This document shows, one piece after another, positions 1 through 64,000 of a DNA stretch of 64,000 nucleotides; positions within the stretch are counted from its first letter, which is position 1, and the number at the start of each line of letters is the position of its first letter. Position numbers and translations under genes: made by a program. The stretch is from the NCBI GenBank assembly GCA_963727775.1, contig CAVSHB010000001.1:1056001-1120000 (forward strand), in the 5' to 3' direction. A model generated the notes under the pieces. It was not told the DNA's origin. It ran no database searches and saw nothing but the letters and a program-made list of their open reading frames with translations. Source of the DNA: an uncultured Nitrospiraceae bacterium (GTDB lineage Bacteria; Nitrospirota; Thermodesulfovibrionia; Thermodesulfovibrionales; SM23-35).

Positions 1-358
1 CCCAGACGCGCCTCCCTCTCTTGAGGCTTCCTGCAGTATCAATAATCGCAATGTCTTTATCAAGGAATGGCTGAAACCATGCAAAGGCCTCTTTGTTCTG
101 TAAAAGTCTATATTCGGGCCCCACAACGCCCAGGATTGCATTATCAGTTTTTCGACAAGTTGCATAGTAATCATCTATCCCAAGTACGGCTCCTCTCTTG
201 TCCTGAGTAAATATCTCTCTAAGCTCAACCTCCCAGTCCAGTCCTGCCGCAACTATAGCCGCCTCAAGGCTAAGGTTCGTTCCTTCCGGAAATGATACTC
301 CCAGACTATGCCAAGGCTTTGCCCCCACAAAGAATCCACTCTCGAACTCATGTCCCAT
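1..358 (-). CDS. DUF932 / TIGR03299-type phage/plasmid-like protein (partial, runs off left edge; not in ORF track)
   Basis: Manual translation MGHEFESGFFVGAKPWHSLG...AGLDWEV...LGVVGPEYRLLQNKEAF...TAGSLKRGRRVW matches the family motifs PWHxLG, AGLDWEV, QNxEAF and TAGSL; GGAGG RBS upstream. Confidence 0.8.
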   Translation of the reverse strand, partial: MGHEFESGFFVGAKPWHSLGVSFPEGTNLSLEAAIVAAGLDWEVELREIFTQDKRGAVLGIDDYYATCRKTDNAILGVVGPEYRLLQNKEAFAWFQPFLDKDIAIIDTAGSLKRGRRVW

Positions 359-550
359 AGTTCCCTCCTCGACGAATACGGTTTTCCCTAACTAATGTTC
401 TATCTCCAATAGACGGTGTAAACCCCCACTTGATGTTTTTTTGCATTTCTAACAGATTAACACGAATATTGTAGATAGTCTATGCATTATGTTAAATAAT
501 ATGACGATAGTCTATTAATATTCTTCATAAAAGTATCATATCCTCTATCC

Positions 551-925
551 ATGGATATGACAGAACTGTTGAAGGGTATCGGACAAAAAATTAGGACTAT
601 ACGAAAAGCGAAAGAAATCTCCCAAGAACGGATAGCAGAATTGGCTGGTCTTCATCCGACTTATATCAGCCATATTGAACAGGGCAAAGTAAATGCATCA
701 ATTTACAGTTACTACATGGTGGCAAAGGCACTAAAAGTTCCTCTTTCTGAGATTGTGGATATTCCGGTAAAGCCAAAAGACCGAAGACTCGCCAATGACC
801 TTGCGGTTATCACTGGCCTTGTGAGAGAGCTCGACAGAAACAGGCAAACGATATTCTTGTCTGTAGCAAAAGGTTCTCTCGACGCTATCAGAGGATTACC
901 AACTCGTAAAGCCTCAAAAAAATAA
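551..925 (+). CDS. XRE-family HTH transcriptional regulator
   Basis: IGQKIRTIRKAKEISQERIAELAGLHPTYISHIEQG HTH_3 signature; divergent from the DUF932 gene. Confidence 0.9.
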   Translation: MDMTELLKGIGQKIRTIRKAKEISQERIAELAGLHPTYISHIEQGKVNASIYSYYMVAKALKVPLSEIVDIPVKPKDRRLANDLAVITGLVRELDRNRQTIFLSVAKGSLDAIRGLPTRKASKK

Positions 926-1377
926 GATCTTCGCTGCACTCACCGTGCTGTAGGAGATTTCATCTGCGATATCAGATACCCGGACATGTCCATAAATCAG
1001 ATGTATAGTGGACACCTAAATGTTATGCCGCGAATCCACATTCATCAAGCAATCCATCCCGAAAATTTGCGAGGGTTTTATGGACAAGAGATGGATCGAG
1101 ACCTGTGTGCGTTTCATTGGGAAAGAGACACTACTTTCTCAAATTGTCAGGTATTGCTAACACCTACGAACAAACGTTTTTAGATGTGCCGAAGTTTTAT
1201 TGATTTCTTCATCAAATGTGCACTTCTGACATTTTGCATCAAGTGTGGAGTATTCTTGAAAATGCGCGAACTCAAGCGTGGTTGAATTTCGAACTGTGTC
1301 TATAGTTGCACTATTGGATGCATCTTGCACATGTTAGATGCCGAATTATAAGATCATCTCGAATCTACTTCCAGCAT

Positions 1378-4300
1378 TTATTTCCTCAAAACTTCTCTTA
1401 TTTTTTGTAAAAGCTTAGTCGGTGAAGCAGGTTTTTCGATATACGCGAACTCCTTTTCGATGATCCCGTGTTTGTGAATGATGTCCGCCGGATAACCGCT
1501 CATAAAGAGCACCTTAATGCCGGGTCTTATTTGCTTTATCTCATCATACACCTCTTTGCCGTTCTTGTTCGGCATTATTACATCAAGGAGTACGAACTGA
1601 ATTTTATCCTCATTCTCCTTAAATCTATTAACCGCATCCTGACCATCTATTGCCTCTATTACCGTATATCCGTTTTCCTCAAGCAATTCTCTTGTGAATT
1701 CCCTCACCGCCGTCTCATCCTCTGCCAGGAGCACTGTCTCAGTTCCTCTTTCGATATGGTGTATAACTTCTTTGGGTTCTATCTCTTCCGCCTTTGCCTG
1801 TATCAACGGTAAATATATCCTGAATGTGGTTCCTATCCCCGGTTCACTGTAAACATTGATATATCCTTCGTTCTGTTTGATGATACCGTATACCATGGCA
1901 AGCCCCAGTCCCGTACCTTTTCCGACTTCTTTGGTCGTAAAGAAGGGTTCAAATATCTTCTCCCTTGTCTCCCTAGCCATACCGGAGCCTGTATCTGTAA
2001 ACGATATAAGAGCATATTTTCCTTCCTTTCCAAAGCCGTGCTCTCTTATGTATTCATGATCAATATCAGCCGTTTCAGCCCGGATAGTCAAAAGACCGCC
2101 TCCGGGCATTGCGTCCTTTGCATTGGTTGCAAGGTTCATCAATACCTGCTCTATCTGCCCGGGGTCAACCATAACGATCAGGTCGTTCTCTGAAAGCATT
2201 GTCTGTAATCGAATGTCCTCCCCGATAATCCTTGATAGTAAATGATCTATCCTTCGGATAATCCCATTGAGATCTACCGGCCTTGGATTGATTATCTGTT
2301 TCCTGCCGAAGGCAACAAGGCTTTTTGTCAAATTAGCTGCTTTATCTGATAAGGAAAGTATATGATCGGCATAATTCCTTAAAAGGTCTTCTTCCTTCAG
2401 CTTCATTTTCAGCAGGTGACCATATCCTATCATCGCGGTGAGGATATTATTGAAGTCGTGAGCAATGCCACCTGCAAGCTGTCCGACAGCCTCCATCTTC
2501 TGGGCCTGAAGAAACTGGGAATACAGCTTTTCCTTCTCATACTCTACCTGCCTTCTGACAATGATTCCTGCCAGTGTATCTGCAACAGTGCGTAGGAATT
2601 CTTCCTCTTTCTTGTCTCTTATATGACCTTCTTTCAGATAGATATTCAGGACTCCCAGCGTTCTGCCGCTGAACAAAATGGGCACAGAATATTGACCGTG
2701 AGGCTGTATCCCTTTGTAGCAGATTTCATGACGTTCATCGATGTGATCTGCAAACTCAATTTTTTGAGACTGCGCAGCCTTTCCGCAAAGGCATTTTCCA
2801 AAAGGAACTCGCGCACATAGTTTTTTCGAAGGTTCGTCAAGATTGCTTTGAGCTTTCATTACCAAAACATCTGCCTCATCTTCCACGAGGGATATACTGC
2901 CGACTGATTCAAAGGTAATCCAGGGAATTGCCAGTATCATATTCAATGCCTTCTGTAAGATTTCTTCTAATGGTATATTTTCCAGTGATTCGCTCAGAAT
3001 CACATTAATCGCAGACTGGCTAAAGTAGTTATCATGGAGTTCCGCTTCTGATACCCTCAGCGCATCCTCCGCTTTCTTGCGCTTAGTGATGTCCCTGATA
3101 ATACCTACAGCACACCATTTATTATCAATTTGAGTTGCCGAAACGGAAAGGTCAATCGGGAACTCGGTTCCGTCTTTTCTGATAGCGCTTAATTCAAGCG
3201 TTTTCCCTGTGACTGGTCCCTGCCCTGTTTCTTTGAACCTTTCGAAACCTTTTTTGAAGTCTTTATGGTACCGCTCGGGAACAAGTAAATTATGCAAATC
3301 CTTCCCTATTGTTTCATTGTTTGTATACCCAAACACTTTTTCGGCTGAAGGATTCCAGTAAGTTATTTTGCCGTCATTATCCATGAGGAGAATGGCATCA
3401 GCTGCTGTATTGCTGATCGAACGGAATTTTACTTCACTCGTTTTTAATGCTTTCTCAGCTTTCTTGCGTTCTGTAATGTCGCGGGCTATACTAAGGATTA
3501 ATTTCTTGCCTCCCACTTCAATCAAGCGGGCACGTACTTCAACCGACATAAAAGATCCATCTTTACATATGTGAGCAGATTCAAAGGTTGCTTCACCTTT
3601 TTCCATCAGTTCTGTGATTCTTGGCTTAATGAGAGGTGCATAGTCTGAGACGACAAAATCATGAAGGTTTATTGCCATCAATTCATCTTCAGTATATCCA
3701 CGAGATTTATAGGCCGCTTCATTTGCGTAAACGAACTTCCCATCAAAATCGTGTAAGTAGATTGAATCATTAGCTGCATTAAGAAGTTGTGCTCTTAATT
3801 TCAGAGATTCCTCCGCACGCTTGCGCTCGGTAATGTCATTGAATGTGACAATGAATTTGTTTGCCAGAAAAGCGGCGTAAAGCTCGCAAATGCGGACCGA
3901 ACCATCTCGGCAGGTAACCCGATACTCGCCAGTGTTAATTGTTTTGCCTGACGAGTGTGCCTTTTCCAGCATAGGTTTCCACCGCTTAATCACCTCGCGT
4001 CGGTAATTGGGATCCGGGTACGCTATCTGATACCACTCAGCTGCGGTAGCCCCGGTATGTCCGAAAAGGGTAAGGGCGCTGCGACTCCAGAAATCAATCT
4101 TGTTATCCTCAAGATCGACCAAGGCAATGGGGAACGGTGTCGCATCGAGAATAGCGCGGAGTTGTGCATCGCTCGCACGCAAAGCCTCCTCTGCCTGCCT
4201 TCGCTCTGTGACGTCGCGGAATATCCAGATCCTTCCGAAATACGTTCCATCTTTTCCGATAACCGGGGCAGAGTACCTGTCCAGGATCGTTCCATCCTTA

Positions 4301-4974
4301 AACTCCAGTTCTTCTTGACTGGTTTCATTCGGATGAGTATAAAGATAGATGACCTTTTCGACGAACTTTTGCGGATCCTTGGCCCTGTTCATGACGAATT
4401 CGACTTGTTGTTTATCGTCGCGATTGTCAACGATATGCTGTGGAATCTTCCACAAATCGATACATCGCTGATTCTGAATGACCTTGTTTCCTTTTTCGTC
4501 AACGATCAAAATGCCATCTATGGTAGCGTTTAACTGAGCTTCGAGGAGGGCTGTTTTCCAATGCGTTTCCAACTCTACCCGCTTGCGTTCTCTTATCTGC
4601 TTAGCTTCTTCCAATGCCCGATTTACCGAGGGAACAAGACGCTTTAAATTGTTTTTTAATACATAATCAGTTGCACCTTCCTTGAGTTTTTTAATTGCAA
4701 ATTCCTCTCCGAGTTTCCCGGTAACTAAGATAAAAGGCACATCAGGGCACTTTTCCTTTGCAATTCTTAATGCTGCAAGACCATCAAAAGAAGGAAGTTT
4801 ATAGTCCGACAGAATAAGATCAGGAAGAAATTCTTCAAGTGCTTCCAGAAAGGCTTCTCTTGTATCTACAATCTTTGAGGTGAATACCAATCCGGCGTTT
4901 CTTAATTCATGCTCTTCTAATTCAGCGTCAGCAGGAACATTTTCGAGGATAAGTATGCGGAGTTCTTTGTCCAT
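1378..4974 (-). CDS. Hybrid sensor histidine kinase (REC-PASx4-GAF-HisKA-HATPase-REC)
   Basis: N-terminal REC (ILSDY), PAS/PAC repeats, H-box AHDFNN, G-boxes GKGTGLGL, C-terminal REC (LLDVIMP); ATG at 4974 preferred. Confidence 0.92.
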
Positions 4975-5254
4975 AACCCCTTTTTCCCTCAGTCGCACTT
5001 TATATCTACGACAATTTTTTATGGAGAAAGCAGATACACTATTACTGTCTATTTACAATTGTACCATGAACAATCGCAATAATATCTTTAACCGTTTGTT
5101 ACATGAAGACATTGCCAGGTTTAAAAACTGTTGCGGGCGTTGCCTTCTATGTGAACTGTGGTGCTTTACGGCGACTCGTTGGCGCGTTGATTACAGGAAG
5201 ATCTAAACGTAGATCAGAAACCACTAAAAAGTGTGCAGTTTACCTGATAGCTCA

Positions 5255-5878
5255 TTAGCAGCTAACTACACTCATTTGCTCCTTCAGGATTTTCCCAACG
5301 AAACTTTTTGACAATTTTGTCTTCTCTGCGATAGTTCGTATTGACAGTAACGGATCTTGTGTATGTAATCGTATTGCTTTCTCAATGTCAATAGGCGCAA
5401 CTGGCTTTCTGCCTAATCTCTTGCCCTTCCTCCGCGCATTCTCAAGGCCAGCCTTTACTCTTTCCCGGATAAGCTCCCGCTCAAATTCAGCCATAGACCC
5501 GATAATGTGAAACATAAGCCTTCCCTGGGGTGTTGTGAGGTCTAAGTTGTCCTGATACGATATAAATCCCACCCCGAGGCTCGAAAGCTCCTCAAGGGCC
5601 ATTACAAGCTGTTTCAGGCTCCTTCCGAATCGGTCCAGTTTCCACACTATTACAAGATCAACCTGCCTTTTCCTTGCGGCCTCAATGAGCCTATCAAGCT
5701 GAGGTCTTCGTTCCTTAGTTCCGGAGATGCCATTATCAACGTATTCCCCGGCTATGGTGAATCCTCTCCTTTGACAATACTCCCGAAGAGGCACAAGCTG
5801 AAGTTCAGGGTCTTGACCTTTATCGTGGGTTGAACAGCGGGCATATATTGCAGCTCTGACTTCCTTTTTCATTTTCAT
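5255..5878 (-). CDS. Small serine recombinase (resolvase/invertase) with C-terminal HTH
   Basis: YARCST catalytic Ser, KLDRFGRS, AEFERELIRERVKAG motifs. Confidence 0.93.
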   Translation of the reverse strand: MKMKKEVRAAIYARCSTHDKGQDPELQLVPLREYCQRRGFTIAGEYVDNGISGTKERRPQLDRLIEAARKRQVDLVIVWKLDRFGRSLKQLVMALEELSSLGVGFISYQDNLDLTTPQGRLMFHIIGSMAEFERELIRERVKAGLENARRKGKRLGRKPVAPIDIEKAIRLHTQDPLLSIRTIAEKTKLSKSFVGKILKEQMSVVSC

Positions 5879-5900
5879 TCTCCTTTTCGTTCGCGTAACC

Positions 5901-5986
5901 TGCTATTATATTAATACGATAGCAATATGATTCCAATATGTCAATAGTTTGTAGTATTGAAATGCTATCACGATAATGTTATTATT
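5901..5986. promoter_or_regulatory. Back-to-back sigma70 promoters with repeated TGCTAT/ATAGCA boxes
   Basis: Minus strand TTGACA-N17-TATCGT toward the resolvase; plus strand TTGAAA-N17-TATTAT toward the RHH gene; TGCTAT at 5901 and 5963, ATAGCA at 5919. Confidence 0.6.
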
Positions 5987-6003
5987 TTTCAGGAGGAAAC
6001 AAC

Positions 6004-6177
6004 ATGGTCAGAGAGAGGCTGTCAATAATGCGGAAGTCTTTCGGATTTAGGATTAATGTTGAATTAGCAAAGCAACTGAAGATTCTTGCTGTCGGTCAGG
6101 ATAAAGCTGTCAATGTTATCCTCGAAGAAGCGATAGAGGACTTACTGAAGAAGTATTCAAGGAAGGGCAGCAAATAA
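6004..6177 (+). CDS. Ribbon-helix-helix protein, 57 aa (not in ORF track)
   Basis: MVRERLSIMRKSFGFRINVELAKQLKILAVGQDKAVNVILEEAIEDLLKKY; strong AGGAGG RBS. Confidence 0.8.
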   Translation: MVRERLSIMRKSFGFRINVELAKQLKILAVGQDKAVNVILEEAIEDLLKKYSRKGSK

Positions 6178-6211
6178 GGCAAACTTCCATAAAAATAGAA
6201 TTATATTCTTG

Positions 6212-6240
6212 TTGTCAATAGAACATCCGTCAGGTATAAT
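6212..6240 (+). promoter_or_regulatory. sigma70 promoter for HU gene
   Basis: TTGTCA-N17-TATAAT. Confidence 0.7.
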
Positions 6241-6272
6241 TTCTCTCAACCAATTTTAACGGAGGGGACTCT

Positions 6273-6545
6273 ATGAAAAAAGCAGACTTTATCGAAAGAA
6301 TGGCAAAAGAGGCAAAGATTGCCAAGAAAGCAGCAGGAAAGGCACTCGATACATTTCTTGATGAAATCAAGAAGACATTAAAGAAGGGAAGCAAAGTGAG
6401 CCTTATCGGTTTCGGAACATTCCATGTTGGCAAAAGGAAAGCAAGAACAGGCAGGAATCCGAAAACAGGAGCAGCAATAAAAATCCTTGCCAGAAAGATT
6501 CCAAAATTTAAGGCGGGTAAGGCTTTTAAGGATCTATTGAAATAG
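6273..6545 (+). CDS. hup: HU family DNA-binding protein
   Basis: GFGTF...RTGRNPKTG...PKFKAG signature. Confidence 0.95.
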   Translation: MKKADFIERMAKEAKIAKKAAGKALDTFLDEIKKTLKKGSKVSLIGFGTFHVGKRKARTGRNPKTGAAIKILARKIPKFKAGKAFKDLLK

Positions 6546-6556
6546 TTTTATGTAAA

Positions 6557-6584
6557 GGGGGTATGGTCAGCCATACTCCCTTTT
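6557..6584 (+). terminator. Rho-independent terminator
   Basis: GGGGGTATGG-TCAG-CCATACTCCC hairpin followed by TTTT, just after the HU stop. Confidence 0.8.
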
Positions 6585-6595
6585 ATTACATTAGC

Positions 6596-6760
6596 CTAAA
6601 GAAAATTATAATGCTTCCTGACAGGTTCTTTTATATCCCATACACAAGACAGCCCCTTGGGGAATGTAACAAAGTCCCCAGCTTCTAATTCGACCTTGCC
6701 GTCTTTGGTCTCCACAACAACTTTACCCTCAAGTAGGTAGCACTCTTCAATACTGCTCAT
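6596..6760 (-). pseudogene. N-terminally truncated cupin (DUF861/Cupin_3-like)
   Basis: EECYLLEGKVVVETKDGKVELEAGDFVTFPKGLSCVWDIKEPVRKHY; only 54 aa and lacking the usual N-terminal third. Confidence 0.65.
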
Positions 6761-6846
6761 CCATTATTAATAATAAAACAAAACACATTATAATTGATGA
6801 GGTAGCTTGGGAATTTATCAGTAGGTTAAAAACAGGAGGACAAAAT

Positions 6847-7395
6847 ATGCAGAAGATTACATCCTATATAGTGATTTTGCTCTTATCGCTATTCTTCATT
6901 GCCTGTTCAAACACTCAAGCCATAGAACTGACACTCAATAACACCCCTGCCCAAGTATACTTCAGCCCCAATGCTGGTGCTACGGATGCGGTTGTAAAGG
7001 AAATAGGCAAGGCCAAGTCTGAGATTTTAGTTCAGGCATACAGCTTCACAAGCATGGAAATCGCAAAGGCTCTTGTAGATGCCCATAAAAAAGGAGTTCA
7101 TACGGAAATCATCCTTGATAAAAGCAACAGGTCACAAAAATATTCCGCTGCTGATTTTACTCGCAATATGGGTATCCCCACCTTTATTGATGCCAAACAT
7201 CAAATTGCCCATAACAAGATTATGATAATAGACAAGGAGACTGTCATTACCGGCAGTTTCAACTTCACCAAAGCTGCTGAAGAAAAGAATGCCGAGAACT
7301 TATTAATTTTGAAAAACAAGGAACTCGCAAAGCTGTATATTGATAATTGGAACAGGCATAAGGGGCATTCTGAGGAATATGGGGGGAGGGAATAG
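6847..7395 (+). CDS. Phospholipase D family nuclease (Nuc-like), probable lipoprotein
   Basis: Single HNKIMIID...GSFNFT HKD motif; hydrophobic leader ending FIAC. Confidence 0.9.
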   Translation: MQKITSYIVILLLSLFFIACSNTQAIELTLNNTPAQVYFSPNAGATDAVVKEIGKAKSEILVQAYSFTSMEIAKALVDAHKKGVHTEIILDKSNRSQKYSAADFTRNMGIPTFIDAKHQIAHNKIMIIDKETVITGSFNFTKAAEEKNAENLLILKNKELAKLYIDNWNRHKGHSEEYGGRE

Positions 7396-7430
7396 TGGAT
7401 ATTTACAAATGAAATTGGAAAATCAGGGTA

Positions 7431-8186
7431 CTATTTGGGCACTGGAGTTTTAACATAATGCAATCCTGTCCAGATTAATACAATTGCAAATATCACACGC
7501 AAGGTATTATCAGGAAGTAAGTGAGCAAGGGTTCCTCCCACATATGTACCTACAAGAATTCCTGGGATAAGACCAATAAGGAGATTTGTTGTAACATTCC
7601 CCAATTTCCAATGCGTGTAGGCTCCGACTCCGCCAGCAGGAATCATTGCGAGCAGCGAGATTCCCTGTGCTGTATGTTGCCCGATACCAGCCAGAAGAAC
7701 CATTGCTGGAACCATGACTGTCCCTCCGCCAACTCCCATCATACCTGATAAAAAGCCTGTAAAAATACCTGTTATTAACAGTACAATAATTTTGAGGAAA
7801 CCCGTAGCAGATACCATGATAAATGATAAATAGGGTTTTAAAAGCAAGAGTGCCGAGACAAAAATTAAGAAAGCTCCGAATACCCGCTTTAATTTCCATT
7901 CAGGGAGTGCATGAGCATACTGTGCTCCTGCCCGTGCCGTAAATATTGCCGTTGTTGCAATGAGTATAGAGGCAACCACATCAATAGAACCTTTTAAGGC
8001 ATAAGTTATTGCTCCGCTAATGCCTGTAAAAACAAGGGCTACCAGACTGGTACCATGTGCCTTGTGTTGACTCATCTTTAAGAATCCGACCATCAGGGGA
8101 ATCATAACTACTCCCCCTCCGAGACCAACAAGTCCACCAAAGATTCCAGCAATGAGTCCGATTAGTAAACTGCCTATATGGAGCAT
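7431..8186 (-). CDS. TauE/SafE sulfite exporter family protein
   Basis: Duplicated GLGGG/GVGGG..VP motifs, AHGTSL, multiple TM helices. Confidence 0.9.
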   Translation of the reverse strand: MLHIGSLLIGLIAGIFGGLVGLGGGVVMIPLMVGFLKMSQHKAHGTSLVALVFTGISGAITYALKGSIDVVASILIATTAIFTARAGAQYAHALPEWKLKRVFGAFLIFVSALLLLKPYLSFIMVSATGFLKIIVLLITGIFTGFLSGMMGVGGGTVMVPAMVLLAGIGQHTAQGISLLAMIPAGGVGAYTHWKLGNVTTNLLIGLIPGILVGTYVGGTLAHLLPDNTLRVIFAIVLIWTGLHYVKTPVPK

Positions 8187-8269
8187 GAATTAATTTTATC
8201 ATTAAAAAGGAAAAGGATTATCTTATAATTCTCAGTAGGTCATTATTAAAGGAGGCAGGATAAAAAATC

Positions 8270-8755
8270 ATGAAACAAATAACATTTCAACCAATCGGCA
8301 CAATCCACACTCCCTTTAAGGATCCAAAAGATATGCCTATACAGGCAAAAGGTGGAAAGGGCATCAAAGGAACTATAAAAATTAAACCCGCATTTGCTGA
8401 AGGACTAAAAGATATCAGGGGGTTCTCACATATTATATTGATTTATAACTTCCATCGTTCAAACGGATATTCTCTGGTGGTTAAGCCATTTTTGGATGAT
8501 AAGTTGCGTGGAGTATTTGCAACGAGGGCACCCAAACGTCCAAATCCGATAGGGATATCAGTTGTCAGGCTCAAGAAAGTGGAAGGTAGCATTCTGCATA
8601 TCGAGGACGTAGATATCGTGGACGGGACTCCATTATTGGATATAAAGCCGTATATCCCCGATGTTGATGTGTTTAAAGCAACACGTATCGGGTGGCTCTC
8701 CAAGAAGACAAAGGGGTTCAGGAAGGCTAAAGCGGATGCGAGGTTTAAAGCATAG
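8270..8755 (+). CDS. trmO: tRNA (t6A37)-N6-methyltransferase TrmO/TsaA family
   Basis: GVFATRAPKRPNPIG and DGTPLLDIKPY motifs. Confidence 0.9.
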   Translation: MKQITFQPIGTIHTPFKDPKDMPIQAKGGKGIKGTIKIKPAFAEGLKDIRGFSHIILIYNFHRSNGYSLVVKPFLDDKLRGVFATRAPKRPNPIGISVVRLKKVEGSILHIEDVDIVDGTPLLDIKPYIPDVDVFKATRIGWLSKKTKGFRKAKADARFKA

Positions 8756-8800
8756 ACTATCTTTTTAGAAATTTTACTAATTCTATTTACGGAGGATTAT

Positions 8801-9217
8801 ATGGTTTCAACAGATACAATCTCTTTAATTACAAAAGGCTTTAGCGATGTGCTTGATATTACCGATAAGGTTACAGCAATTATCGCAAAGTCGGGGATTC
8901 AGAATGGTTTGGTAAATGTTTTCTGCTCGGGATCCACAGGAAGCATTACCACTATTGAATTTGAATCAGGTGTCATTAATGATTTGAAGAAAGCCATTGA
9001 AAAGATTGTTCCTTCAAATATCCCCTATGAACATGACAAGAGATGGGGAGACGGTAATGGCTTTTCTCATGTGAGGGCAGCTCTCATGAAACCTTCCCTT
9101 ACAGTCCCTATTGTCAACGGGAAACTGACTCTGGGTACATGGCAGCAGATAGTCTTTATGGATTTTGATAATCGGAGTAGGGATAGGAAGGTTGTTGTTC
9201 AGGTTGTGGGGGAGTAA
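8801..9217 (+). CDS. yjbQ: YjbQ / UPF0047 family protein
   Basis: DGNGFSHVRA and LGTWQQI motifs. Confidence 0.9.
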   Translation: MVSTDTISLITKGFSDVLDITDKVTAIIAKSGIQNGLVNVFCSGSTGSITTIEFESGVINDLKKAIEKIVPSNIPYEHDKRWGDGNGFSHVRAALMKPSLTVPIVNGKLTLGTWQQIVFMDFDNRSRDRKVVVQVVGE

Positions 9218-9306
9218 GAAGATCTTTGTTACACCTACTATGCTTTTAAAACAATAGAAGACGATCAATGATGATATACACGAGAAACAAAAGAAATAAT
9301 TAACCT

Positions 9307-11346
9307 TTAATTGTTTCGCTTATAAATATTCAGCAGCTTTTCGAGCAGTTGTTTCTTGTCATATAGTGGAGAAACTTCCGGCCTCTCTTTTTCAGGCAAT
9401 TCTCTCATTCCCCGTCCGGCCACATCTTTGAACTCCAATTTAGTTAGCACATTCGGTACGTCTACAAACCTGGACATCTTATTAAACTGCGTGATGCCGC
9501 CCCTGAGGCCTTCATGATGCAAGGTGAGAAAACATCTCTTCTTCGCCCTGGTAAGCGCCACATAAAACAACCTCTGCTCCTCTTCAATCTCATCTTCGCT
9601 GTCCAAAGCAAATGTTATCGGCAGTACTCCATCCATAAGACCCATGATTACGACTGTATCCCACTCCAGGCCCTTTGCCGAATGTATTGTCGAGAGCACA
9701 AGCGGTTTTTCCTCTTCCTTAGTCTCCGGCTCTATCCCCCAAACCCCTCTTTCGGGAGGCTCGATGGCAAAGGCTTCAAGGAGGTCTTCCAGCGAGTCGT
9801 ATCTCATCGTTATCTGCCTTAAAGCTTCAAGGTCGTTCTGTCTCATGTGCCAGTCATCATATCTTTCTTTCATGAGAGGGATATAATAATCAAGGATTAC
9901 CTCGTATGTTTCTCCTACATTTATTTGTTGTCCATAAACTGCTTTAACCGCTTTTTCGAGCTTGCCGAGTCCCTCTGAGTAAGGATGCCCCTTTGCATAC
10001 TTGGAGAACACTTTATCCAGGATCTCGTCAAAAGAGGAACATCTGGTGGCTTCATCGGTAATAGCCCCGGCTGTTTTAGGTCCGATCCTTTCTATCAGCA
10101 TTAAGACCCTGTTCCAAGCAAGTTCGTCTTTGGGGTTTATAAGCAATTTCAGATGGGAGAGGATATCCTTAACATGGGCTGTCTCATAGAATTTAAGACC
10201 GCCATAGGTCTCATAGGGTATATTCCTTTTGCCCAATTCGGACTGGAGTGGAATCGACAGATACGAGGACCTGAATAAGACACACTGGTGTCCCAATGAT
10301 ATGCCCTGGTCCAACTGCTGTTTAATTAAATCCGCGACCCACTCGGCTTCTTCATAAGCATCCTTAAAGAAAAGCAGCCGGCTCTTCTGTCCGGTATGCT
10401 TTTTAGCTGCGACGAGGCATTTGGAATATTTGTTTTTCATGTTTTCCATTACCGCATTGGCAACATCCAGGATGGATTGGGAACTTCGATAGTTTTGCTC
10501 AAGCGTGACAACTCTGCACTCCGGGAAACGTTTGGGGAATTCCATGATATTTTCATGCGACGCTCCCCTGAACCCGTAAATGCTCTGGGCGTCGTCTCCG
10601 ACAACCATGATGTTCCTGTGTTTATCCGCCAGAAGGTAAGCAATATCTCCCTGTATGATATTGGTGTCCTGATATTCGTCGACCATGACATATCTATACC
10701 TCTGAGAAAGCTTTTCCCTTATCTCTTCGTTTTCAAGCAGGATCCTTAAATAAACGAGCAGGTCATCGTAATCGAGGTAGTTCTTGTCTAACTTGTACGC
10801 AGCGTATTCTTCCCTCAGGTTGTCCATCTCGGATAGATACTCTACAAAGTGAGGGTACTCTCTCTTTATGACCTCTCCGATGGACTTATTCTTATTTATG
10901 GACATGCTGATGATGGCCCGCAGGGTATCTTTCTTGGGGAATCTCTTTTTCTTTTCATAAAATCCCAGTTTTGAAGCGCACCTATGTATTGCCTCTTCTG
11001 CATCGCTTTCATCCAGGACAACAAACCCGTCAGGGAAACCAAGGGATTTTGAATATATCTTCAGCATTTTATAGGCGAAGGAATGGAAGGTCCCGCCTTC
11101 TACATTCTTGCATTGCGGGTCGTGCTTGGAGGCCCGAGAAAGCATTTCATGGGCTGCTTTTCGGGTGAAGGTCAGAAGCAGGATGGAGTTGGGACTGACC
11201 TTATTCTGTATGAGATTCAATACCCGGTATTCGATGACCCTTGTCTTGCCTGAGCCTGCGCCGGCGATTACAAGAACAGGCCCATCCATTGCTGTCACAG
11301 CGGACAACTGAGCGGGATTCAATGTATTTTTTAAGTCATCACTCAT
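9307..11346 (-). CDS. UvrD/PcrA/Rep SF1 DNA helicase
   Basis: AGAGSGKT, VDEYQDT, GDDAQSIYGFRGA, STIHSAKGLEW, RLFYVALTRA. Confidence 0.95.
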   Translation of the reverse strand: MSDDLKNTLNPAQLSAVTAMDGPVLVIAGAGSGKTRVIEYRVLNLIQNKVSPNSILLLTFTRKAAHEMLSRASKHDPQCKNVEGGTFHSFAYKMLKIYSKSLGFPDGFVVLDESDAEEAIHRCASKLGFYEKKKRFPKKDTLRAIISMSINKNKSIGEVIKREYPHFVEYLSEMDNLREEYAAYKLDKNYLDYDDLLVYLRILLENEEIREKLSQRYRYVMVDEYQDTNIIQGDIAYLLADKHRNIMVVGDDAQSIYGFRGASHENIMEFPKRFPECRVVTLEQNYRSSQSILDVANAVMENMKNKYSKCLVAAKKHTGQKSRLLFFKDAYEEAEWVADLIKQQLDQGISLGHQCVLFRSSYLSIPLQSELGKRNIPYETYGGLKFYETAHVKDILSHLKLLINPKDELAWNRVLMLIERIGPKTAGAITDEATRCSSFDEILDKVFSKYAKGHPYSEGLGKLEKAVKAVYGQQINVGETYEVILDYYIPLMKERYDDWHMRQNDLEALRQITMRYDSLEDLLEAFAIEPPERGVWGIEPETKEEEKPLVLSTIHSAKGLEWDTVVIMGLMDGVLPITFALDSEDEIEEEQRLFYVALTRAKKRCFLTLHHEGLRGGITQFNKMSRFVDVPNVLTKLEFKDVAGRGMRELPEKERPEVSPLYDKKQLLEKLLNIYKRNN

Positions 11347-11395
11347 ATTTTTAATCTTAAAATAATCCTTTATATTTTTTCTTCATGACCCAACC

Positions 11396-12709
11396 TCATA
11401 CTCTCATGTTCAGCATGGGCAACCCCAGCCTCTGTCTTTTGTTTTCACCTTTGAATAGGGTTGTCGTCCTATTAGGTACATCGCCTCTTTCTCCCTCGTG
11501 TTGGGCCTGGAGTTTTGTAGGCAGGCTTGCCGCATGATGGACTGTGTATTTCCCGAATTTCGCTGAGAGTTCATCGACTGCATTGTAAATCTTGGCCATC
11601 TTATCGACTTTGGCAGTGTCATCAAAGAGGGTATACTGTAACCCTGTCTCCGGAACCAATCCGGCCAGTACAACCCCGGTCTGCCGATAAAAGCTATGAA
11701 TCTCATAGACACGTCCAAAGCCTTCTCTTAATGGACCAAAAAGCTCTGAAGGATAGGCAGTCGCACGGTTTAATTTCAGCTCAATGCCGGTGTCTTTGAA
11801 TTCCTTAGTTCTCAGAAAGACTATGAGTCTGTTTGCCGCAAGCCTATATCTTCTTGCCTTTATGCATGCATTCTCCAGGTTCTTGGACAGCTGAGCAAAG
11901 ACGAACGATTCATTATTTGAGGGAGGAGTAAAGGTCTTTGTCTTGCTTATGGATTGATAGCTATTCTTTGATTCGGTTGTAACAGGATAGACAGACCTTC
12001 CGTTCAACTCATGCCAGATCTCCTTATAAGGTTTGGAGAGTTGGTTCTTTATGAAATATTCATCCTTCTTTGCAAACTGAAGTGCTGTGATAATCCCGAA
12101 CTTTCTCAGGAATGCCGCAGTGTTCGGCCCGATGCCCCATACTTTTTCCACCGGCAGGTTTTTCAGGTAAATATGGATGTCCCTTCCCGGTATGATGGTC
12201 AGCCCATGAGGTTTGTTGTGCTTTGAGCCTATTTTTGCAAGGACCTTGGAAATACTCAACCCGACTGATACGGTAAGCCCTAATTCTGTCTCAACAGTCT
12301 CCTGCATCTTTTCAGCGATCATTCCGTAAGGACCATGGTAATTTCTTCTCAGGCCGGTGAGGTCAACAAATGCCTCATCAATCGAGTATTCTTCCACATC
12401 AGGCGAGAAACGCCTGAGTATTTCAAACATCCTTAGAGAAAAAAGACTATAGGTCTCATAATCCGATGGAAGGATGACGGCATCAGGGCAGACCTGTTTT
12501 ACTTCAAAGAGTCTCATGCCTCTTTTTACTCCTCTGGCCTTTGCCTGATAACTGGCAGCTGCGACGATCCCGCGTTCCTTGCCCGTGATGACAGGTTTCC
12601 CTTTAAGCTCTGGGTGAATGGCCTGTTCACAGGATGCAAAAAAGGCGTCGGCATCTATATGTAGGATTGCCCTTGGCCAGGAACGAATGGTTAATGGTTG
12701 ATTGTCCAT
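11396..12709 (-). CDS. Y-family DNA polymerase (DinB/UmuC-like)
   Basis: HIDADAFFAS, YSIDEAF, VWGIG; clamp-binding-like QYTLF; C-terminal extension. Confidence 0.93.
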   Translation of the reverse strand: MDNQPLTIRSWPRAILHIDADAFFASCEQAIHPELKGKPVITGKERGIVAAASYQAKARGVKRGMRLFEVKQVCPDAVILPSDYETYSLFSLRMFEILRRFSPDVEEYSIDEAFVDLTGLRRNYHGPYGMIAEKMQETVETELGLTVSVGLSISKVLAKIGSKHNKPHGLTIIPGRDIHIYLKNLPVEKVWGIGPNTAAFLRKFGIITALQFAKKDEYFIKNQLSKPYKEIWHELNGRSVYPVTTESKNSYQSISKTKTFTPPSNNESFVFAQLSKNLENACIKARRYRLAANRLIVFLRTKEFKDTGIELKLNRATAYPSELFGPLREGFGRVYEIHSFYRQTGVVLAGLVPETGLQYTLFDDTAKVDKMAKIYNAVDELSAKFGKYTVHHAASLPTKLQAQHEGERGDVPNRTTTLFKGENKRQRLGLPMLNMRV

Positions 12710-12729
12710 AATGCTTTATTAAAAGGATG

Positions 12730-13323
12730 TTACTTATATTTTCTTACTACTGCGGTTACCACGCCTGCGATCTTGAGCTCTTTTTTAGGTCTGATAGGCT
12801 GGTACTTGGGGTTAGCAGGCAATAGCGCCACATTTTCACCCCGTTTCCTTAGGTACTTCATAGTCCAGTCCCCATCAACTTCGGCAATTACGATATCCCC
12901 ATTCTTTGGGACCTGCCCCTTATCAACAAGCACCATGTCACCGGGCAATATGCCTGCGCCTGACATCGAATCCCCCGATACTTTAAGCAGGAAGGTTGCT
13001 TCACGGTTTTGAATGAGGAGATCGTCAAGGGACAGGTTGTCGGCAAGTTCCTCCTCGGCAGGGCTCGGGAACCCCGCTTCCACTGTGCCGAGCATTTTTA
13101 CCGGGGCTGCGATCGATCCCGGGATAAGCCTGCCTTTAGGGTCTCTTTGAAGCACTCTCATCTTCTCAAGCCGGTTGATGAGCTTATAAGCCGCATTCTT
13201 TGACCTGAATCCGGCAAGTTGAGCGATCTCTGAAAAGCTCGGCATTCTGCCTTTCTGGTAATAGAACCTGGCTATTGCCCGGATTCTGTTTTTCAGCTTA
13301 TCATCTTTGAGCTCATTCTCCAT
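12730..13323 (-). CDS. LexA-like wHTH repressor with UmuD-type S24 peptidase domain
   Basis: MPSFSEIAQLAGFRSKNA wHTH; AGFPSPA cleavage site; GDSM Ser and TMKY Lys; ATG 13323 preferred because the TTG at 13359 is the -35 box. Confidence 0.9.
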   Translation of the reverse strand: MENELKDDKLKNRIRAIARFYYQKGRMPSFSEIAQLAGFRSKNAAYKLINRLEKMRVLQRDPKGRLIPGSIAAPVKMLGTVEAGFPSPAEEELADNLSLDDLLIQNREATFLLKVSGDSMSGAGILPGDMVLVDKGQVPKNGDIVIAEVDGDWTMKYLRKRGENVALLPANPKYQPIRPKKELKIAGVVTAVVRKYK

Positions 13324-13329
13324 TTTTTC

Positions 13330-13359
13330 AGTATATAGTGTACGTTCGTTCACTGTCAA
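13330..13359 (-). promoter_or_regulatory. lexA promoter with palindromic operator in the spacer
   Basis: TTGACA-N18-TATACT; AGTGAACGAACGTACACT imperfect palindrome (GAAC-N4-GTAC) at 13337-13354. Confidence 0.75.
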
Positions 13360-13423
13360 GATGGGGTGAGATTTCTGAATGAACTATAAAGATCACAGCT
13401 TTATTTTATGATAGAGTAATCAT

Positions 13424-14086
13424 ATGTGCGGGCGTTTTGTAAGATGCAGCTCTATCGAGGAGATCGCTGACTATTTTGACATAGAGCAACCCTCGTTTGA
13501 GTTTGAGCCAAGCTACAACGTTGCGCCTACACAAGACATCGTTATCATCAATAACCGGGGGGTCAAGCAGTTGGTGAAATGTCATTGGGGCTTTGTTCCG
13601 CCCTGGTCCAAGGACCTTTCTGTAGGCTATAAGATGATTAATGCCCGATCAGAGACTGTGGCTGATAAGCCAAGCTTCAAGTCTGCTTTCAGAAAGCAGA
13701 GGTGTCTTGTGATTGCAAACGGTTTTTATGAATGGAAGAAGGATAAAAAGACAAAGGTTCCGGTCTATGTGAGCCTGAGGTCCGGCAAGCCTGTTGGTTT
13801 TGCCGGGTTATATAATGTTTGGATTTCTCCGGATGGCGAGAAGATATGCACCTGTACAATACTGACAACGGAAGCCAATGATATTTTATCTTCTATCCAT
13901 GACAGGATGCCGTTAATAATATCCCGGGATAAGGAAGACATTTGGCTAAACCCCGAGCTGGATGATGTTGAGCTTCTGAAAGGTTTTCTAAGGCCCTATC
14001 CATCAGAGGAGATGGTGGTAACCAAGGTCTCTGATAGGGTAAACTCTCCGAGGTATAACTCTCCTGATAATATAAGGCCAATATAG
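13424..14086 (+). CDS. SOS response-associated peptidase (SRAP/YedK/HMCES)
   Basis: N-terminal MCGRF, YNVAPT, INARSET, GFYEW, IHDRMP. Confidence 0.95.
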   Translation: MCGRFVRCSSIEEIADYFDIEQPSFEFEPSYNVAPTQDIVIINNRGVKQLVKCHWGFVPPWSKDLSVGYKMINARSETVADKPSFKSAFRKQRCLVIANGFYEWKKDKKTKVPVYVSLRSGKPVGFAGLYNVWISPDGEKICTCTILTTEANDILSSIHDRMPLIISRDKEDIWLNPELDDVELLKGFLRPYPSEEMVVTKVSDRVNSPRYNSPDNIRPI

Positions 14087-14306
14087 GGATCATTACCTGG
14101 TCGAGATAGATTTCATCCAGTACCACGCATTTTTTCTTTTGATAAAAAAAGAAGAAGTAATAGGGGAATGAAATCTCGACTTCACCTACTACTAAACGGA
14201 ATTGGAGAAAATCCAAATGTGAAGATTTACAGGAGAAGTCTGCTCTAATGTCACTAACGAATTCAATGAGGCGCAGGGGCAATAAGGCTGAAATGAAAAC
14301 CAGAAG

Positions 14307-15164
14307 CTATACTACCGTTTCTCTTCTTCCAAATGTCATTTCTACAATGTGATATACAATAATTGGGAACAAAAAAAGAAATATGGCATACTCAAATTGG
14401 ATAGACCATGGGCTGACAAGTCTTCTCTGATATATATAAAATATTTCTGTGTAGGCAAGGATATTGAGAATAAAATGCAGCAAAACACATAGCGACAAGG
14501 ATTTTGTCTTGTAGAAGAAGTAACCTAAGAAGAGTCCTACTGCAAGGCGGTTCAAACTAAAGTCCCAATGCATCAATGTCCAAATCATTGCAGGAATCAA
14601 GATAGCTGTCAACTTATTGGTTCTCTCTCTCAATGAATTTATTGCAAAGTATCTAAAGACTATTTCTTCACTGGTGATCGCTATAGGAGACATGATCAAC
14701 AGCAGCAAAATTGAACTTAGCGGTGCACGAATAACAGAATTCAGAATAATCTGGTTCTCGCTACTCCCTAAAATCTGTATTGGCACTGTATGAACTGCTC
14801 TAAGCGTGCCCGCAGATATAAACAGGAAGAAAAGAAGTAGCATGAAGTAAAGAAATGACGTTTTCTTAATTTTAGGGAAGAATGCAAGGGAATGAATTAC
14901 AACGCGATATTGGACAGAACGCGACAAAATTAGAAAAGGAGCTATCGCCATCAAGAGTAGGAAAAAAAGGTAAAAGGATAAAGTATTTAGCTCAAAGGAT
15001 AATGCTTCATTACCAAAAAAGAATACAGCATAGATTACAAGCATGATGAATGTAATCTTGCTTAGGTCAGTCAACTTAAATCCAGTGCCACCAGGCGCAG
15101 GCAGAAGCCTATCGGCAATCAAGGTTAGAAGAACACCCGCTAAGATGAGAAGCAAACTCTGCAA
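14307..15164 (-). CDS. CPBP (CAAX/Abi) intramembrane metalloprotease family
   Basis: EEIVFR, WTLMH, LHFILN motifs in a multi-TM protein. Confidence 0.85.
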   Translation of the reverse strand: MQSLLLILAGVLLTLIADRLLPAPGGTGFKLTDLSKITFIMLVIYAVFFFGNEALSFELNTLSFYLFFLLLMAIAPFLILSRSVQYRVVIHSLAFFPKIKKTSFLYFMLLLFFLFISAGTLRAVHTVPIQILGSSENQIILNSVIRAPLSSILLLLIMSPIAITSEEIVFRYFAINSLRERTNKLTAILIPAMIWTLMHWDFSLNRLAVGLFLGYFFYKTKSLSLCVLLHFILNILAYTEIFYIYQRRLVSPWSIQFEYAIFLFLFPIIVYHIVEMTFGRRETVV

Positions 15165-15381
15165 GATATTTCTTCGCCTTACTCTTTCTTTAGCGTCATC
15201 AATCCCATCATCACCGTCAACCGCTTAAACAAAACTTATTCTCTTCAGCTAACCTACGCATAATCATATCGTCTCGAAAGTGACGTAATATTTACGAGAA
15301 AATTACCAGTTGTACTCGACACGATTATATCACAGCTGGTATGTGTGATGTTCAGGAAGAAAAAGTTAGGCTGGGAATCTT

Positions 15382-15768
15382 CTATTTTGTTCTATGTGCA
15401 TGTCTTTTCGCTTCCTCAACTAACCAATCCTTTGCTTCTTCAATATCATCAAATGCTAAAAGGTTTCTTCCGGAAAAATGCATAACACTATTGTAAATGA
15501 TCTTTTTTAATGCATCTAATCCAACTACAGCACCTGCTTTTACAAAGGGCTTGTTGCCTTTTACAAATTCCTTTAATGCCTGAGTTACTTCAAGGTTATA
15601 TTTTGCACCTGTCACATCAGACAAAGTAAGGACTGAGTTAGGAGGTTCCGCTCTTATAAGTTTTTCTGCTTCCTTAATTGTGATATGAAAGTCTTCAACA
15701 TTACAGCCCGAAAAATCTAAGAATAGAATTTGTCTTCCGTTGTGGTAGATGTATTTCACCCTTTTCAT
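15382..15768 (-). CDS. Small STAS/SEC14 (SpoIIAA-like) domain protein
   Basis: LTLSDVTG...AVVG...FDDIEEAKDWL pattern. Confidence 0.65.
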   Translation of the reverse strand: MKRVKYIYHNGRQILFLDFSGCNVEDFHITIKEAEKLIRAEPPNSVLTLSDVTGAKYNLEVTQALKEFVKGNKPFVKAGAVVGLDALKKIIYNSVMHFSGRNLLAFDDIEEAKDWLVEEAKRHAHRTK

Positions 15769-15816
15769 TTACAGTTTTATTACTTTCTACGATCTAAAAA
15801 TGTCAGAAAATCGCCA

Positions 15817-16407
15817 TTACTTAAACCAATGCAATTCATAAACTATCTCCCAAAGATCGTCGGATGCTTTATCAGTGCCCTTCTTTTTCATATTCAAATT
15901 CCTTCCTCCTGCCATTTCCACCGCCTTTTTTGAATATCCGAGGCATGCCGGCTCCAGCCAATCAAGGAAAATTTCAGGAAGTGTAAACTTCAGTATTGCA
16001 TGACCACTTTCTGACACTGGAACTTCTACCTTTCCGGTATTAAAGAATCTGCTCCAGAGTTTCGGATAGTTCTTTATTACAAATGATGGGTTCGCAAAAC
16101 TAAAGAATATTTTATATAAGCTATTAAGGCTATGATCGGCTATGTATTCATAAATACTGGCAAGCTCGGATTCATGGTCCAGCTTTAATTCTGAAGATAG
16201 GATCGATGTGAGTTCCTTAAATGACGAAAAGGGATATTCGCCTATGGGCAAAAGAGAGCCACCCCAAATTTTGCGGCTATCGTTTGATAATGACTGTAAC
16301 ATCCCTTCCCATCTTTCATTCCCGTATTTGTTCACAATAAACTGTTTCGTATAAATGAAGTTTACACCTCTTGCCAATGCCTGTTCCATATCATATACCT
16401 CTTTCAT
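15817..16407 (-). CDS. DUF2378/TIGR02265-like (HNOB/V4R-related) protein
   Basis: ARGVNF...YP...LWSRFFNTG...GY..KAVEMAGG pattern. Confidence 0.55.
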   Translation of the reverse strand: MKEVYDMEQALARGVNFIYTKQFIVNKYGNERWEGMLQSLSNDSRKIWGGSLLPIGEYPFSSFKELTSILSSELKLDHESELASIYEYIADHSLNSLYKIFFSFANPSFVIKNYPKLWSRFFNTGKVEVPVSESGHAILKFTLPEIFLDWLEPACLGYSKKAVEMAGGRNLNMKKKGTDKASDDLWEIVYELHWFK

Positions 16408-16679
16408 ACTACCTTTGTCCTAATAAACGTATCGCCAATTTTATTTCATCATTAATGAAGTCGTCAATCCTACTTGAGTAGGAGATGATTATTATCGATT
16501 ACTATTTGTACTGTGCATTCTTTCTGGAGAGATTAGGAATGAGTGCTTCAGGAAGGAAGCTTGCGCATGGCTTAATATTATTTCGCATTGCGACTTTCGC
16601 CCCTAAAAAACAGGGTATTTTTGCGATGTGCAGCTACAAGAATCATATCTGTATAAGTGATCAGGAATGGCTTTGCCAC

Positions 16680-17372
16680 TCATTGTTCCTGTGTGATCTC
16701 TCCCAACAAGAAATTATATCTTATCATCGTAGCTTTGGTTTCGATCTTATTCCTTCTAAGACTAACATTGCTCAGAAAATCAGCGTAAATCGGAAAATGA
16801 TCTAAAACTACTTTTTGACTTATAATTGTCGTCAATACCGCTCTTTTGACCGCTGCCATAAAGACGTTGCCCAGCATCTCGATATTTGTTATCCTGTTTT
16901 GTTTTTCAGTAAAATGCACAAACAAATTGTCTGCGTGAAACCCTGTGAAACTATCAAGTTCAAGATCAACACCACCTTCGAAAGCTATCATATCTTTTTC
17001 TGTTCTTATTGTTCGGGCCGCCACTTTGTAAGGAAACTGCTGAAATACTGCACCAAGGATGTGATCAGTTTCCGCAACTGGCTGATTTAAATTGTTGTCG
17101 GAAGCAACTGACAACGTATGGCAACCGAGCACAGAGAAGAAAAAGACTGAGATTAAAACAGTCAGAAATGGCCAGTGAATTGTAGGTAATAGGCGAAGTC
17201 CATCGACTATTTGATTGCGCGGAGAAAATGTGACTAACAGCAAGAATCCAACTGCGACAACTACCGTCCAAAACCCTCTAACATCGAGCCAATAGGATGA
17301 GAAGAAAAAACAAGTGACAATTACAACTACCGCTGTCAGAAAGAGCTTTGGCACAACCCGTCTTATGCTCAT
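16680..17372 (-). CDS. Membrane-anchored hypothetical protein, LptA/OstA-like C-terminus
   Basis: Three N-terminal TM segments; beta-rich FEGGV/GNV/NVSL...IRYNF repeats. Confidence 0.45.
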   Translation of the reverse strand: MSIRRVVPKLFLTAVVVIVTCFFFSSYWLDVRGFWTVVVAVGFLLLVTFSPRNQIVDGLRLLPTIHWPFLTVLISVFFFSVLGCHTLSVASDNNLNQPVAETDHILGAVFQQFPYKVAARTIRTEKDMIAFEGGVDLELDSFTGFHADNLFVHFTEKQNRITNIEMLGNVFMAAVKRAVLTTIISQKVVLDHFPIYADFLSNVSLRRNKIETKATMIRYNFLLGEITQEQ

Positions 17373-17777
17373 GTTACACTGAGAATATTTTCATTAATAA
17401 TTTCCGCTTGTACTACACACAATTATATCAGGTTTCAAAAGTGTTAAGTACAGGAAGTATTCGAAGAAATATTTATAGACTTCCCGAATATCTTTTTGGA
17501 TTATAGTTCGGGATAAAATACGTATTCAAAAGAACCCAGTGAGCGTCGCATCCTTTCTTCATCTAATGCGCAAATCTGAGAATTTCTGTTTTGTGCGGAG
17601 TACGCTTGTAAATGTTGGAATTGAAGCGTCTTGAAGGTCCGGAATTATTAACAGAAAGACGCCATAATGATTTCTATTGATGGTATAGCCTCGCCCGCTT
17701 AATCAAGCAAATAATATTGTGGTATACTTTTGACATATGAAAGCGCTGCCGAATAATACTTGTTATGTTACCAACGA

Positions 17778-18041
17778 ATGAAAACATTCTTTGCGGCCGC
17801 TACCGAAAAAGGTACTGTGGCTGCGTCAGTCAAGGTTGCTTTGTTCGTCGGATCAATCCTTGCACTGATCAACTATGGCGACCACATCTTTCTGCATTAC
17901 GATATGCGCGTCCTTGACTGGATCAAGCTCGCCGTTACTTACTGTGTTCCGTATTGCGTGGCCACGTATGGCGCGGCCAGGTACGCTATGAGTCATGCCA
18001 ACGACAAGGGCGTCAAAACAAGTGGTAATTGTCAATCATGA
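17778..18041 (+). CDS. nrtS: NrtS-family small membrane protein
   Basis: KVALFVGSILALINYGD...WIKLAVTYCVPYCVATYGA. Confidence 0.75.
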   Translation: MKTFFAAATEKGTVAASVKVALFVGSILALINYGDHIFLHYDMRVLDWIKLAVTYCVPYCVATYGAARYAMSHANDKGVKTSGNCQS

Positions 18042-20434
18042 AGAAGACTTCCAAAGCTGCGATCGATAATGAACGCCTACTTGCAGAGAATGAGGAATTG
18101 AAAATGCGCCTCACTGATCTGAAGCGAGCAGAGGAGCGTATGAGACATCTTGCCTCTTTTCCACAGATGAATCCGGATCCCTTGGTGGAGGTAAATTCTT
18201 CCTGTAAAGTCACTTTCTACAATCCGGGAGCACAAAAAGCTCTTAAAAGCCTGGGGATGGACAAAGAAGATTTCAGCATTTTCCTGCCCTCTGATATTGA
18301 CGTCATCTTAAAGGATTTAGGGAAAAAAGAAGAATCGGTTTTCTATCGTGAGATAATCATAAAAGACAGGGTTTTTGGCCAAAACATTTATCTCACTCCT
18401 CAGTATGATGCCGCGCGTATCTATGCTCATGACATCACCGAATATAAGAGGGTCGCGTCGTTGATCCAAACTCGCCTGCGCATGTCCGAGCTGGCACAAC
18501 GGACCGGCATGGAGGAACTGATGCAAGCTGCCCTGGACGAAGCGGAACTCCATACCGGCAGTCAGATTGGTTTCTTCCATTTCGTTGACGAGGACCACGA
18601 GCATCTCACCTTGCAAGCTTGGTCCACCAATACTCTTAAGAACATGTGCAAGGCCGAGGGCAAAGGTTTGCACTATCCGATCAGCCAGGCAGGTGTCTGG
18701 GTGGATTGTTTCCACGCACGCATTCCAGTCATCCACAACGACTACGCCAGCGTGCCCCACAGAAAGGGATTACCCGAGGGGCATGCGCCGGTTGTGCGTG
18801 AACTTGTTGTGCCGATCCTGCGCAACGGCTCCGTGGTCGCCATCATTGGCGTGGGCAACAAGCCGATAGATTACACAGAGCAGGACGTGGATACGCTGCT
18901 CACGCTCGCAACCCCGATTATGGATCTTGTTGCGCGCCAACAGGCCGAGAAAGCGTTGCGACAGGAGAAACTATTTACGGATACGGTTATCGAGACCATA
19001 CCGGGTCTGTTCTTCGTCATTAACCGCGACCGTCGTTTTGTGCAATGGAACCGCGCTTGCGAGGAGCTGTTGGGTTTGTCAGGCGAAGAGTTCAAGGCAC
19101 TCGATGCGCTTGCGCCGCTTTTGGAACCCGACCGCGAAATGGCGGCGCGCAAGTTGCGCGAAGGGTTTGAGACCGGTGAGACAGAACTGGAAGCGCGCGT
19201 CGCCGGCAAGGACGGGGTGCGGGAGTTTCAGTTTGCCGCCAAGCGGATGACACTGGGCGACGAAATGTTCCTCATCGGCAATGGCGTTGATATCACTGAG
19301 CGAAAGCGGGCCGAGGAGGCATTGCGGACCAGCGAGGTAAGGTATAGGACACTGTTTGAAACAATGCTGCAAGGCGTGGTCTATCATGACGCCGATGGAA
19401 TGATCGTCTCGATGAATCCCGCTGCTGAACGAATCTTTGGAAAGGGGCCTGAAGAATTCCTCGGAGAGAGTCCGGTGTCCATCGAGCACCACACAATTCG
19501 GGAAGATGGCTCGCCTTTCCCTGGCGTGGAGCATCCATCTTCTGTGGCACTGCAGAGCGGACGCGAAATGCGGAACGTGGTGATGGGAGTATTTAACCCA
19601 AAAGAAGAAGACTATCGTTGGATCAACGTTACTGCAGTGCCTCTGTTCCGAAAGGGTGAAAGCAAACCCTACCATGTCTACACGCTCTTTGACGACATCA
19701 CCGAGCGCAAACGTGCCGACGAAGAGCTGCGCAAGCTTACGGAAGAACTGAGACGCTCTAACGCTGATCTCCAGCAGTTTGCCTATGTTGCATCCCATGA
19801 TCTTCAGGAACCTCTGCGTATGGTCGCCAGCTATATTCAGCTCCTTGAGAAAAAATACAAGGGGAAACTGGATGAGCAGGCAGACAAGTTTATTAACTAT
19901 GCAGTTGATGGTGCTTTTCGCATGCGGACGCTCATTGAGGGGTTATTAGCGTATTCCCGTGTTAGCCGTCAGCGAGGCGAATTTGGATTAGTCAATACCA
20001 ATGATGTTTTTGCAACAGCTGTTGCAAACCTCACGGCTTCAATCCAAGAAAGCAAAGCAATGATCACAAAAGATGAATTGCCCACGGTCTTAGGCGATCA
20101 GACCCAGCTTATACAACTTCTGCAGAACCTTATAGGCAATGCCATAAAATTTAGAAGGCCTAACGCTCCTCCCTTAGTCCATATCTCGGCAAAGAGAGCG
20201 GGAGTGGAGTGGGTATTCTCCGTTTCAGACAACGGTATCGGGATAGAACCGCAATACTACGAAGGTATATTCCTGATCTTTCAGCGCCTGCATACGCGTG
20301 AGAAATACCCGGGCACGGGGATAGGGCTTGCTTTATGTAAACAAATTGTGGAGCGCCATCATGGGCGCATTTGGGTTGAGTCAGTCCCTGGCGAGGGTAC
20401 GACATTCTTTTTTACTATTCCTATTGGAGGATAA
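18038..20434 (+). CDS. PAS-GAF-PAS-PAS histidine kinase with Cph1-like kinase core
   Basis: FAYVASHDLQEPLR H-box, FQRLH...YPGTGIGLA; ATG overlaps the nrtS stop (ATGA). Confidence 0.9.
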   Translation: MKKTSKAAIDNERLLAENEELKMRLTDLKRAEERMRHLASFPQMNPDPLVEVNSSCKVTFYNPGAQKALKSLGMDKEDFSIFLPSDIDVILKDLGKKEESVFYREIIIKDRVFGQNIYLTPQYDAARIYAHDITEYKRVASLIQTRLRMSELAQRTGMEELMQAALDEAELHTGSQIGFFHFVDEDHEHLTLQAWSTNTLKNMCKAEGKGLHYPISQAGVWVDCFHARIPVIHNDYASVPHRKGLPEGHAPVVRELVVPILRNGSVVAIIGVGNKPIDYTEQDVDTLLTLATPIMDLVARQQAEKALRQEKLFTDTVIETIPGLFFVINRDRRFVQWNRACEELLGLSGEEFKALDALAPLLEPDREMAARKLREGFETGETELEARVAGKDGVREFQFAAKRMTLGDEMFLIGNGVDITERKRAEEALRTSEVRYRTLFETMLQGVVYHDADGMIVSMNPAAERIFGKGPEEFLGESPVSIEHHTIREDGSPFPGVEHPSSVALQSGREMRNVVMGVFNPKEEDYRWINVTAVPLFRKGESKPYHVYTLFDDITERKRADEELRKLTEELRRSNADLQQFAYVASHDLQEPLRMVASYIQLLEKKYKGKLDEQADKFINYAVDGAFRMRTLIEGLLAYSRVSRQRGEFGLVNTNDVFATAVANLTASIQESKAMITKDELPTVLGDQTQLIQLLQNLIGNAIKFRRPNAPPLVHISAKRAGVEWVFSVSDNGIGIEPQYYEGIFLIFQRLHTREKYPGTGIGLALCKQIVERHHGRIWVESVPGEGTTFFFTIPIGG

Positions 20435-20435
20435 A

Positions 20436-20900
20436 ATGGAAAATGCGATTGGCAAGATCATAGAGATTTTGTTGGTAGAGGACAATCCAGGCGATGTCGA
20501 CCTGATAAAAATTGGCTTGGAGGACGCCAAAGTGCTAAATAAGCTGCACGTTGTCACCGATGGCCTAGAGGCGATGAAATTTCTTAGAGGGGAGGACATC
20601 TATGCAAATGCTCCATGCCCCGACCTTATCCTTCTGGATTTGAATCTTCCCAGAAAGAGTGGCAAGGAGGTGCTCCAAGAGATCAAGGTAGATCCAAAGC
20701 TGCAGGCCATCCCGGTTGTCATCCTCACGAGCTCGGAAGCAGATGAAGATATTTGTAGAGCCTATGAACTTCACGCAAACTGCTACATTAGCAAGCCAGT
20801 CGATTTTGAGCAATTTGTCAAAGTGGTGCAATCATTAGAGCATTTTTGGTTTACTGTGGTTAAACTGCCCGGCAGAAATTTACCGCCGCACAGATCATGA
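20436..20900 (+). CDS. Single-domain response regulator (Rcp1-like)
   Basis: LLVEDNPGD, LILLDLNLP, ANCYISKP, FWF; GGAGG RBS. Confidence 0.92.
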   Translation: MENAIGKIIEILLVEDNPGDVDLIKIGLEDAKVLNKLHVVTDGLEAMKFLRGEDIYANAPCPDLILLDLNLPRKSGKEVLQEIKVDPKLQAIPVVILTSSEADEDICRAYELHANCYISKPVDFEQFVKVVQSLEHFWFTVVKLPGRNLPPHRS

Positions 20901-21182
20901 GACTGCCACTATCTCAAAAAACCTGTCCCACCCCGAAATAGTCGAAGCATTCACTGCAGACGGGTTTGCTCTCATGAGCATGGGTTTCTTTAGTTGTGTT
21001 GTATACAATGGGATTAGTGATGATAAGAACTTGCGCAATACCACTGATTTAGGTTTTTGTAAAGACTTTTGTACGTAACCTTAATCGTTCCTATTCCCAT
21101 CGACCGTTTATTTCCAGAGGAAACCTTACGCCTGTAGCAAAAAAGAGACACTGAGGATTTCAGGAAGTAGCCCATGAGGGTG

Positions 21183-21671
21183 TTATGTTTCTTGTTCCTG
21201 GCGTAAATACAATTTGCCAACGCGACTACCTATAAAACCAGCTACGCCTATACCGACGAGGTATCCAATTCCGAAAATTACGCCGATAAGAGCGGTGGCT
21301 ATGCATATCCCTGATAAAGCAAAGGCTTTCCACCCCGAACGTTTTTTATAGCCAATCTGCAGTTTTATTGTCGTCCCAATTTTGGTATTTATATCCATTG
21401 TGTTGCTTTTTATCCAGTCAATCTTAATTAGAACGCTATGTGGCCCTGGAGCAAGAGGAATTAGTGATGTTGTGCCGTTCTTTATTGAGCCTACCTTTTC
21501 TCCATCAACCAATATTGAATAGGAGCGCAGGCCTCTACTCAGATGAGATTCTCTATAAATTTCTAAGTTACCAGTTGGCAGTGTAGGCAGTTCATGAACG
21601 AGCGCAATGTGGCAATCGCTGCAAATAGTAAAGCCAGATCTATATTCGGCTTTACAGGCTGAACAAAACAT
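21183..21671 (-). CDS. Hypothetical membrane protein with N-terminal Zn-ribbon
   Basis: FCSAC..EYRSGF..CSDC; C-terminal TM segments; GGAGG RBS. Confidence 0.7.
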   Translation of the reverse strand: MFCSACKAEYRSGFTICSDCHIALVHELPTLPTGNLEIYRESHLSRGLRSYSILVDGEKVGSIKNGTTSLIPLAPGPHSVLIKIDWIKSNTMDINTKIGTTIKLQIGYKKRSGWKAFALSGICIATALIGVIFGIGYLVGIGVAGFIGSRVGKLYLRQEQET

Positions 21672-21954
21672 TCAAAATATCCTCCTCCAATAAGGCTGTT
21701 GGCGAAATCGATTACCAATTGTAACTTACGCTATTCTATCAAATCCCGGCGATGAGGACTACAGTCAACTATCATCAGTTTGCCTTTCTTAATGGAATAA
21801 AAAGATTCCTGATGTTTGTGATTGAGAATAATTGCTCCATCACCATTAGCACATTTTTTGACATTGAAGAGGCAAACCCGGGAAACGAGCTTCGTAGAAT
21901 CGCATAGAATCGATTTTCTCGGATCGACCCATATCCCAGATACCCTATTGTGAA

Positions 21955-23169
21955 TCATGAATTCGCCTTTACGCTGAAAGTAGTTTTCTGTGAAAGCATG
22001 GCACATATTACCCTGATGAGTTTATGAGCAGTAGCTATGACGGCCTTTTTGTAGATCAACCCGTCTTTGATTCTTTTCTCAAAGTAGCGATGAAAATATG
22101 CTTCAAACTGGATGACCTTGACGGTCATAAGCCAGATGATCCTTCTGAGATGTCTGTTACCTCGTTTTGATATCTTGCTTAGGCCTACATATTGTCCTGA
22201 TTGGTATACGGAAGGGTCCAGCCCCGCCATGGCAATGACTTGTCTATGACCTGGGAAAAGCCCGGGATCACCTCCAAGCTCAACCAAGAAATTCATGGCG
22301 GACTTCTCACCGATTCCCCGTATAGAGGTGAGAATATCGACATTGTCCTTCATCTGTGCCTGGCATTGCTCTATCAGCATGTCAGTCAGCTCCTGCAGAT
22401 GATCTTCCAATTGTATCAGGATAGATGCCTTTTGCTTGATAATCATCTCTTTGGCGGGACTGGCTGTCCCGATGGAGGTTGCCGCAGCTTTGATAATGGC
22501 GCCAACGGACTCCTCAGTCTGTTTTCCATAAGATCCTGGTATCAGGATCTTTGCTATCTTTGCTCGTTTAGCTTTGCGAATAGACTCCGCAGATGGATAA
22601 TGACACAGCAGGCGGAGCATGGATTTTGTGAAGATGCCCGTAATATGTTCCAGTTCAGGAAATGTAATTGTAAGAACTCTTTTAGTGTCGCTCTTGATTG
22701 CCGTCATCTGGTCGACTAAGCTTTCCCTCTGCCGTGATAGGTCTCTCATGTCCGCATTATCAGGAGTCAGAACATTTTGGGAGAGCGAATCTTTTTTCAT
22801 GCGGAGAAATTGCGCGATGACCATCGCATCTTTTTTGTCTGTCTTGGTCTTCCTCAGTTGAAGTTTCATGAAGTTGCATATGAGCAGGGGATTGATAATG
22901 ATTACGGTAAATCCTTGGGACGTAAGGAACGAGAAGAGGTTGATATGGTAGCATGCCGTAGATTCCATGCCGATAAGGATGGAATCCTTAGGTCCCTCTA
23001 TAGATGAGACTTTCATGAGCAGTTCATCGAACCCGCCCCTGCTCATGGAAGCAGATACGCGGAAAAGTTTTTCTCCATTACTTCCTATACAGCATGCATC
23101 AAACTTTTCCTTCGAGATATCGATACCAAGAAAGATTGTGAACTCTGCCTTTTCATGTGTTTCGGACAT
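21955..23169 (-). CDS. IS110 DEDD recombinase/transposase
   Basis: GIDISK, MEST, KTDKKDA, IRGIG, YQSG, SKRGN; GGAGG RBS before ATG 23169. Confidence 0.95.
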   Translation of the reverse strand: MSETHEKAEFTIFLGIDISKEKFDACCIGSNGEKLFRVSASMSRGGFDELLMKVSSIEGPKDSILIGMESTACYHINLFSFLTSQGFTVIIINPLLICNFMKLQLRKTKTDKKDAMVIAQFLRMKKDSLSQNVLTPDNADMRDLSRQRESLVDQMTAIKSDTKRVLTITFPELEHITGIFTKSMLRLLCHYPSAESIRKAKRAKIAKILIPGSYGKQTEESVGAIIKAAATSIGTASPAKEMIIKQKASILIQLEDHLQELTDMLIEQCQAQMKDNVDILTSIRGIGEKSAMNFLVELGGDPGLFPGHRQVIAMAGLDPSVYQSGQYVGLSKISKRGNRHLRRIIWLMTVKVIQFEAYFHRYFEKRIKDGLIYKKAVIATAHKLIRVICAMLSQKTTFSVKANS

Positions 23170-23194
23170 ACGAAAACCTCCTGCGTTCCGGTAA

Positions 23195-23385
23195 AAACAG
23201 GAAATGCCTCCCCACCAATCCTCCATCGTGACTAGGATTCTTTGACCCGATCAACCTATTATGGTTTTGGGAGGCAGGGGACATACTGAAGTAAGGGTTC
23301 TGTGACCCAGGAAGAAAGAAGCCCTCCTGCCTTTCCAGACTGATTATATTATCTGAGTATGAAATACTCATACTGGGTTATAACA
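23195..23385 (-). ncRNA. Putative IS110 bridge RNA
   Basis: Two stem/internal-loop units, each capped by GGGTCA(C/A)AGAA(C/T)CC; 9-nt loop segment identical to the element flank; ends approximate. Confidence 0.7.
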
Positions 23386-23548
23386 TAAACTCATGGTAGG
23401 AGGAAGAAAATGACTCTCCGTATTTCTATTAGAAGGTCTCATTACCGCAGCCTGGAAGGTAGGATTAGAACACCGTATACTGTACACTCACAGTCTTTCC
23501 AATTACGGATCTATCTTCCGCATCTCTCCCCGTCTGCCGGTCCACCGA

Positions 23549-24247
23549 TTAAGAGGACTTCAATTTGCTATTTTTCAGGTGTCCTCTTAACTTTAATCCT
23601 GCTTCAATGTATTTATGCCGAGCTATGAAATCAGGCACCTCTATGAAGTTCTTTGTCGCACCGCTTGCCTCTTTCATCTCTTCGCCGCTCGGAGCAATGA
23701 CCATAGCGGATATCACCTTTGTAGCATCAAGACCTTCAGCGAGCTTTTTTACCAATTTTCTATCCGAAATTCCTAATTCATCCATAACAGCAGCGATTCC
23801 ACCACTTTTGCCCACTACACGATCAACGATTTCCGTTGCTTTTGAACTGACAGTTGTTTCGGCATAACCGGCTAACCGACAGGCTTCCGCTTTGCTCTTC
23901 CCTTCTATTAAGGCTTCTTTTATTTTCTGCTCGCGGATTACCTGCACTGCGTTTGTTTTAGAAGGTTTTACGGGAGGTTTTCTTTTTTTCTTAGCTTCTG
24001 ACTTAGCAGGTAAAGAGCCATCTGTTTTAATCTGCTTGCTTTGTGACCGAAGCAAAATGAAGAAAGCTTTGGAAATATCCTTTTTGCAACTACTGCAGGT
24101 TATTATCGGATTGAAGACTTGCCATAGTCCTTCCTGTTTGTAGGTTATTTGGATTTTGTTATTGCACTTAGGACAGATAAAGGATTGTGTGGCGATAGGT
24201 GTTACTTGCTTCTCTTCAGCAGTCTCGTTTTTCGTGCCTATGCTCAC
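23549..24247 (-). CDS. Zn-ribbon fused to terminase-small-subunit-like domain
   Basis: CPKC/CSSC; EACRLAGYA HTH and KLAEGLDATK...EVPDF..RHKY region resembling phage TerS. Confidence 0.55.
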   Translation of the reverse strand: MSIGTKNETAEEKQVTPIATQSFICPKCNNKIQITYKQEGLWQVFNPIITCSSCKKDISKAFFILLRSQSKQIKTDGSLPAKSEAKKKRKPPVKPSKTNAVQVIREQKIKEALIEGKSKAEACRLAGYAETTVSSKATEIVDRVVGKSGGIAAVMDELGISDRKLVKKLAEGLDATKVISAMVIAPSGEEMKEASGATKNFIEVPDFIARHKYIEAGLKLRGHLKNSKLKSS

Positions 24248-24459
24248 TGGTGAACACTCCTTTTGTCGTCAAATTTTAAGCAATTTAGGTTCATAGCTCT
24301 GCACCTCACAAATATATCATATTCTATTAGATTTTGGTCGATTTTGCTCGATTTCAGCAGTAATTCGAAAACACAATTAGCAGTTATTTTACAAAGTGGT
24401 AACCTTTGTACGAATCGCTGCCTGCGTAGCATTAAGAGGACTTCGTTTTCTTTACTCAC
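24244..24459 (-). CDS. Small hypothetical protein, translationally coupled
   Basis: GTGA 4-nt overlaps with both neighbouring genes. Confidence 0.45.
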   Translation of the reverse strand: MSKENEVLLMLRRQRFVQRLPLCKITANCVFELLLKSSKIDQNLIEYDIFVRCRAMNLNCLKFDDKRSVHQ

Positions 24460-25040
24460 TTCGCTTCCTCCAACAACCTTTTCTGTTCTTTAAGCCTTCT
24501 CACTACTTCTTCCGCTGGCATATCATCAAGGCCAAGTCTTTTACGCCTCGCTTCATAGGTTTCCAGGGGTACATTTATGGTGACCTGCTCCTTAAGCATG
24601 CCGAGTCGTTGCATCTTTATTCGAATGGCTTGCAGTTTATCAAAAAACTTCAGCGTCCTGTGGGTCCCGATCTGGGTTTCGAGGATTCCCATCTCCTTCA
24701 CACAGGCGACCTGCTCGACTGTAAGCTCGTGGATATTCTTCAATTCCCCATTCTCATGCACGAAATCCTTGAGATTAAACCGTATTATCGTGTCAAGGTG
24801 AGCCTCCACTTCATGAGCCTCCATAAGTGCTTTATGAGTCAAGTTCTTGAGGGAATTACGAGAATTAGCAATCGCAGTTTGAATTTGAGGTTTTTTGAGG
24901 TTTTCATACCCAATATGATAAGCCGTATTCTTCGAGTAACCCGCACGAATCGCTGCTTGTGTAGCATTGAAATCTTTCAGGTACTCGGCGACAAAGAGCT
25001 GTTCTTTCGGGGTAAGCTGACCGTTCTTTCTTATTGGCAT
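24456..25040 (-). CDS. terS: Phage terminase small subunit (Terminase_2 type)
   Basis: LTPKEQLFVAEYLKDFNATQAAIRAGYSKNTAYHIGYENLKKPQI; AGGAGG RBS. Confidence 0.92.
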   Translation of the reverse strand: MPIRKNGQLTPKEQLFVAEYLKDFNATQAAIRAGYSKNTAYHIGYENLKKPQIQTAIANSRNSLKNLTHKALMEAHEVEAHLDTIIRFNLKDFVHENGELKNIHELTVEQVACVKEMGILETQIGTHRTLKFFDKLQAIRIKMQRLGMLKEQVTINVPLETYEARRKRLGLDDMPAEEVVRRLKEQKRLLEEAK

Positions 25041-25150
25041 AGTTCCTCCTGACGATCATCCAGGGAGCACAAATACTATCCACCCCCCAAAGGTTTGGTT
25101 TTGCTTTCGTTATGCTACAAGATGTAAAATAGCTTATATCAAGGGGAAAA

Positions 25151-25177
25151 GCGGGTTCAATTCCCGCGCTCATCACC
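25151..25177 (+). other. Isolated tRNA 3'-end fragment (candidate att site)
   Basis: GCGGG-TTCAATT-CCCGC T-arm followed by GCTCATCACC, with no 5' tRNA half. Confidence 0.55.
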
Positions 25178-25351
25178 CTAACTTTTGTGATTGCTTTATT
25201 GGCTGAATTACATCTGGTGACAGTTGACGGCTTCTTAAACGACCCTGCTTGCAAATTGCTCGCAAAATGCGAGCAGAACAGACACCTCATGCTACCACGT
25301 GATACCATGTGACACTTGATAAGTATTTGAATTATAATAAAACTGTTAATT

Positions 25352-25437
25352 GCGAGAGTGGCGGAACTGGCAGACGCGCTGGACTTAGGATCCAGTGGGG
25401 CAACCTGTGGGGGTTCAAATCCCCCCCCCTCGCACCA
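25352..25437 (+). tRNA. tRNA-Leu (TAG)
   Basis: Anticodon arm CTGGA-CTTAGGA-TCCAG, long variable arm, GGGGG-TTCAAAT-CCCCC, encoded CCA; upstream GTGACA-N18-TATAAT. Confidence 0.93.
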
Positions 25438-25477
25438 TTCCTATTATTAAAATATTTTTTTGAATGCTGCGAGTCTG

Positions 25478-26827
25478 CTATTCCCTTTCAATCTTAAGCC
25501 TCTCCCACATCCATGATATATCATAAAAAGGTCTGCCTTCCCTCTTGTTATGTTCCTCTGAGTTTTCAATGGACTTCAACAGTTCAATAACCTTCTTTTT
25601 GCCTTCTTTTGTCTTTACCGCTTGCATAGGGGTTTTGCCATCGAGGGCAGGGATTTTTTTTCTTAACCATTTTTCGGAATGTTTTTGCATGAACCGGGTA
25701 TAGAATTTCTGTTGGATTTCCATCGGCAATTCATTCGCGGGTTCCTCAGCGGGACTCACTTTGTATGCCTTCACAGCCTCCATCGGGTCTTGGAAAGTGT
25801 CCACCTTATGGACAATGGCATCAGATAAAGCCTTAAGTATGAGCTTCTTGCCCTTTTCAAGCCTTTTCTTGGAATTGCTCTGCAGTATCAGTTTGTTGTC
25901 TTTTATTTCGGCCGTGCCGAGAATTGTGGCACTCCCCTCCTTATTGCGCTTGTCGTACCACGTGAAAGATTGGGTACCCCGTTCAAAACCTTTGATTTTT
26001 GGCAAGCCGTTCATGACAGCCTCTTTGTCTGTGATTTCAAAAACTGCTTTTGAAATCAACATAGGCTCCCCGCTCGTTGTGTGCAATTTTATTGGGGTAG
26101 GGTTCTGGATTAAATCATACCAATAGAAATTAAAGTTCTCACTGTTATATTTCAGGAAATCATCCATTGAAGCATCAGGATATTCCATCTTGGAATCCTC
26201 AAACTCGGCGTGGATGTCATCGAGTATCCGTTCTTTTTGTTTTAGATGATAGGGATAGACAGAACCGCTCATTATATACTGTCCGTCGACAAGCAACAGC
26301 CTTGTCGCGAAGATATCCCATTTCCTCACGCTTCGTGTAGCAGACTTTTCTCTCACGTCATATTCTCCGCCCATCAGAAGGTCTTTCAACAATAGTCCTT
26401 TGTCAGGGAATACCTCTTGAACCTCATAAAGGCTTATCACGGAGTTTTTCATCATGGTTAATACCTTATGTTCATCCAATGACAACATCCTGTTATTCTC
26501 CATATATAGGTCTATAAGGCTTTTGTCATTATCCTCATCAATAAGATAATCAAAGACAACCCATTCCATGAAGTTTTGGTATGCAATATTAAGGGCCTGA
26601 CCTTCAAGATGTTTTTTTGGAATAAAGTCATCCCAGAACATGAAATGGGCATGCTCCAACGCGTGCTTATAATTCTTATCAAAGAATCCCATCAGTTTTT
26701 GGACAAGCCTTCCTCTGATGGAATCTTCTTTGCCGACATCAATATAGGTTTTATTCAGGCAACACTTTTTGTATTTCTTCCCGCTCCCACAGGGGCAAGG
26801 GTCATTTCTACCGATTATATTCACCAC
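25478..26827 (-). CDS. SEC-C motif protein with C-terminal Xre/MbcA/ParS-like segment
   Basis: GRNDPCPCGSGKKYKKCC; WLRKKIPALDGKTP. Confidence 0.8.
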   Translation of the reverse strand: MVNIIGRNDPCPCGSGKKYKKCCLNKTYIDVGKEDSIRGRLVQKLMGFFDKNYKHALEHAHFMFWDDFIPKKHLEGQALNIAYQNFMEWVVFDYLIDEDNDKSLIDLYMENNRMLSLDEHKVLTMMKNSVISLYEVQEVFPDKGLLLKDLLMGGEYDVREKSATRSVRKWDIFATRLLLVDGQYIMSGSVYPYHLKQKERILDDIHAEFEDSKMEYPDASMDDFLKYNSENFNFYWYDLIQNPTPIKLHTTSGEPMLISKAVFEITDKEAVMNGLPKIKGFERGTQSFTWYDKRNKEGSATILGTAEIKDNKLILQSNSKKRLEKGKKLILKALSDAIVHKVDTFQDPMEAVKAYKVSPAEEPANELPMEIQQKFYTRFMQKHSEKWLRKKIPALDGKTPMQAVKTKEGKKKVIELLKSIENSEEHNKREGRPFYDISWMWERLKIERE

Positions 26828-26843
26828 TGACCGTCTCCTTTTT

Positions 26844-29036
26844 CTACATGATAGAAGGTATCGCTGACATCAACCTGTCTCTCAATAAAGTATGCCTTTG
26901 CTGTGGTTTATCATTTTTTATTGCGATTGCTATAGCTTTCTTAGTCCCGACCAATATTACCAGTTTCTTCCCTCTTGTGATTCCTGTATAGAGAAGGTTC
27001 CTTTGCAAAAGCATGTAGTGCTGAGTAAGGATGGGCATAACAATCACAGGGTATTCACTTCCCTGGGCCTTATGCACCGATACAGCGTAAGCCATTACTA
27101 TCTCATCAAGCTCGGAATACTCGTAAGGAACAGGTCTACCCTCATAATCCACAATAATTTCCTGTTCTTCCCTGTCTATTTTGACAATCCTGCCGATGTC
27201 CCCGTTAAAAACCTCTTTGTCATAATTGTTCCTGATCTGCATGACCTTATCCCCGAGTTTTAAAACCATGCCTCCCCGTGTAAATTCATCACTTGAATGG
27301 TTCAAATGTTTCTGTAGTTCTGTATTAAGATTGGAAGTCCCTACCACTCCTCTGTGCATTGGTGTTAATACCTGAATGTCATTGACTGGATTGAACCCGA
27401 ATTTTTCCGGTATTTTTTCTTTGCATAATTCAATGATCTTCTCCAGGGCCTTTTCCGGTTCTTCAATCTCGAAAAAATAGAAATCCTGGGGATGGTCTTT
27501 GTGATAAGTAAACATAGGCATCTCCCCGTTGTTTACTCTGTGGGCATTTACAATAATCAGGCTCTCTTTTGCCTGTCGAAAAATCTCTGTCAGTCTTACT
27601 GTAGGTATGACCCCGGAATCTATGATGTCCTTTAAGACATTTCCGGCGCCTACCGAAGGCAATTGGTCAACATCCCCAACCAAAATTAATGTAGCCTTTG
27701 TTGGAACAGCCTTCAGGAAATGATACATAAGGATGGTATCCACCATAGAACACTCATCTATTACTATTAACTCTGCATCCAACGGGTTGTTCTCATCCTT
27801 CTTGAAGCCGCCTTCTTTTGGACTGAACTCAAGCAGTCTGTGGATAGTCTTTGCCTCATGACCTGTGGCCTCTGTCATCCTCTTCGCAGCTCTGCCTGTA
27901 GGGGCTGCAAGCAAAACCCTTTGACCTATTTTATTGCATATCCTTATGATGGAATTGATAATGCTTGTCTTTCCCGTGCCCGGACCTCCTGTAACAACCA
28001 TGATTTTCTTATCAATGGCTTCCATGACAGCCTGTTTCTGGTTCTCGGCAAGCTGTATCTTTAACTCTCCCTGGACCCATTCGATTGCCTCGTCCCTATC
28101 AAAAGTTTTTAGAGTTTTCGGTACAAGCATCAGATGCTTCAGTTTGTTTGATATGCCGACTTCACTGACATGTAATCTGGCCAGGTAAACAGCTTTGTTG
28201 TTCTCCTTCAATTCCCCTTCTTTATTCAAGTCCTCAATGATTATCTTCCTGTCTGAGACGATCTTTCCAAATGCCTTTATGATGGTATCGTTGTCTACAC
28301 CAAGAATCTTTTTACATTCCTCTATCAACTGCTCATATGGATAATAGACATGCCCCTCATCGGATAATTGGTGAAGGACATATAGAATTCCTGCCTCAGC
28401 CCTTATCTGTGATTCTTTAGCAATACCAAGCTTCTCCGCAATCTTGTCGGCTGTTATAAACCCGATACCGAATATATCCGTTGCAAGCCTGTAAGGGTTC
28501 TCCTGGACAATTTTTATGGATTCTTTTCCGTACTGTTTGAATATCTTGGCCCCATATGCGGGACTGACACCTTGCCCCTGAAGGAACAGCATGACTTCCC
28601 GTATTTCCTTTTGGTCATCCCAGGCCTTCCCTATCATCTCGATTCTCTTGTCCCCTATGCCTTCAACTTCATGCAACTTCTTTATATCTGTTTCGATGAT
28701 ATTCAGGGTTTCCAACCCGAATTTGGAGACAAGTCTTTTAGCCATGACAGGACCGATGCCTTTAATAAGTCCTGAGCCGAGATATCTCTCTATACCTTTG
28801 ACTGTAGCAGGGACTATAGATTCGTAAGATATTATCTTGAACTGTTCGCCGAATTTAGGGTGGTTATGCCATTCTCCTTTTAGCTTCAGTACTTCCCCGG
28901 GGCTTACGGAAAGGAGATTGCCGACTACCGTTACAAGGTCATTCCTGCCTCCGACCTTCATTTTTGCAATAGTATAGGAATTCTCTTCATTGCGGTATGT
29001 GATCCTTTCAAGTTGTCCTTTGATTTCTATGATCAC
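26844..29036 (-). CDS. recD2: RecD2 helicase
   Basis: N-terminal OB/HhH (IKGIG), GGPGTGKT, APTGRAA, IDECSM, HKAQGSE. Confidence 0.95.
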   Translation of the reverse strand: MIIEIKGQLERITYRNEENSYTIAKMKVGGRNDLVTVVGNLLSVSPGEVLKLKGEWHNHPKFGEQFKIISYESIVPATVKGIERYLGSGLIKGIGPVMAKRLVSKFGLETLNIIETDIKKLHEVEGIGDKRIEMIGKAWDDQKEIREVMLFLQGQGVSPAYGAKIFKQYGKESIKIVQENPYRLATDIFGIGFITADKIAEKLGIAKESQIRAEAGILYVLHQLSDEGHVYYPYEQLIEECKKILGVDNDTIIKAFGKIVSDRKIIIEDLNKEGELKENNKAVYLARLHVSEVGISNKLKHLMLVPKTLKTFDRDEAIEWVQGELKIQLAENQKQAVMEAIDKKIMVVTGGPGTGKTSIINSIIRICNKIGQRVLLAAPTGRAAKRMTEATGHEAKTIHRLLEFSPKEGGFKKDENNPLDAELIVIDECSMVDTILMYHFLKAVPTKATLILVGDVDQLPSVGAGNVLKDIIDSGVIPTVRLTEIFRQAKESLIIVNAHRVNNGEMPMFTYHKDHPQDFYFFEIEEPEKALEKIIELCKEKIPEKFGFNPVNDIQVLTPMHRGVVGTSNLNTELQKHLNHSSDEFTRGGMVLKLGDKVMQIRNNYDKEVFNGDIGRIVKIDREEQEIIVDYEGRPVPYEYSELDEIVMAYAVSVHKAQGSEYPVIVMPILTQHYMLLQRNLLYTGITRGKKLVILVGTKKAIAIAIKNDKPQQRHTLLRDRLMSAIPSIM

Positions 29037-29051
29037 GGTAAGCCCTTGACC

Positions 29052-29732
29052 TCAGTAGTACCGCCCCGAAGGTTTTTTGAAAAAAGAGACCAACAAAACC
29101 CCGGCGATAAAACCCCCGATGTGGCCCCACCACGCGACTCCACCGCCGGATGCGGGAAGCACCTGGGCTACTGTTCCGGAAAATAGCTGTAGCAAGAACC
29201 ACCACCCTAAAAAAAAGACCGCTGGAAGCTCTATAAACCAAGGGATAATGAATATCGGAATGAATGTCAGGATTCTTGCCCGTGGAAACAACACATAATA
29301 TGCACCCATGACCCCCGCAATGGCGCCTGAAGCGCCTATAACCGGCATTGAGGACCGTGGGCTGAAGCGTATATAGAACATGCTCGCCAGGATCCCCACG
29401 ATTAAATAAAACACAAAAAAGCGACTGTGTCCTATGCGGTCTTCCACCTTACTGCCGAATATCTTGAGAAACCACATATTGCCCAGGAAATGTAGCCATC
29501 CGCCGTGCAGGAACATCGTGGTCAGGAACGACAGATAATGCATAAGAGGAAGCCTGTGAATGTTGCGTTTTGTATATTCAATAGGAACAATCCCGAAATA
29601 ATATGTGAACTGTTCAAGGAGTTCCTGGGGCAAGGTGGTTTCAAACAGGAAAATAATTCCGCACAGTATTATTAGCATCCATGTGGTTGATGGGAATGTT
29701 CTATTTGGTACTGTATCCCGGATCGGAAACAT
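29052..29732 (-). CDS. Rhomboid intramembrane serine protease
   Basis: HFLGNM, GASG, AWWGHIGG. Confidence 0.93.
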   Translation of the reverse strand: MFPIRDTVPNRTFPSTTWMLIILCGIIFLFETTLPQELLEQFTYYFGIVPIEYTKRNIHRLPLMHYLSFLTTMFLHGGWLHFLGNMWFLKIFGSKVEDRIGHSRFFVFYLIVGILASMFYIRFSPRSSMPVIGASGAIAGVMGAYYVLFPRARILTFIPIFIIPWFIELPAVFFLGWWFLLQLFSGTVAQVLPASGGGVAWWGHIGGFIAGVLLVSFFKKPSGRYY

Positions 29733-29856
29733 ATCGGATTATCCTACTATAAGGTATCAGCCATTTACGGCATCAACTGAGAATGGAGGATCAGAAATTA
29801 TTCTCATGTTTCATCTTTCATTTTCTAAGAGATGTCTTCAATAAATGCAGAAAGCA

Positions 29857-30270
29857 TTATTTTGGCACTTCAATATTTTCATATCCCTTACCGGCTTCAG
29901 CCATAATTCGGATGCGTTCCGGTTTCAGTCGAATGACAACATATGTAGGTTCAGCCGGGTCTTTAATATATTTTTTTAAAATTGGCACGGCTTCATACAG
30001 TTTCAACTTATCATCGTTGTCGGTGCTGATGGTGCAGGCTCCTGCAATTCTGACATGCTTTCCTTCTCTATCGCTGAAACAGTATTCAGCATAAGGGACC
30101 TTCCTGAGCTGCATGATTTTTTCCGTTCCATCCGTGGTTGCACTCCATAACTCGCTGCTCATCCATATACAACTGCCCATGGGTCGAACACCCACCTTAT
30201 TTCCGTCGCTTGTAGCAAGAAATCCCCATCCGATTTCTTTCACGAAATTCTTAACTGTTTCGAAGTTCAT
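29857..30270 (-). CDS. Pyridoxamine 5'-phosphate oxidase-like FMN-binding protein
   Basis: FLAT...VRPM...K..QL...P split-barrel pattern. Confidence 0.8.
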   Translation of the reverse strand: MNFETVKNFVKEIGWGFLATSDGNKVGVRPMGSCIWMSSELWSATTDGTEKIMQLRKVPYAEYCFSDREGKHVRIAGACTISTDNDDKLKLYEAVPILKKYIKDPAEPTYVVIRLKPERIRIMAEAGKGYENIEVPK

Positions 30271-30418
30271 AGCCCATCTCCTTGGTATAATATTTTCTTC
30301 ATCACTTCCTCATCTTGTTTCCTATCCTAAATTCAGTCAGCAGATCCGAAGCACGTAAAGATTTTAGCATCATATATGTCATGTTTTCTTATACTTCATA
30401 TGCAAAGGCTCACTGTGA

Positions 30419-33400
30419 CTATCTGTCTGTATCGCTATCCAGAATCTCTCTCACCTTTCTTAAAAGGACCTGAGGTGAGATCGGCTTGTGAATAAACACG
30501 GAACCCTCAAACAGATTTCCCTTCTGTTGAATAATGTCAGCGGTATACCCACTTGTAAAGATCACTTTTATGTCAGGACTTATCTTCCTTATTTCCTTAA
30601 ATACCTCTTTGCCATTCTTCTTTGGCATTATCATGTCGAGAATTACAAGCTTAATTCTATCTTTATATCTTTTGAATTTGACTATCGCGTCTTCTCCGTC
30701 TGTTGCCTCGATAATTTTATATCCGAATTCCTCAAGCATCGCTTTGGCGCTTGCTCTCACTTCACCATTGTCCTCTGCTAAAAGTATTGTCTCTATACCC
30801 CTCTTAATTATATCAGCAACTTCAGGTTGTGCCTCTTCTGTTTTTGTCCATATCAGGGGCAAATAAATATTGAATGTCGTCCCTTTCTCAGGTTCACCAT
30901 AAACTTCAATGTATCCGCCATGCTGTTTGATTATCCCGTATACCATGGAGAGCCCAAGTCCAGTCCCCTTGCCCACTTCCTTTGTTGTAAAGAAGGGCTC
31001 AAATATCCTGTCCCTTGTCCGTTCATCCATTCCTATGCCGGTATCACTAACTGAAATAAGGGCGTACCTCCCCGTCTTTCCATATCCATGTGTCTTTACA
31101 AATGTTTCATCGAGGTCTGCAATCTTTGTCTCTATCTCGAATTTCCCACCGTGAGGCATAGCGTCCCTGGCATTTGTTGCAAGATTCATAAATATTTGCT
31201 CTATCTGTAAAGGGTCTGCCATTACGGTCAAATCTCCCTCAGTAAGCACAGTCTTTAGCTCAATGTCCTCCCTGATAACCCTTGCCAGTAGTTTCTCCGC
31301 TTTCCTTATAATTCCATTAATATCTACCGATTTTGTATTCATTATTTGTTTCCTGCTGAAGGCGAGAAGACTATGGATCAGATTCGCTGCCCTGTCCGAT
31401 GATGAAAGAATATGATCGGCATACGTACTTAAGGGGTCATCCTTTCTCAGCTTCATCTTTAAAAGAGAACCGTAAGAGATTATTGCTGTTAGGATATTGT
31501 TGAAATCATGGGCAATACCTCCTGCAAGTTCACCAACTGCCTCCATTTTTTGAGCTTGCAGCAGTTGATGATGCAGCTTCTCTTTCTCATCTTCTATCTT
31601 TTTGCGCACAATGATACCAGCCAGGGTATCGGCAACAGCAAGAAGGAATTCTTCCTCTCTTTTGTCTCTTATATGCCCTTCTTTTAGATAGATATTCAGG
31701 GCTCCCAGCGTTCTGCCTCTGAACAAAATGGGCACAGAGTAATGACCGTGAGGCTGTATCCCTTCATAGCAGATTTCATGACGTTCATCGACATGATCGG
31801 CAAACTGTATTTTTTGGGTCTGCGCTGCCTTTCCACAAAGGCATTTTCCAAAAGGAACTCGCACGCATATTTTTTCCAGCGGTTCGGGAATATTGCTTTG
31901 GGCTTTCATCACCAAAACATCTGCGTCATCTTCCACGAGAGATATACTGCCAATTGCTTCAAAAGCAATCCAGGGGACTGCAAGTATCATATTCAATGCC
32001 TTCTGTAAGATCTCATCTAATGGTATATTTTCCAGTGATTCACTCAGAATCATGTTGATCGTAGTCTCGATAAAGTAGTTATCATGAAGCTCTGCTTCTG
32101 ATGCCAGCAGCGCCTTCTCTGCTTTTTTGCGCTTTGTGATATCCCTGAATATCCCTCTGCAGGAAACAAATTTCCCGTCTTTGAACGAGGGACTCATATT
32201 ACCTTCTATATATAATTCTCTTCCATCTTTTGAAACATAAATAGTCTCCATCTGTTCAATAGTTTCACCTTTTGCAATTCTTCTGAAATTCTCCATGCAA
32301 TGAGATATTTGTTCTTTCTTAACAATATCGGTGAAGTGCAGTCGTTTTGTTTCCTCTTCCGTGAATCCTAATATCTCAAGCCATTTTCGGTTCACATATA
32401 AATACTTACCTTCTGCGTCAACGATTTGGATCAGATCGTTGGCGTTTTCAAAGAGATCCTTAAATCTCTCTTCACTTTCCTTTAGTGCCTTTTCTGTATT
32501 CTTCCGCTCGGTGATATCATCTCCGGAACTGAGTGTCCCGGCAATATTTCCTGATTCATCTTTTAATACAGTATTGTGCCAAGCGATAATCTTCTCTGCT
32601 CCACTTTTTGTCAAAACTGAGTTTTCAAAATATTCAACTGCCTCAACTTCTCCCGCTATTATCTTTGCAAAAACAGTTTTAACGCTATCCCTATCCTGTT
32701 CTGGCACAAAATTATCAGACCAGTTCTTACCAAGAATTTCTTGTTCGGAATAGCCCAAGATGTCACTTCCCTTTTTATTTATAAGCGTGACTTTTTGTTC
32801 AGCATCAATGGCCAACAGAATTACACTCGCAACATCAAGATATGTTTGTGCCTTATCTCTTTCTTTTCGTAGCGTTTCTTTTATTAATTTGCGCTGGATA
32901 ATTCTCCACATCCCTTCCATCAAGAGTGTCAGTTGCCGAACATCCGCTACATCATAGTCAGAAAGCTTATTGCTTACTCCCGCAACGATTACTATGTGAT
33001 CTCCATCAAAAATGGGAACATTCATATGGCGTGTGAGTTCGACGTGATCTTTGGGATAACCCTTCTTCGACTGATTTGGAGCAGTGTAATCATTGGTGAT
33101 GATTGGCTTGCGCTGGCGTACCGCTTCTCCCCAGAGTCCGGGTGTTTCAACTGGATAAATTATGGGCTTATCCGCAATGCGACATTCTTCCAGTACACTT
33201 TTTGACCAAGAGTACATTGTTAACACCGTCTCATCATCATTCATGAATGCAAGATATCCAAGTTTGCTTTCCGTCAGGCGAATCGCTTCTTCCAAGGCAA
33301 AATCCGATACCTCCTTAAATGACGCATCCGGCATATGGTTCAACGTCAGCAGAGCCTCCAAGCGGGATTCATTTAATCTCAAAGATTTTTCTGCTATCTT

Positions 33401-34561
33401 GCGCTCCGTGATATCACGGGTAACGCTTAGGACTAATTTTTTATCGTCTACTTCAATAATGCGAGCATGTACTTCAATCGGTAATATAGATCCATCTTTA
33501 CGGAAATGAGCAGATTCAAAGGTGACTTCACCCTTTTCCATGAGTTCTTGCATTCGTAGATCAACGAGTTTTGCATACTCTGGATTGTCAAAATCCTTAA
33601 GGTTCATTGCCATCAACTCACCTTTAGTATATCCACGAGATTTGTAAGCCGCTCCATTTATGTAAATTAAATTACCTCCAAGATCAAGCAAAAAGATTGA
33701 ATCGGTAGCAGCATCCAAAAGTTGTGCTTCTAATTTCAGCGCCTCTTCAGAACGTTTACGTTCTGTTATGTCTCTAACAGCAGATAGAATCATTGGTTTT
33801 CCATGAAGCTCAAATAACCGGTTACTGATCTCGACAGGAATCTTACGCCCATCTTTGCTCACGTGAATGCCTTCCCAAGTGGCATGTCCTTCTTCGAATA
33901 GTTTCCTTAAAATTGTAGGAACATTTGCAAGAGTTTCTTGAGCGTCAATTTGGTGAACATTCATTTGTAATAGTTCCTCACGGCTATAACCCAGATAGTG
34001 GCAGGCTCTATCGTTCACTTCAATGATGCGGCCTGAAGCACTGGCATCCGGCATGACTTCATGCACAAATATTGCGTCACTGACGTTATTGAAAAGTAAC
34101 CGACACCGTTCCTCTCTCTCACGTAACTTCTGGTTTGTTTGTTTACGTTCAGTAACGTCTCTCACTACTTCGATGCCCGCTATGATTTCCCCTTTTGAAT
34201 CTTTCAAAGGAGATGTTGTAATCTCCAAATATCTTGTTCCCATATCAGTATATAGTTCCCTTTGCACTGCGTGAACTTTGCCATCCCTGAAAGTGAGAGC
34301 TACAGGACACCCACCGCATATACCCTCTTTTTTCGCATATGCCTTATAACAGTACTCCCCTACGTGGTCTCCCATCATATCTTTATGGACTTGATTCTCA
34401 TAAAGAACCCTGAAAGTCCTGTCCACAACAGCGATACCATCTCCTATTGCTGCAAGCATTCCTTCTGACTTAGCTATCTCTTTGATCACACGTACAGTAG
34501 TTTTTCTTGCAGTCTCTTTGATTTGTTCTCTTTCGGAGTTTGGTTTTTTCATTTCAGTCAC
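30419..34561 (-). CDS. Hybrid sensor kinase (PASx3-GAF-PASx2-GAF-HisKA-HATPase-REC)
   Basis: PAS/PAC repeats, [21 protein letters not shown]. Confidence 0.92.
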   Translation of the reverse strand: MTEMKKPNSEREQIKETARKTTVRVIKEIAKSEGMLAAIGDGIAVVDRTFRVLYENQVHKDMMGDHVGEYCYKAYAKKEGICGGCPVALTFRDGKVHAVQRELYTDMGTRYLEITTSPLKDSKGEIIAGIEVVRDVTERKQTNQKLREREERCRLLFNNVSDAIFVHEVMPDASASGRIIEVNDRACHYLGYSREELLQMNVHQIDAQETLANVPTILRKLFEEGHATWEGIHVSKDGRKIPVEISNRLFELHGKPMILSAVRDITERKRSEEALKLEAQLLDAATDSIFLLDLGGNLIYINGAAYKSRGYTKGELMAMNLKDFDNPEYAKLVDLRMQELMEKGEVTFESAHFRKDGSILPIEVHARIIEVDDKKLVLSVTRDITERKIAEKSLRLNESRLEALLTLNHMPDASFKEVSDFALEEAIRLTESKLGYLAFMNDDETVLTMYSWSKSVLEECRIADKPIIYPVETPGLWGEAVRQRKPIITNDYTAPNQSKKGYPKDHVELTRHMNVPIFDGDHIVIVAGVSNKLSDYDVADVRQLTLLMEGMWRIIQRKLIKETLRKERDKAQTYLDVASVILLAIDAEQKVTLINKKGSDILGYSEQEILGKNWSDNFVPEQDRDSVKTVFAKIIAGEVEAVEYFENSVLTKSGAEKIIAWHNTVLKDESGNIAGTLSSGDDITERKNTEKALKESEERFKDLFENANDLIQIVDAEGKYLYVNRKWLEILGFTEEETKRLHFTDIVKKEQISHCMENFRRIAKGETIEQMETIYVSKDGRELYIEGNMSPSFKDGKFVSCRGIFRDITKRKKAEKALLASEAELHDNYFIETTINMILSESLENIPLDEILQKALNMILAVPWIAFEAIGSISLVEDDADVLVMKAQSNIPEPLEKICVRVPFGKCLCGKAAQTQKIQFADHVDERHEICYEGIQPHGHYSVPILFRGRTLGALNIYLKEGHIRDKREEEFLLAVADTLAGIIVRKKIEDEKEKLHHQLLQAQKMEAVGELAGGIAHDFNNILTAIISYGSLLKMKLRKDDPLSTYADHILSSSDRAANLIHSLLAFSRKQIMNTKSVDINGIIRKAEKLLARVIREDIELKTVLTEGDLTVMADPLQIEQIFMNLATNARDAMPHGGKFEIETKIADLDETFVKTHGYGKTGRYALISVSDTGIGMDERTRDRIFEPFFTTKEVGKGTGLGLSMVYGIIKQHGGYIEVYGEPEKGTTFNIYLPLIWTKTEEAQPEVADIIKRGIETILLAEDNGEVRASAKAMLEEFGYKIIEATDGEDAIVKFKRYKDRIKLVILDMIMPKKNGKEVFKEIRKISPDIKVIFTSGYTADIIQQKGNLFEGSVFIHKPISPQVLLRKVREILDSDTDR

Positions 34562-34872
34562 CTAATACCTACCGCTGCAAATTCTCCACCTATATGGTTA
34601 GAACTTTAGCCATATTTTACAGGTATTTCTTATTTTATAGATATAGCTTGAACTGTTGCATTAATGATATGAAGTTCAAAATTTTTTTAGGAAGCAACTC
34701 ACCCCCATCACTGGAAGCATTAGGTTGTGAGTTATTTTTCGTAAGCAGCAAGGGATATACGAATCTGCCTGAATCCTCTGACATGAGAAAAAGAAGAAAA
34801 CCCCTGATATTAAGGCAATAGTTTATAATATCAAGGGCTTGGGTAAATTAGCGGCAAAGGGCTATTTTGTTA

Positions 34873-34923
34873 TTAGTATCCAGTGGGTAACTCCGTAGGG
34901 GGGCAACTCCCCTTTCGCCACCA
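34873..34923 (+). repeat. Degenerate 3' half of tRNA-Leu (attR-like)
   Basis: TTAGTATCCAGTGGGTAACTCCGTAGGGGGGCAACTCCCCTTTCGCCACCA versus tRNA TTAGGATCCAGTGGGGCAACCTGTGGGGGTTCAAATCCCC...TCGCACCA. Confidence 0.75.
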
Positions 34924-34941
34924 CCAATAGAGTCAGCTTGA

Positions 34942-36057
<1,116 letters not shown>

Positions 36058-36072
36058 GGTCATTATAGGCAG

Positions 36073-37428
36073 CTACAGAATCGGCAGATATCTTTCTATT
36101 TCGTAGGGGTGGATTCTTATACGGTAGTCATCCCACTCGACCTTCTTGCTTGTTATAAACTGTTCAAAGATGTGGTCGCCGAGCGTCTCTCTCAGGAGTT
36201 CACTTTTTTCAGCATATTCTATCGCCCTGTAAAGATTTCCAGGCAAAGTCTCGATGTTATATCTCTGCCTCTCGTCCCCTGACAGATGGTAAACGTCCAT
36301 TTCTACAGGGTCAGGCAGCGTATACCCTTTCTCTACGCCTTCAAGCCCTGCGTTCAGCATACAGGCAAAGGCCAGGTAAGGGTTACAGGAAGGGTCCGGT
36401 GAGCGAAGTTCAATGCGGGTCGCCTTTTCCTTCCCGGGCTTGTAGAGCGGTACCCTCACGAGTGTCGACCTGTTTCGCCGGGCCCAGCATATATATACGG
36501 GAGCTTCATAACCGGGTACAAGCCTCTTGTAAGAGTTGACCCATTGGTTCAGGACCAGGGTTATTTCCTTTATATGGGTAAGGAGTCCGGCAATATATTT
36601 CTTGGCTGTGTCGGAGAGAAAATACTGGTCCTTCGGGTCGAAGAAGGCGTTTTGATTTCCCTTAAACAGGGACTGGTGCGTGTGCATGCCGCTTCCGTTC
36701 TGGCCGAATATGGGTTTCGGCATGAAGGTGGCATAGACGTTATATTGCTTGGCTATTTCCTTTACGGTAATCCTGTGGGTCATAACGATATCGGCCATTG
36801 TCAATGCGTCCTCATACCGCAGGTCTATTTCATGCTGTGAATGTGCAACCTCATGATGGGAATATTCAACCTGGATCCCCATTGTTTCCAAAGCGAGGAT
36901 GGTGTCACGCCTGAGATCTTCCGCGGCATCAAGCGGATAATCGAAGTACCCGCCTTCATCGAGCGTTTCGGTGTTTTTATCGGTTTTAAAATAGAAATAC
37001 TCAAGTTCAGGTCCTACGTGAAAAGAAAACCCCTTCTGTTTTGCCTTTTCGAGGTTTACCTTAAGGATGTACCGGGGGTCGCCCTTATACGGTGACCCGT
37101 CAGGCTCGTAAATATCGCAGAACATCCTCGCAACCGCTTTTTCCTTGGGCCTCCACGGGAGCATAGCAAAGGTGGAAGGGTCGGGTCTTGCGATCATGTC
37201 GCTCTCGTCGATCCTTGCAAAGCCCTTAATAGAGGAACCGTCAAAGCCCATCCCCTCATTAAAGGCGAGCTCAAGTTCATCAACGGGGACCGCGAAACTC
37301 TTCAGCTGGCCGTGAATGTCGGTGAACCAGAGCCTTACAAATTTCACGTCATATTGCTTTACGAGTTCCATCACATCTTTTCTGTCCCTCGTTTTTTTCG
37401 TGATATTCTTGATTTTTGTATTAGCCAC
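36073..37428 (-). CDS. glnA: Glutamine synthetase type I (short, GSI-alpha-like)
   Basis: FDGSSI, HHEV, ATFMPKP, NGSGMH, RLVPGYEAP, IELRSPD. Confidence 0.92.
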   Translation of the reverse strand: MANTKIKNITKKTRDRKDVMELVKQYDVKFVRLWFTDIHGQLKSFAVPVDELELAFNEGMGFDGSSIKGFARIDESDMIARPDPSTFAMLPWRPKEKAVARMFCDIYEPDGSPYKGDPRYILKVNLEKAKQKGFSFHVGPELEYFYFKTDKNTETLDEGGYFDYPLDAAEDLRRDTILALETMGIQVEYSHHEVAHSQHEIDLRYEDALTMADIVMTHRITVKEIAKQYNVYATFMPKPIFGQNGSGMHTHQSLFKGNQNAFFDPKDQYFLSDTAKKYIAGLLTHIKEITLVLNQWVNSYKRLVPGYEAPVYICWARRNRSTLVRVPLYKPGKEKATRIELRSPDPSCNPYLAFACMLNAGLEGVEKGYTLPDPVEMDVYHLSGDERQRYNIETLPGNLYRAIEYAEKSELLRETLGDHIFEQFITSKKVEWDDYRIRIHPYEIERYLPIL

Positions 37429-37460
37429 AGTAACCTCCTTATGTTAAACTTTGTAACCGG

Positions 37461-38156
37461 TTACCCTTTCGGGAAAAAAGCCTGATAGAAATTCATTGCC
37501 CTGCCGGAGTATTCTTCATGGATATTTTCTGTGTCCTCTATCATCTTTTTTGCATCTGGACTGTCTTTAAACCATTCTGCGATAACATCTTTGGTGACCT
37601 CCATATGGAACTGGAAACCGTATATATTATCGGCAAACCTGAAAGCCTGATTTTTATACAGACTGGAGCTTGCCAATAATACGGCGCCGGGAGGCAGGTC
37701 GAATGTATCGCCGTGCCAGTGGAAGACCTTGAACTTCCTCCAGAAGTCTCCTACCTGGGGGTGGATCGCGATCCTTCTGATGAGAGGGTCTTTAAGCCCT
37801 TCTCCCGTGAGCTCGATATGGTACCACCCGATTTCTTTCTCCGGGCCGGGATAAACTTCAGCTCCAAGACAACGTGCGATCATCTGAGAGCCGAGGCATA
37901 TTCCGAGGACTTTCATGTCCCTGTTTATGGCCTCTCTGATGATACGCGACCCTACCAAGAGGTGGGGATATTTTCCCATTTCGTATACGCCCATAGGCCC
38001 GCCCAATACTATGAGTGTATCGAATCTTTCCAACAAAGGAGGTGTCTCTCCCGAACCGAGTTCGACGATTGCAAAGGGAATGTCCTTTGCTCTGAGGAAA
38101 TCCTCAATTGTCCCGGGTCCTTCAGAGGGAATGTTCTTAAGTATTAAAACAGCCAT
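37461..38156 (-). CDS. Class I glutamine amidotransferase
   Basis: LGGPMG, GICLG, QFHME. Confidence 0.92.
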   Translation of the reverse strand: MAVLILKNIPSEGPGTIEDFLRAKDIPFAIVELGSGETPPLLERFDTLIVLGGPMGVYEMGKYPHLLVGSRIIREAINRDMKVLGICLGSQMIARCLGAEVYPGPEKEIGWYHIELTGEGLKDPLIRRIAIHPQVGDFWRKFKVFHWHGDTFDLPPGAVLLASSSLYKNQAFRFADNIYGFQFHMEVTKDVIAEWFKDSPDAKKMIEDTENIHEEYSGRAMNFYQAFFPKG

Positions 38157-38164
38157 ATGTTTTT

Positions 38165-41005
38165 TTATCCGTAAAACCTGGTCGTGATCTCAATTACTTT
38201 ACGTCTTGTATCTTCAATAGCGTCAAACAGCTCATCTGTTGATTGAAAGTTGAGGAATTGTATAATTATAGCAATAACCTCGGAATTAGTCTTTACTAAA
38301 TCCTCTTCATTAAGCCTTAATAATGTATCGAGAGTTTTCAGAAATTTGTGTGACTGAAACAGTATTCCAGCCGAATCCTTATCGATAATAGTATGTTGTT
38401 CAAGTTTCTTTAAAGCCGTAACCGTATTATGCGCTATAAGGGAGGGAAGGCGGGCGGCGTGTTTCAGTTGAAGATATTGTATGAGGAATTCCATTTCCTT
38501 GATCCCTCCGGGACCGTTTTTAATGTCATACCCTGAGGACTCCAGGGAAATTTCATGTATAATCCTTTTTCTCATATCTTTTATATCGGCGCTCCTTATT
38601 TCTTTTCCTCGTTGAATAATTATTTGCCGTCGCAGTCGCTGGAACGTCCTTGTAAGATTTATGTCTCCGGCGACAGGCCTTGCCCTGAGAAGTGACTGTA
38701 TTTCCCAGGGATGCGCGGACTTAAGATAATAATTCTTATAACCTTCAATATCATTGACAAGTATCCCCTTTGATCCATCAGGCCTCAGCCGCATATCGAC
38801 TTTATATGCATATCCGTTTGCCGTGTATTCAGTCAGAAATTTGATCAACTCTTCAGCGGTATTTATTCTCCCGCCTATGGCTTTATTTGCACGGTTGCGA
38901 CTGTCCTGAATTCTGATGAAAATCAGGTCAAGGTCGGACCCTATGTTCAATTCACCCGCTCCGAATCCGCCGAAGCCTATGACAGCGAACCCTTTATTTA
39001 TATCAAGGTGATGGACCGTGGCCTTAATAATAATTTCTGCGAGCATGCTCAATGCATGACACAATCCGTATACATCCAGGGACCTTTTCAGGTAAAGCAT
39101 GCCTATCTTCAACTCTTCCGTGACTTTAAATTCCCGGATCACACTTAAGGGATCAGCAGTACGCTTAAGCATGGCTGTCAAACCTTCCTGTAAAGATTTG
39201 TAATATAACCTCATGTCCTGTCTGACGTCGGGATATTCGAAGATGCCTTCAAGGTTTTCAAGGCCGAGCAACAGTCTTGTAAAGTATGTACTTGTGGAGA
39301 ATATATTGACAAGCATTTCCCTGGTGTCGTTTCTCTGGAACAGCAGGTCTATGTAAGACTCATGATTGCCGATCTTCCTGATGAACGCCACGAGCACGTC
39401 CAATACGCGGTCTTTATTGATTGACTTTACTGCCTGCTCAAAAAAAACCGGGACTGTTTTCCTGAGCAGTGCCCTTTCCCTTACAGTCTTTTCTACGGAC
39501 ATCTGGTCCATGATAGCGCTGATGTTTTTTAAAGCCATATCGGGTTTTTTGAAACCTTTAAAAGAGAGGTAGTCGAGTATCGCATTGTCCGGAAGTTCAT
39601 CTTTTAAAGTAAGCAAAACATCGTGCGCGGCATCAGTCCCTCCGAGAAGGGAATTATACATATCTCTTACCTTCAATCTTTTCAGTCTGAGTTCATAGGC
39701 AAATTCCTTTTCATTCTCAAATTGCATCTTCTTTGACAGTATGAAAAAATCATCGGGGTTTGTAGGCAGAGAATAGGTCTGTAAGTCATCTTTCATCTGG
39801 AGAATGTGCTCGATTCTTCTTAAAAAGATATAGCTGTCTGAGAGTGTCCCGGCTTCATCCCCGGTCAGTAATCCTTCTTTTGACAACTCGGCGAGAACGG
39901 CAGGGATTGTGTTTTGCCTCAATAATTTATTCTCGCCGCCGTATAAAAGCTGAAAGGTCTGCGCAAAGAATTCTATTTCTCTGATTCCGCCGTATCCGCG
40001 CTTTATGTCATTTGTGTCGAATATGGAGTCGATCTTCTTTTTAAGTTCCCTGATCTCGTCTATATCGTTGTAGTCAAGCGACCTCTTCCATACAAATGGC
40101 TCGATGGAATTTATGAATATCCCGCCGGTTATGTAATCGCCGGCAACAGGCCTTGCGCGGATCAAAGCGATTCTCTCCCAAGTCTTTCCCCATGATTCGT
40201 AATATGAACGATAGGAATCGAGAGAAAGGGAAGACGGGCCTTTCTGACCGTTCGGCCTCAGTCTGAGATCAATTCTGTAAGCAATTCCGTCTTCAGTCGG
40301 TGATTGAAGGAGATTAGTCAGAATTTCGGTAAGCGTGCAAAAATATTCATGAGCTGAAATCTTATTGTGCCGGATACCGAAAGGGTTGAGTGTCCCTGTG
40401 GAAATGCTATCTTCCGACCGGTATACGGTAATGATATCTATATCAGAGCTATAATTTAATTCGCGACCACCCAGCTTTCCCATGCCGATGATTGAAAAAG
40501 CGTTTTCTCTCATAAGTCCGAATTTTCTTCTCATGAGAGTGAATGACATGTCAAGCGCCAATTCCAGCAATACCTCCGACAGGACACTTAATTCCGACAT
40601 GCACTCATTCAGGCTTGCAACGCCTGAGATATCTTTAATTGTTATGATGAGGAGATAGTATTTTTTTATTTCCCGGAGGAGTTTCATTGCGTTCCGCTTA
40701 TATAACTGAGTATTGTTCTCGTTGCGGAATGCGGCATATGTATCGCGAGATTCCGAAAAAATATTCTGTTTATCAATAGCCTTGTGGAGGTCCTTAAATA
40801 CACGAGAAAGGCTTGCCGGATTACTTATACAGTAGTCGGCAAGAAACTGGCTGTAGGCAAATAATCCGGCAATGCCTTCTATTCGGTCCCCGTGCTTCTC
40901 AAAAATATCAGGCGCCTCCTGCAAGAGCCTTTCCATGTTCTTGAGTGCCCTCTTAGGATCAGGGGTTGTGCAGGACGCATTTGTTATTATGTTGTTTATA
41001 TTCAT
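38165..41005 (-). CDS. glnE: Glutamine synthetase adenylyltransferase
   Basis: Two nucleotidyltransferase domains: GKLGGRELNYSSDID/DLRLRP and ELNIGSDLD/DMRLRP. Confidence 0.92.
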   Translation of the reverse strand: MNINNIITNASCTTPDPKRALKNMERLLQEAPDIFEKHGDRIEGIAGLFAYSQFLADYCISNPASLSRVFKDLHKAIDKQNIFSESRDTYAAFRNENNTQLYKRNAMKLLREIKKYYLLIITIKDISGVASLNECMSELSVLSEVLLELALDMSFTLMRRKFGLMRENAFSIIGMGKLGGRELNYSSDIDIITVYRSEDSISTGTLNPFGIRHNKISAHEYFCTLTEILTNLLQSPTEDGIAYRIDLRLRPNGQKGPSSLSLDSYRSYYESWGKTWERIALIRARPVAGDYITGGIFINSIEPFVWKRSLDYNDIDEIRELKKKIDSIFDTNDIKRGYGGIREIEFFAQTFQLLYGGENKLLRQNTIPAVLAELSKEGLLTGDEAGTLSDSYIFLRRIEHILQMKDDLQTYSLPTNPDDFFILSKKMQFENEKEFAYELRLKRLKVRDMYNSLLGGTDAAHDVLLTLKDELPDNAILDYLSFKGFKKPDMALKNISAIMDQMSVEKTVRERALLRKTVPVFFEQAVKSINKDRVLDVLVAFIRKIGNHESYIDLLFQRNDTREMLVNIFSTSTYFTRLLLGLENLEGIFEYPDVRQDMRLYYKSLQEGLTAMLKRTADPLSVIREFKVTEELKIGMLYLKRSLDVYGLCHALSMLAEIIIKATVHHLDINKGFAVIGFGGFGAGELNIGSDLDLIFIRIQDSRNRANKAIGGRINTAEELIKFLTEYTANGYAYKVDMRLRPDGSKGILVNDIEGYKNYYLKSAHPWEIQSLLRARPVAGDINLTRTFQRLRRQIIIQRGKEIRSADIKDMRKRIIHEISLESSGYDIKNGPGGIKEMEFLIQYLQLKHAARLPSLIAHNTVTALKKLEQHTIIDKDSAGILFQSHKFLKTLDTLLRLNEEDLVKTNSEVIAIIIQFLNFQSTDELFDAIEDTRRKVIEITTRFYG

Positions 41006-41017
41006 GGAATATTTTGA

Positions 41018-41452
<435 letters not shown>

Positions 41453-41474
41453 CTGTCTATGCGGATCCTGAATA

Positions 41475-42464
41475 TCACTTTGGGAAAGTGAGATCCATGA
41501 TCCTTTTTTTCAGGATCAAGATTTCAAAGGATATGGCAGCTATGGACGCGAGCATAGATAGAAAACCTACATTGGCATTAAGAACCGACTCATTCCCGTT
41601 GTCGACATAAAGAAGCGCAATTATTTTTTCCCTGATATCAATCGGTAATAAGAGCGCATCCTGCGGAGCGCCGGACAGTAAATCTATAAAAGGTTCATTC
41701 CCTTTAATTTTCATTATGGGGCCCCTGTAGCTTTTCTTTGTTTTGAGTACGTCAAAAAAAAGCGGAGAATCTTTTGCTCCTATCTCAAAATTTTCTATAT
41801 CAAGTCCCCTTGCCTTCCATCCGGCGATCTTTTCACCTTTTACAGTGAACAAAGCCACTCGTTTTGCTATCTTATAGGTCTCGCTGATGAGAATCAGCGC
41901 TATGTCTTCAATCTCCTTGACCTCTGTAAACGAGGTCTTAATCTTGTCTACGGAAGTCTCTTCTACTTTTGTATTGGGGGAAAACCGGTCTTCCAGGCTG
42001 ATATATCGCACATCACGCTTTATCCCGTAATGCTTTTCAAGTATAAACAGCAGCCTCATTTCCGTTATGACATATGGAATAATCTCATATCCGGTTCTGA
42101 AACGAAGCTCGTCAATCTCTTTTAAGTCCCTCGGATTCAGCATGGCGGTATGCAGCCTGTTACGGTCTTTCTTGAAAGGTATGATCTTGTATTTTTCTAT
42201 GAGTTCCTTGCCCAGTGAGCTCAGGACTTCTTCCGGGATGGAATTTAGAGCATCAGGTAATACATAAGGCAATTTAAAGTATCTGCTCAGGAACTTCGAT
42301 AACTCTTCCTCTTCAAGAAAATGCAGCTCCACCAGATTGGTCCCGATCCTGCCGCCGAATTGCACCTGCCGCATCAGCGCCTGATCGATCTGCTGCTTTG
42401 TTACCAATGCTTCCCTGATTAGCGCCTCTCCGAGCTTCATCCTTTCTATTATACCTTTTTCCAA
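41475..42464 (-). CDS. MshEN (c-di-GMP-binding) domain protein with GAF-like C-terminus, no ATPase
   Basis: KLGEALIREALVT..Q...AL.RQ...GRIG..LV tandem motif. Confidence 0.75.
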   Translation of the reverse strand: MEKGIIERMKLGEALIREALVTKQQIDQALMRQVQFGGRIGTNLVELHFLEEEELSKFLSRYFKLPYVLPDALNSIPEEVLSSLGKELIEKYKIIPFKKDRNRLHTAMLNPRDLKEIDELRFRTGYEIIPYVITEMRLLFILEKHYGIKRDVRYISLEDRFSPNTKVEETSVDKIKTSFTEVKEIEDIALILISETYKIAKRVALFTVKGEKIAGWKARGLDIENFEIGAKDSPLFFDVLKTKKSYRGPIMKIKGNEPFIDLLSGAPQDALLLPIDIREKIIALLYVDNGNESVLNANVGFLSMLASIAAISFEILILKKRIMDLTFPK

Positions 42465-42561
42465 TTTTATCGGAAAGCATATCAGCTCCTGGTATAATTT
42501 TTAAGGGGGTTGACCTTTTTTTGAAATTGACATAGGGTTATATTATCCATAAAAATAAACC

Positions 42562-44226
42562 ATGGAAGAAGAACTGAAAACAGAGGCAAGTGAGAAGGAC
42601 CTGGAACTTGCCACGGATATCATAAAAACAATTACCAAAGCCGTAAAGACATTCAATGTGTATCCAAAGGACAACCCCATATATCAGAAGTTCGCTGCCG
42701 AGCTTTTCGAAAAATTCAATACTTTCTTTGAAACCAATGATGATTTTTCCATTGATATCGGTCCGTATTCCCTGCTTTATAAAGGCGATGAAGTTTTTTA
42801 CAGCGAAGAAAGGACCGACAATATAGCCCTGCTGCTTTTTGCGGACGGGATCAGACATCTCAATTTTTTCAAGGGCTTAACGTTCGATGAGATTATAGAT
42901 TTTATTGATATCCTGAGGCTTGCGCCGAAATCCGATGCTGATGACGACGATATTGTAACTCTCCTCTGGGAGAAGAATATAAAGAATATGGGTTACTCCG
43001 CAGTAGAAGACACAGTGGATGATTCACTTGCAATCGAGAAAAAGCTTTTCCAGGAGGACGTTATCGAGATCGACGCCGAAGGCGCATCCATAGGCGATAT
43101 CGGTCACACCGGGCTGTTGAAGCGGGACTCCGGCGGAGTTGAAACAGAGCCGTTAACTGAGGAAGAGCTGCTCTTGATAAAATCCGAATTCTCAGAACTC
43201 GAAGAGAATCCTTTGCTTTCCTCTGCCGTCGGACTTTATTTTGAGTTATTGTCTAATGTAACAGAAGCGGAGGTCTTCCCCGAGATGATGCAGAACCTCT
43301 GGAAGATAATCGACATCAGGATGAAGGGGAAAGACATAAAAGGCGCAATCGAGATATTAAATGAGATCAAAACAATTTCGGCGCTTTATCAGTATCCCGG
43401 GCAAAAAGATATAATCAACAGCGTTTTCCAGAAGGTGGGCAATCTTGAAAACCTGAGAATACTCTTCAAGGAAATTTCCGAGGAAGGGGATATAAAGGCA
43501 TATCTGTTTCTTGTCGGAGATAATTCCGTGCCGGACATGATAGAGATGCTGGGCGAGCTTCAGGAAAGGAAACAAAGGAGGTTTCTCTGCGAGGTCCTCG
43601 CTGAGATCGGCAGAAGGGATATTAATGTTTTCTCGGAATCGATTACGGACGAGCGCTGGTTTCTCGCAAGAAACATAGCGATGATTCTCGGCATGATAAA
43701 AGAACCTGCTGCCGTACAATATCTTGAGAAGTTATTGACTCATCCCAATTCTAAAGTAAGAAGAGAGGCCGTGCGGGCGCTGGATGCCATACACTCAGAT
43801 GATACGAAGAAGCTTTTTCTTGCGGCGCTTACGGACGACGACCTTGCCGTAAGGATGACCGGCCTCAGGGCGTTGAGAAGGTTCCAAGACCCTTCACTAT
43901 TCAATATATTGAAAGAGAGTGCATCGCGGGAGGAGTTGAAGAAAAGATCATTCGAGGAAAAAAAGGAAATACTCGAGACGCTTGCCGTGCTCGGAGGAGA
44001 GAGGGCTTTCCCGCTGCTTACGGACCTGTTCAAAAAGAAGGGCTTGATAGAAAAAGAAGAGATTACCGAGATCAGGGCATCTGCCGCATATGGGCTAGGC
44101 ATTATAAAAACACCTGAGGCCATATCCCTCATCGAAAAGGAGACAGGATCGAGAAAGGATATCCTCAGAGAGGCGTGCATTAAGGCATTAAAGGAGTCGC
44201 AACGGGTTGGAAACATTAGAAAGTAA
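42562..44226 (+). CDS. HEAT-repeat protein
   Basis: WFLARNIAMILG, VRREAVRAL, RASAAYGLG repeats. Confidence 0.8.
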   Translation: MEEELKTEASEKDLELATDIIKTITKAVKTFNVYPKDNPIYQKFAAELFEKFNTFFETNDDFSIDIGPYSLLYKGDEVFYSEERTDNIALLLFADGIRHLNFFKGLTFDEIIDFIDILRLAPKSDADDDDIVTLLWEKNIKNMGYSAVEDTVDDSLAIEKKLFQEDVIEIDAEGASIGDIGHTGLLKRDSGGVETEPLTEEELLLIKSEFSELEENPLLSSAVGLYFELLSNVTEAEVFPEMMQNLWKIIDIRMKGKDIKGAIEILNEIKTISALYQYPGQKDIINSVFQKVGNLENLRILFKEISEEGDIKAYLFLVGDNSVPDMIEMLGELQERKQRRFLCEVLAEIGRRDINVFSESITDERWFLARNIAMILGMIKEPAAVQYLEKLLTHPNSKVRREAVRALDAIHSDDTKKLFLAALTDDDLAVRMTGLRALRRFQDPSLFNILKESASREELKKRSFEEKKEILETLAVLGGERAFPLLTDLFKKKGLIEKEEITEIRASAAYGLGIIKTPEAISLIEKETGSRKDILREACIKALKESQRVGNIRK

Positions 44227-45379
44227 GGTCGCAAAGTGCGGCAAGTCCCTTATAACGGGCCTACACATACTTATCAAGACTACCGGAATTTATGATTCCA
44301 TGAACGAGACAATCCTCAATATGGCGCAGAAGCTTCTGATTGATATTGAGCTTTTATTAGAAGAATCGGGGGAGTTTGCGATCAAGATGATCGAAGGGTC
44401 ATTTTATATCGAAGGCAGTAGGATAAAGGCAGGCGTCTCCGACATCGAGATTTTCAATTCCCTCGCGGAAGAATTAAAAAGGAGATCGATAGGATCGCTT
44501 GACTTCAAAGCCCCTATAAAAGCAGATGATTTGATACACCTTGCTTACGCAATAAAAGAGGGTAATGAGGCTTCCGAGATCCAAGCAACGATCGAGAAGA
44601 AGGTTGCGGAAGGTATTACCATCGGAGGTCCTGTTATTTTGCACAAAGGGGAAGGAATCGATCTGAAAGACAATTACGCGATGGCGAAACGGGCATATTT
44701 GAAGTCGGTCGTAGTGATAAAAGAAATGTATAATTCCGTCAAAGACGGGACACGGGTAAAGTTGAAAAAAATAAAAAGGACACTCCAGTTAATAGTTGAC
44801 TGTGTTTCAGCGGACCAGGGTGAAAGAAATCTAATAAGTTTTATTCATGCAGGAGGTCCTGAAGAGTACACATATTACCATTCGGTAAATGTCTGTGTCC
44901 TCTCGGTTGCGCTCGGGAACAAAATCGGCCTTAGCAGGGTCCACCTGAGGAACCTGGCCATGGCGGGACTTTTTCATGATATCGGGAAGATAATGGTTCC
45001 GTCCGGTATTTTAAATAAGAAGAGCGGTTTTACTTCTAAAGAGCAGGAGCTTTTAAAAAGACATCCTGTAGACGGTATAAAGGTGCTTCTAAAATCTTTC
45101 GGGCTCAGTGAAACCTTAATCTTGTCAATGCTCGTATCCTTTGAACACCATATGGAGCTTGATCTTTCAGGCTATCCGGCGGTTTCCGGTAAAAGAAAGC
45201 TAAACCTCTTCAGCCGGATTGTGAGTATAGCCGACAGATACGACAGCCTTATATCAGGGCGCGTTCACGGGCGTGAAAAACTCGGCACAGGAGATGCGCT
45301 GAGATTAATGCGCAAGGACAGCGGCACCCTCTACGACCCGTTACTCGTAAAAGCCTTTACTGAGATTTTTAGGAGATAG
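44207..45379 (+). CDS. HD-GYP domain phosphodiesterase
   Basis: HSVNV, HDIGK, EHH..DLSGYP, IADRYD. Confidence 0.88.
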   Translation: METLESKVAKCGKSLITGLHILIKTTGIYDSMNETILNMAQKLLIDIELLLEESGEFAIKMIEGSFYIEGSRIKAGVSDIEIFNSLAEELKRRSIGSLDFKAPIKADDLIHLAYAIKEGNEASEIQATIEKKVAEGITIGGPVILHKGEGIDLKDNYAMAKRAYLKSVVVIKEMYNSVKDGTRVKLKKIKRTLQLIVDCVSADQGERNLISFIHAGGPEEYTYYHSVNVCVLSVALGNKIGLSRVHLRNLAMAGLFHDIGKIMVPSGILNKKSGFTSKEQELLKRHPVDGIKVLLKSFGLSETLILSMLVSFEHHMELDLSGYPAVSGKRKLNLFSRIVSIADRYDSLISGRVHGREKLGTGDALRLMRKDSGTLYDPLLVKAFTEIFRR

Positions 45380-45435
45380 GAGGCAATGCCCCATGTTCTT
45401 GTTTTCGGTTCTTCTGACTTTGTGTGGAAGTTATT

Positions 45436-45590
45436 CCCCCTCTTAAGTTAAGAGGGGGGAGGGGGAGTTATGAAGTTGTTGAGAAGAGATACACAATTAA
45501 AGCAACGGCAATGAGAATTAAGGCGAAATCAGACTGAAAATCGTTTTTAAAAGTAACCCCTCCTAACCTCCCCTTTGCCAAAGGGGAGGG
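45436..45590. repeat. Inverted pair of REP-like hairpins around a DUF559-like gene stub
   Basis: CCCCCTCTTAA-G-TTAAGAGGGGG (45436-45458) and CCTCCCCTTTG-C-CAAAGGGGAGG (45567-45589). Confidence 0.7.
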
Positions 45591-45615
45591 ATAAAGATGC
45601 AAAGCAGGAAAGAAC

Positions 45616-46428
45616 TTATTTCCCGCGGGCGGACAGATTATGCACCATCTCGGCGCCTATCAGAAAGATGCACGAGGAATAAAACATCCAGAGCAGAAAT
45701 ACTACAAAAGCAGTCAGCGGGCCATAGATGGTACCGAATTTTATAACGCTGCCGACGTACCAAGTGAAGACATGCTTCGCAATCTCAAGGAAAATTGTAG
45801 CGAACAGGGAACCCGCGAAGGCATTCCTGATCTTTACATTTGTCTTTGGAAAAAAGACGTACATTACCGTAATGGTGAAAAAGACCATTAAGAAAGGGAC
45901 TACATAACCTATAAGAAAACCGGTAAGCACTCCTATTCTTAATTCCGGGAAGACGGGCCTCAATGTTTTGAGCAGCGGGATCAGCGATGTCGTTACAAAG
46001 GAAACAAGGATCATTAATATGACGAGGGTAACGATAGTTAATGACAGGATGACCGACCATAAAAATGACCGGTTCTTTTTGACCTCGAATATTTTATTCA
46101 GCGCGTTTTCAACGGACGCGAAGACCTGCAGTGAAAGTATCCCATAGAGTATAAAGCTGAATGTACCGATACCCTTAAATGTGACAAGCTTCCCAAGCTC
46201 GGTCGTTATCCCTTTGGTTATGGTCGGGAAAAAATTTATAAGCCTCGTGGACAAGAATTCATAAAAGCCGTAGTATCGCCCGAGAAGGTGGCCGAATACG
46301 GTAATCAGGAAAAGACAGAGGGGCACAAGCGCCATCATGGAAAAATAAGAGATCGATCCCGCGAGCATTATCCCGCCGTCTTTAAAGAAATCTACAAAAC
46401 TCCTTATTATGATCTTCAGGTATTTCAA
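45616..46428 (-). CDS. YihY/BrkB family membrane protein
   Basis: AGSISYF..ALVP, ALNKIF, IYGPL...LLW.FY...LIGAE. Confidence 0.9.
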   Translation of the reverse strand: MKYLKIIIRSFVDFFKDGGIMLAGSISYFSMMALVPLCLFLITVFGHLLGRYYGFYEFLSTRLINFFPTITKGITTELGKLVTFKGIGTFSFILYGILSLQVFASVENALNKIFEVKKNRSFLWSVILSLTIVTLVILMILVSFVTTSLIPLLKTLRPVFPELRIGVLTGFLIGYVVPFLMVFFTITVMYVFFPKTNVKIRNAFAGSLFATIFLEIAKHVFTWYVGSVIKFGTIYGPLTAFVVFLLWMFYSSCIFLIGAEMVHNLSARGK

Positions 46429-46440
46429 CGGCTTCGATAT

Positions 46441-47745
46441 TTATCTCGCTTTTATATAGATACGAATGGGTGTGCCCTTGAATGAAAATTTACTTCTGAG
46501 CACTTTTTCTATATTACGAATGAACCCTTCTTTTAATGCCGACGGATAATTACAGAAAACCGCAAAGGAAGGGGGCTCCGTCTTTACCTGTGTTATATAG
46601 TAGATCTTCACTGCCCTTCCCCGGTACGAAGGCAGGGACATGTTTGAAAACATATCTCTGAAATATCTGTTGAGTTCCGCGGTAGCGACCCTTTTTTTCC
46701 TTTCCAGGATTATCTCGTCGATTATCGGGAAAACCTTTGTAACGCGTTTTTTCTCCAGAGCGGATATGGTCAGAAACGGGGCATACTGCATAAACCACAT
46801 GTTTCTGCCAAGTTCTTTTTCGAACGATTTATATCTCTCTTCAGGCTTATCTATGAGGTCCCATTTGTTAAGAATAAAAAGCGACCCCTTGCCGTATTCT
46901 CCAACGATCCCCGCTATTTTCTGGTCCTGGTCCGTTACGCCCTGAGTCGCGTCTATTACAATTAACGCCACATCGCATCTTTCTATGCTCCTAATGGCCC
47001 TGACTGTCGAGAACCTCTCAACCGAGTATCCCGTCATATCTTTTCTCCCGATCCCGGCGGTATCTATCAACGCATATTTCCTGCCGTAATAGGTACAGAT
47101 GCTATCTATAGAGTCCCTGGTAGTACCCGGCGCAGGGCTGACAATCATTCTTTGCCTGCTGAGAAAAGTATTGACCAGGGTAGATTTTCCGACATTGGGC
47201 TTTCCTACAACAGCTATCTTCGGATAGTCAATCTTCTCCTCGGTATACAGCGGCAACAGGCCGGCCAGCTTGTCCATAAATTCTTCATATCCATATCCTG
47301 TAGCAGCGGAAACGGGCCACAATTCTTCAGAGCCTATCGGATAAAAATCAAAAAGCCTTTCCTCGCGCGTAGGCCCGTCGATCTTATTGACCGCCCACAG
47401 AATTTTTTTGCCGGAAACCCGCAGCGATCTCGCGAGGTCCATATCAGAAGGGGTGAGGCCTTCTTTGCCGTCAAGCAGCTGTATTATGACATCCCCTTCC
47501 TCAACGGCAAATAATGCCTGTTCCTTAATCTGGGAAAATATGTCATCGGCCGGCTCCGGATAAAAACCACCCGTGTCGACGACAACGAATTTTTTATCTT
47601 CCCATTCTGTGTCAAGGTAATTCCTGTCCCTTGTAACGCCGGGGATGTCTTCAACAATAGCGGTATGTGACCCTGTCATTCTGTTGAACAGAGTTGATTT
47701 GCCTACATTAGGCCTTCCGACTATAACAACAAAAGGTTTTGCCAT
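46441..47745 (-). CDS. der: Ribosome biogenesis GTPase Der/EngA
   Basis: Two G domains (GRPNVGKS, GKPNVGKS) plus KH-like tail. Confidence 0.97.
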   Translation of the reverse strand: MAKPFVVIVGRPNVGKSTLFNRMTGSHTAIVEDIPGVTRDRNYLDTEWEDKKFVVVDTGGFYPEPADDIFSQIKEQALFAVEEGDVIIQLLDGKEGLTPSDMDLARSLRVSGKKILWAVNKIDGPTREERLFDFYPIGSEELWPVSAATGYGYEEFMDKLAGLLPLYTEEKIDYPKIAVVGKPNVGKSTLVNTFLSRQRMIVSPAPGTTRDSIDSICTYYGRKYALIDTAGIGRKDMTGYSVERFSTVRAIRSIERCDVALIVIDATQGVTDQDQKIAGIVGEYGKGSLFILNKWDLIDKPEERYKSFEKELGRNMWFMQYAPFLTISALEKKRVTKVFPIIDEIILERKKRVATAELNRYFRDMFSNMSLPSYRGRAVKIYYITQVKTEPPSFAVFCNYPSALKEGFIRNIEKVLRSKFSFKGTPIRIYIKAR

Positions 47746-47790
47746 AGATGTAATTTTACACTAAAGAGATCATATAAAACGTATATGACT

Positions 47791-48279
47791 TTAAAAATGT
47801 GAATTTGAAACCGATGCGAACTCATCCAACATCTTCAGCCACAGGTCGGCTATCCCCTGCAAGGAATCATCAAATTCACGGTATCCCGGATTCTGTTCCA
47901 TTTTGTCGAGCAGGGAATCGCAGAAATACCAATTGCATCCGGACGGTCTGAGAGAACGTTCCATGGAACATCCGCTGTCGGAAAGAAAACGGCATGGGTC
48001 GGCATCATTATTTCCCGATGCCGGTGGAAGCGGCTTCAAGTCGAGCGCATGTAGATATATAAGATCTTCAAAATTATAGTAACCATGCCTGCTTATGCAG
48101 CACACCTCCTTGCAATAAGGACAAACTGCGCTGGTGGTCTGCTGGATAAACGGACTGATCTTTTCGATACGGTCCTTTATTTCTCTCGCAAGCATCTTAA
48201 GACCCTGAAGTTTATGCTCCTGCTTGTGGAAAAGCCTTGCTATATAAAGCGGCGCCTGATTATGCGCGGAGCGGTTCAC
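47791..48279 (-). CDS. Cys-rich hypothetical protein (YkgJ-like Cys cluster)
   Basis: CPYC...CC, CRFL...GC....RP..C..YFC. Confidence 0.6.
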   Translation of the reverse strand: MNRSAHNQAPLYIARLFHKQEHKLQGLKMLAREIKDRIEKISPFIQQTTSAVCPYCKEVCCISRHGYYNFEDLIYLHALDLKPLPPASGNNDADPCRFLSDSGCSMERSLRPSGCNWYFCDSLLDKMEQNPGYREFDDSLQGIADLWLKMLDEFASVSNSHF

Positions 48280-48545
48280 GTTTAAGACCTTTTGATGGAA
48301 TGGTTGTTATTGATATTCATAGGATGTATTATATTCCCCGGTTTATATAAATAATAGAAATTATTCGTCGACCAATTCCGATAAGACTGCCGAATAGGTT
48401 TCACCCCTCGAGAATCCTTGTCCCCTTGTATGGATACTTCCGTATATGCAAATTTATCGCGTAAGGCAGTAGCTATTTTATAATATGCTTGCTATAATAA
48501 TTTTTAATAGTTACCTAATTATTATATAAAAATGAGGTGCTTATT

Positions 48546-48788
48546 ATGCGTGCAACTTTAAACATATCAGAAGAGCTTATCAAGAAGGTGCAAAAGCTGT
48601 CTGGAGAAAAATCAAAGACCAAGGCAATCACTGTTGCAATGGAAGAATATGTAAGACAGAAAAAGACAAGAGACCTACTGGCGCTAAAAGGTAAAATTGC
48701 TCTGGCATTCGATTGGGAAGCCGAAGAAGAGAAAGAATTAAAATGCCAGAAGAAAAGAGAGAATTTCCTTGAAAAAAGAAGAACTTAA
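48546..48788 (+). CDS. vapB: VapB-type antitoxin (DUF2191-like)
   Basis: MRATLNISEELI...KSKTKAI..AMEEYVR; overlaps the PIN gene. Confidence 0.8.
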   Translation: MRATLNISEELIKKVQKLSGEKSKTKAITVAMEEYVRQKKTRDLLALKGKIALAFDWEAEEEKELKCQKKRENFLEKRRT

Positions 48789-49167
48789 AATTTTGATTGA
48801 TACGAGCGCATGGGTTGAGTTCTTTAGAGGAACCTCCAAAATCGCAGATACGGTTGCAAAGCTTATTGAAACAGGGAGGGCGTCAATTTGCGGAGTCATT
48901 ACCTATGAACTTATGCAGGGAGCTAAATCTCAGGAGGAGTCTGCACATCTTTCGGAAGTATTGTCGGCGCTCCATTATATAGAAATGACTTCCAAGTTAT
49001 GGATAAAGGCTGGAAACATATCAGCCGGACTCCGGGCAAAAGGAATAACTTTAACCATGTCTGATCTTATAATAGGCGCAATAGCATCAGAACTCAGGCT
49101 GGAAGTCCTCACCTTGGATACGCACTTTACAAGCATCCCTGGAATCAAATTGTATCACTACAAATGA
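48769..49167 (+). CDS. vapC: VapC PIN-domain toxin
   Basis: LIDTSAW, EL.QG, DLIIGA, TLDTHF. Confidence 0.92.
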   Translation: MKKEELKILIDTSAWVEFFRGTSKIADTVAKLIETGRASICGVITYELMQGAKSQEESAHLSEVLSALHYIEMTSKLWIKAGNISAGLRAKGITLTMSDLIIGAIASELRLEVLTLDTHFTSIPGIKLYHYK

Positions 49168-49468
49168 AAGTATATTTTATTTGTAGGTCCTTCCGGTTAT
49201 TTCTGATTCGAAGATTGCGGTTACAAAAATATGAACTGAAAAAAACCCTTCCTGAAACTCGCACTTTGCAAAAAATCAAAAATGGTGTAAATTATTATCG
49301 GAATTCAATTACGGAGAAAGTCAAAGTATCGCTGACTAATATTACAAATTCTATATTATTTGCTTGACTAACATGAGATTTCGGATATTAGTCGTATTAC
49401 CTGAATGGATAACATTACAAAAAGAGTATTAGCAGGAAACTATCTAATAACTGGTTAAGCTTAAAAAT

Positions 49469-49772
49469 ATGACTAACAAATTAGAAGGCGTACTTGAAAG
49501 AGAATTTCAAAGAGCTGTTAGTATTTGCATTGATCAATATGGATATAGACCATCTTATTTTTTACAGATATTGGGTAATTATGGACCAACAGATACTGCA
49601 ATCAGACTTGTGACGGCTCCTAAATTTCATGAAGGGTTTATAGGAGCTTAGGCGACTTGATCTTACTGTTGAGGCAATTATACTCCGCAATCCATATAAT
49701 CAGCTATTTACCAAAGAAGTTCTTGAAAAGGCGAGACAAAGATTAGAGCAGTTTGGATATAAAGAAGAATAG
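49469..49772 (+). pseudogene. Frameshifted small conserved hypothetical gene
   Basis: GYRPSYFLQ...HEGF continues in another frame as ELRRLDLTVEA...LFT...ARQRLEQFGY. Confidence 0.6.
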
Positions 49773-49831
49773 ATTAACCAAATACACCTTATCGACACTG
49801 CTTTTAAAAAGCAAAAATGATAAAATAAGCC

Positions 49832-50074
49832 ATGAAATGTACCCAATACTTCTCCTTTATCAGGCAACGACCAGACAGGGCAACTATCAAAGATGAATGG
49901 ATATTGGATACAATGAATAAACCTGTAAAGACACAATTTCAGACTGATGGAAGGATAAGGAAGTGGCGTTATATCGAGGAAATGGGCAAATATCTAAGGA
50001 TAATCCTTTTAGATGACGGAGTAACTGTTCATAATGCTTTCTTTGATAGAAACTTTAAGGAGGAAGAAAAATGA
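49832..50074 (+). CDS. Putative RelE/BrnT-like toxin
   Basis: QTDGRIRKW...YLRIILLDDGVTVHNAFFDR; directly upstream of a DUF2283 gene. Confidence 0.6.
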   Translation: MKCTQYFSFIRQRPDRATIKDEWILDTMNKPVKTQFQTDGRIRKWRYIEEMGKYLRIILLDDGVTVHNAFFDRNFKEEEK

Positions 50075-50277
50075 AAATTCGATATTTCTCAGATACAGAT
50101 ACAGCGTTGATTGAGTTCTCAAATGTTCCAGTTGTTGAGACAAAAGAAATATCAGAAAACCTCTACATTGACTTGGATGAAAAGGGCAATCTCGTAAGTA
50201 TGACCATTGAACATGCAAAAGAAAAAGCTGGCATGTCTGAAGTTTCTTTTTTGCAAATGGAAAAGAGCGCTGCTTAA
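50071..50277 (+). CDS. DUF2283 family protein (putative antitoxin)
   Basis: MKIRYFSDTDTALIEF...IDLDEKGNLVSMTIEHA. Confidence 0.85.
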   Translation: MKIRYFSDTDTALIEFSNVPVVETKEISENLYIDLDEKGNLVSMTIEHAKEKAGMSEVSFLQMEKSAA

Positions 50278-50329
50278 CAAAGCACTCGTGCGGATGGCTG
50301 ATAGCCACCGCACAGTTTCATCGTTAAAG
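50272..50329 (+). repeat. Integron attC site
   Basis: R'' GCTTAAC overlapping the stop codon; L'' CTCGTGCGG / L' CCGCACAG with one extrahelical base; R' GTTAAAG; 58 bp. Confidence 0.8.
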
Positions 50330-50338
50330 GAGCCAAAA

Positions 50339-50404
50339 GTGGATAAACGGCACCCAAAAGTTTTTATAAGTTACGTCCGTGAAGACATGGATAGAGCCTC
50401 ATAA
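50339..50404 (+). pseudogene. TIR-domain gene N-terminal stub
   Basis: AAGGAG RBS, then (M)DKRHPKVFISYVRED followed by an early stop. Confidence 0.55.
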
Positions 50405-50481
50405 AGCGTCGTTTATTTGAGTAGAATAGAAACAAAGGAAGAGACAAAAGAATCAGCTTTGACACTGGACAAAGTGACTCA

Positions 50482-50528
50482 CCCTAACCATCAGGTCAAG
50501 CGGTCAAGCCGCTTCCTGCGCGCTACAC
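50482..50528 (+). repeat. Degenerate attC site
   Basis: CCCTAAC-N6-GTCAAGCGG-TCAAG-CCGCTTCC; R' degraded to GCTACAC. Confidence 0.5.
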
Positions 50529-50800
50529 AATTCTCCGGTCAATCAACACGTTTCACTATTTGTCAAAAAAGTTTATGTGTAGGTGTTGGTCGCATCCCCA
50601 CAGAATAGCTGCTGCGTTGTCTTGATTAAGAAATGAAACCCACTACTGAGGATATTTTACTGAAAGAGCTTTGATATTTGCGTTGAGTGGACGGCGCACT
50701 ACGTGTAGTTGAAACCTATTTGGTGCTGGATCTTTGGGACAGCTGATTCCTGAGCTTAGCGTGCTTTATATCCAGAATTCTCAACGGAAGGAGATAATAG

Positions 50801-51262
50801 TTACTGCTTAACCTCGAAGATAAACTCTATCTCTAAAGGAGAATTCAGAGGCAGGACATTTACTCCGACTGCGGCCCTCGCATGTCTGCCTGCTTCTCCG
50901 AAGACATCGAACAGTAAGTCGGAGGCGGCATTCAGGACCTTAGGCTGATCAATGAAATCAGGGGCCGACGCGACATACCCCGTTATCTTGACGCACCGTC
51001 TGACATTATTCAGGCTTCCGATATGAAGCTTTAAGGCAGCTAATGCATTGATGGCAGCTGTTCTTGAGTCTTCCATCGCCATCGCCAATGAGACAGATTC
51101 ACCAACCTTTCCCGTCCTTGTCAATTTCCCGTTACGGAAGGGAAGAATTCCGCTGAGAAAGATTAAATCAGCTGTACGAACACAAGGCACATAAGAACCG
51201 AGCGGTTTCGGAGATTCTGGAAGTTCGATCCCCAATTCCTTCAGTTTCTCTTCGGGTGACAT
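50801..51262 (-). CDS. RidA/YjgF family protein
   Basis: GSYVP, KITGYVAS, GRHARAAVG, IEFIFE. Confidence 0.9.
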   Translation of the reverse strand: MSPEEKLKELGIELPESPKPLGSYVPCVRTADLIFLSGILPFRNGKLTRTGKVGESVSLAMAMEDSRTAAINALAALKLHIGSLNNVRRCVKITGYVASAPDFIDQPKVLNAASDLLFDVFGEAGRHARAAVGVNVLPLNSPLEIEFIFEVKQ

Positions 51263-52533
51263 TACAGACCTAATTCCTCCGGCGTACCGATCCTTCCCAA
51301 GACCGCCGACGCCGCTGCGACTGCCGGGTTGGACAAGTACACTTCACTCTCCGGATGTCCCATCCTGCCGACAAAGTTCCTGTTTGTCGTTGCCAGCGCC
51401 CGCTCACCTTTGGCGAGTATCCCCATATAGCCTCCGAGACATGGTCCGCACGTAGGTGTGGACACCACTGCTTCGGCTTCAACGAAGATATCCAGAAGTT
51501 TCTCCTTCATCGCCTGCCTGTAAATCTTCTGAGTAGCCGGGATTACTATCATCCTCACGTTGGGATTGACCTTCCTCCCCTTTATGATTGAGGCTGCCTC
51601 TCTTAAATCTTCAAGACGGCCGTTCGTGCACGAACCGATTACAACCTGGTCGATGGTAATCCCGGAAAGCTCTGCCGCAGGTCTCGTATTTGATGGAAGG
51701 TGAGGGCATGAGACAGTGAGGGGGATCTTTGAACAGTCGTATTCACGGATGCCGGCGTATTGAGCGTTTTTGTCCGACTTGTAAAATTTATACGGTCTTT
51801 TTGCCCTGTTTCTTACATATGATTTCGTGATCTTGTCGGGCACTATTATTCCGTTCTTGCCTCCTGCCTCTATGGCCATATTACACATAGTGAGCCTGCT
51901 GTGCATCGGAAGGTTCTGGATAGTCTCACCCGTAAATTCCATCGCCATATAGAGTGCGCCGTCAACACCTATGTCTCCAATTGTATAAAGTATGAGGTCC
52001 TTGCCGCTGACCCACCTGTTGAGTGCACCGTAATATATGAACTTCAGCGATTCAGGGACCTTGAACCAGCATTCGCCTGTTGCCATTGCCGCTGCAACGT
52101 CTGTTGAGCCGACGCCTGTTGAAAACGCACCGAGCGCGCCATAGGTGCATGTGTGGCTGTCTGCGCCGATAATCAAATCCCCGGGAACGACAAGACCTTC
52201 TTCAGGCAACAGGGCATGCTCAACACCCATCCTTCCGACCTCAAAGTAGAGGCTGAGATCGTATTCTCTTGAAAAGTCTTTAAGCAACTTACATTGCTCC
52301 GCTGCCTTAATGTCTTTCTGCGGGGCAAAATGGTCGGGAATAAGTGCAACTCTGTTTTTATCGAAAACGTCCTTCGCCCCGATTTTTTTAAATTCGGATA
52401 TTGCTATCGGAGCGGTTATATCATTGGCAAGTATTAGGTCAACCTTTGCATTGATTAATTCACCCGGGGACACCTTTTTCTTGCCTGAATGTGCGGCTAA
52501 TATCTTCTCTGTAATTGTCATGATTACCTCCAT
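51262..52533 (-). CDS. leuC: 3-isopropylmalate dehydratase large subunit (LeuC type 2/HacA-like)
   Basis: DSHTCTYG, GSCTNGR, CGPCLG, NRNFVGRMG. Confidence 0.9.
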   Translation of the reverse strand: MEVIMTITEKILAAHSGKKKVSPGELINAKVDLILANDITAPIAISEFKKIGAKDVFDKNRVALIPDHFAPQKDIKAAEQCKLLKDFSREYDLSLYFEVGRMGVEHALLPEEGLVVPGDLIIGADSHTCTYGALGAFSTGVGSTDVAAAMATGECWFKVPESLKFIYYGALNRWVSGKDLILYTIGDIGVDGALYMAMEFTGETIQNLPMHSRLTMCNMAIEAGGKNGIIVPDKITKSYVRNRAKRPYKFYKSDKNAQYAGIREYDCSKIPLTVSCPHLPSNTRPAAELSGITIDQVVIGSCTNGRLEDLREAASIIKGRKVNPNVRMIVIPATQKIYRQAMKEKLLDIFVEAEAVVSTPTCGPCLGGYMGILAKGERALATTNRNFVGRMGHPESEVYLSNPAVAAASAVLGRIGTPEELGL

Positions 52534-52631
52534 GTTGAATTATCTATTATACATGAGCGGCAAAGCTTGCGGCTACTTTTTTAGTCCCATCACTCTTCAT
52601 TTTATGTTAAAATGTCTGATAAAAATCAGGT

Positions 52632-54098
52632 ATGTCGACCATGAACAGAAAAATTCAGAAAATATTAATAGCTAACAGGGGAGTGACTGCTGTCAGGATT
52701 ATGCACACCTGCAGGGACAGAAAGATCCCTACCACTGCCGTTTATAGTACCCCCGACAGACTTGCTCACCATGTATTTATGGCTGATTCGGCGGTGCATA
52801 TCGGTGAGGCGCCTCCGGTTGAATCCTATCTGAATATGGAGAAGATGATCGCCGCCGCGATCCAGAGCAAGTCGGACGCAATCCATCCGGGCTGGGGGTT
52901 CCTGGCGGAAAACCATAAGTTTGCGAAAATGGTGATTGACGCCGGCCTGACATGGATAGGTCCGCCGCCTGAAGTGATAGAAGCCTTAGGGGATAAAGTC
53001 CAGGCAAAAATACTTGCGCAGAAAGCCAATGTTCCTACAGTCCCTGGGATTATCAATGTTACTAATGTCGAGCAGATCAAAAAGTGGATGAAAAATGAGA
53101 AGGTAATTTTTCCAATCATGATCAAGGCGGTTGCGGGCGGCGGCGGTAAAGGGATGGTGAAGGTCGAGAACAAGAACCAATTGGTACAGGCTTTTGCCCA
53201 GGCGCGGTCGGAAGCGATGAAGTCTTTTGGGGACGACAGGGTACTGGTCGAAAAATACGTAGAGCGTGGAAGGCACATAGAGGTACAGGTCGTCGGAGAT
53301 GAGCACGGGAATGTGGTCCATCTGTATGAAAGGGAATGCACCATTCAGAGACGCAACCAGAAGATAATTGAAGAAGCGCCTTCGCCGTCTATTGACGACG
53401 ATCTGCGCAAGGAAATATGTTTTACCGCGATCCGGCTGATGCGTGAAATAGGCTATAAATCGGCGGGGACTGTGGAGTTTATTTTCGATTCATCGACAAG
53501 GAATTTTTATTTCCTTGAGGTCAATACGCGTTTGCAGGTTGAGCACGGTATTACTGAACTGATAACCGGTCTGGATATTGTCGGGATAATGATCGATGTC
53601 GCTATCGGGAAAAAATTACCTTTCAAACAGTCCGATATATATCCGAACAGATGGGCTCTGGAAGTGCGGCTGAATGCGGAAGACCCGAGGAATTTCAGCC
53701 CATCCTTCGGTACGATTACCCGGCTTCAGGTCCCTCAGGGACCGGGAGTAAGAATTGCAACGGGTGTTTATGAGGGCGCTGATATTCCGCCGTATTACGA
53801 TTCACTTTTTATGTTATTGATAACTGCGGGCGCGGACAGGGGAGATGCAATAAGGGTAATGGACCGGGCACTCAGCAGGAACCTCCGGGTTGAAGGTGTG
53901 AAAACTCTGGCGCCCTTGCTTTTGAGCATAATCAGGCATCCCGCGTTTATAGCCGGTGAGTTTTCGACCAGATTTTTAGAGGAGCATATTGATGAGCTTA
54001 TATCAATGTTCAAGGAGAAGAACAGCGAGGACGAGGTGCTTAAGATAGCGAGATATGTTGCCGAAATCTCTGCCCTCGGTCCCCGGCCATGGATGTAA
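52632..54098 (+). CDS. Biotin carboxylase subunit (pyruvate carboxylase A-like)
   Basis: ILIANRG, GGGGKGM, RECTIQRRNQK, EVNTRLQVEH. Confidence 0.92.
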   Translation: MSTMNRKIQKILIANRGVTAVRIMHTCRDRKIPTTAVYSTPDRLAHHVFMADSAVHIGEAPPVESYLNMEKMIAAAIQSKSDAIHPGWGFLAENHKFAKMVIDAGLTWIGPPPEVIEALGDKVQAKILAQKANVPTVPGIINVTNVEQIKKWMKNEKVIFPIMIKAVAGGGGKGMVKVENKNQLVQAFAQARSEAMKSFGDDRVLVEKYVERGRHIEVQVVGDEHGNVVHLYERECTIQRRNQKIIEEAPSPSIDDDLRKEICFTAIRLMREIGYKSAGTVEFIFDSSTRNFYFLEVNTRLQVEHGITELITGLDIVGIMIDVAIGKKLPFKQSDIYPNRWALEVRLNAEDPRNFSPSFGTITRLQVPQGPGVRIATGVYEGADIPPYYDSLFMLLITAGADRGDAIRVMDRALSRNLRVEGVKTLAPLLLSIIRHPAFIAGEFSTRFLEEHIDELISMFKEKNSEDEVLKIARYVAEISALGPRPWM

Positions 54099-54099
54099 G

Positions 54100-56118
54100 A
54101 TGAAAGATTATATTTTTGTAAAACCGGGGATGTCCCCAAACGAAATCGTTAATGCGATACGCTCCCTTAAAGGTGTATGTTTTACGTCTGTAGGGATGCG
54201 CGATGCGGGGCAGTCCGACTTTAAAAACAGGCACAGGATATATGACCTCGCAACCCTTGCTCCGTATTACAACAGGATGGGGCTTTTCAGTTCGGAATGT
54301 CACGGCGGCGCGCGATGGCACGTGGGGGTGATGAACAGGAGGGAGAGTCCGTTTGAGGAAATCAATATCCTTAGAGAGCACATGCCGAATGTTTTGCTCC
54401 AGACACTTGTGCGCGAGACAAACCTATGGGGTTACAGGCCGTACCCGAAAAATGTAATAGAGCATGTCGTGTCGAGGGTTGATATCGATGTATGGAGATG
54501 CTTCTCTTTTCTGAACGATGTAAGGAATATGCGGACGGTTGCGGAAGTCGTTATGAAAAGAGGAAAGCTCTTCCAGCCCGCGATATCCTATACAATGGCG
54601 GACTGGGCGACAAACGATTATTATATCGGGCTTGTTAAAGATATTCTGGACCTCTGCGGAGGACCTGACGAGATCATCTTCTGCATTAAAGACATGGCAG
54701 GTGTAGGAAGTATTAAGAAAGTCGGCGGGCTTATCGACGCCATAAAACAGAAATATCCCGACCTGGTAATTCACTACCACCGGCATATAACAGACGGCCT
54801 TGCAATGCCGGCGCTGCTCTCGGCTGCGCAGGCGGGAGCAAAGATTTTTGATGTCGAGGAAGATTCCCTCGTGCGTTTTTACGGGCATTCACCTATCCTG
54901 GGTGTTCAGGCATATTTTGAGGAGTCGGGTATACCGGTTAACCTCAGCAGAAGCGATGCGGAAGCCGCCGTCCGGAAAGTACGCGAATGGATTGGCTTCT
55001 ATGACTGGGCTGAATCTCCGTTTAAAGGGTTCGACCATACGGTTGTCCTTCACAAGATGCCGGGAGGGGCATTCCCGAGTTCATTTGAACAGGCAGCAAA
55101 AGGGGGGTTCCTCCATTATATGCCTGCTGTGCTAAAGGTCATGTCTCTTTATAACAAGATTATCCACTACTTTGATGTTACTCCCGGGTCACAGATTACG
55201 TGGGTCACATGCAGTGGAATAGTCAATAAATACGCCAAGGCCAAAGGTGAAGCCGGTGTAAGACACCTAATCGAACTCCTCACGAAGTTCATCGAAGAAA
55301 ATTCTCTCGATTTTGAGTCTGTGGACAGGGACCAACAGGAAGAACTGCTCGGACTTTTCAGGAACGCGCCGGGGGACTTTAAGAACCTTATTCTCGGGCA
55401 TTATGGAAAGCTGCCCATGGGCTGGCCTCCTGACTGGGTATATAAAAGTACGTTTGGTGATGAATGGAAAGAGAAGATCAAGGAGCGTATTGAACTCTCC
55501 CCGTTGGATTCAATGGGAGATGATGATCTGGAAAAGCTTAGAAGAGAACTCTCCGATTATATCGGTAGAGAACCTGCAGAAGAGGAGTTCATCCTTTTTC
55601 TTATGCACCCGAAAGACGCACTGGAGATGATCGAGTTCAGAGAAAAATATGGTGAAGCTCCGCTCGTGCTGCCGACCGATGTCTGGAGGGAAGGTCTGAA
55701 AAAACCTGGCGACAAGGTCGACTTTGAGCTCTGGGGAAAGCCTTACAGTATTGAGCTTTTATCAATCGGGTCGGAACATGAAGGTCTGGTGCATGTCGTG
55801 GTGCGGGTCAACAACAAGACAAGGGTCTATACGGTTGAGACCCCGAGGGCCAAAAAGGTCGAGATAAGAATGGCTAAAGGCTTTAACGAAATCGGCGCAC
55901 CCATCAACGGAAATATCTGGCGCATAGGCAACCCGGAAAGAGGCGCTCTTAAGACAGGCGATATCGTCCATAAGGGAGAAGAGATTGCAAACCTCGAGGC
56001 GATGAAAATGGAAAACGCGATTATCTCTCCGTTCGACGGCCAGATTGCGGAGGTATGCGTAAAACTCAACAGCTTCGTTGTGGAAGGACAACTCCTCTTC
56101 GTCATCGAAAAGCAGTAA
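54100..56118 (+). CDS. Carboxyltransferase-biotin carrier subunit (PycB/OadA-like, divergent)
   Basis: RDAGQS, KDMAG, HYHRH, PGG, VTPGSQ, EAMKM. Confidence 0.85.
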   Translation: MKDYIFVKPGMSPNEIVNAIRSLKGVCFTSVGMRDAGQSDFKNRHRIYDLATLAPYYNRMGLFSSECHGGARWHVGVMNRRESPFEEINILREHMPNVLLQTLVRETNLWGYRPYPKNVIEHVVSRVDIDVWRCFSFLNDVRNMRTVAEVVMKRGKLFQPAISYTMADWATNDYYIGLVKDILDLCGGPDEIIFCIKDMAGVGSIKKVGGLIDAIKQKYPDLVIHYHRHITDGLAMPALLSAAQAGAKIFDVEEDSLVRFYGHSPILGVQAYFEESGIPVNLSRSDAEAAVRKVREWIGFYDWAESPFKGFDHTVVLHKMPGGAFPSSFEQAAKGGFLHYMPAVLKVMSLYNKIIHYFDVTPGSQITWVTCSGIVNKYAKAKGEAGVRHLIELLTKFIEENSLDFESVDRDQQEELLGLFRNAPGDFKNLILGHYGKLPMGWPPDWVYKSTFGDEWKEKIKERIELSPLDSMGDDDLEKLRRELSDYIGREPAEEEFILFLMHPKDALEMIEFREKYGEAPLVLPTDVWREGLKKPGDKVDFELWGKPYSIELLSIGSEHEGLVHVVVRVNNKTRVYTVETPRAKKVEIRMAKGFNEIGAPINGNIWRIGNPERGALKTGDIVHKGEEIANLEAMKMENAIISPFDGQIAEVCVKLNSFVVEGQLLFVIEKQ

Positions 56119-56203
56119 ATCCCACCTGTCTTTTAATACGGAAGGGCTTCGATAGCGCACAAGCCGTGATGAACTTTTTGATCTTGTTTCTTCGAGGTGA
56201 AAC

Positions 56204-58108
56204 GTGGCATTAGTGAGTTTGCAAGAGGTGAGGATCGCCTTCGGCGGCCCCCAACTCCTTGATGGGGTCACCTTCCAGATCGAGCGGGGGGAACGGGTCT
56301 GCCTTGTCGGCAGAAACGGGGCGGGCAAATCCACAATTATGAAGATCGTGGACGGCGAGCTCATCCCTGACTCGGGCGAGGTCATAAGAGCCAAAGGCGC
56401 GCGGGTCGCATCCCTCGAACAGGAAGTGCCGCAGGACCTGGCCGGAACGGTCTTCGAGGTCGTTTCTGAAGGGCTCGGCGATATCGTCGAACTGCTCGCG
56501 GAATATCGCTCCCTAGTCCACAGCCCAGGCTTAAGCGAAGACGCCGGCATTATCGCGGACCTTGAACGGGTACAGCATCTTATCGAGTCCTCGGGCGGCT
56601 GGCAGATACAACAGCGGGTCGAGACGGTCCTTTCCCGCCTCGGGCTGGACGCTGAGGCTGTTGCGGCCGGGCTCTCCGGCGGCTACAAGAGGAGGGTCCT
56701 TCTTGCGAGGGCGCTCGTGAACGAGCCGGACCTCCTGCTTCTTGATGAGCCTACGAACCATCTCGACATCGAAGCGATCGGCTGGCTTGAGGAATTTCTC
56801 CTCGAATTCCGGGGCGCCATACTCTTCATCACCCACGACCGGAGGTTTCTCCAGACCCTCGCAACGCGCATAATCGAACTCGACCGGGGGCGGGTCACTG
56901 ACTGGCCCGGAGATTACAAAACCTACCTGGTGAGAAGGCAGGCCGAGCTCGAGGCAGAAGTCACTCACAATGCGCTCTTCGATAAGAAACTCGCACAGGA
57001 GGAGGCCTGGATACGGCAGGGTATTAGGGCCCGCCGCACCCGCAACGAGGGAAGGGTGAGGGCGTTAAAGGAGTTGAGGAAGGAGCGGTTATCAAGGCGT
57101 GAACAAACAGGGTCCGCCGAGATGAAACTGAACGAGGCAGAGAGGTCGGGCAGGCTGGTCCTTGAGGCCAAGGGAATAGGGCACAGCTATGAGGGCAGTC
57201 CTTTGATCCGAGATTTCTCCACGGTCATCATGAGAGGCGACAAGATCGGCATCATAGGCCCTAACGGTTCGGGAAAAACGACCCTGCTTAATATCCTGCT
57301 CGGCTCGGTCGCGCCCCTTCGCGGTTCTGTGCGCATGGGTACCCGCTTCGAAGTCGCCTATTTCGACCAGCACCGCGCGCAGCTGGACGATGAAAAATCG
57401 GTCAGGGAAAACGTTGGAGACGGATACGACAGCGTGACGGTCAACGGAAGGACAAGACACATAATAGGCTACCTTGAGGATTTCCTCTTCTCCCCTGAAA
57501 GATCTCAGTCGCCGGTAAAAGTGCTTTCCGGCGGAGAGAGAAACCGCGCGCTTTTGGCGAAGCTCTTTACAAAACCCTCGAATGTGCTGGTACTTGATGA
57601 ACCGACGAACGATCTGGATGCCGATACCCTGGAGCTTCTGGAAGAGATGCTGATGGAATACCAGGGCACCGTTCTCCTGGTGAGCCACGACAGGGAGTTT
57701 CTTAATAACATCGTCACCAGCACGATAGTGTTTGAGGGCGACGGAAGGCTCGTCGAATATGTGGGAGGCTATGACGACTGGCTGCGACAGCGCAGTCTCT
57801 CATCCCCGATAGGGACAGAGAAGACGAAAAAGAAGGAGAAGCCCGGAAAGTCCAGACCTCAGCGGGGGCGCCTGCGTACCCTGACATTCAAGGAGAAAAA
57901 GGAGATCGAAACGCTGCCTGCGCTTATCGAGTCTATGGAAGCGGAGCGGGCGGGCCTTTATGAGACACTTGCGGACCCTGATTTCTACAGACAGGACGGA
58001 AGTAGTATCCCGGCAGTTAAGGCGAGGATCACGGAACTCGATACAAAGATCCCCACAGCATATGAGCGCTGGGAGCTACTGGAATCTATCCCGAAAGGGC
58101 GGGAGTGA
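56204..58108 (+). CDS. uup: ABC-F ATPase Uup
   Basis: Two NBDs, WIRQGIRARRTRNEGRVRAL linker, C-terminal coiled coil ending RWELLE. Confidence 0.93.
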   Translation: MALVSLQEVRIAFGGPQLLDGVTFQIERGERVCLVGRNGAGKSTIMKIVDGELIPDSGEVIRAKGARVASLEQEVPQDLAGTVFEVVSEGLGDIVELLAEYRSLVHSPGLSEDAGIIADLERVQHLIESSGGWQIQQRVETVLSRLGLDAEAVAAGLSGGYKRRVLLARALVNEPDLLLLDEPTNHLDIEAIGWLEEFLLEFRGAILFITHDRRFLQTLATRIIELDRGRVTDWPGDYKTYLVRRQAELEAEVTHNALFDKKLAQEEAWIRQGIRARRTRNEGRVRALKELRKERLSRREQTGSAEMKLNEAERSGRLVLEAKGIGHSYEGSPLIRDFSTVIMRGDKIGIIGPNGSGKTTLLNILLGSVAPLRGSVRMGTRFEVAYFDQHRAQLDDEKSVRENVGDGYDSVTVNGRTRHIIGYLEDFLFSPERSQSPVKVLSGGERNRALLAKLFTKPSNVLVLDEPTNDLDADTLELLEEMLMEYQGTVLLVSHDREFLNNIVTSTIVFEGDGRLVEYVGGYDDWLRQRSLSSPIGTEKTKKKEKPGKSRPQRGRLRTLTFKEKKEIETLPALIESMEAERAGLYETLADPDFYRQDGSSIPAVKARITELDTKIPTAYERWELLESIPKGRE

Positions 58109-58155
58109 GAAATATTCGGGCAATGAACTCAGACTCACACCTATTGTCAGACAAC

Positions 58156-58605
58156 TTACCGTTTAATGAGTTTTATCCCTTCGTTTTCGATGATAATAAG
58201 CCGTTTCCTGTAAAGAGAGCCTATCGCTTTTTTATATGTTTTCTTGCTTACCCCGAACAAGCCGTAGATAATTTCAGGCGGACTTTTATCGGTCACGGAA
58301 ACAAATCCGCCCGCTGCTTTTAGTTTGTCGATAATTTTTTCAGAGAGCTCATCAACCTTTTCAGGTCCGGGTTTTTGAAGACAGAGATCTATCTTTCCAT
58401 CGTCCCTTACCTTCTTTATAAATCCTTTTATCTGTTGTCTTTTTCTTAATGGCTGGAACACCTCGTTCCTATAAAGCATGCCCCATTGCGAGTTGTTGAT
58501 CATAGCCTTAAAACCAAGGTCAGTCTGTTCGCCGATCACCAGTTCCACACTCTGGCCTTCCTGAAATCCGATCGGTTGCTTACCAGGGCTTGATCTTTTA
58601 GGCAT
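58156..58605 (-). CDS. CvfB-like S1/winged-helix protein (C-terminal half only)
   Basis: TDLGFKA...KVRDDGKIDL...DKSPPE.I...FGVSKKTYKKAIG. Confidence 0.75.
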   Translation of the reverse strand: MPKRSSPGKQPIGFQEGQSVELVIGEQTDLGFKAMINNSQWGMLYRNEVFQPLRKRQQIKGFIKKVRDDGKIDLCLQKPGPEKVDELSEKIIDKLKAAGGFVSVTDKSPPEIIYGLFGVSKKTYKKAIGSLYRKRLIIIENEGIKLIKR

Positions 58606-58639
58606 TATGAATGCTCCGATAGACTTGTCCCTTTTTGCT

Positions 58640-59236
58640 TCATTCCTGTCCGGATAAAACGCTTCTGACATGACGCCACAATTCTTCCCTGCCTTCTCCG
58701 GTCTCACTGGAATAGATCAGCGCTGGAACATGAGCGGGAAGCATTAATCCCTTGCGAATCGCGGCAATATGGGCCGGACGCCTGCCGCGGCTGATTTTAT
58801 CCGCCTTTGTTCCGACAATGACATACGGGACATTGAGTCCTATCAGCCATTCTGAAGCATTCTTGTCATTTTTCATGGGCTCGTGCCGCAGGTCGATCAG
58901 ATGCACAATGAGAGCAATCCTGTCCCCACCCCGCAAATAGCTGGTGATGAACTCTCCCCACTCACTGCGCTTTCCCTTTGACGCCTCCGCATAACCATAT
59001 CCGGGCAGATCTACCAGATACAGCTGCTCATTGATGGCAAAATAATTAATCGTCTGCGTTTTCCCTGGCTGGACACTGGTCCGCGCCAGCGCGCGGCGTG
59101 CGCATAATGAATTGATCAGGGATGATTTACCCACATTGGAGCGTCCGACCATCACAATCTCCGGATACCCGGTGGCAGGGTATTGATTTGGTCCAACCGC
59201 ACTGATAATGCATTTAGCTGATATTATTTTCATCAT
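58640..59236 (-). CDS. engB: Ribosome biogenesis GTPase EngB/YihA
   Basis: GRSNVGKSS, PGKTQ, DLPGYGYA, TKADK. Confidence 0.96.
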   Translation of the reverse strand: MMKIISAKCIISAVGPNQYPATGYPEIVMVGRSNVGKSSLINSLCARRALARTSVQPGKTQTINYFAINEQLYLVDLPGYGYAEASKGKRSEWGEFITSYLRGGDRIALIVHLIDLRHEPMKNDKNASEWLIGLNVPYVIVGTKADKISRGRRPAHIAAIRKGLMLPAHVPALIYSSETGEGREELWRHVRSVLSGQE

Positions 59237-59313
59237 TCTTCCTTGTCTGGTATCTGAAAACCGATATCAAGTATTGTACCACGACGTACAGGTGACCAGA
59301 GGCTAACTGCTAG

Positions 59314-60963
59314 CCCACATAATTCATAAATTTTTGGCACATGAGATTTTTGGTGGCTTTTTGAGTCAAGTGAAGACAATAGAAGACCAATACGGAGCAG
59401 TTTTATAGACGAGTCACGATCTGATCCCGTAAAATCAGACGGAGAAGGGCTTCGTGGCAGTTTTTAAGCGCACTTCACCATTGAGGACATTTCCTGTTGA
59501 AGTTTTTCCGTAAGAAAATGTTCAGGTCGTATCAGCAGCAAGCCGATGATATACTAATGCAAAGATTTTCTTCCAGGGATAGCCACTGGCTAAGCGAAAC
59601 CATACCCGTCGGGCTGTCTGGATTACCTGGGCTCCAATCTTCAGAAGCCTCAGCCTTAACTGCTGTATCTGCATTGAGGCAAATTCTGTTTTCTGAAGAG
59701 CTTCCCTGAGCCTCAGAACAAGCCAGTACGCCGCCATATGCAGGAAGAGTCTGAACTGGTTGGCAACAAAGCGATGACAACTCAACCGGTCTGCCTTGAG
59801 CCCATTTTTAAACTCGTCAATCCGTACCTCACAGGTACCGCCACGCTCGGTGTAAAACTCATAGAGTTCTTTTGGTTCATAGGAGAGGTTGGTTACGACA
59901 AAACGACGGTTAGGTCCCTGTATCAGCCATTCAGCCTTCATGATAACCCGTCGCTCTTTCGGCCAACTCTGCGCCTGATATAATCCCTCTGTAAACATCC
60001 TCTGTTTTTGTCCTGTTTCCGTATACTGCTTATGCGCTTTCTTGAGAATGGCTTCGATCATCCGCTCAAGCACATCATTACGGATCAGACCGATCATATA
60101 TTTGAGACCCTCTTCTTCACAGTATTCATATAACTCTGGTACTGCAAATCCAGCATCGCCACGGACGATGATCTCTGTTTTTGGAAACGCCTCCTTAAGT
60201 TTCGGAATGATCCGCTTGAGGATCGACACCGCTCCATAACTGGCATGCCGGTTACCAGCTCTGAGGGCCGCTGTTATCAGTTGCCCTGTGTCAGCATCGT
60301 AGATTACAAGCGGATGGTACATGTATTGGTCATAGTAGCCATGAAAGAACGTCAACTGCTGATTGCCGTATGTCGGATCGTCCGTCCCATCAAGGTCCAG
60401 AATAATCCTTTTTGGCTTTCTCTTCCGGTTCCGACGAATGTAAAGATTAATAAAATATTCTCCTATCCTGTATAGATCGTTCCGGGTGATTGCGTTTTCC
60501 AAGCGTGACAAGGTGGGCTGTGAGCCAAGATCTTCATCGCTCAACTTCCGTCCACAGGCTGTCTTCAGTGCTGGATCTTTTCTTACTATGTTTGCATCGT
60601 TACAGTCCTCATACCCAGCAACGATTTGATATGTCCGCTGACGTAACAGTGTCTCCAGATTGTGATCGGTGTAACGGTTGTCTCTTCGGTCTGTAATACA
60701 TCCTGCCATCCCTGTTATCAACCGCAAAGCATTGTCTGCTTGCCTCACCAGCAACAAGCCCGAATCAGAGGTTATCTCCCCTCCCTTAAAATCTACCGTT
60801 ATTTTTTGCTTCCGTATGAATGAAAAGGTGAGCTGTTTTGTGATACACTCTGTCATATAGCCAACCATCCTTTCTTTGGTTTTGAGCTCTCGTAAACTCA
60901 ATAATACCAAAGGTCTTAGGATTGTTGGCTATTTTTTTAGGCAGAATTTATGAATAATCTGGG
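59314..60963 (-). mobile_element. IS1380-family insertion sequence
   Basis: Terminal IRs CCCACATAATTCATAAATT and (reverse complement) CCCAGATTATTCATAAATT; flanks CTAG / CTAA. Confidence 0.88.
59522..60856 (-). CDS. IS1380 DDE transposase
   Basis: DFKGGEITSDSG, SQPTLSRLE, LDLDGT, VRGDAGF, RGGTCE..I.EFK. Confidence 0.93.
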   Translation of the reverse strand: MTECITKQLTFSFIRKQKITVDFKGGEITSDSGLLLVRQADNALRLITGMAGCITDRRDNRYTDHNLETLLRQRTYQIVAGYEDCNDANIVRKDPALKTACGRKLSDEDLGSQPTLSRLENAITRNDLYRIGEYFINLYIRRNRKRKPKRIILDLDGTDDPTYGNQQLTFFHGYYDQYMYHPLVIYDADTGQLITAALRAGNRHASYGAVSILKRIIPKLKEAFPKTEIIVRGDAGFAVPELYEYCEEEGLKYMIGLIRNDVLERMIEAILKKAHKQYTETGQKQRMFTEGLYQAQSWPKERRVIMKAEWLIQGPNRRFVVTNLSYEPKELYEFYTERGGTCEVRIDEFKNGLKADRLSCHRFVANQFRLFLHMAAYWLVLRLREALQKTEFASMQIQQLRLRLLKIGAQVIQTARRVWFRLASGYPWKKIFALVYHRLAADTT

Positions 60964-61124
60964 CTAAATGTCAGGGCATTGAATCCGAGGAGAAACACTT
61001 GTTTCAGGGCGTAATGTTGTGGGACAATATTATCGTGCCGGGTTGTTTGTAACACCTACTAATGTTGTATATGACGGAATCTTAAAGGGTAACGATTACT
61101 GGTTATATTGTGCATTTTATTAAT

Positions 61125-63350
61125 TCACTTAAGTTCTTCTCTTACAGCTTTCTCAAGAAAGTCCTCAAGGGCCGCAATACATGTTCTATCACGATAAATG
61201 AGATGCTTATTTTCTGCAATCTTATCTGATAAATGTTTTCGTAATTCTGCATCTTTTCCAAGCCGTACTGCCATCTCAATATATTCATCCAACGTCTTAG
61301 CAATAGTCTCTGTCATTCCCATCATGGTAAGAATTGCTGCACTATGTCGTCCACGCATTAGCTTCCCATGGATAGTCACTACGGGAAGATTGCAGGCAAT
61401 GGCTTCAAGGGTTGTATTGCCGCCTGACCAGCCAATACTGTCAAGATAGATATCAACAAGACAATTCATTGCGTGATACTGCCCTGTGTCAAGATACGGT
61501 AGAAATATAACATAGCTGTCAGCGTTCATATTAAATCTGTCAAATGCACTTTTGATCCGCAATCGAAACTGTTCCGTTATAAACGTGCTAGGATTGGAAA
61601 TAAACAGCAACTGACAATCATCAAGTCTCTGGGCTATTTGAGGATAGATTTCGTCATGCTGTGGCAAATACTTGTGAAGAGACTGACAGCAGAAATAAAG
61701 GATTGATTGGGGTCGAATATTGAACATATCACGACTTATCGCTACCTCTGGAGCATCTATCGGTGTGTAATAGATGGATAAGTTCGGCAACCGAATGAGT
61801 TTTTCACTGTAGTGCTCATCAGCATCAGGTGGCTCCATCAGGTCACTGCTCAGATAATAGTCAATAGTGGGGAGCCCGGACGTATCAGGATGCCCCCAGG
61901 AAAGACACTGCACAGGTGCCAATTTCAATGCTGCAAGCCTTACTGTTGTTGGGTCCATGCCGATTTCAGGATAGATGAGGACGTGAAGATAGGCTTTCCG
62001 AATGATTCGGCACAGTTCTTCAAACGAATAGATGTCCTCTACAAATCTTGTGAAACAATGTCTAGCGTCTTTGGTATCTTGATCCTTTGTTCTTCCAGTA
62101 TGATAGCCAAAAAAAACAAACCTTCCTTTATCAACGTTCTCAACCCATCCTCTAAAGAGTTTCCAGACGGAATGTTTATGAAAATACCCTGAAACTATTC
62201 CAACTCTTATTGGCTCTCCTGAATCATAGCGAGGCATCGTGGGAAGTAAAGCAAATTCTGGGTATTTTAAAGCCATAATCCTACATACAAACCTACCGTA
62301 AATCTGTTGTAGTTCTTTGTCGTTAAACTCCTGGCAAGCGAGAAGAAAAGGCTGATGACTACCAATTGCTTCACACGCATATTGAATATCTTGTTCACTT
62401 TCAAGTGAGACTGTATCACACAGCTTTATTAGATCATTAGAATACTGTTTGCGTATGATTTGAATGCTTAGCTGATCTTTATAGATAATCGGCAAGTGCG
62501 AAATGCATCGAGCCCATCTTGCTAAGAAATAACTAGGTTCCAGAGTGAGTGCCTTGTTGTATGCTGCAATGGCTTCATCGATTTTACTCTGTTGCTTTAG
62601 GGCATTGCCCAAATTGTAATATACATTTATAAGCTTTGGATTTAATTCCAGAGCTTTCTCATAATAAGTGATTGCCTCATCGAATTTCTTTTTTGCCCCG
62701 AAGGCATTGCCCATATTATTATAGGCATCAATGAGATTAGGATTGAGTTGTAGCGCTTTTTGACAATAGCGGATAGAGTCATCAATCTGTCCTTTTTCAT
62801 ACAAGACAAATCCAAGATTATTATAGGTGTTTGCAAGGTTTGGATTAATATGTAAGGCTTTCTGATAGTAGGTTATAGCTTCATTAATTTGTCCTTTTTC
62901 CTGATAAACTATCCCAAGGTTATTATATGCCTCCGCAAAGTTTGAATTAAGCTGAAGGGCTTTGCGATAAGCCGTTATTGCCTCCTCCAACTGTTTTCCA
63001 TCTTTAAAAACATTGCCAAGATTAAAATATGTATAAGACAAATTGGGATTAATATTTATTGCTTTTTGATAATATGTGATAGCCTCATTAAGCTTTCCCT
63101 TGGCTTGAAGGGCAAGCCCCATATTATTATATGCATCAGGATCATTTGAATTTAACTCCAGTTCTCTCTTGATATAACATATTGCTAAGTCATGATTCCC
63201 AAGTCGATAGTAGATTATCCCAAGAAAATGTAAGGCAGCCACACTTCCTGGATGTTTTTTCAATATTTTCTTATAAAGATGTTCTGCATGTTGTAGATTC
63301 CCTGATTGATAATGCTGCAGGGCTAATTGAATTACATTACTAATGTTCAT
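61125..63350 (-). CDS. TPR protein with GT41 (OGT/SPINDLY-like) glycosyltransferase domain
   Basis: About 8 TPRs; HSV, RLA..LAPVQ..WGHP.TSG, SGGNTTLEA. Confidence 0.9.
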   Translation of the reverse strand: MNISNVIQLALQHYQSGNLQHAEHLYKKILKKHPGSVAALHFLGIIYYRLGNHDLAICYIKRELELNSNDPDAYNNMGLALQAKGKLNEAITYYQKAININPNLSYTYFNLGNVFKDGKQLEEAITAYRKALQLNSNFAEAYNNLGIVYQEKGQINEAITYYQKALHINPNLANTYNNLGFVLYEKGQIDDSIRYCQKALQLNPNLIDAYNNMGNAFGAKKKFDEAITYYEKALELNPKLINVYYNLGNALKQQSKIDEAIAAYNKALTLEPSYFLARWARCISHLPIIYKDQLSIQIIRKQYSNDLIKLCDTVSLESEQDIQYACEAIGSHQPFLLACQEFNDKELQQIYGRFVCRIMALKYPEFALLPTMPRYDSGEPIRVGIVSGYFHKHSVWKLFRGWVENVDKGRFVFFGYHTGRTKDQDTKDARHCFTRFVEDIYSFEELCRIIRKAYLHVLIYPEIGMDPTTVRLAALKLAPVQCLSWGHPDTSGLPTIDYYLSSDLMEPPDADEHYSEKLIRLPNLSIYYTPIDAPEVAISRDMFNIRPQSILYFCCQSLHKYLPQHDEIYPQIAQRLDDCQLLFISNPSTFITEQFRLRIKSAFDRFNMNADSYVIFLPYLDTGQYHAMNCLVDIYLDSIGWSGGNTTLEAIACNLPVVTIHGKLMRGRHSAAILTMMGMTETIAKTLDEYIEMAVRLGKDAELRKHLSDKIAENKHLIYRDRTCIAALEDFLEKAVREELK

Positions 63351-63465
63351 TGTTTATATTGCAACAAATGTTCATTGCATGTAGAAATAAATAATATATT
63401 AGCAGAATTACTTAGTGCGGAGTACAGGAAGCAATGTTGCAGTCCCACCGACCCTTATTTGCACC

Positions 63466-64000
63466 TTATTTCTTGGTCTTCTTGTCAGAAGAACATTTCT
63501 GCAATATTTTGATGACCTCTGATCTTCCTTTTCTTTGAGCCTCTGACAAAGCAGTATTACCTTCCTTGTCTTTTTGCTTTATGTCCACGCCAAGTCGACA
63601 AAGAAGTTCTACGACTTCAGGACTGCCATGTATAGATGCCCACATCAGAACCGTTCGGTTATAATTGTCCCTCGCATTAATATTTGCCTTATGATCTATT
63701 AAGATTTTAACTATCTCAGGATAAGCCGTTGCACTCATTAAGGCAGTATTTTCCCCACATGTTGAATAATCGGGATTAGCGCCAAAATCCAATAACAATT
63801 TCACCAGCTTCACATAGCCATTGGCAGATGCTGTTGTTAAATATTCACCGTTAGGATTTTGTCCGAGTTCTAAAAAAAGCTTTGCAACATCATAATTATT
63901 GGAAACAACTGCTAATTCCAACGGAGTTGTGCCAAACTCATTTTTTACATTAATATCTGCACCTTCATTAAGTAACTTTTTTACCTCTTCTACGCTGCCT
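63466..64000 (-). CDS. Ankyrin repeat protein (partial, open at right edge)
   Basis: GADIN...GTTPL, TALMSA, TVLMWA, GNTAL repeats; frame stays open to the window end. Confidence 0.9.
   Translation of the reverse strand, partial: GSVEEVKKLLNEGADINVKNEFGTTPLELAVVSNNYDVAKLFLELGQNPNGEYLTTASANGYVKLVKLLLDFGANPDYSTCGENTALMSATAYPEIVKILIDHKANINARDNYNRTVLMWASIHGSPEVVELLCRLGVDIKQKDKEGNTALSEAQRKGRSEVIKILQKCSSDKKTKK

Follow-up and report, generated by a model that had tools for sequence, protein, structure and literature searches.

The capture of gene cassettes is attributed to IntI with its attC sites and, in Acinetobacter, to XerCD with pdif; attC has a layout of four half-sites and AAC/GTT core boxes. 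The window analysed here, a stretch of 64,000 nucleotides from a Thermodesulfovibrionales genome (G000), carries copies of a rigid inverted repeat of about 62 bp that ends in CAGGAAG. According to the available parts of PMC8618304 and PMC8876359, integrons and CALINs have in common with this repeat direct-repeat arrays of one- and two-gene units, a palindromic site with its crossover at the far end, families of sites common to unrelated genes, scattered integrase-less clusters, IS110-family site parasites and a tyrosine recombinase (a candidate in our case) with an adjacent entry site. Whereas attC is conserved in structure and variable in length, the repeat has a fixed length, sequence-conserved arms and an invariant 7-bp exchange box, with neither fold nor covariation; moreover, the orientation of its genes is the reverse of the attC type, and the candidate enzyme is without the IntI insertion. 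The dif modules of Acinetobacter, as far as the accessible text of PMC13141974 describes them, likewise involve double-stranded exchange of the tyrosine-recombinase type that needs a common spacer, small accessory modules and site-targeting IS families. In the same text pdif is a 28-bp XerC-6-XerD site and C and D modules alternate, whereas the repeat has 62 bp, four half-sites, no XerD arm, one near-universal heptamer, a chromosomal location and mostly direct arrays. With the IS1111/IS110 seekRNA targets (attC, REP, Tn21 ends) treated in the available sections of PMC11187229, it shares the presence of several IS110 elements at one repeat position, but this likeness concerns the parasites and not the repeat, which forms no REP-like hairpin. 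No description of the site or of its candidate enzyme was found in the literature searched, which consisted mostly of the main text of papers outside subscription.

Approximately 120 copies of the site were found in G000, with none in reversed controls; copies occur on each of the four contigs and are not specific to the island between whose cargo genes an earlier note on this DNA had described them. Across the whole genome, 7 copies match TTGTACT-N36-CAGGAAG exactly and 24 with one mismatch; the same boxes at 40 other gaps (20 to 60) give 0-8 one-mismatch matches each, exact matches being limited to six at gap 24 and one at gap 55. A weight matrix finds 104 copies of at least 18 bits in the genome and none in the reversed genome, and the matrix without its central columns (arm-only, at least 15 bits) finds 114 copies against none. 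The site is also found in other Nitrospirota and in Syntrophales genomes; 13 of 400 genomes bear the pattern, and among five pattern matches in IMG/VR one scores as a site. In the window, all six box pairs listed in the earlier note, with 43 nt between box starts, are present at their coordinates, but the census was incomplete: there is a seventh co-oriented copy (box at 21118), as well as copies with boxes at 49297 (minus strand) and 63382 (plus strand). The sixth copy, taken for degenerate, is complete, its two parts being separated by an inserted IS110 element (Table 1).

Table 1. Sites, gene units and neighbouring features of the window.
Feature	Position	Strand	Remark
Site 1	5049..5110	+	heptamer variant CATGAAG 5102-5108; 25 bits, arm-only matrix
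Site 2	5141..5202	+	box pair confirmed
Small serine resolvase gene	5255..5878	-	adjoins sites 1/2
CAAX-protease gene	14307-15164	-	headed by site 3
Site 3	15300..15361	+	heads CAAX-protease gene
Putative extended -10-like element in site 3	15324..15332	-	would fire leftward, by consensus match
Two-gene unit (128 aa, 196 aa)	15360..16555	-	closed by site 4; both genes minus-strand
Site 4	16496..16557	+	main-register -10 absent
Single-gene unit (230 aa)	16556..17457	-	closed by site 5; no family match
Site 5	17398..17459	+	nearest to the consensus
Putative extended -10-like element in site 5	17422-17430	-	
3.7-kb unit	17458..21167	+	histidine kinase and response regulator, plus strand
Site 7	21108..21169	+	CAGGAAG 21161-21167; absent from earlier note
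Single-gene unit (162 aa), site 7 to site 6	21168..21764	-	lies between the two sites
Site 6, left part ending CAG	21709..21764	+	CAG 21762-21764
Putative extended -10-like element in site 6	21733-21741	-	
IS110-family element	21765..23402	-	transposase 21955-23226; inserted at CAG/GAAG
Site 6, right part	23403..23408	+	GAAG 23403-23406; beyond IS110
tRNA-Leu	25352..25437	+	edge of variable region
Further site, box 49297	49246..49307	-	weight matrices
Further site, box 63382	63372..63433	+	weight matrices

The dyad pairs positions i and 47-i on one axis, and the inverted repeat, described before as imperfect and about 60 bp long, extends beyond the two boxes. Arm spacing is rigid (82 matches at offset 0, 16 at -1, 7 at -2 and 0-3 at the 22 others), and the half-site to the right of the heptamer is almost unconserved. 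A CTGTGAG subtype of the heptamer exists, without hybrids with the CAGGAAG type; the conservation of CAGGAAG is inflated in those loci that were chosen with a pattern containing it. Inside about 45% of the copies, a further difference from integrons, there is an apparent extended -10 that would fire outward. It lies in register 15 in 165 of 438 sites and in a second register (21-24) in 22-25; 231 have none above threshold. The arms are equally conserved without it, being retained in the 93 of 287 sites where the main -10 is missing. Because only this part of the copies holds the outward -10, the promoter would be optional cargo. The site does not behave as a sigma-70 promoter module, the -10 being neither universal nor at one fixed place, and sigma-70 and terminator scans gave chance level only. 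The operator or promoter reading of the earlier note stands in so far as a promoter-like -10 is present in many copies and would serve the gene behind it, and falls short on the copies without one and on the two registers. The cores, described there as largely unrelated and often self-complementary, form families genome-wide and show no excess of self-complementarity over shuffled sequences, their mean fold energy being -3.8 kcal/mol against -3.7 kcal/mol for the shuffles (287 sites).

Sibling copies remain similar to the end of CAGGAAG and drop to chance level from the next base, whereas in copies that share the right flank the likeness begins at CAGGAAG. In the 84 pairs sharing only the left flank, identity is 0.95 at positions 46-50 and 0.38 at 51-53 (chance 0.38); in the 23 pairs sharing only the right flank it is 0.36 at 24-33 (chance 0.33) and 0.81 at 51-53. 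These pairs are not independent, and one IS110 accounts, through its copies, for 6 of the 48 right-only pairs. When no site is used more than once, 25 left-sibling pairs give 0.92 at position 50 and 0.36 at 51, and 13 right-sibling pairs give 0.23 at 41 and 0.92-1.00 at 52-57. This sharp switch indicates that DNA has been exchanged inside the heptamer. Two copies of a 120-aa gene, each extending from one site to the next, are 95% identical (C1:475624-476104 and C3:204112-204586), and a 184-aa unit is duplicated likewise, so that of the possibilities raised earlier, that of cassette-delimiting sites of a non-integron system is favoured. Contigs of two runs from different studies track the window across site 4 and diverge at 16557, and assembled contigs of relatives contain two joints, from 17439 in site 5 back to 16541/16544 in site 4, which can be chimeric loci and are not counted as circles. 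Neither an excised circle nor an empty site was seen in these assembled contigs. The gene-side end of the shared stretch is usually no site (35 of 39 sibling pairs), and several far ends fall inside diverging genes. Among pairs with near-identical cores, 145 of 257 have unrelated left flanks, the likeness being lost 10-30 bp left of the box; the site therefore also travels without its gene. Complementarity between the start of a unit and its own far end was no better than chance (28 units, p=0.15).

A co-oriented site lies within 3 kb to the left of 47 of 123 sites (6.4 expected). Such array units contain one or two genes in 42 of 47 cases, 54 of their 60 genes are antiparallel to the site, and the left gene is directed away from the site in 95 of 116. 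In only 22 of 82 cases is the first gene followed by a full site, and in 43 by nothing. Many copies are solitary. In the window, sites 1 and 2 bound a 92-bp gene-less unit with a 91%-identical copy, between different flanks, at C1:319630 of G000; the 3.7-kb unit carries genes in the minority orientation, and no site was detected at the far end of the CAAX-protease gene. The 128-aa and 196-aa proteins have no Pfam or NCBIfam match, and the tRNA is the only Rfam match.

The best enzyme candidate, by association only, is a tyrosine recombinase of 279 aa that first came from one locus chosen for another reason. A site of at least 12 bits lies within 1.5 kb in 12 of the 31 loci of its family, mostly in genomes of other families, and 19 have none; the corresponding counts are 1 of 52 for loci of other tyrosine recombinases and 3 of 41 for those of G000. 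Site density decreases from 2.4 to 0.27 per 10 kb with distance from the gene (21 loci), and an inward-facing site is located 80-123 bp behind the gene stop at loci L355, L363, L398 and L400, and in weaker or partial form at L364 and L376. The catalytic residues R142, K165, H224, R227, H251 and Y260 are invariant in 28 sequences; this R-K-H-R-H-Y set and a Xer-like two-domain fold (PF00589/PF02899; predicted model with pLDDT 79 and pTM 0.50) are those of a tyrosine recombinase. In a set of 33 local recombinases the family forms its own clade, set apart by a long branch (100/100), and its R-to-HxxR spacing is 84, compared with 132-133 with the IntI insertion. Its best matches are XerA (NF040815, 124 bits against a cut-off of 220; PDB 4a8e and 5hxy), and it scores below every NCBIfam cut-off. 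Like the simple tyrosine recombinases and archaeal XerA it has only core-binding and catalytic domains, but it fits no subgroup in the available text of PMC8138268, judged by the subgroup descriptions given there. The distribution is patchy and the genes are often broken: the gene is present in 23 of 400 genomes, among them 4 of the 13 that bear the pattern, and at one IMG/VR locus; G000 keeps only a remnant (C1:203146-203259), and the gene was not found in the site-rich genomes G023 and G006, nor in three of five deltaproteobacterial genomes. The family also has its own short inverted repeats. The recombinase may itself be carried as a passenger in the variable regions that hold the sites.

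Among pattern-picked sites no recombinase recurs (100 loci; 243 loci). The serine resolvase gene next to sites 1 and 2, which the earlier note had linked to them, is probably not their enzyme: as a query it was unmatched in site-rich genomes G006, G017, G019 and G022, it is present in 5 of 41 genomes, and there is one serine recombinase match in the 243 loci. Other candidates were rejected. Two tyrosine recombinases encoded next to the largest array (C2:262969-263973) belong to a two-gene element that is also found elsewhere and has one match in the 243 loci; a RAYT-like Y1 gene located between two sites is bounded by inverted ends of its own and occurs elsewhere without sites; IS91-like integrase-plus-Y2 elements have different ends, and the site does not delimit them; and a weak PF00589 match, once in several genomes, looks from its sequence like a TOBE-type regulator. 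An origin as MITE, IS91-type element or REP was rejected, there being no target duplication, no hairpin and no ends shared with resident transposase elements.

On balance we consider it probable that the site, with its flank exchange at CAGGAAG, is a double-stranded tyrosine recombinase substrate, presumably served in trans by the 279-residue enzyme, which would excise and insert short gene units. CAGGAAG would be the 7-bp overlap that both partners must share, which would explain the near-invariance of the heptamer and the lack of hybrids with CTGTGAG. The arm spanning 34-43, with a minimal mirror at 51-52, would supply the core half-sites, and the left half of the dyad may serve as an accessory binding site. 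A unit would extend from the heptamer over its gene(s) and own promoter to the next dyad and, since it would carry this promoter, could be expressed wherever it lands. The site 80-123 bp behind the recombinase gene may be an attI-like entry point. The identity of the enzyme and the movement of units as circles are among the least certain parts.

It appears very improbable that the site is an unusual substrate, dif-like or attC-like, of XerC/XerD or the integron integrase of the host. By analogy, its four half-sites are reminiscent of attC; the inner arm is partly like the XerC arm of the family, and all 10 relatives in the search have XerC and XerD; one of them, G006, carries recent identical site copies and few other tyrosine recombinases. 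But genomes without pattern matches have XerC/D too, and the true family dif, found in G000 and in 5 of 5 relatives, lies elsewhere and is not matched by the repeat, which has no XerD arm and no 11-6-11 layout. Exchange is confined to the shared spacer, as in pdif, inside CAGGAAG, which has 7 bp and not 6. Against an attC-like hairpin, fold energy equals that of shuffles and half-swapped chimeras, the length is rigid, and 26 of 28 dyad positions are within 2.5 sd of column shuffles in the search for covariation (exceptions 11/36 and 22/25); the consensus has neither AAC nor GTT cores, as had been noted before. In G000 a broken IntI heads an array that holds none of these sites, canonical-looking attC sites lie separately at C1:919-927 kb (by eye), and the search for IntI gave no match above the TIGR02249 cut-off.

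Two further explanations were considered. The dyad could be a regulator-binding promoter module, the flank swaps being a by-product of IS110 elements through insertion at the AG of CAG/GAAG, homologous recombination of two copies and one excision; a breakpoint in the heptamer would then arise with no cassette recombinase involved. We consider this rather unlikely, although the fixed register of the extended -10 and the direction of the left genes agree with it, all five copies of one IS110 family, the window IS110 and one more are located at this CAG, and the terminal letters of 9 of 123 sites coincide with the right ends of these elements, so that IS traffic must be heavy; IS110 modules are, moreover, able to circularise according to the available text of PMC12288879. 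However, the majority of the remaining IS110 copies in the genome lie away from sites, IS1111-type elements target the recombination sites of other elements in the accessible part of PMC11187229, and the site-density gradient around the 279-aa recombinase is left unexplained; as for the promoter, the many sites without a -10 have equally conserved arms, the next start can be a few bases or as much as several hundred bases away, the genes are unrelated, and gene-less tandem and head-to-head sites occur. It is quite unlikely, too, that the site is a small mobile element of the non-autonomous kind whose one sharp end is CAGGAAG and which multiplies in the manner of one-ended or rolling-circle capture, taking along a variable length of adjoining DNA and building arrays by landing beside earlier copies. 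The sharp right end and fuzzy left end of the core siblings, the far ends that are not sites and the many solitary copies would be accounted for in this way, but neither target duplication nor hairpin is present, the IS91-like and Y1 elements of the genome have other ends and are unbounded by the site, and several far ends lie inside diverging genes. Right flanks recur as units starting at the heptamer, which is not expected from insertion into random DNA, and site families shared by unrelated genes are also seen in chromosomal integrons, in the available text of PMC8618304.

Beyond the recombinase-substrate reading that we favour, it is possible, though the chances are somewhat against it, that the repeat belongs to a third independent cassette machine beside integrons and dif modules, with a dedicated 279-aa recombinase, a fixed entry site, self-promoted modules and a universal 7-bp overlap on double-stranded DNA, present in Nitrospirota and Desulfobacterota with more than 100 sites per chromosome that are invisible to integron finders. 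If so, a double-stranded site that is read by its sequence and has an optional built-in promoter would be a separate solution to cassette capture, active in sulfur- and carbon-cycling anaerobes of two phyla and explaining much of their accessory gene turnover, and a compact recombinase exchanging at a defined heptamer could serve as an assembly tool. The site would also add a new class to the natural targets of RNA-guided IS110 elements. Beyond the IS110 element of the window, the flank that follows the right part of site 6 matches the flanks of the sites at C1:218472 and C3:200908.

The six box pairs described in the earlier note were all found in the window (C1:1056001-1120000) where it had placed them. 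The 36-nt gap is distinctive genome-wide, TTGTACT-N36-CAGGAAG occurring as 7 exact and 24 one-mismatch copies in the source genome (G000; 3.43 Mb, 97% complete). An iterated weight matrix recovered 104 copies at 18 bits or more, compared with none in the reversed genome, and an arms-only matrix 114 copies at 15 bits or more, compared with none in the reversed control; later counts for this genome use the union of both sets (123 sites). The sixth copy, previously taken for degenerate, is instead split by an IS110 element between CAG and GAAG. It bounds a 162-aa gene whose opposite side is bounded by a seventh copy, at 21118. Six exact TTGTACT-N24-CAGGAAG matches were also seen genome-wide, probably within one repeated element.

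With TTGTACT numbered 1-7, the consensus reads ATTWCCRN-TTGTACT-NNRCAC, core, GTGYNNRNTW-CAGGAAG-NA. Across 447 sites a single dyad axis pairs position i with 47-i, the mirrored conserved positions being 2-7/40-45, 11-13/34-36, -3/50 and -5/52, and the arm-to-arm spacing is rigid. No covariation was detected in 100 non-redundant G000 sites, just 2 of 28 positions exceeded 2.5 sd in 287 sites, and the fold energies of these 287 did not differ from those of chimeras and shuffles; because of this lack of any sign of a folded strand, the site is presumably recognised as double-stranded DNA.

Among 463 sites, pairs with only the left flank in common are alike through position 50 and at chance level from 51, and pairs with only the right flank in common have cores at chance and are alike from 51; the same break pattern was displayed by 25 left-sharing and 13 right-sharing pairs when each site was used once. 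Together, these patterns place the exchange breakpoint inside CAGGAAG. In G000, site-to-site duplication is seen for two units of one gene each, and contigs from two independent studies track the window's 196-aa gene through the whole of the fourth site and diverge at 16557. Sites cluster in the same orientation, with 47 of 123 having a direct-orientation neighbour within 3 kb (6.4 expected), and units in direct arrays contain one or two genes in 42 of 47 cases. The repeat is real and probably a recombination site, which in its working resembles an integron or dif-module system and by its features belongs to neither. A CTGTGAG heptamer subtype has seven copies in G000 and three near candidate-enzyme genes, and no CTGTGAG/CAGGAAG hybrids were seen in the site lists examined; for dif modules, exchange is described as conditional on a shared spacer (PMC13141974). 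Literature searches, at the level of listings and the beginnings of abstracts, turned up nothing on this site or enzyme.

Of 438 sites, 165 have an extended -10 on the opposite strand that begins at position 15, 25 have one beginning at 21-24, and 231 have none; the other strand has almost none. In 95 of 116 cases the left-hand gene is oriented away from its site, based on our own gene calls (3302 genes). One IS1111-like family has 5 of 5 copies inside sites, between TWCAG and GAAG, and only 40 of the 237 such 9-mers in G000 belong to sites; the window's IS110 element and another at C2:272788 are likewise inserted at this point. The terminal letters of these two elements close nine of the 123 sites, which we read as imprecise-excision footprints, and eight further sites have another end variant in common. 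These insertions also feed the main alternative, an unlikely one, that the site is a promoter module and the flank swaps are a by-product of IS110; they fit a recombination site as well, since attC, REP and transposon ends are among the known targets of IS1111-type elements (PMC11187229).

Shared stretches of sibling pairs have a site at their far end in only 2-3 of 39 pairs, although several far ends are located within diverging genes or, in one partner, at a distance of 10-40 bp from a site. Of 82 cases, 22 have a full site next after the first gene, 12 have a heptamer-like or truncated one and 43 have nothing; the cases without a site include operons and, by eye, genes terminating in attC-like hairpins. 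Left flanks are unrelated in 145 of 257 pairs whose cores are at least 86% alike, site-bounded units lack the complementarity between their own ends that attC circles should have, and no excised circles were seen among assembled contigs of relatives from sequencing runs. All these results speak against a simple cassette model and keep alive another, quite unlikely alternative, in which the site itself is a small mobile element with one sharp end. Site-headed genes ending in hairpins (see table) may be integron cassettes that were inserted downstream of the promoter in the site.

The window's serine resolvase, named among the candidates by the earlier note, is probably not the enzyme of the sites, a search with it having found no match in four site-rich relatives. 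The resident IntI and the Y1 and Y2 elements were rejected as well, as was dif as the identity of the site; the AAC/GTT core boxes of integron attC sites are absent from the consensus. XerD is present in the G000 assembly and XerC was not found there. In the genome G009, a tyrosine recombinase gene is flanked by two inward-facing sites. For the family of this protein (279 aa, over 3000 clusters), 12 of 31 loci contain a site no more than 1.5 kb from the gene, versus 1 of 52 other tyrosine-recombinase loci, about 20 of them XerC/D, and 3 of 41 in G000 (Fisher p 1e-5 and 0.002, with kin not independent and some loci overlapping). Most loci of the family have no site, and site density falls with distance from the gene (21 loci). 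An inward-facing site behind the stop, at 80-100 bp in Nitrospirota, recurs at 107 and 123 bp in 2 of 3 further loci from deltaproteobacterial genomes. An alignment of five loci from one family shows a half-site resembling the left arm 35 bp ahead of the inverted heptamer, and the two may form an attI-like platform. The protein possesses the full catalytic set, has no IntI insertion, forms a separate long branch, and has its best match in archaeal XerA, with no score reaching a cut-off. Only a remnant of the gene was found in G000, beside the C1:205-218 kb array, and there was no match in G023 and G006. The chance that this recombinase is the enzyme of the sites is about even. The gene's own framing repeats suggest a mini-element or autoregulation.

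A relaxed pattern matched 19 of 24 same-family genomes, with up to 24 copies (0-2 in the reversed control), and 6 of 16 genomes of other families, mostly as single matches close to control level. A stricter pattern yielded 98 stretches among GTDB representatives, six of which did not score as sites, mostly from Thermodesulfovibrionales/Nitrospirota and Syntrophales/Thermodesulfobacteriota; named relatives carrying the motif are mainly Thermodesulfovibrionales. Metagenomes held at least 120 matching stretches, and arrays of 6-17 copies are present in G000, G023, G006 and G348.

The DinB-like module of the window is 75% identical in G009, where it also adjoins sites and the candidate recombinase. 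Terminase-like and HTH-like genes recur at the tRNA- or tmRNA-side edges of several site-holding variable regions, possibly as a decayed satellite-like element. In relatives, the cargo between sites repeatedly includes PilZ-like, HU and signalling genes.

Coordinates of features in the window, in G000 (contigs C1-C4) and in fetched loci (L numbers)
Feature	Location	Remark
Head-to-head sites	C1:375923/376041; L009:10592/10710	about 20 bp between heptamers
Site-headed genes	C4:99879; C2:387375; C3:120153	attC-like hairpin ends, by eye
Classical integron	C1:919000-929000	long-type IntI interrupted by four-helix-bundle-like gene; toxin-antitoxin and other cassettes, canonical-looking attC sites
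Likely chromosomal dif	C1:1518197 (-); L315-L319	in 5 of 5 relatives
Integrase + Y2-transposase elements, TTATG-type ends	C1:20585-23533; C2:570935-573882; C3:339432-342025	first inserted in right-arm-like sequence at heptamer; related elements at CAGCCA variant
279-aa gene framed by own inverted repeats	L349-L376; L335	about 15 bp, near start and stop
DinB-like, LexA/UmuD-like and SRAP genes	window 11396-14086; L314:11423-14080	
Small terminase-like and HTH-like genes	window 23549-25437; C1:218686-221743; C3:103415; C3:199-201 kb	
Multi-PAS/GAF hybrid histidine kinases	window 1378-4998; 18029-20900; 30419-34561

Follow-up and report, generated by a model that had tools for sequence, protein, structure and literature searches.

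Does the IS110 element on the minus strand of this 64,000-nucleotide stretch of DNA (the window) use a bridge RNA of unusual donor-loop geometry, as an earlier note proposed, or does the apparent oddity stem from where the element was taken to end? We conclude with high confidence that the window holds an intact, 1.64-kb IS110-group insertion sequence (21763-23402, minus strand), whose left end likely encodes an IS621-type bridge RNA predicted to guide a 404-aa recombinase so that a short genomic target and the ends of the element are joined at the CT core that they share. Sequence and comparison with relatives together establish the boundaries, the intact catalytic residues, a two-loop fold with compensatory pairs, and the letter-by-letter covariation of guides with target and donor. 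The element and its flanks comprise the following features.

21763..23402, minus strand: complete IS110-group element, both CT core copies counted (1640 bp; predicted circle 1638 bp)
23401..23409, minus strand: left target (host DNA, TTTCTTC) and left core CT (23402-23401)
21763..21771, minus strand: true left-donor arm TAGTTGA and right core CT (21764-21763); the final six bases, TTGACT, are the -35 box of the predicted junction promoter
21756..21762, minus strand: right target (host DNA, GTAGTCC)
21955..23169, minus strand: IS110 recombinase, 404 aa, intact (D17, E69, D111, D114, S324; ribosome-binding site 23183-23177)

Boundaries of the element and its recombinase

We retrieved 160 related loci, the best 80 from a set of 87 and the best 80 from a set of 328, and analysed 117 entries of at least 39% identity, the window and a paralog from its own genome (C3) counted in. 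The left ends of orthologs share a CCTAC start after CT and unrelated flanks, which bears out the left junction CT at 23402-23401 that had been read from the letters alone. A right end was called at AG(T/A)TGA-CT, that is, AGTTGA-CT or AGATGA-CT, in 98 of the 117 loci, a count that is partly selected because the junction-calling patterns included the end motif and the TA box; in the remaining 19 loci the 3′ part or the end motif is missing. The called right end lies 6-26 bp past the last codon in 93 of the 98 loci and 186-241 bp past it in five (the window, L002, L081, L089, and L100). In the window, the right-end CT of the family is 21764-21763, 175 bases further out than first read. Contigs from four public runs (X2, X3, X4, and X6; three samples, two studies) align from 21762 on, and the X3 contig continues past 21762 into 107 bases of different flank. 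The dinucleotide core CT is thus repeated at both ends (23402-23401 and 21764-21763), and there are no long terminal inverted repeats.

The earlier note had placed the right end at 21938. The letters on which it relied (AGGGTATCTGGG) are present, but five orthologs (L002, L081, L089, L092, and L100) conserve the DNA on either side of that CT within the element, so the site is internal. We consider it very improbable that the element ends at 21938 with a donor loop that pairs in an unusual geometry. AGGGTAT-CT does resemble the IS621 donor end and directly follows the stop codon, the bases preceding this CT resemble the short right end of L133, and ISPpu9 makes several circles from alternative ends according to the available part of its description (PMC12288879), which makes a minor alternative end conceivable. 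However, the DNA beyond the 21938 CT is 73-80% identical in the five orthologs, the CT itself is not conserved (L092 has TA), of the 98 loci with a called right end not one ends at this position, and independent contigs pass through 21938 and stop at 21762. An end at 21938 also matches the conserved donor-guide positions at only 2/5 and offers neither a -35 box nor a target-loop handshake pair. With the right end at 21763, the UUCAG/CTGGG pairing proposed for the first loop is a product of the misplaced end, and the donor sequence, the right target, and the circle junction derived from the same boundary are wrong; the junction proposed for PCR would be absent.

The 3.43-Mb genome carries one copy of the element, whose nearest paralog there is 48% identical, and current mobility is therefore unproven. 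No empty orthologous site was found among 60 related genomes or in contigs aligned to the locus, and the target is for this reason reconstructed, not seen.

The recombinase matches DEDD_Tnp_IS110 (PF01548) at residues 14-171 and Transposase_20 (PF02371) at residues 278-363, and scores 239.7 bits against NCBIfam NF033542 (cutoff 140). In 83 proteins, E69, D111, and S324 are invariant and D17 and D114 are conserved in at least 90%; these residues also align with IS621. A structure model built from 83 sequences (pLDDT 85.5) finds its best fold matches in IS621 and ISCro4 (E 1e-16), to which sequence identity is 22-24%; a single-sequence model (pLDDT 39) was discarded as unusable. The closest named relative among the matches listed comes from a Nitrospiraceae MAG (91%), which makes Nitrospirota the probable phylum of the host. 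Directly past the donor loop, a hairpin (23178-23203, minus strand) covers the start of the recombinase ribosome-binding site and could limit translation.

Predicted bridge RNA, its guides, and a putative junction promoter

The predicted bridge RNA is ~175 nt long (~23370-23195, its ends being estimates), and its parts are arranged as follows.

23377..23382, minus strand: predicted -10 box TATAAC with TG extension; the -35 box is supplied by the right end only in the circle (18-nt spacer)
23354..23370, minus strand: 5′ stem-loop of the predicted bridge RNA
23273..23331, minus strand: target-binding loop module
23309..23317, minus strand: left target guide, identical at 9/9 positions to left target plus core
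23284..23294, minus strand: right target guide UUACUUCAG and handshake dinucleotide UA (23285-23284); 6/7 Watson-Crick to CT-GTAGT
23208..23273, minus strand: donor-binding loop module
23249..23257, minus strand: left donor guide AGGUUGAUC; positions 3-7 match donor GTTGA, G-T/U-G wobble is possible at 2 and 8, and 1 and 9 are unpaired
23219..23224, minus strand: right donor guide GGAG (pairs with CTCC) and handshake dinucleotide GA

Much of what the earlier note saw in the left end stands: a minus-strand hairpin with two internal loops (23331-23273), a second unit capped by a near-identical inner hairpin, and, in an IS110-group element with a bridge RNA of IS621 type, a target loop that can be read against the element's own insertion site. 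The loop at 23309-23317 is identical to the flank at 23401-23409, and shuffling the 231-nt left end 200,000 times produced this 9-mer at any position with a frequency of 0.00108. The whole left end folds only modestly better than shuffles (z = -1.66), and structural support for the bridge RNA comes from covariation. The covariation check that the earlier note had called for was carried out in an alignment of 47 sequences, in which the fold held: 97.6% of 1081 cells were paired (slid controls: 31-65%), with two-sided changes in 5 of 23 pairs. Rfam returned nothing in the window except a tRNA.

Once the right end is corrected, none of the four guides looks unusual (target TTTCTTC-CT-GTAGT, donor TAGTTGA-CT-CC). 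The left donor guide, previously described as an imperfect match hinting at a different loop geometry, matches at 5/5 of positions 3-7 against 2/5 at the former end, and its imperfection was an artefact. The complementarity of second-loop GGAG (23224-23221) to donor CTCC was read correctly from the start.

Guides and DNA vary together across orthologs. We permuted distinct guide/flank pairs 5000 times after dropping L120 as a mis-called junction. The left target guide matched its flank at 350/441 positions (permuted mean 308; reached by 0/5000 permutations), the right target guide over 7 nt at 219/378 (permuted mean 180; 0/5000), and the left donor guide at 127/175 (permuted mean 120; 0/5000). 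The right donor guide is nearly invariant (73/74 match), and its test is weak because it barely varies (272/5000). Related elements are not independent, so these permutation counts overstate significance, and letter-level guide switches consequently weigh more. Guide GATGA goes with donor GATGA in 8/8 cases, CACC guides go with CAC targets in 3/3, and right guides TGGAG and TATAG are mirrored by CCA and ATA targets; at left donor positions 3-6, guide and donor agree in 24-25 of 25 classes. The one mismatch of the window's right guide falls at the second base after the core, a position matched in 27/49 classes compared with 47/49 and 43/49 at its neighbours. Guides also change without a mirrored target, in the C3 paralog (right guide TGTAG, flank GATAA) and in L103, which also mismatches. 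The former, L181 (G000 C3 234741-235907), is the 48%-identical paralog, and has its own left-end bridge RNA and a CAC-CT target; the disagreement between its right target guide and right flank possibly reflects a half-match insertion or later guide drift.

The family target is nearly constant, approximately T-N-CTTC-CT-G-W-A, from 90% down to ~45% protein identity, with a mismatch tolerated at the second base after the core; the genome holds 88 such sites. Right flanks of the insertions in L001-L160 carry weak information out to +10, and T-rich blocks lie near +12 and +21. Two other readings of the target were rejected. Hairpin targets of the REP or ISPpu10 kind found no counterpart, as there was no inverted symmetry in 60 reconstructed targets at eight offsets (best score reached by 141/2000 permutations), and a ribosome-binding site on the opposite strand occurred at 2/64 targets vs. 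8/192 controls.

The IS110 element sits at the end of a small terminase-small-subunit element that adjoins tRNA-Leu (window 23401-25063). This host element has four paralogs (G000 C1 828957, C1 218516, C3 104336, and C3 200867), two of which are also near tRNA genes, and in all four the homology ends at a TCCT-G word resembling the family target, or just before it, as if at a recombination hot spot. In two of the four paralogous left-flank copies in the same genome, the sequence passes through CTTCCT into G with no insertion.

Joining the two ends places TTGACT 18 nt upstream of TATAAC, and TTGACT is present at the junction in 57 of 70 loci, the -10/TA box having been part of the junction-calling pattern. 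A linear promoter scan of the left end returned no site, as expected because the -35 box is absent from the linear form. The handshake bases UA and GA provide one Watson-Crick pair before strand exchange and three after, and the IS621 handshake shows the same pattern in the available text of PMC13626964.

We propose the following mechanism. By analogy with IS621, as described in the available parts of PMC11208160 and PMC11208158, excision of the element likely yields a circle, in which right-end TTGACT and left-end TATAAC would form a promoter driving both the bridge RNA (~175 nt) and the recombinase. The target loop would pair with TTTCTTC-CT on the bottom strand and CT-GTAGT on the top strand, and the donor loop with GTTGA-CT and CT-CC. 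Composite sites, each combining a RuvC-like DEDD with a Tnp serine, would cleave, recombination would take place at CT into sites like T-N-CTTC-CT-G-W-A, and the handshake bias (one pair before exchange, three after) would favour insertion. Whether excision proceeds by cutting or by copying is disputed in the accessible parts of two reports (10.1101/2025.10.25.684509; 10.64898/2026.08.31.748434).

The long right end and its shared motif

The long right end is an optional insert present in one sub-clade, and contains two features.

21873..21950, minus strand: gapless non-coding motif that begins at the stop codon and is common to unrelated mobile elements (conserved core ~21945-21883); it contains the false end at 21938
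21772..21787, minus strand: diverged duplicate of the recombinase's last codons and stop (21970-21955), closing the right-end insert

Long and short right-end forms are interleaved within a clade of at least 80% identity, and the tree fits one gain with losses or several gains. One might suppose that the element, though all its parts are in place, does not move here or does so only seldom; it would then be a lone copy in decay, and its insert a scar without function left by tandem or half-match expansion. The genome holds one copy only; the insert closes with a duplicate of the gene's last codons, much like the accumulation of non-coding repeats with left-donor-only boundaries in the available text of 10.64898/2026.08.14.744561; and the accessible part of a screen in human cells gives product from only 18 of the 72 orthologs tested. 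We nevertheless judge this reading improbable, since neither the ORF nor any of the five catalytic residues is damaged, long-end copies stand at different flanks in L002, L081, L089, L100, and X3, so that the long form has transposed as a unit, and the insert's first 70 bp are conserved gaplessly across unrelated elements.

The insert's first ~70 bases form a motif that aligns gaplessly in 14 seeds and 43 copies, with letters at fixed spacing over ~65 bp (GGGATA / TATGG / GA.A.ATCGAT / GGGC.TT / GAAG / TTT). A profile search of the element's own genome returned 13 strong matches, and none in the reversed genome. These copies accompany other IS110s, an rve-type element, and three small integrase-carrying elements, and one lies near a tyrosine transposase-like gene. 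Fourteen of 19 own-genome matches (8 of 10 distinct elements) lie within 50 nt of a same-strand stop codon, compared with 4.3% of random positions, a background that includes coding DNA and so overstates the enrichment. The motif also turns up at stop codons in IS21, ISNCY, rve-type, and further IS110 genes. Its model matches 32 of 101 genomes of the order (E ≤ 0.01, own genome counted in) and 3 of 101 genomes of another phylum (E 1e-4), and both of the two loci checked in that phylum also sit after the stop of an rve transposase.

Outside the own genome we examined 34 strong loci (18 of 29 returned plus 16 fetched), around which selected ORFs were scanned (29 of 51 in one set, 23 in another). 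A family-confirmed mobile-element gene lies within ~350 bp of the motif in 12 of the 34, and the motif starts within 30 nt of a stop in eight: IstB (4), rve transposase (2), ISNCY (1), and IS110 (1). At the other 22, some of them at contig ends, none was confirmed nearby among the selected ORFs. Occurrences at or near the stops of transposase, IstB, and putative replication genes include G000 C1 347005, G000 C3 289271, and positions 1147152, 1510445, and 338517 of G000, among others; further motif loci are L185, L187, L191, L192, L198, L220, L223, L225, L231, and L232. At L195:1149-2921 the motif has a short hydrophobic ORF on one side and a 470-aa ORF on the other, neither with a family match; by eye the pair recalls filamentous-phage coat and adhesion genes, which we take as a presumed resemblance.

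Two candidate functions were rejected. The insert does not appear to be a second bridge RNA or other structured RNA, since shuffled sequences fold about as well as the right end (z = -0.76) and the motif gives no consensus fold on either strand (1 of 14 rows mis-anchored), nor a short peptide gene, as codon-position values show no pattern (1.10/0.97/1.00) and several in-frame stops occur in the 43 copies. No match to a strict version of the motif pattern came from viral contigs or from 150 further genomes of the phylum, and BLAST of the insert returned no plasmid match and, in phages, only 24-26-nt chance matches. We found no description of the motif in the literature searched. Non-coding expansion beside IS110 genes has been described (10.64898/2026.08.14.744561, available text), and 181,180 IS110-adjacent sequences are catalogued according to the accessible part of 10.64898/2026.10.21.760802; such catalogues may already contain this family.

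Our best guess is that the motif binds a protein of the host. A conserved TA...T hexamer on its opposite strand, which no -35 box accompanies, would also fit an antisense promoter. We offer tentatively, and as a possibility that is less than even, the broader idea that this is an undescribed, ~65-bp gapless DNA element acquired independently by unrelated elements (IS110, IS21, ISNCY, IS481/IS3-like, and small integrase elements) at the stop of a transposase, helper, or replication gene, where it would serve as one host factor's binding site or as an antisense promoter back into the gene and would control many kinds of mobile DNA in the order. The shared motif is the only part of the locus that might be new biology. 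If the idea is true, chemically unrelated transposases would be followed by one shared cis signal, which would suggest that mobile DNA is controlled at the level of the host.

Comparison with known systems

The element resembles IS1111-group elements in its recombinase family and its long right end. In the available text of PMC11208160, that group carries its bridge/seek RNA in the right end and has 7-17 bp subterminal inverted repeats. In contrast, the guide RNA here is in the left end and the long right end has no bridge-like fold; membership was rejected on the left-end guides and the right-end z-score given above. No long subterminal repeat is evident. ISPpu9, as far as the available part of PMC12288879 describes it, is likewise an IS110 element whose transposase gene is followed by an optional non-coding module. 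Its ssr9, however, is a small RNA that circularises alone, whereas the module here has no consensus RNA fold, lacks a left boundary of donor type, and is found again in other IS families; and ISPpu9 forms no hybrid promoter in that account, unlike the one predicted for this element. ISPpu10 differs in its hairpin-type targets (10.64898/2026.03.19.712850, accessible text), of which the targets here show no symmetry.

ISCro4/IS622 (10.1101/2025.05.14.653916, available part; PDB 9t56) shares the architecture and is the best sequence match among solved structures (E 4.9e-23), but identity to it is 23-24%. IS621 is a close parallel in layout. In the available texts of PMC11208160, PMC11208158, and PMC13626964 it has a left-end bridge RNA with a 5′ stem-loop, a target loop, and a donor loop, a CT core, a 9-nt left target guide, short core-proximal right guides, the one-to-three handshake, a junction promoter (predicted here), DEDD plus serine, and the same fold. 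The two differ in sequence (22-23% identity) and size (404 aa here vs. 326 aa, with extra helices at ~residues 170-250), and in target and donor; the natural right target guide here pairs over at most 7 nt, the left donor guide is strict only at positions 3-7, and targets lack the stem-loop symmetry looked for.

The earlier note had put the element forward as a candidate new programmable recombinase ortholog. It is a new IS110-group member, but an ordinary one, from which the claimed geometric novelty has been removed: bridge RNAs are predicted in 85.7% of ISfinder IS110-group elements (PMC11208160, available text), and 72 orthologs have already been screened (10.1101/2025.05.14.653916, available part). 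One more IS110 bridge recombinase is decoded, from a larger 400-aa branch with no solved structure among the matches, and ~60 natural insertion sites supply mismatch rules. The correction is practical, as the donor and junction primer first proposed would have failed; the corrected donor makes the element ready for the standard reprogramming assay, a useful if routine addition to the systems compared here.
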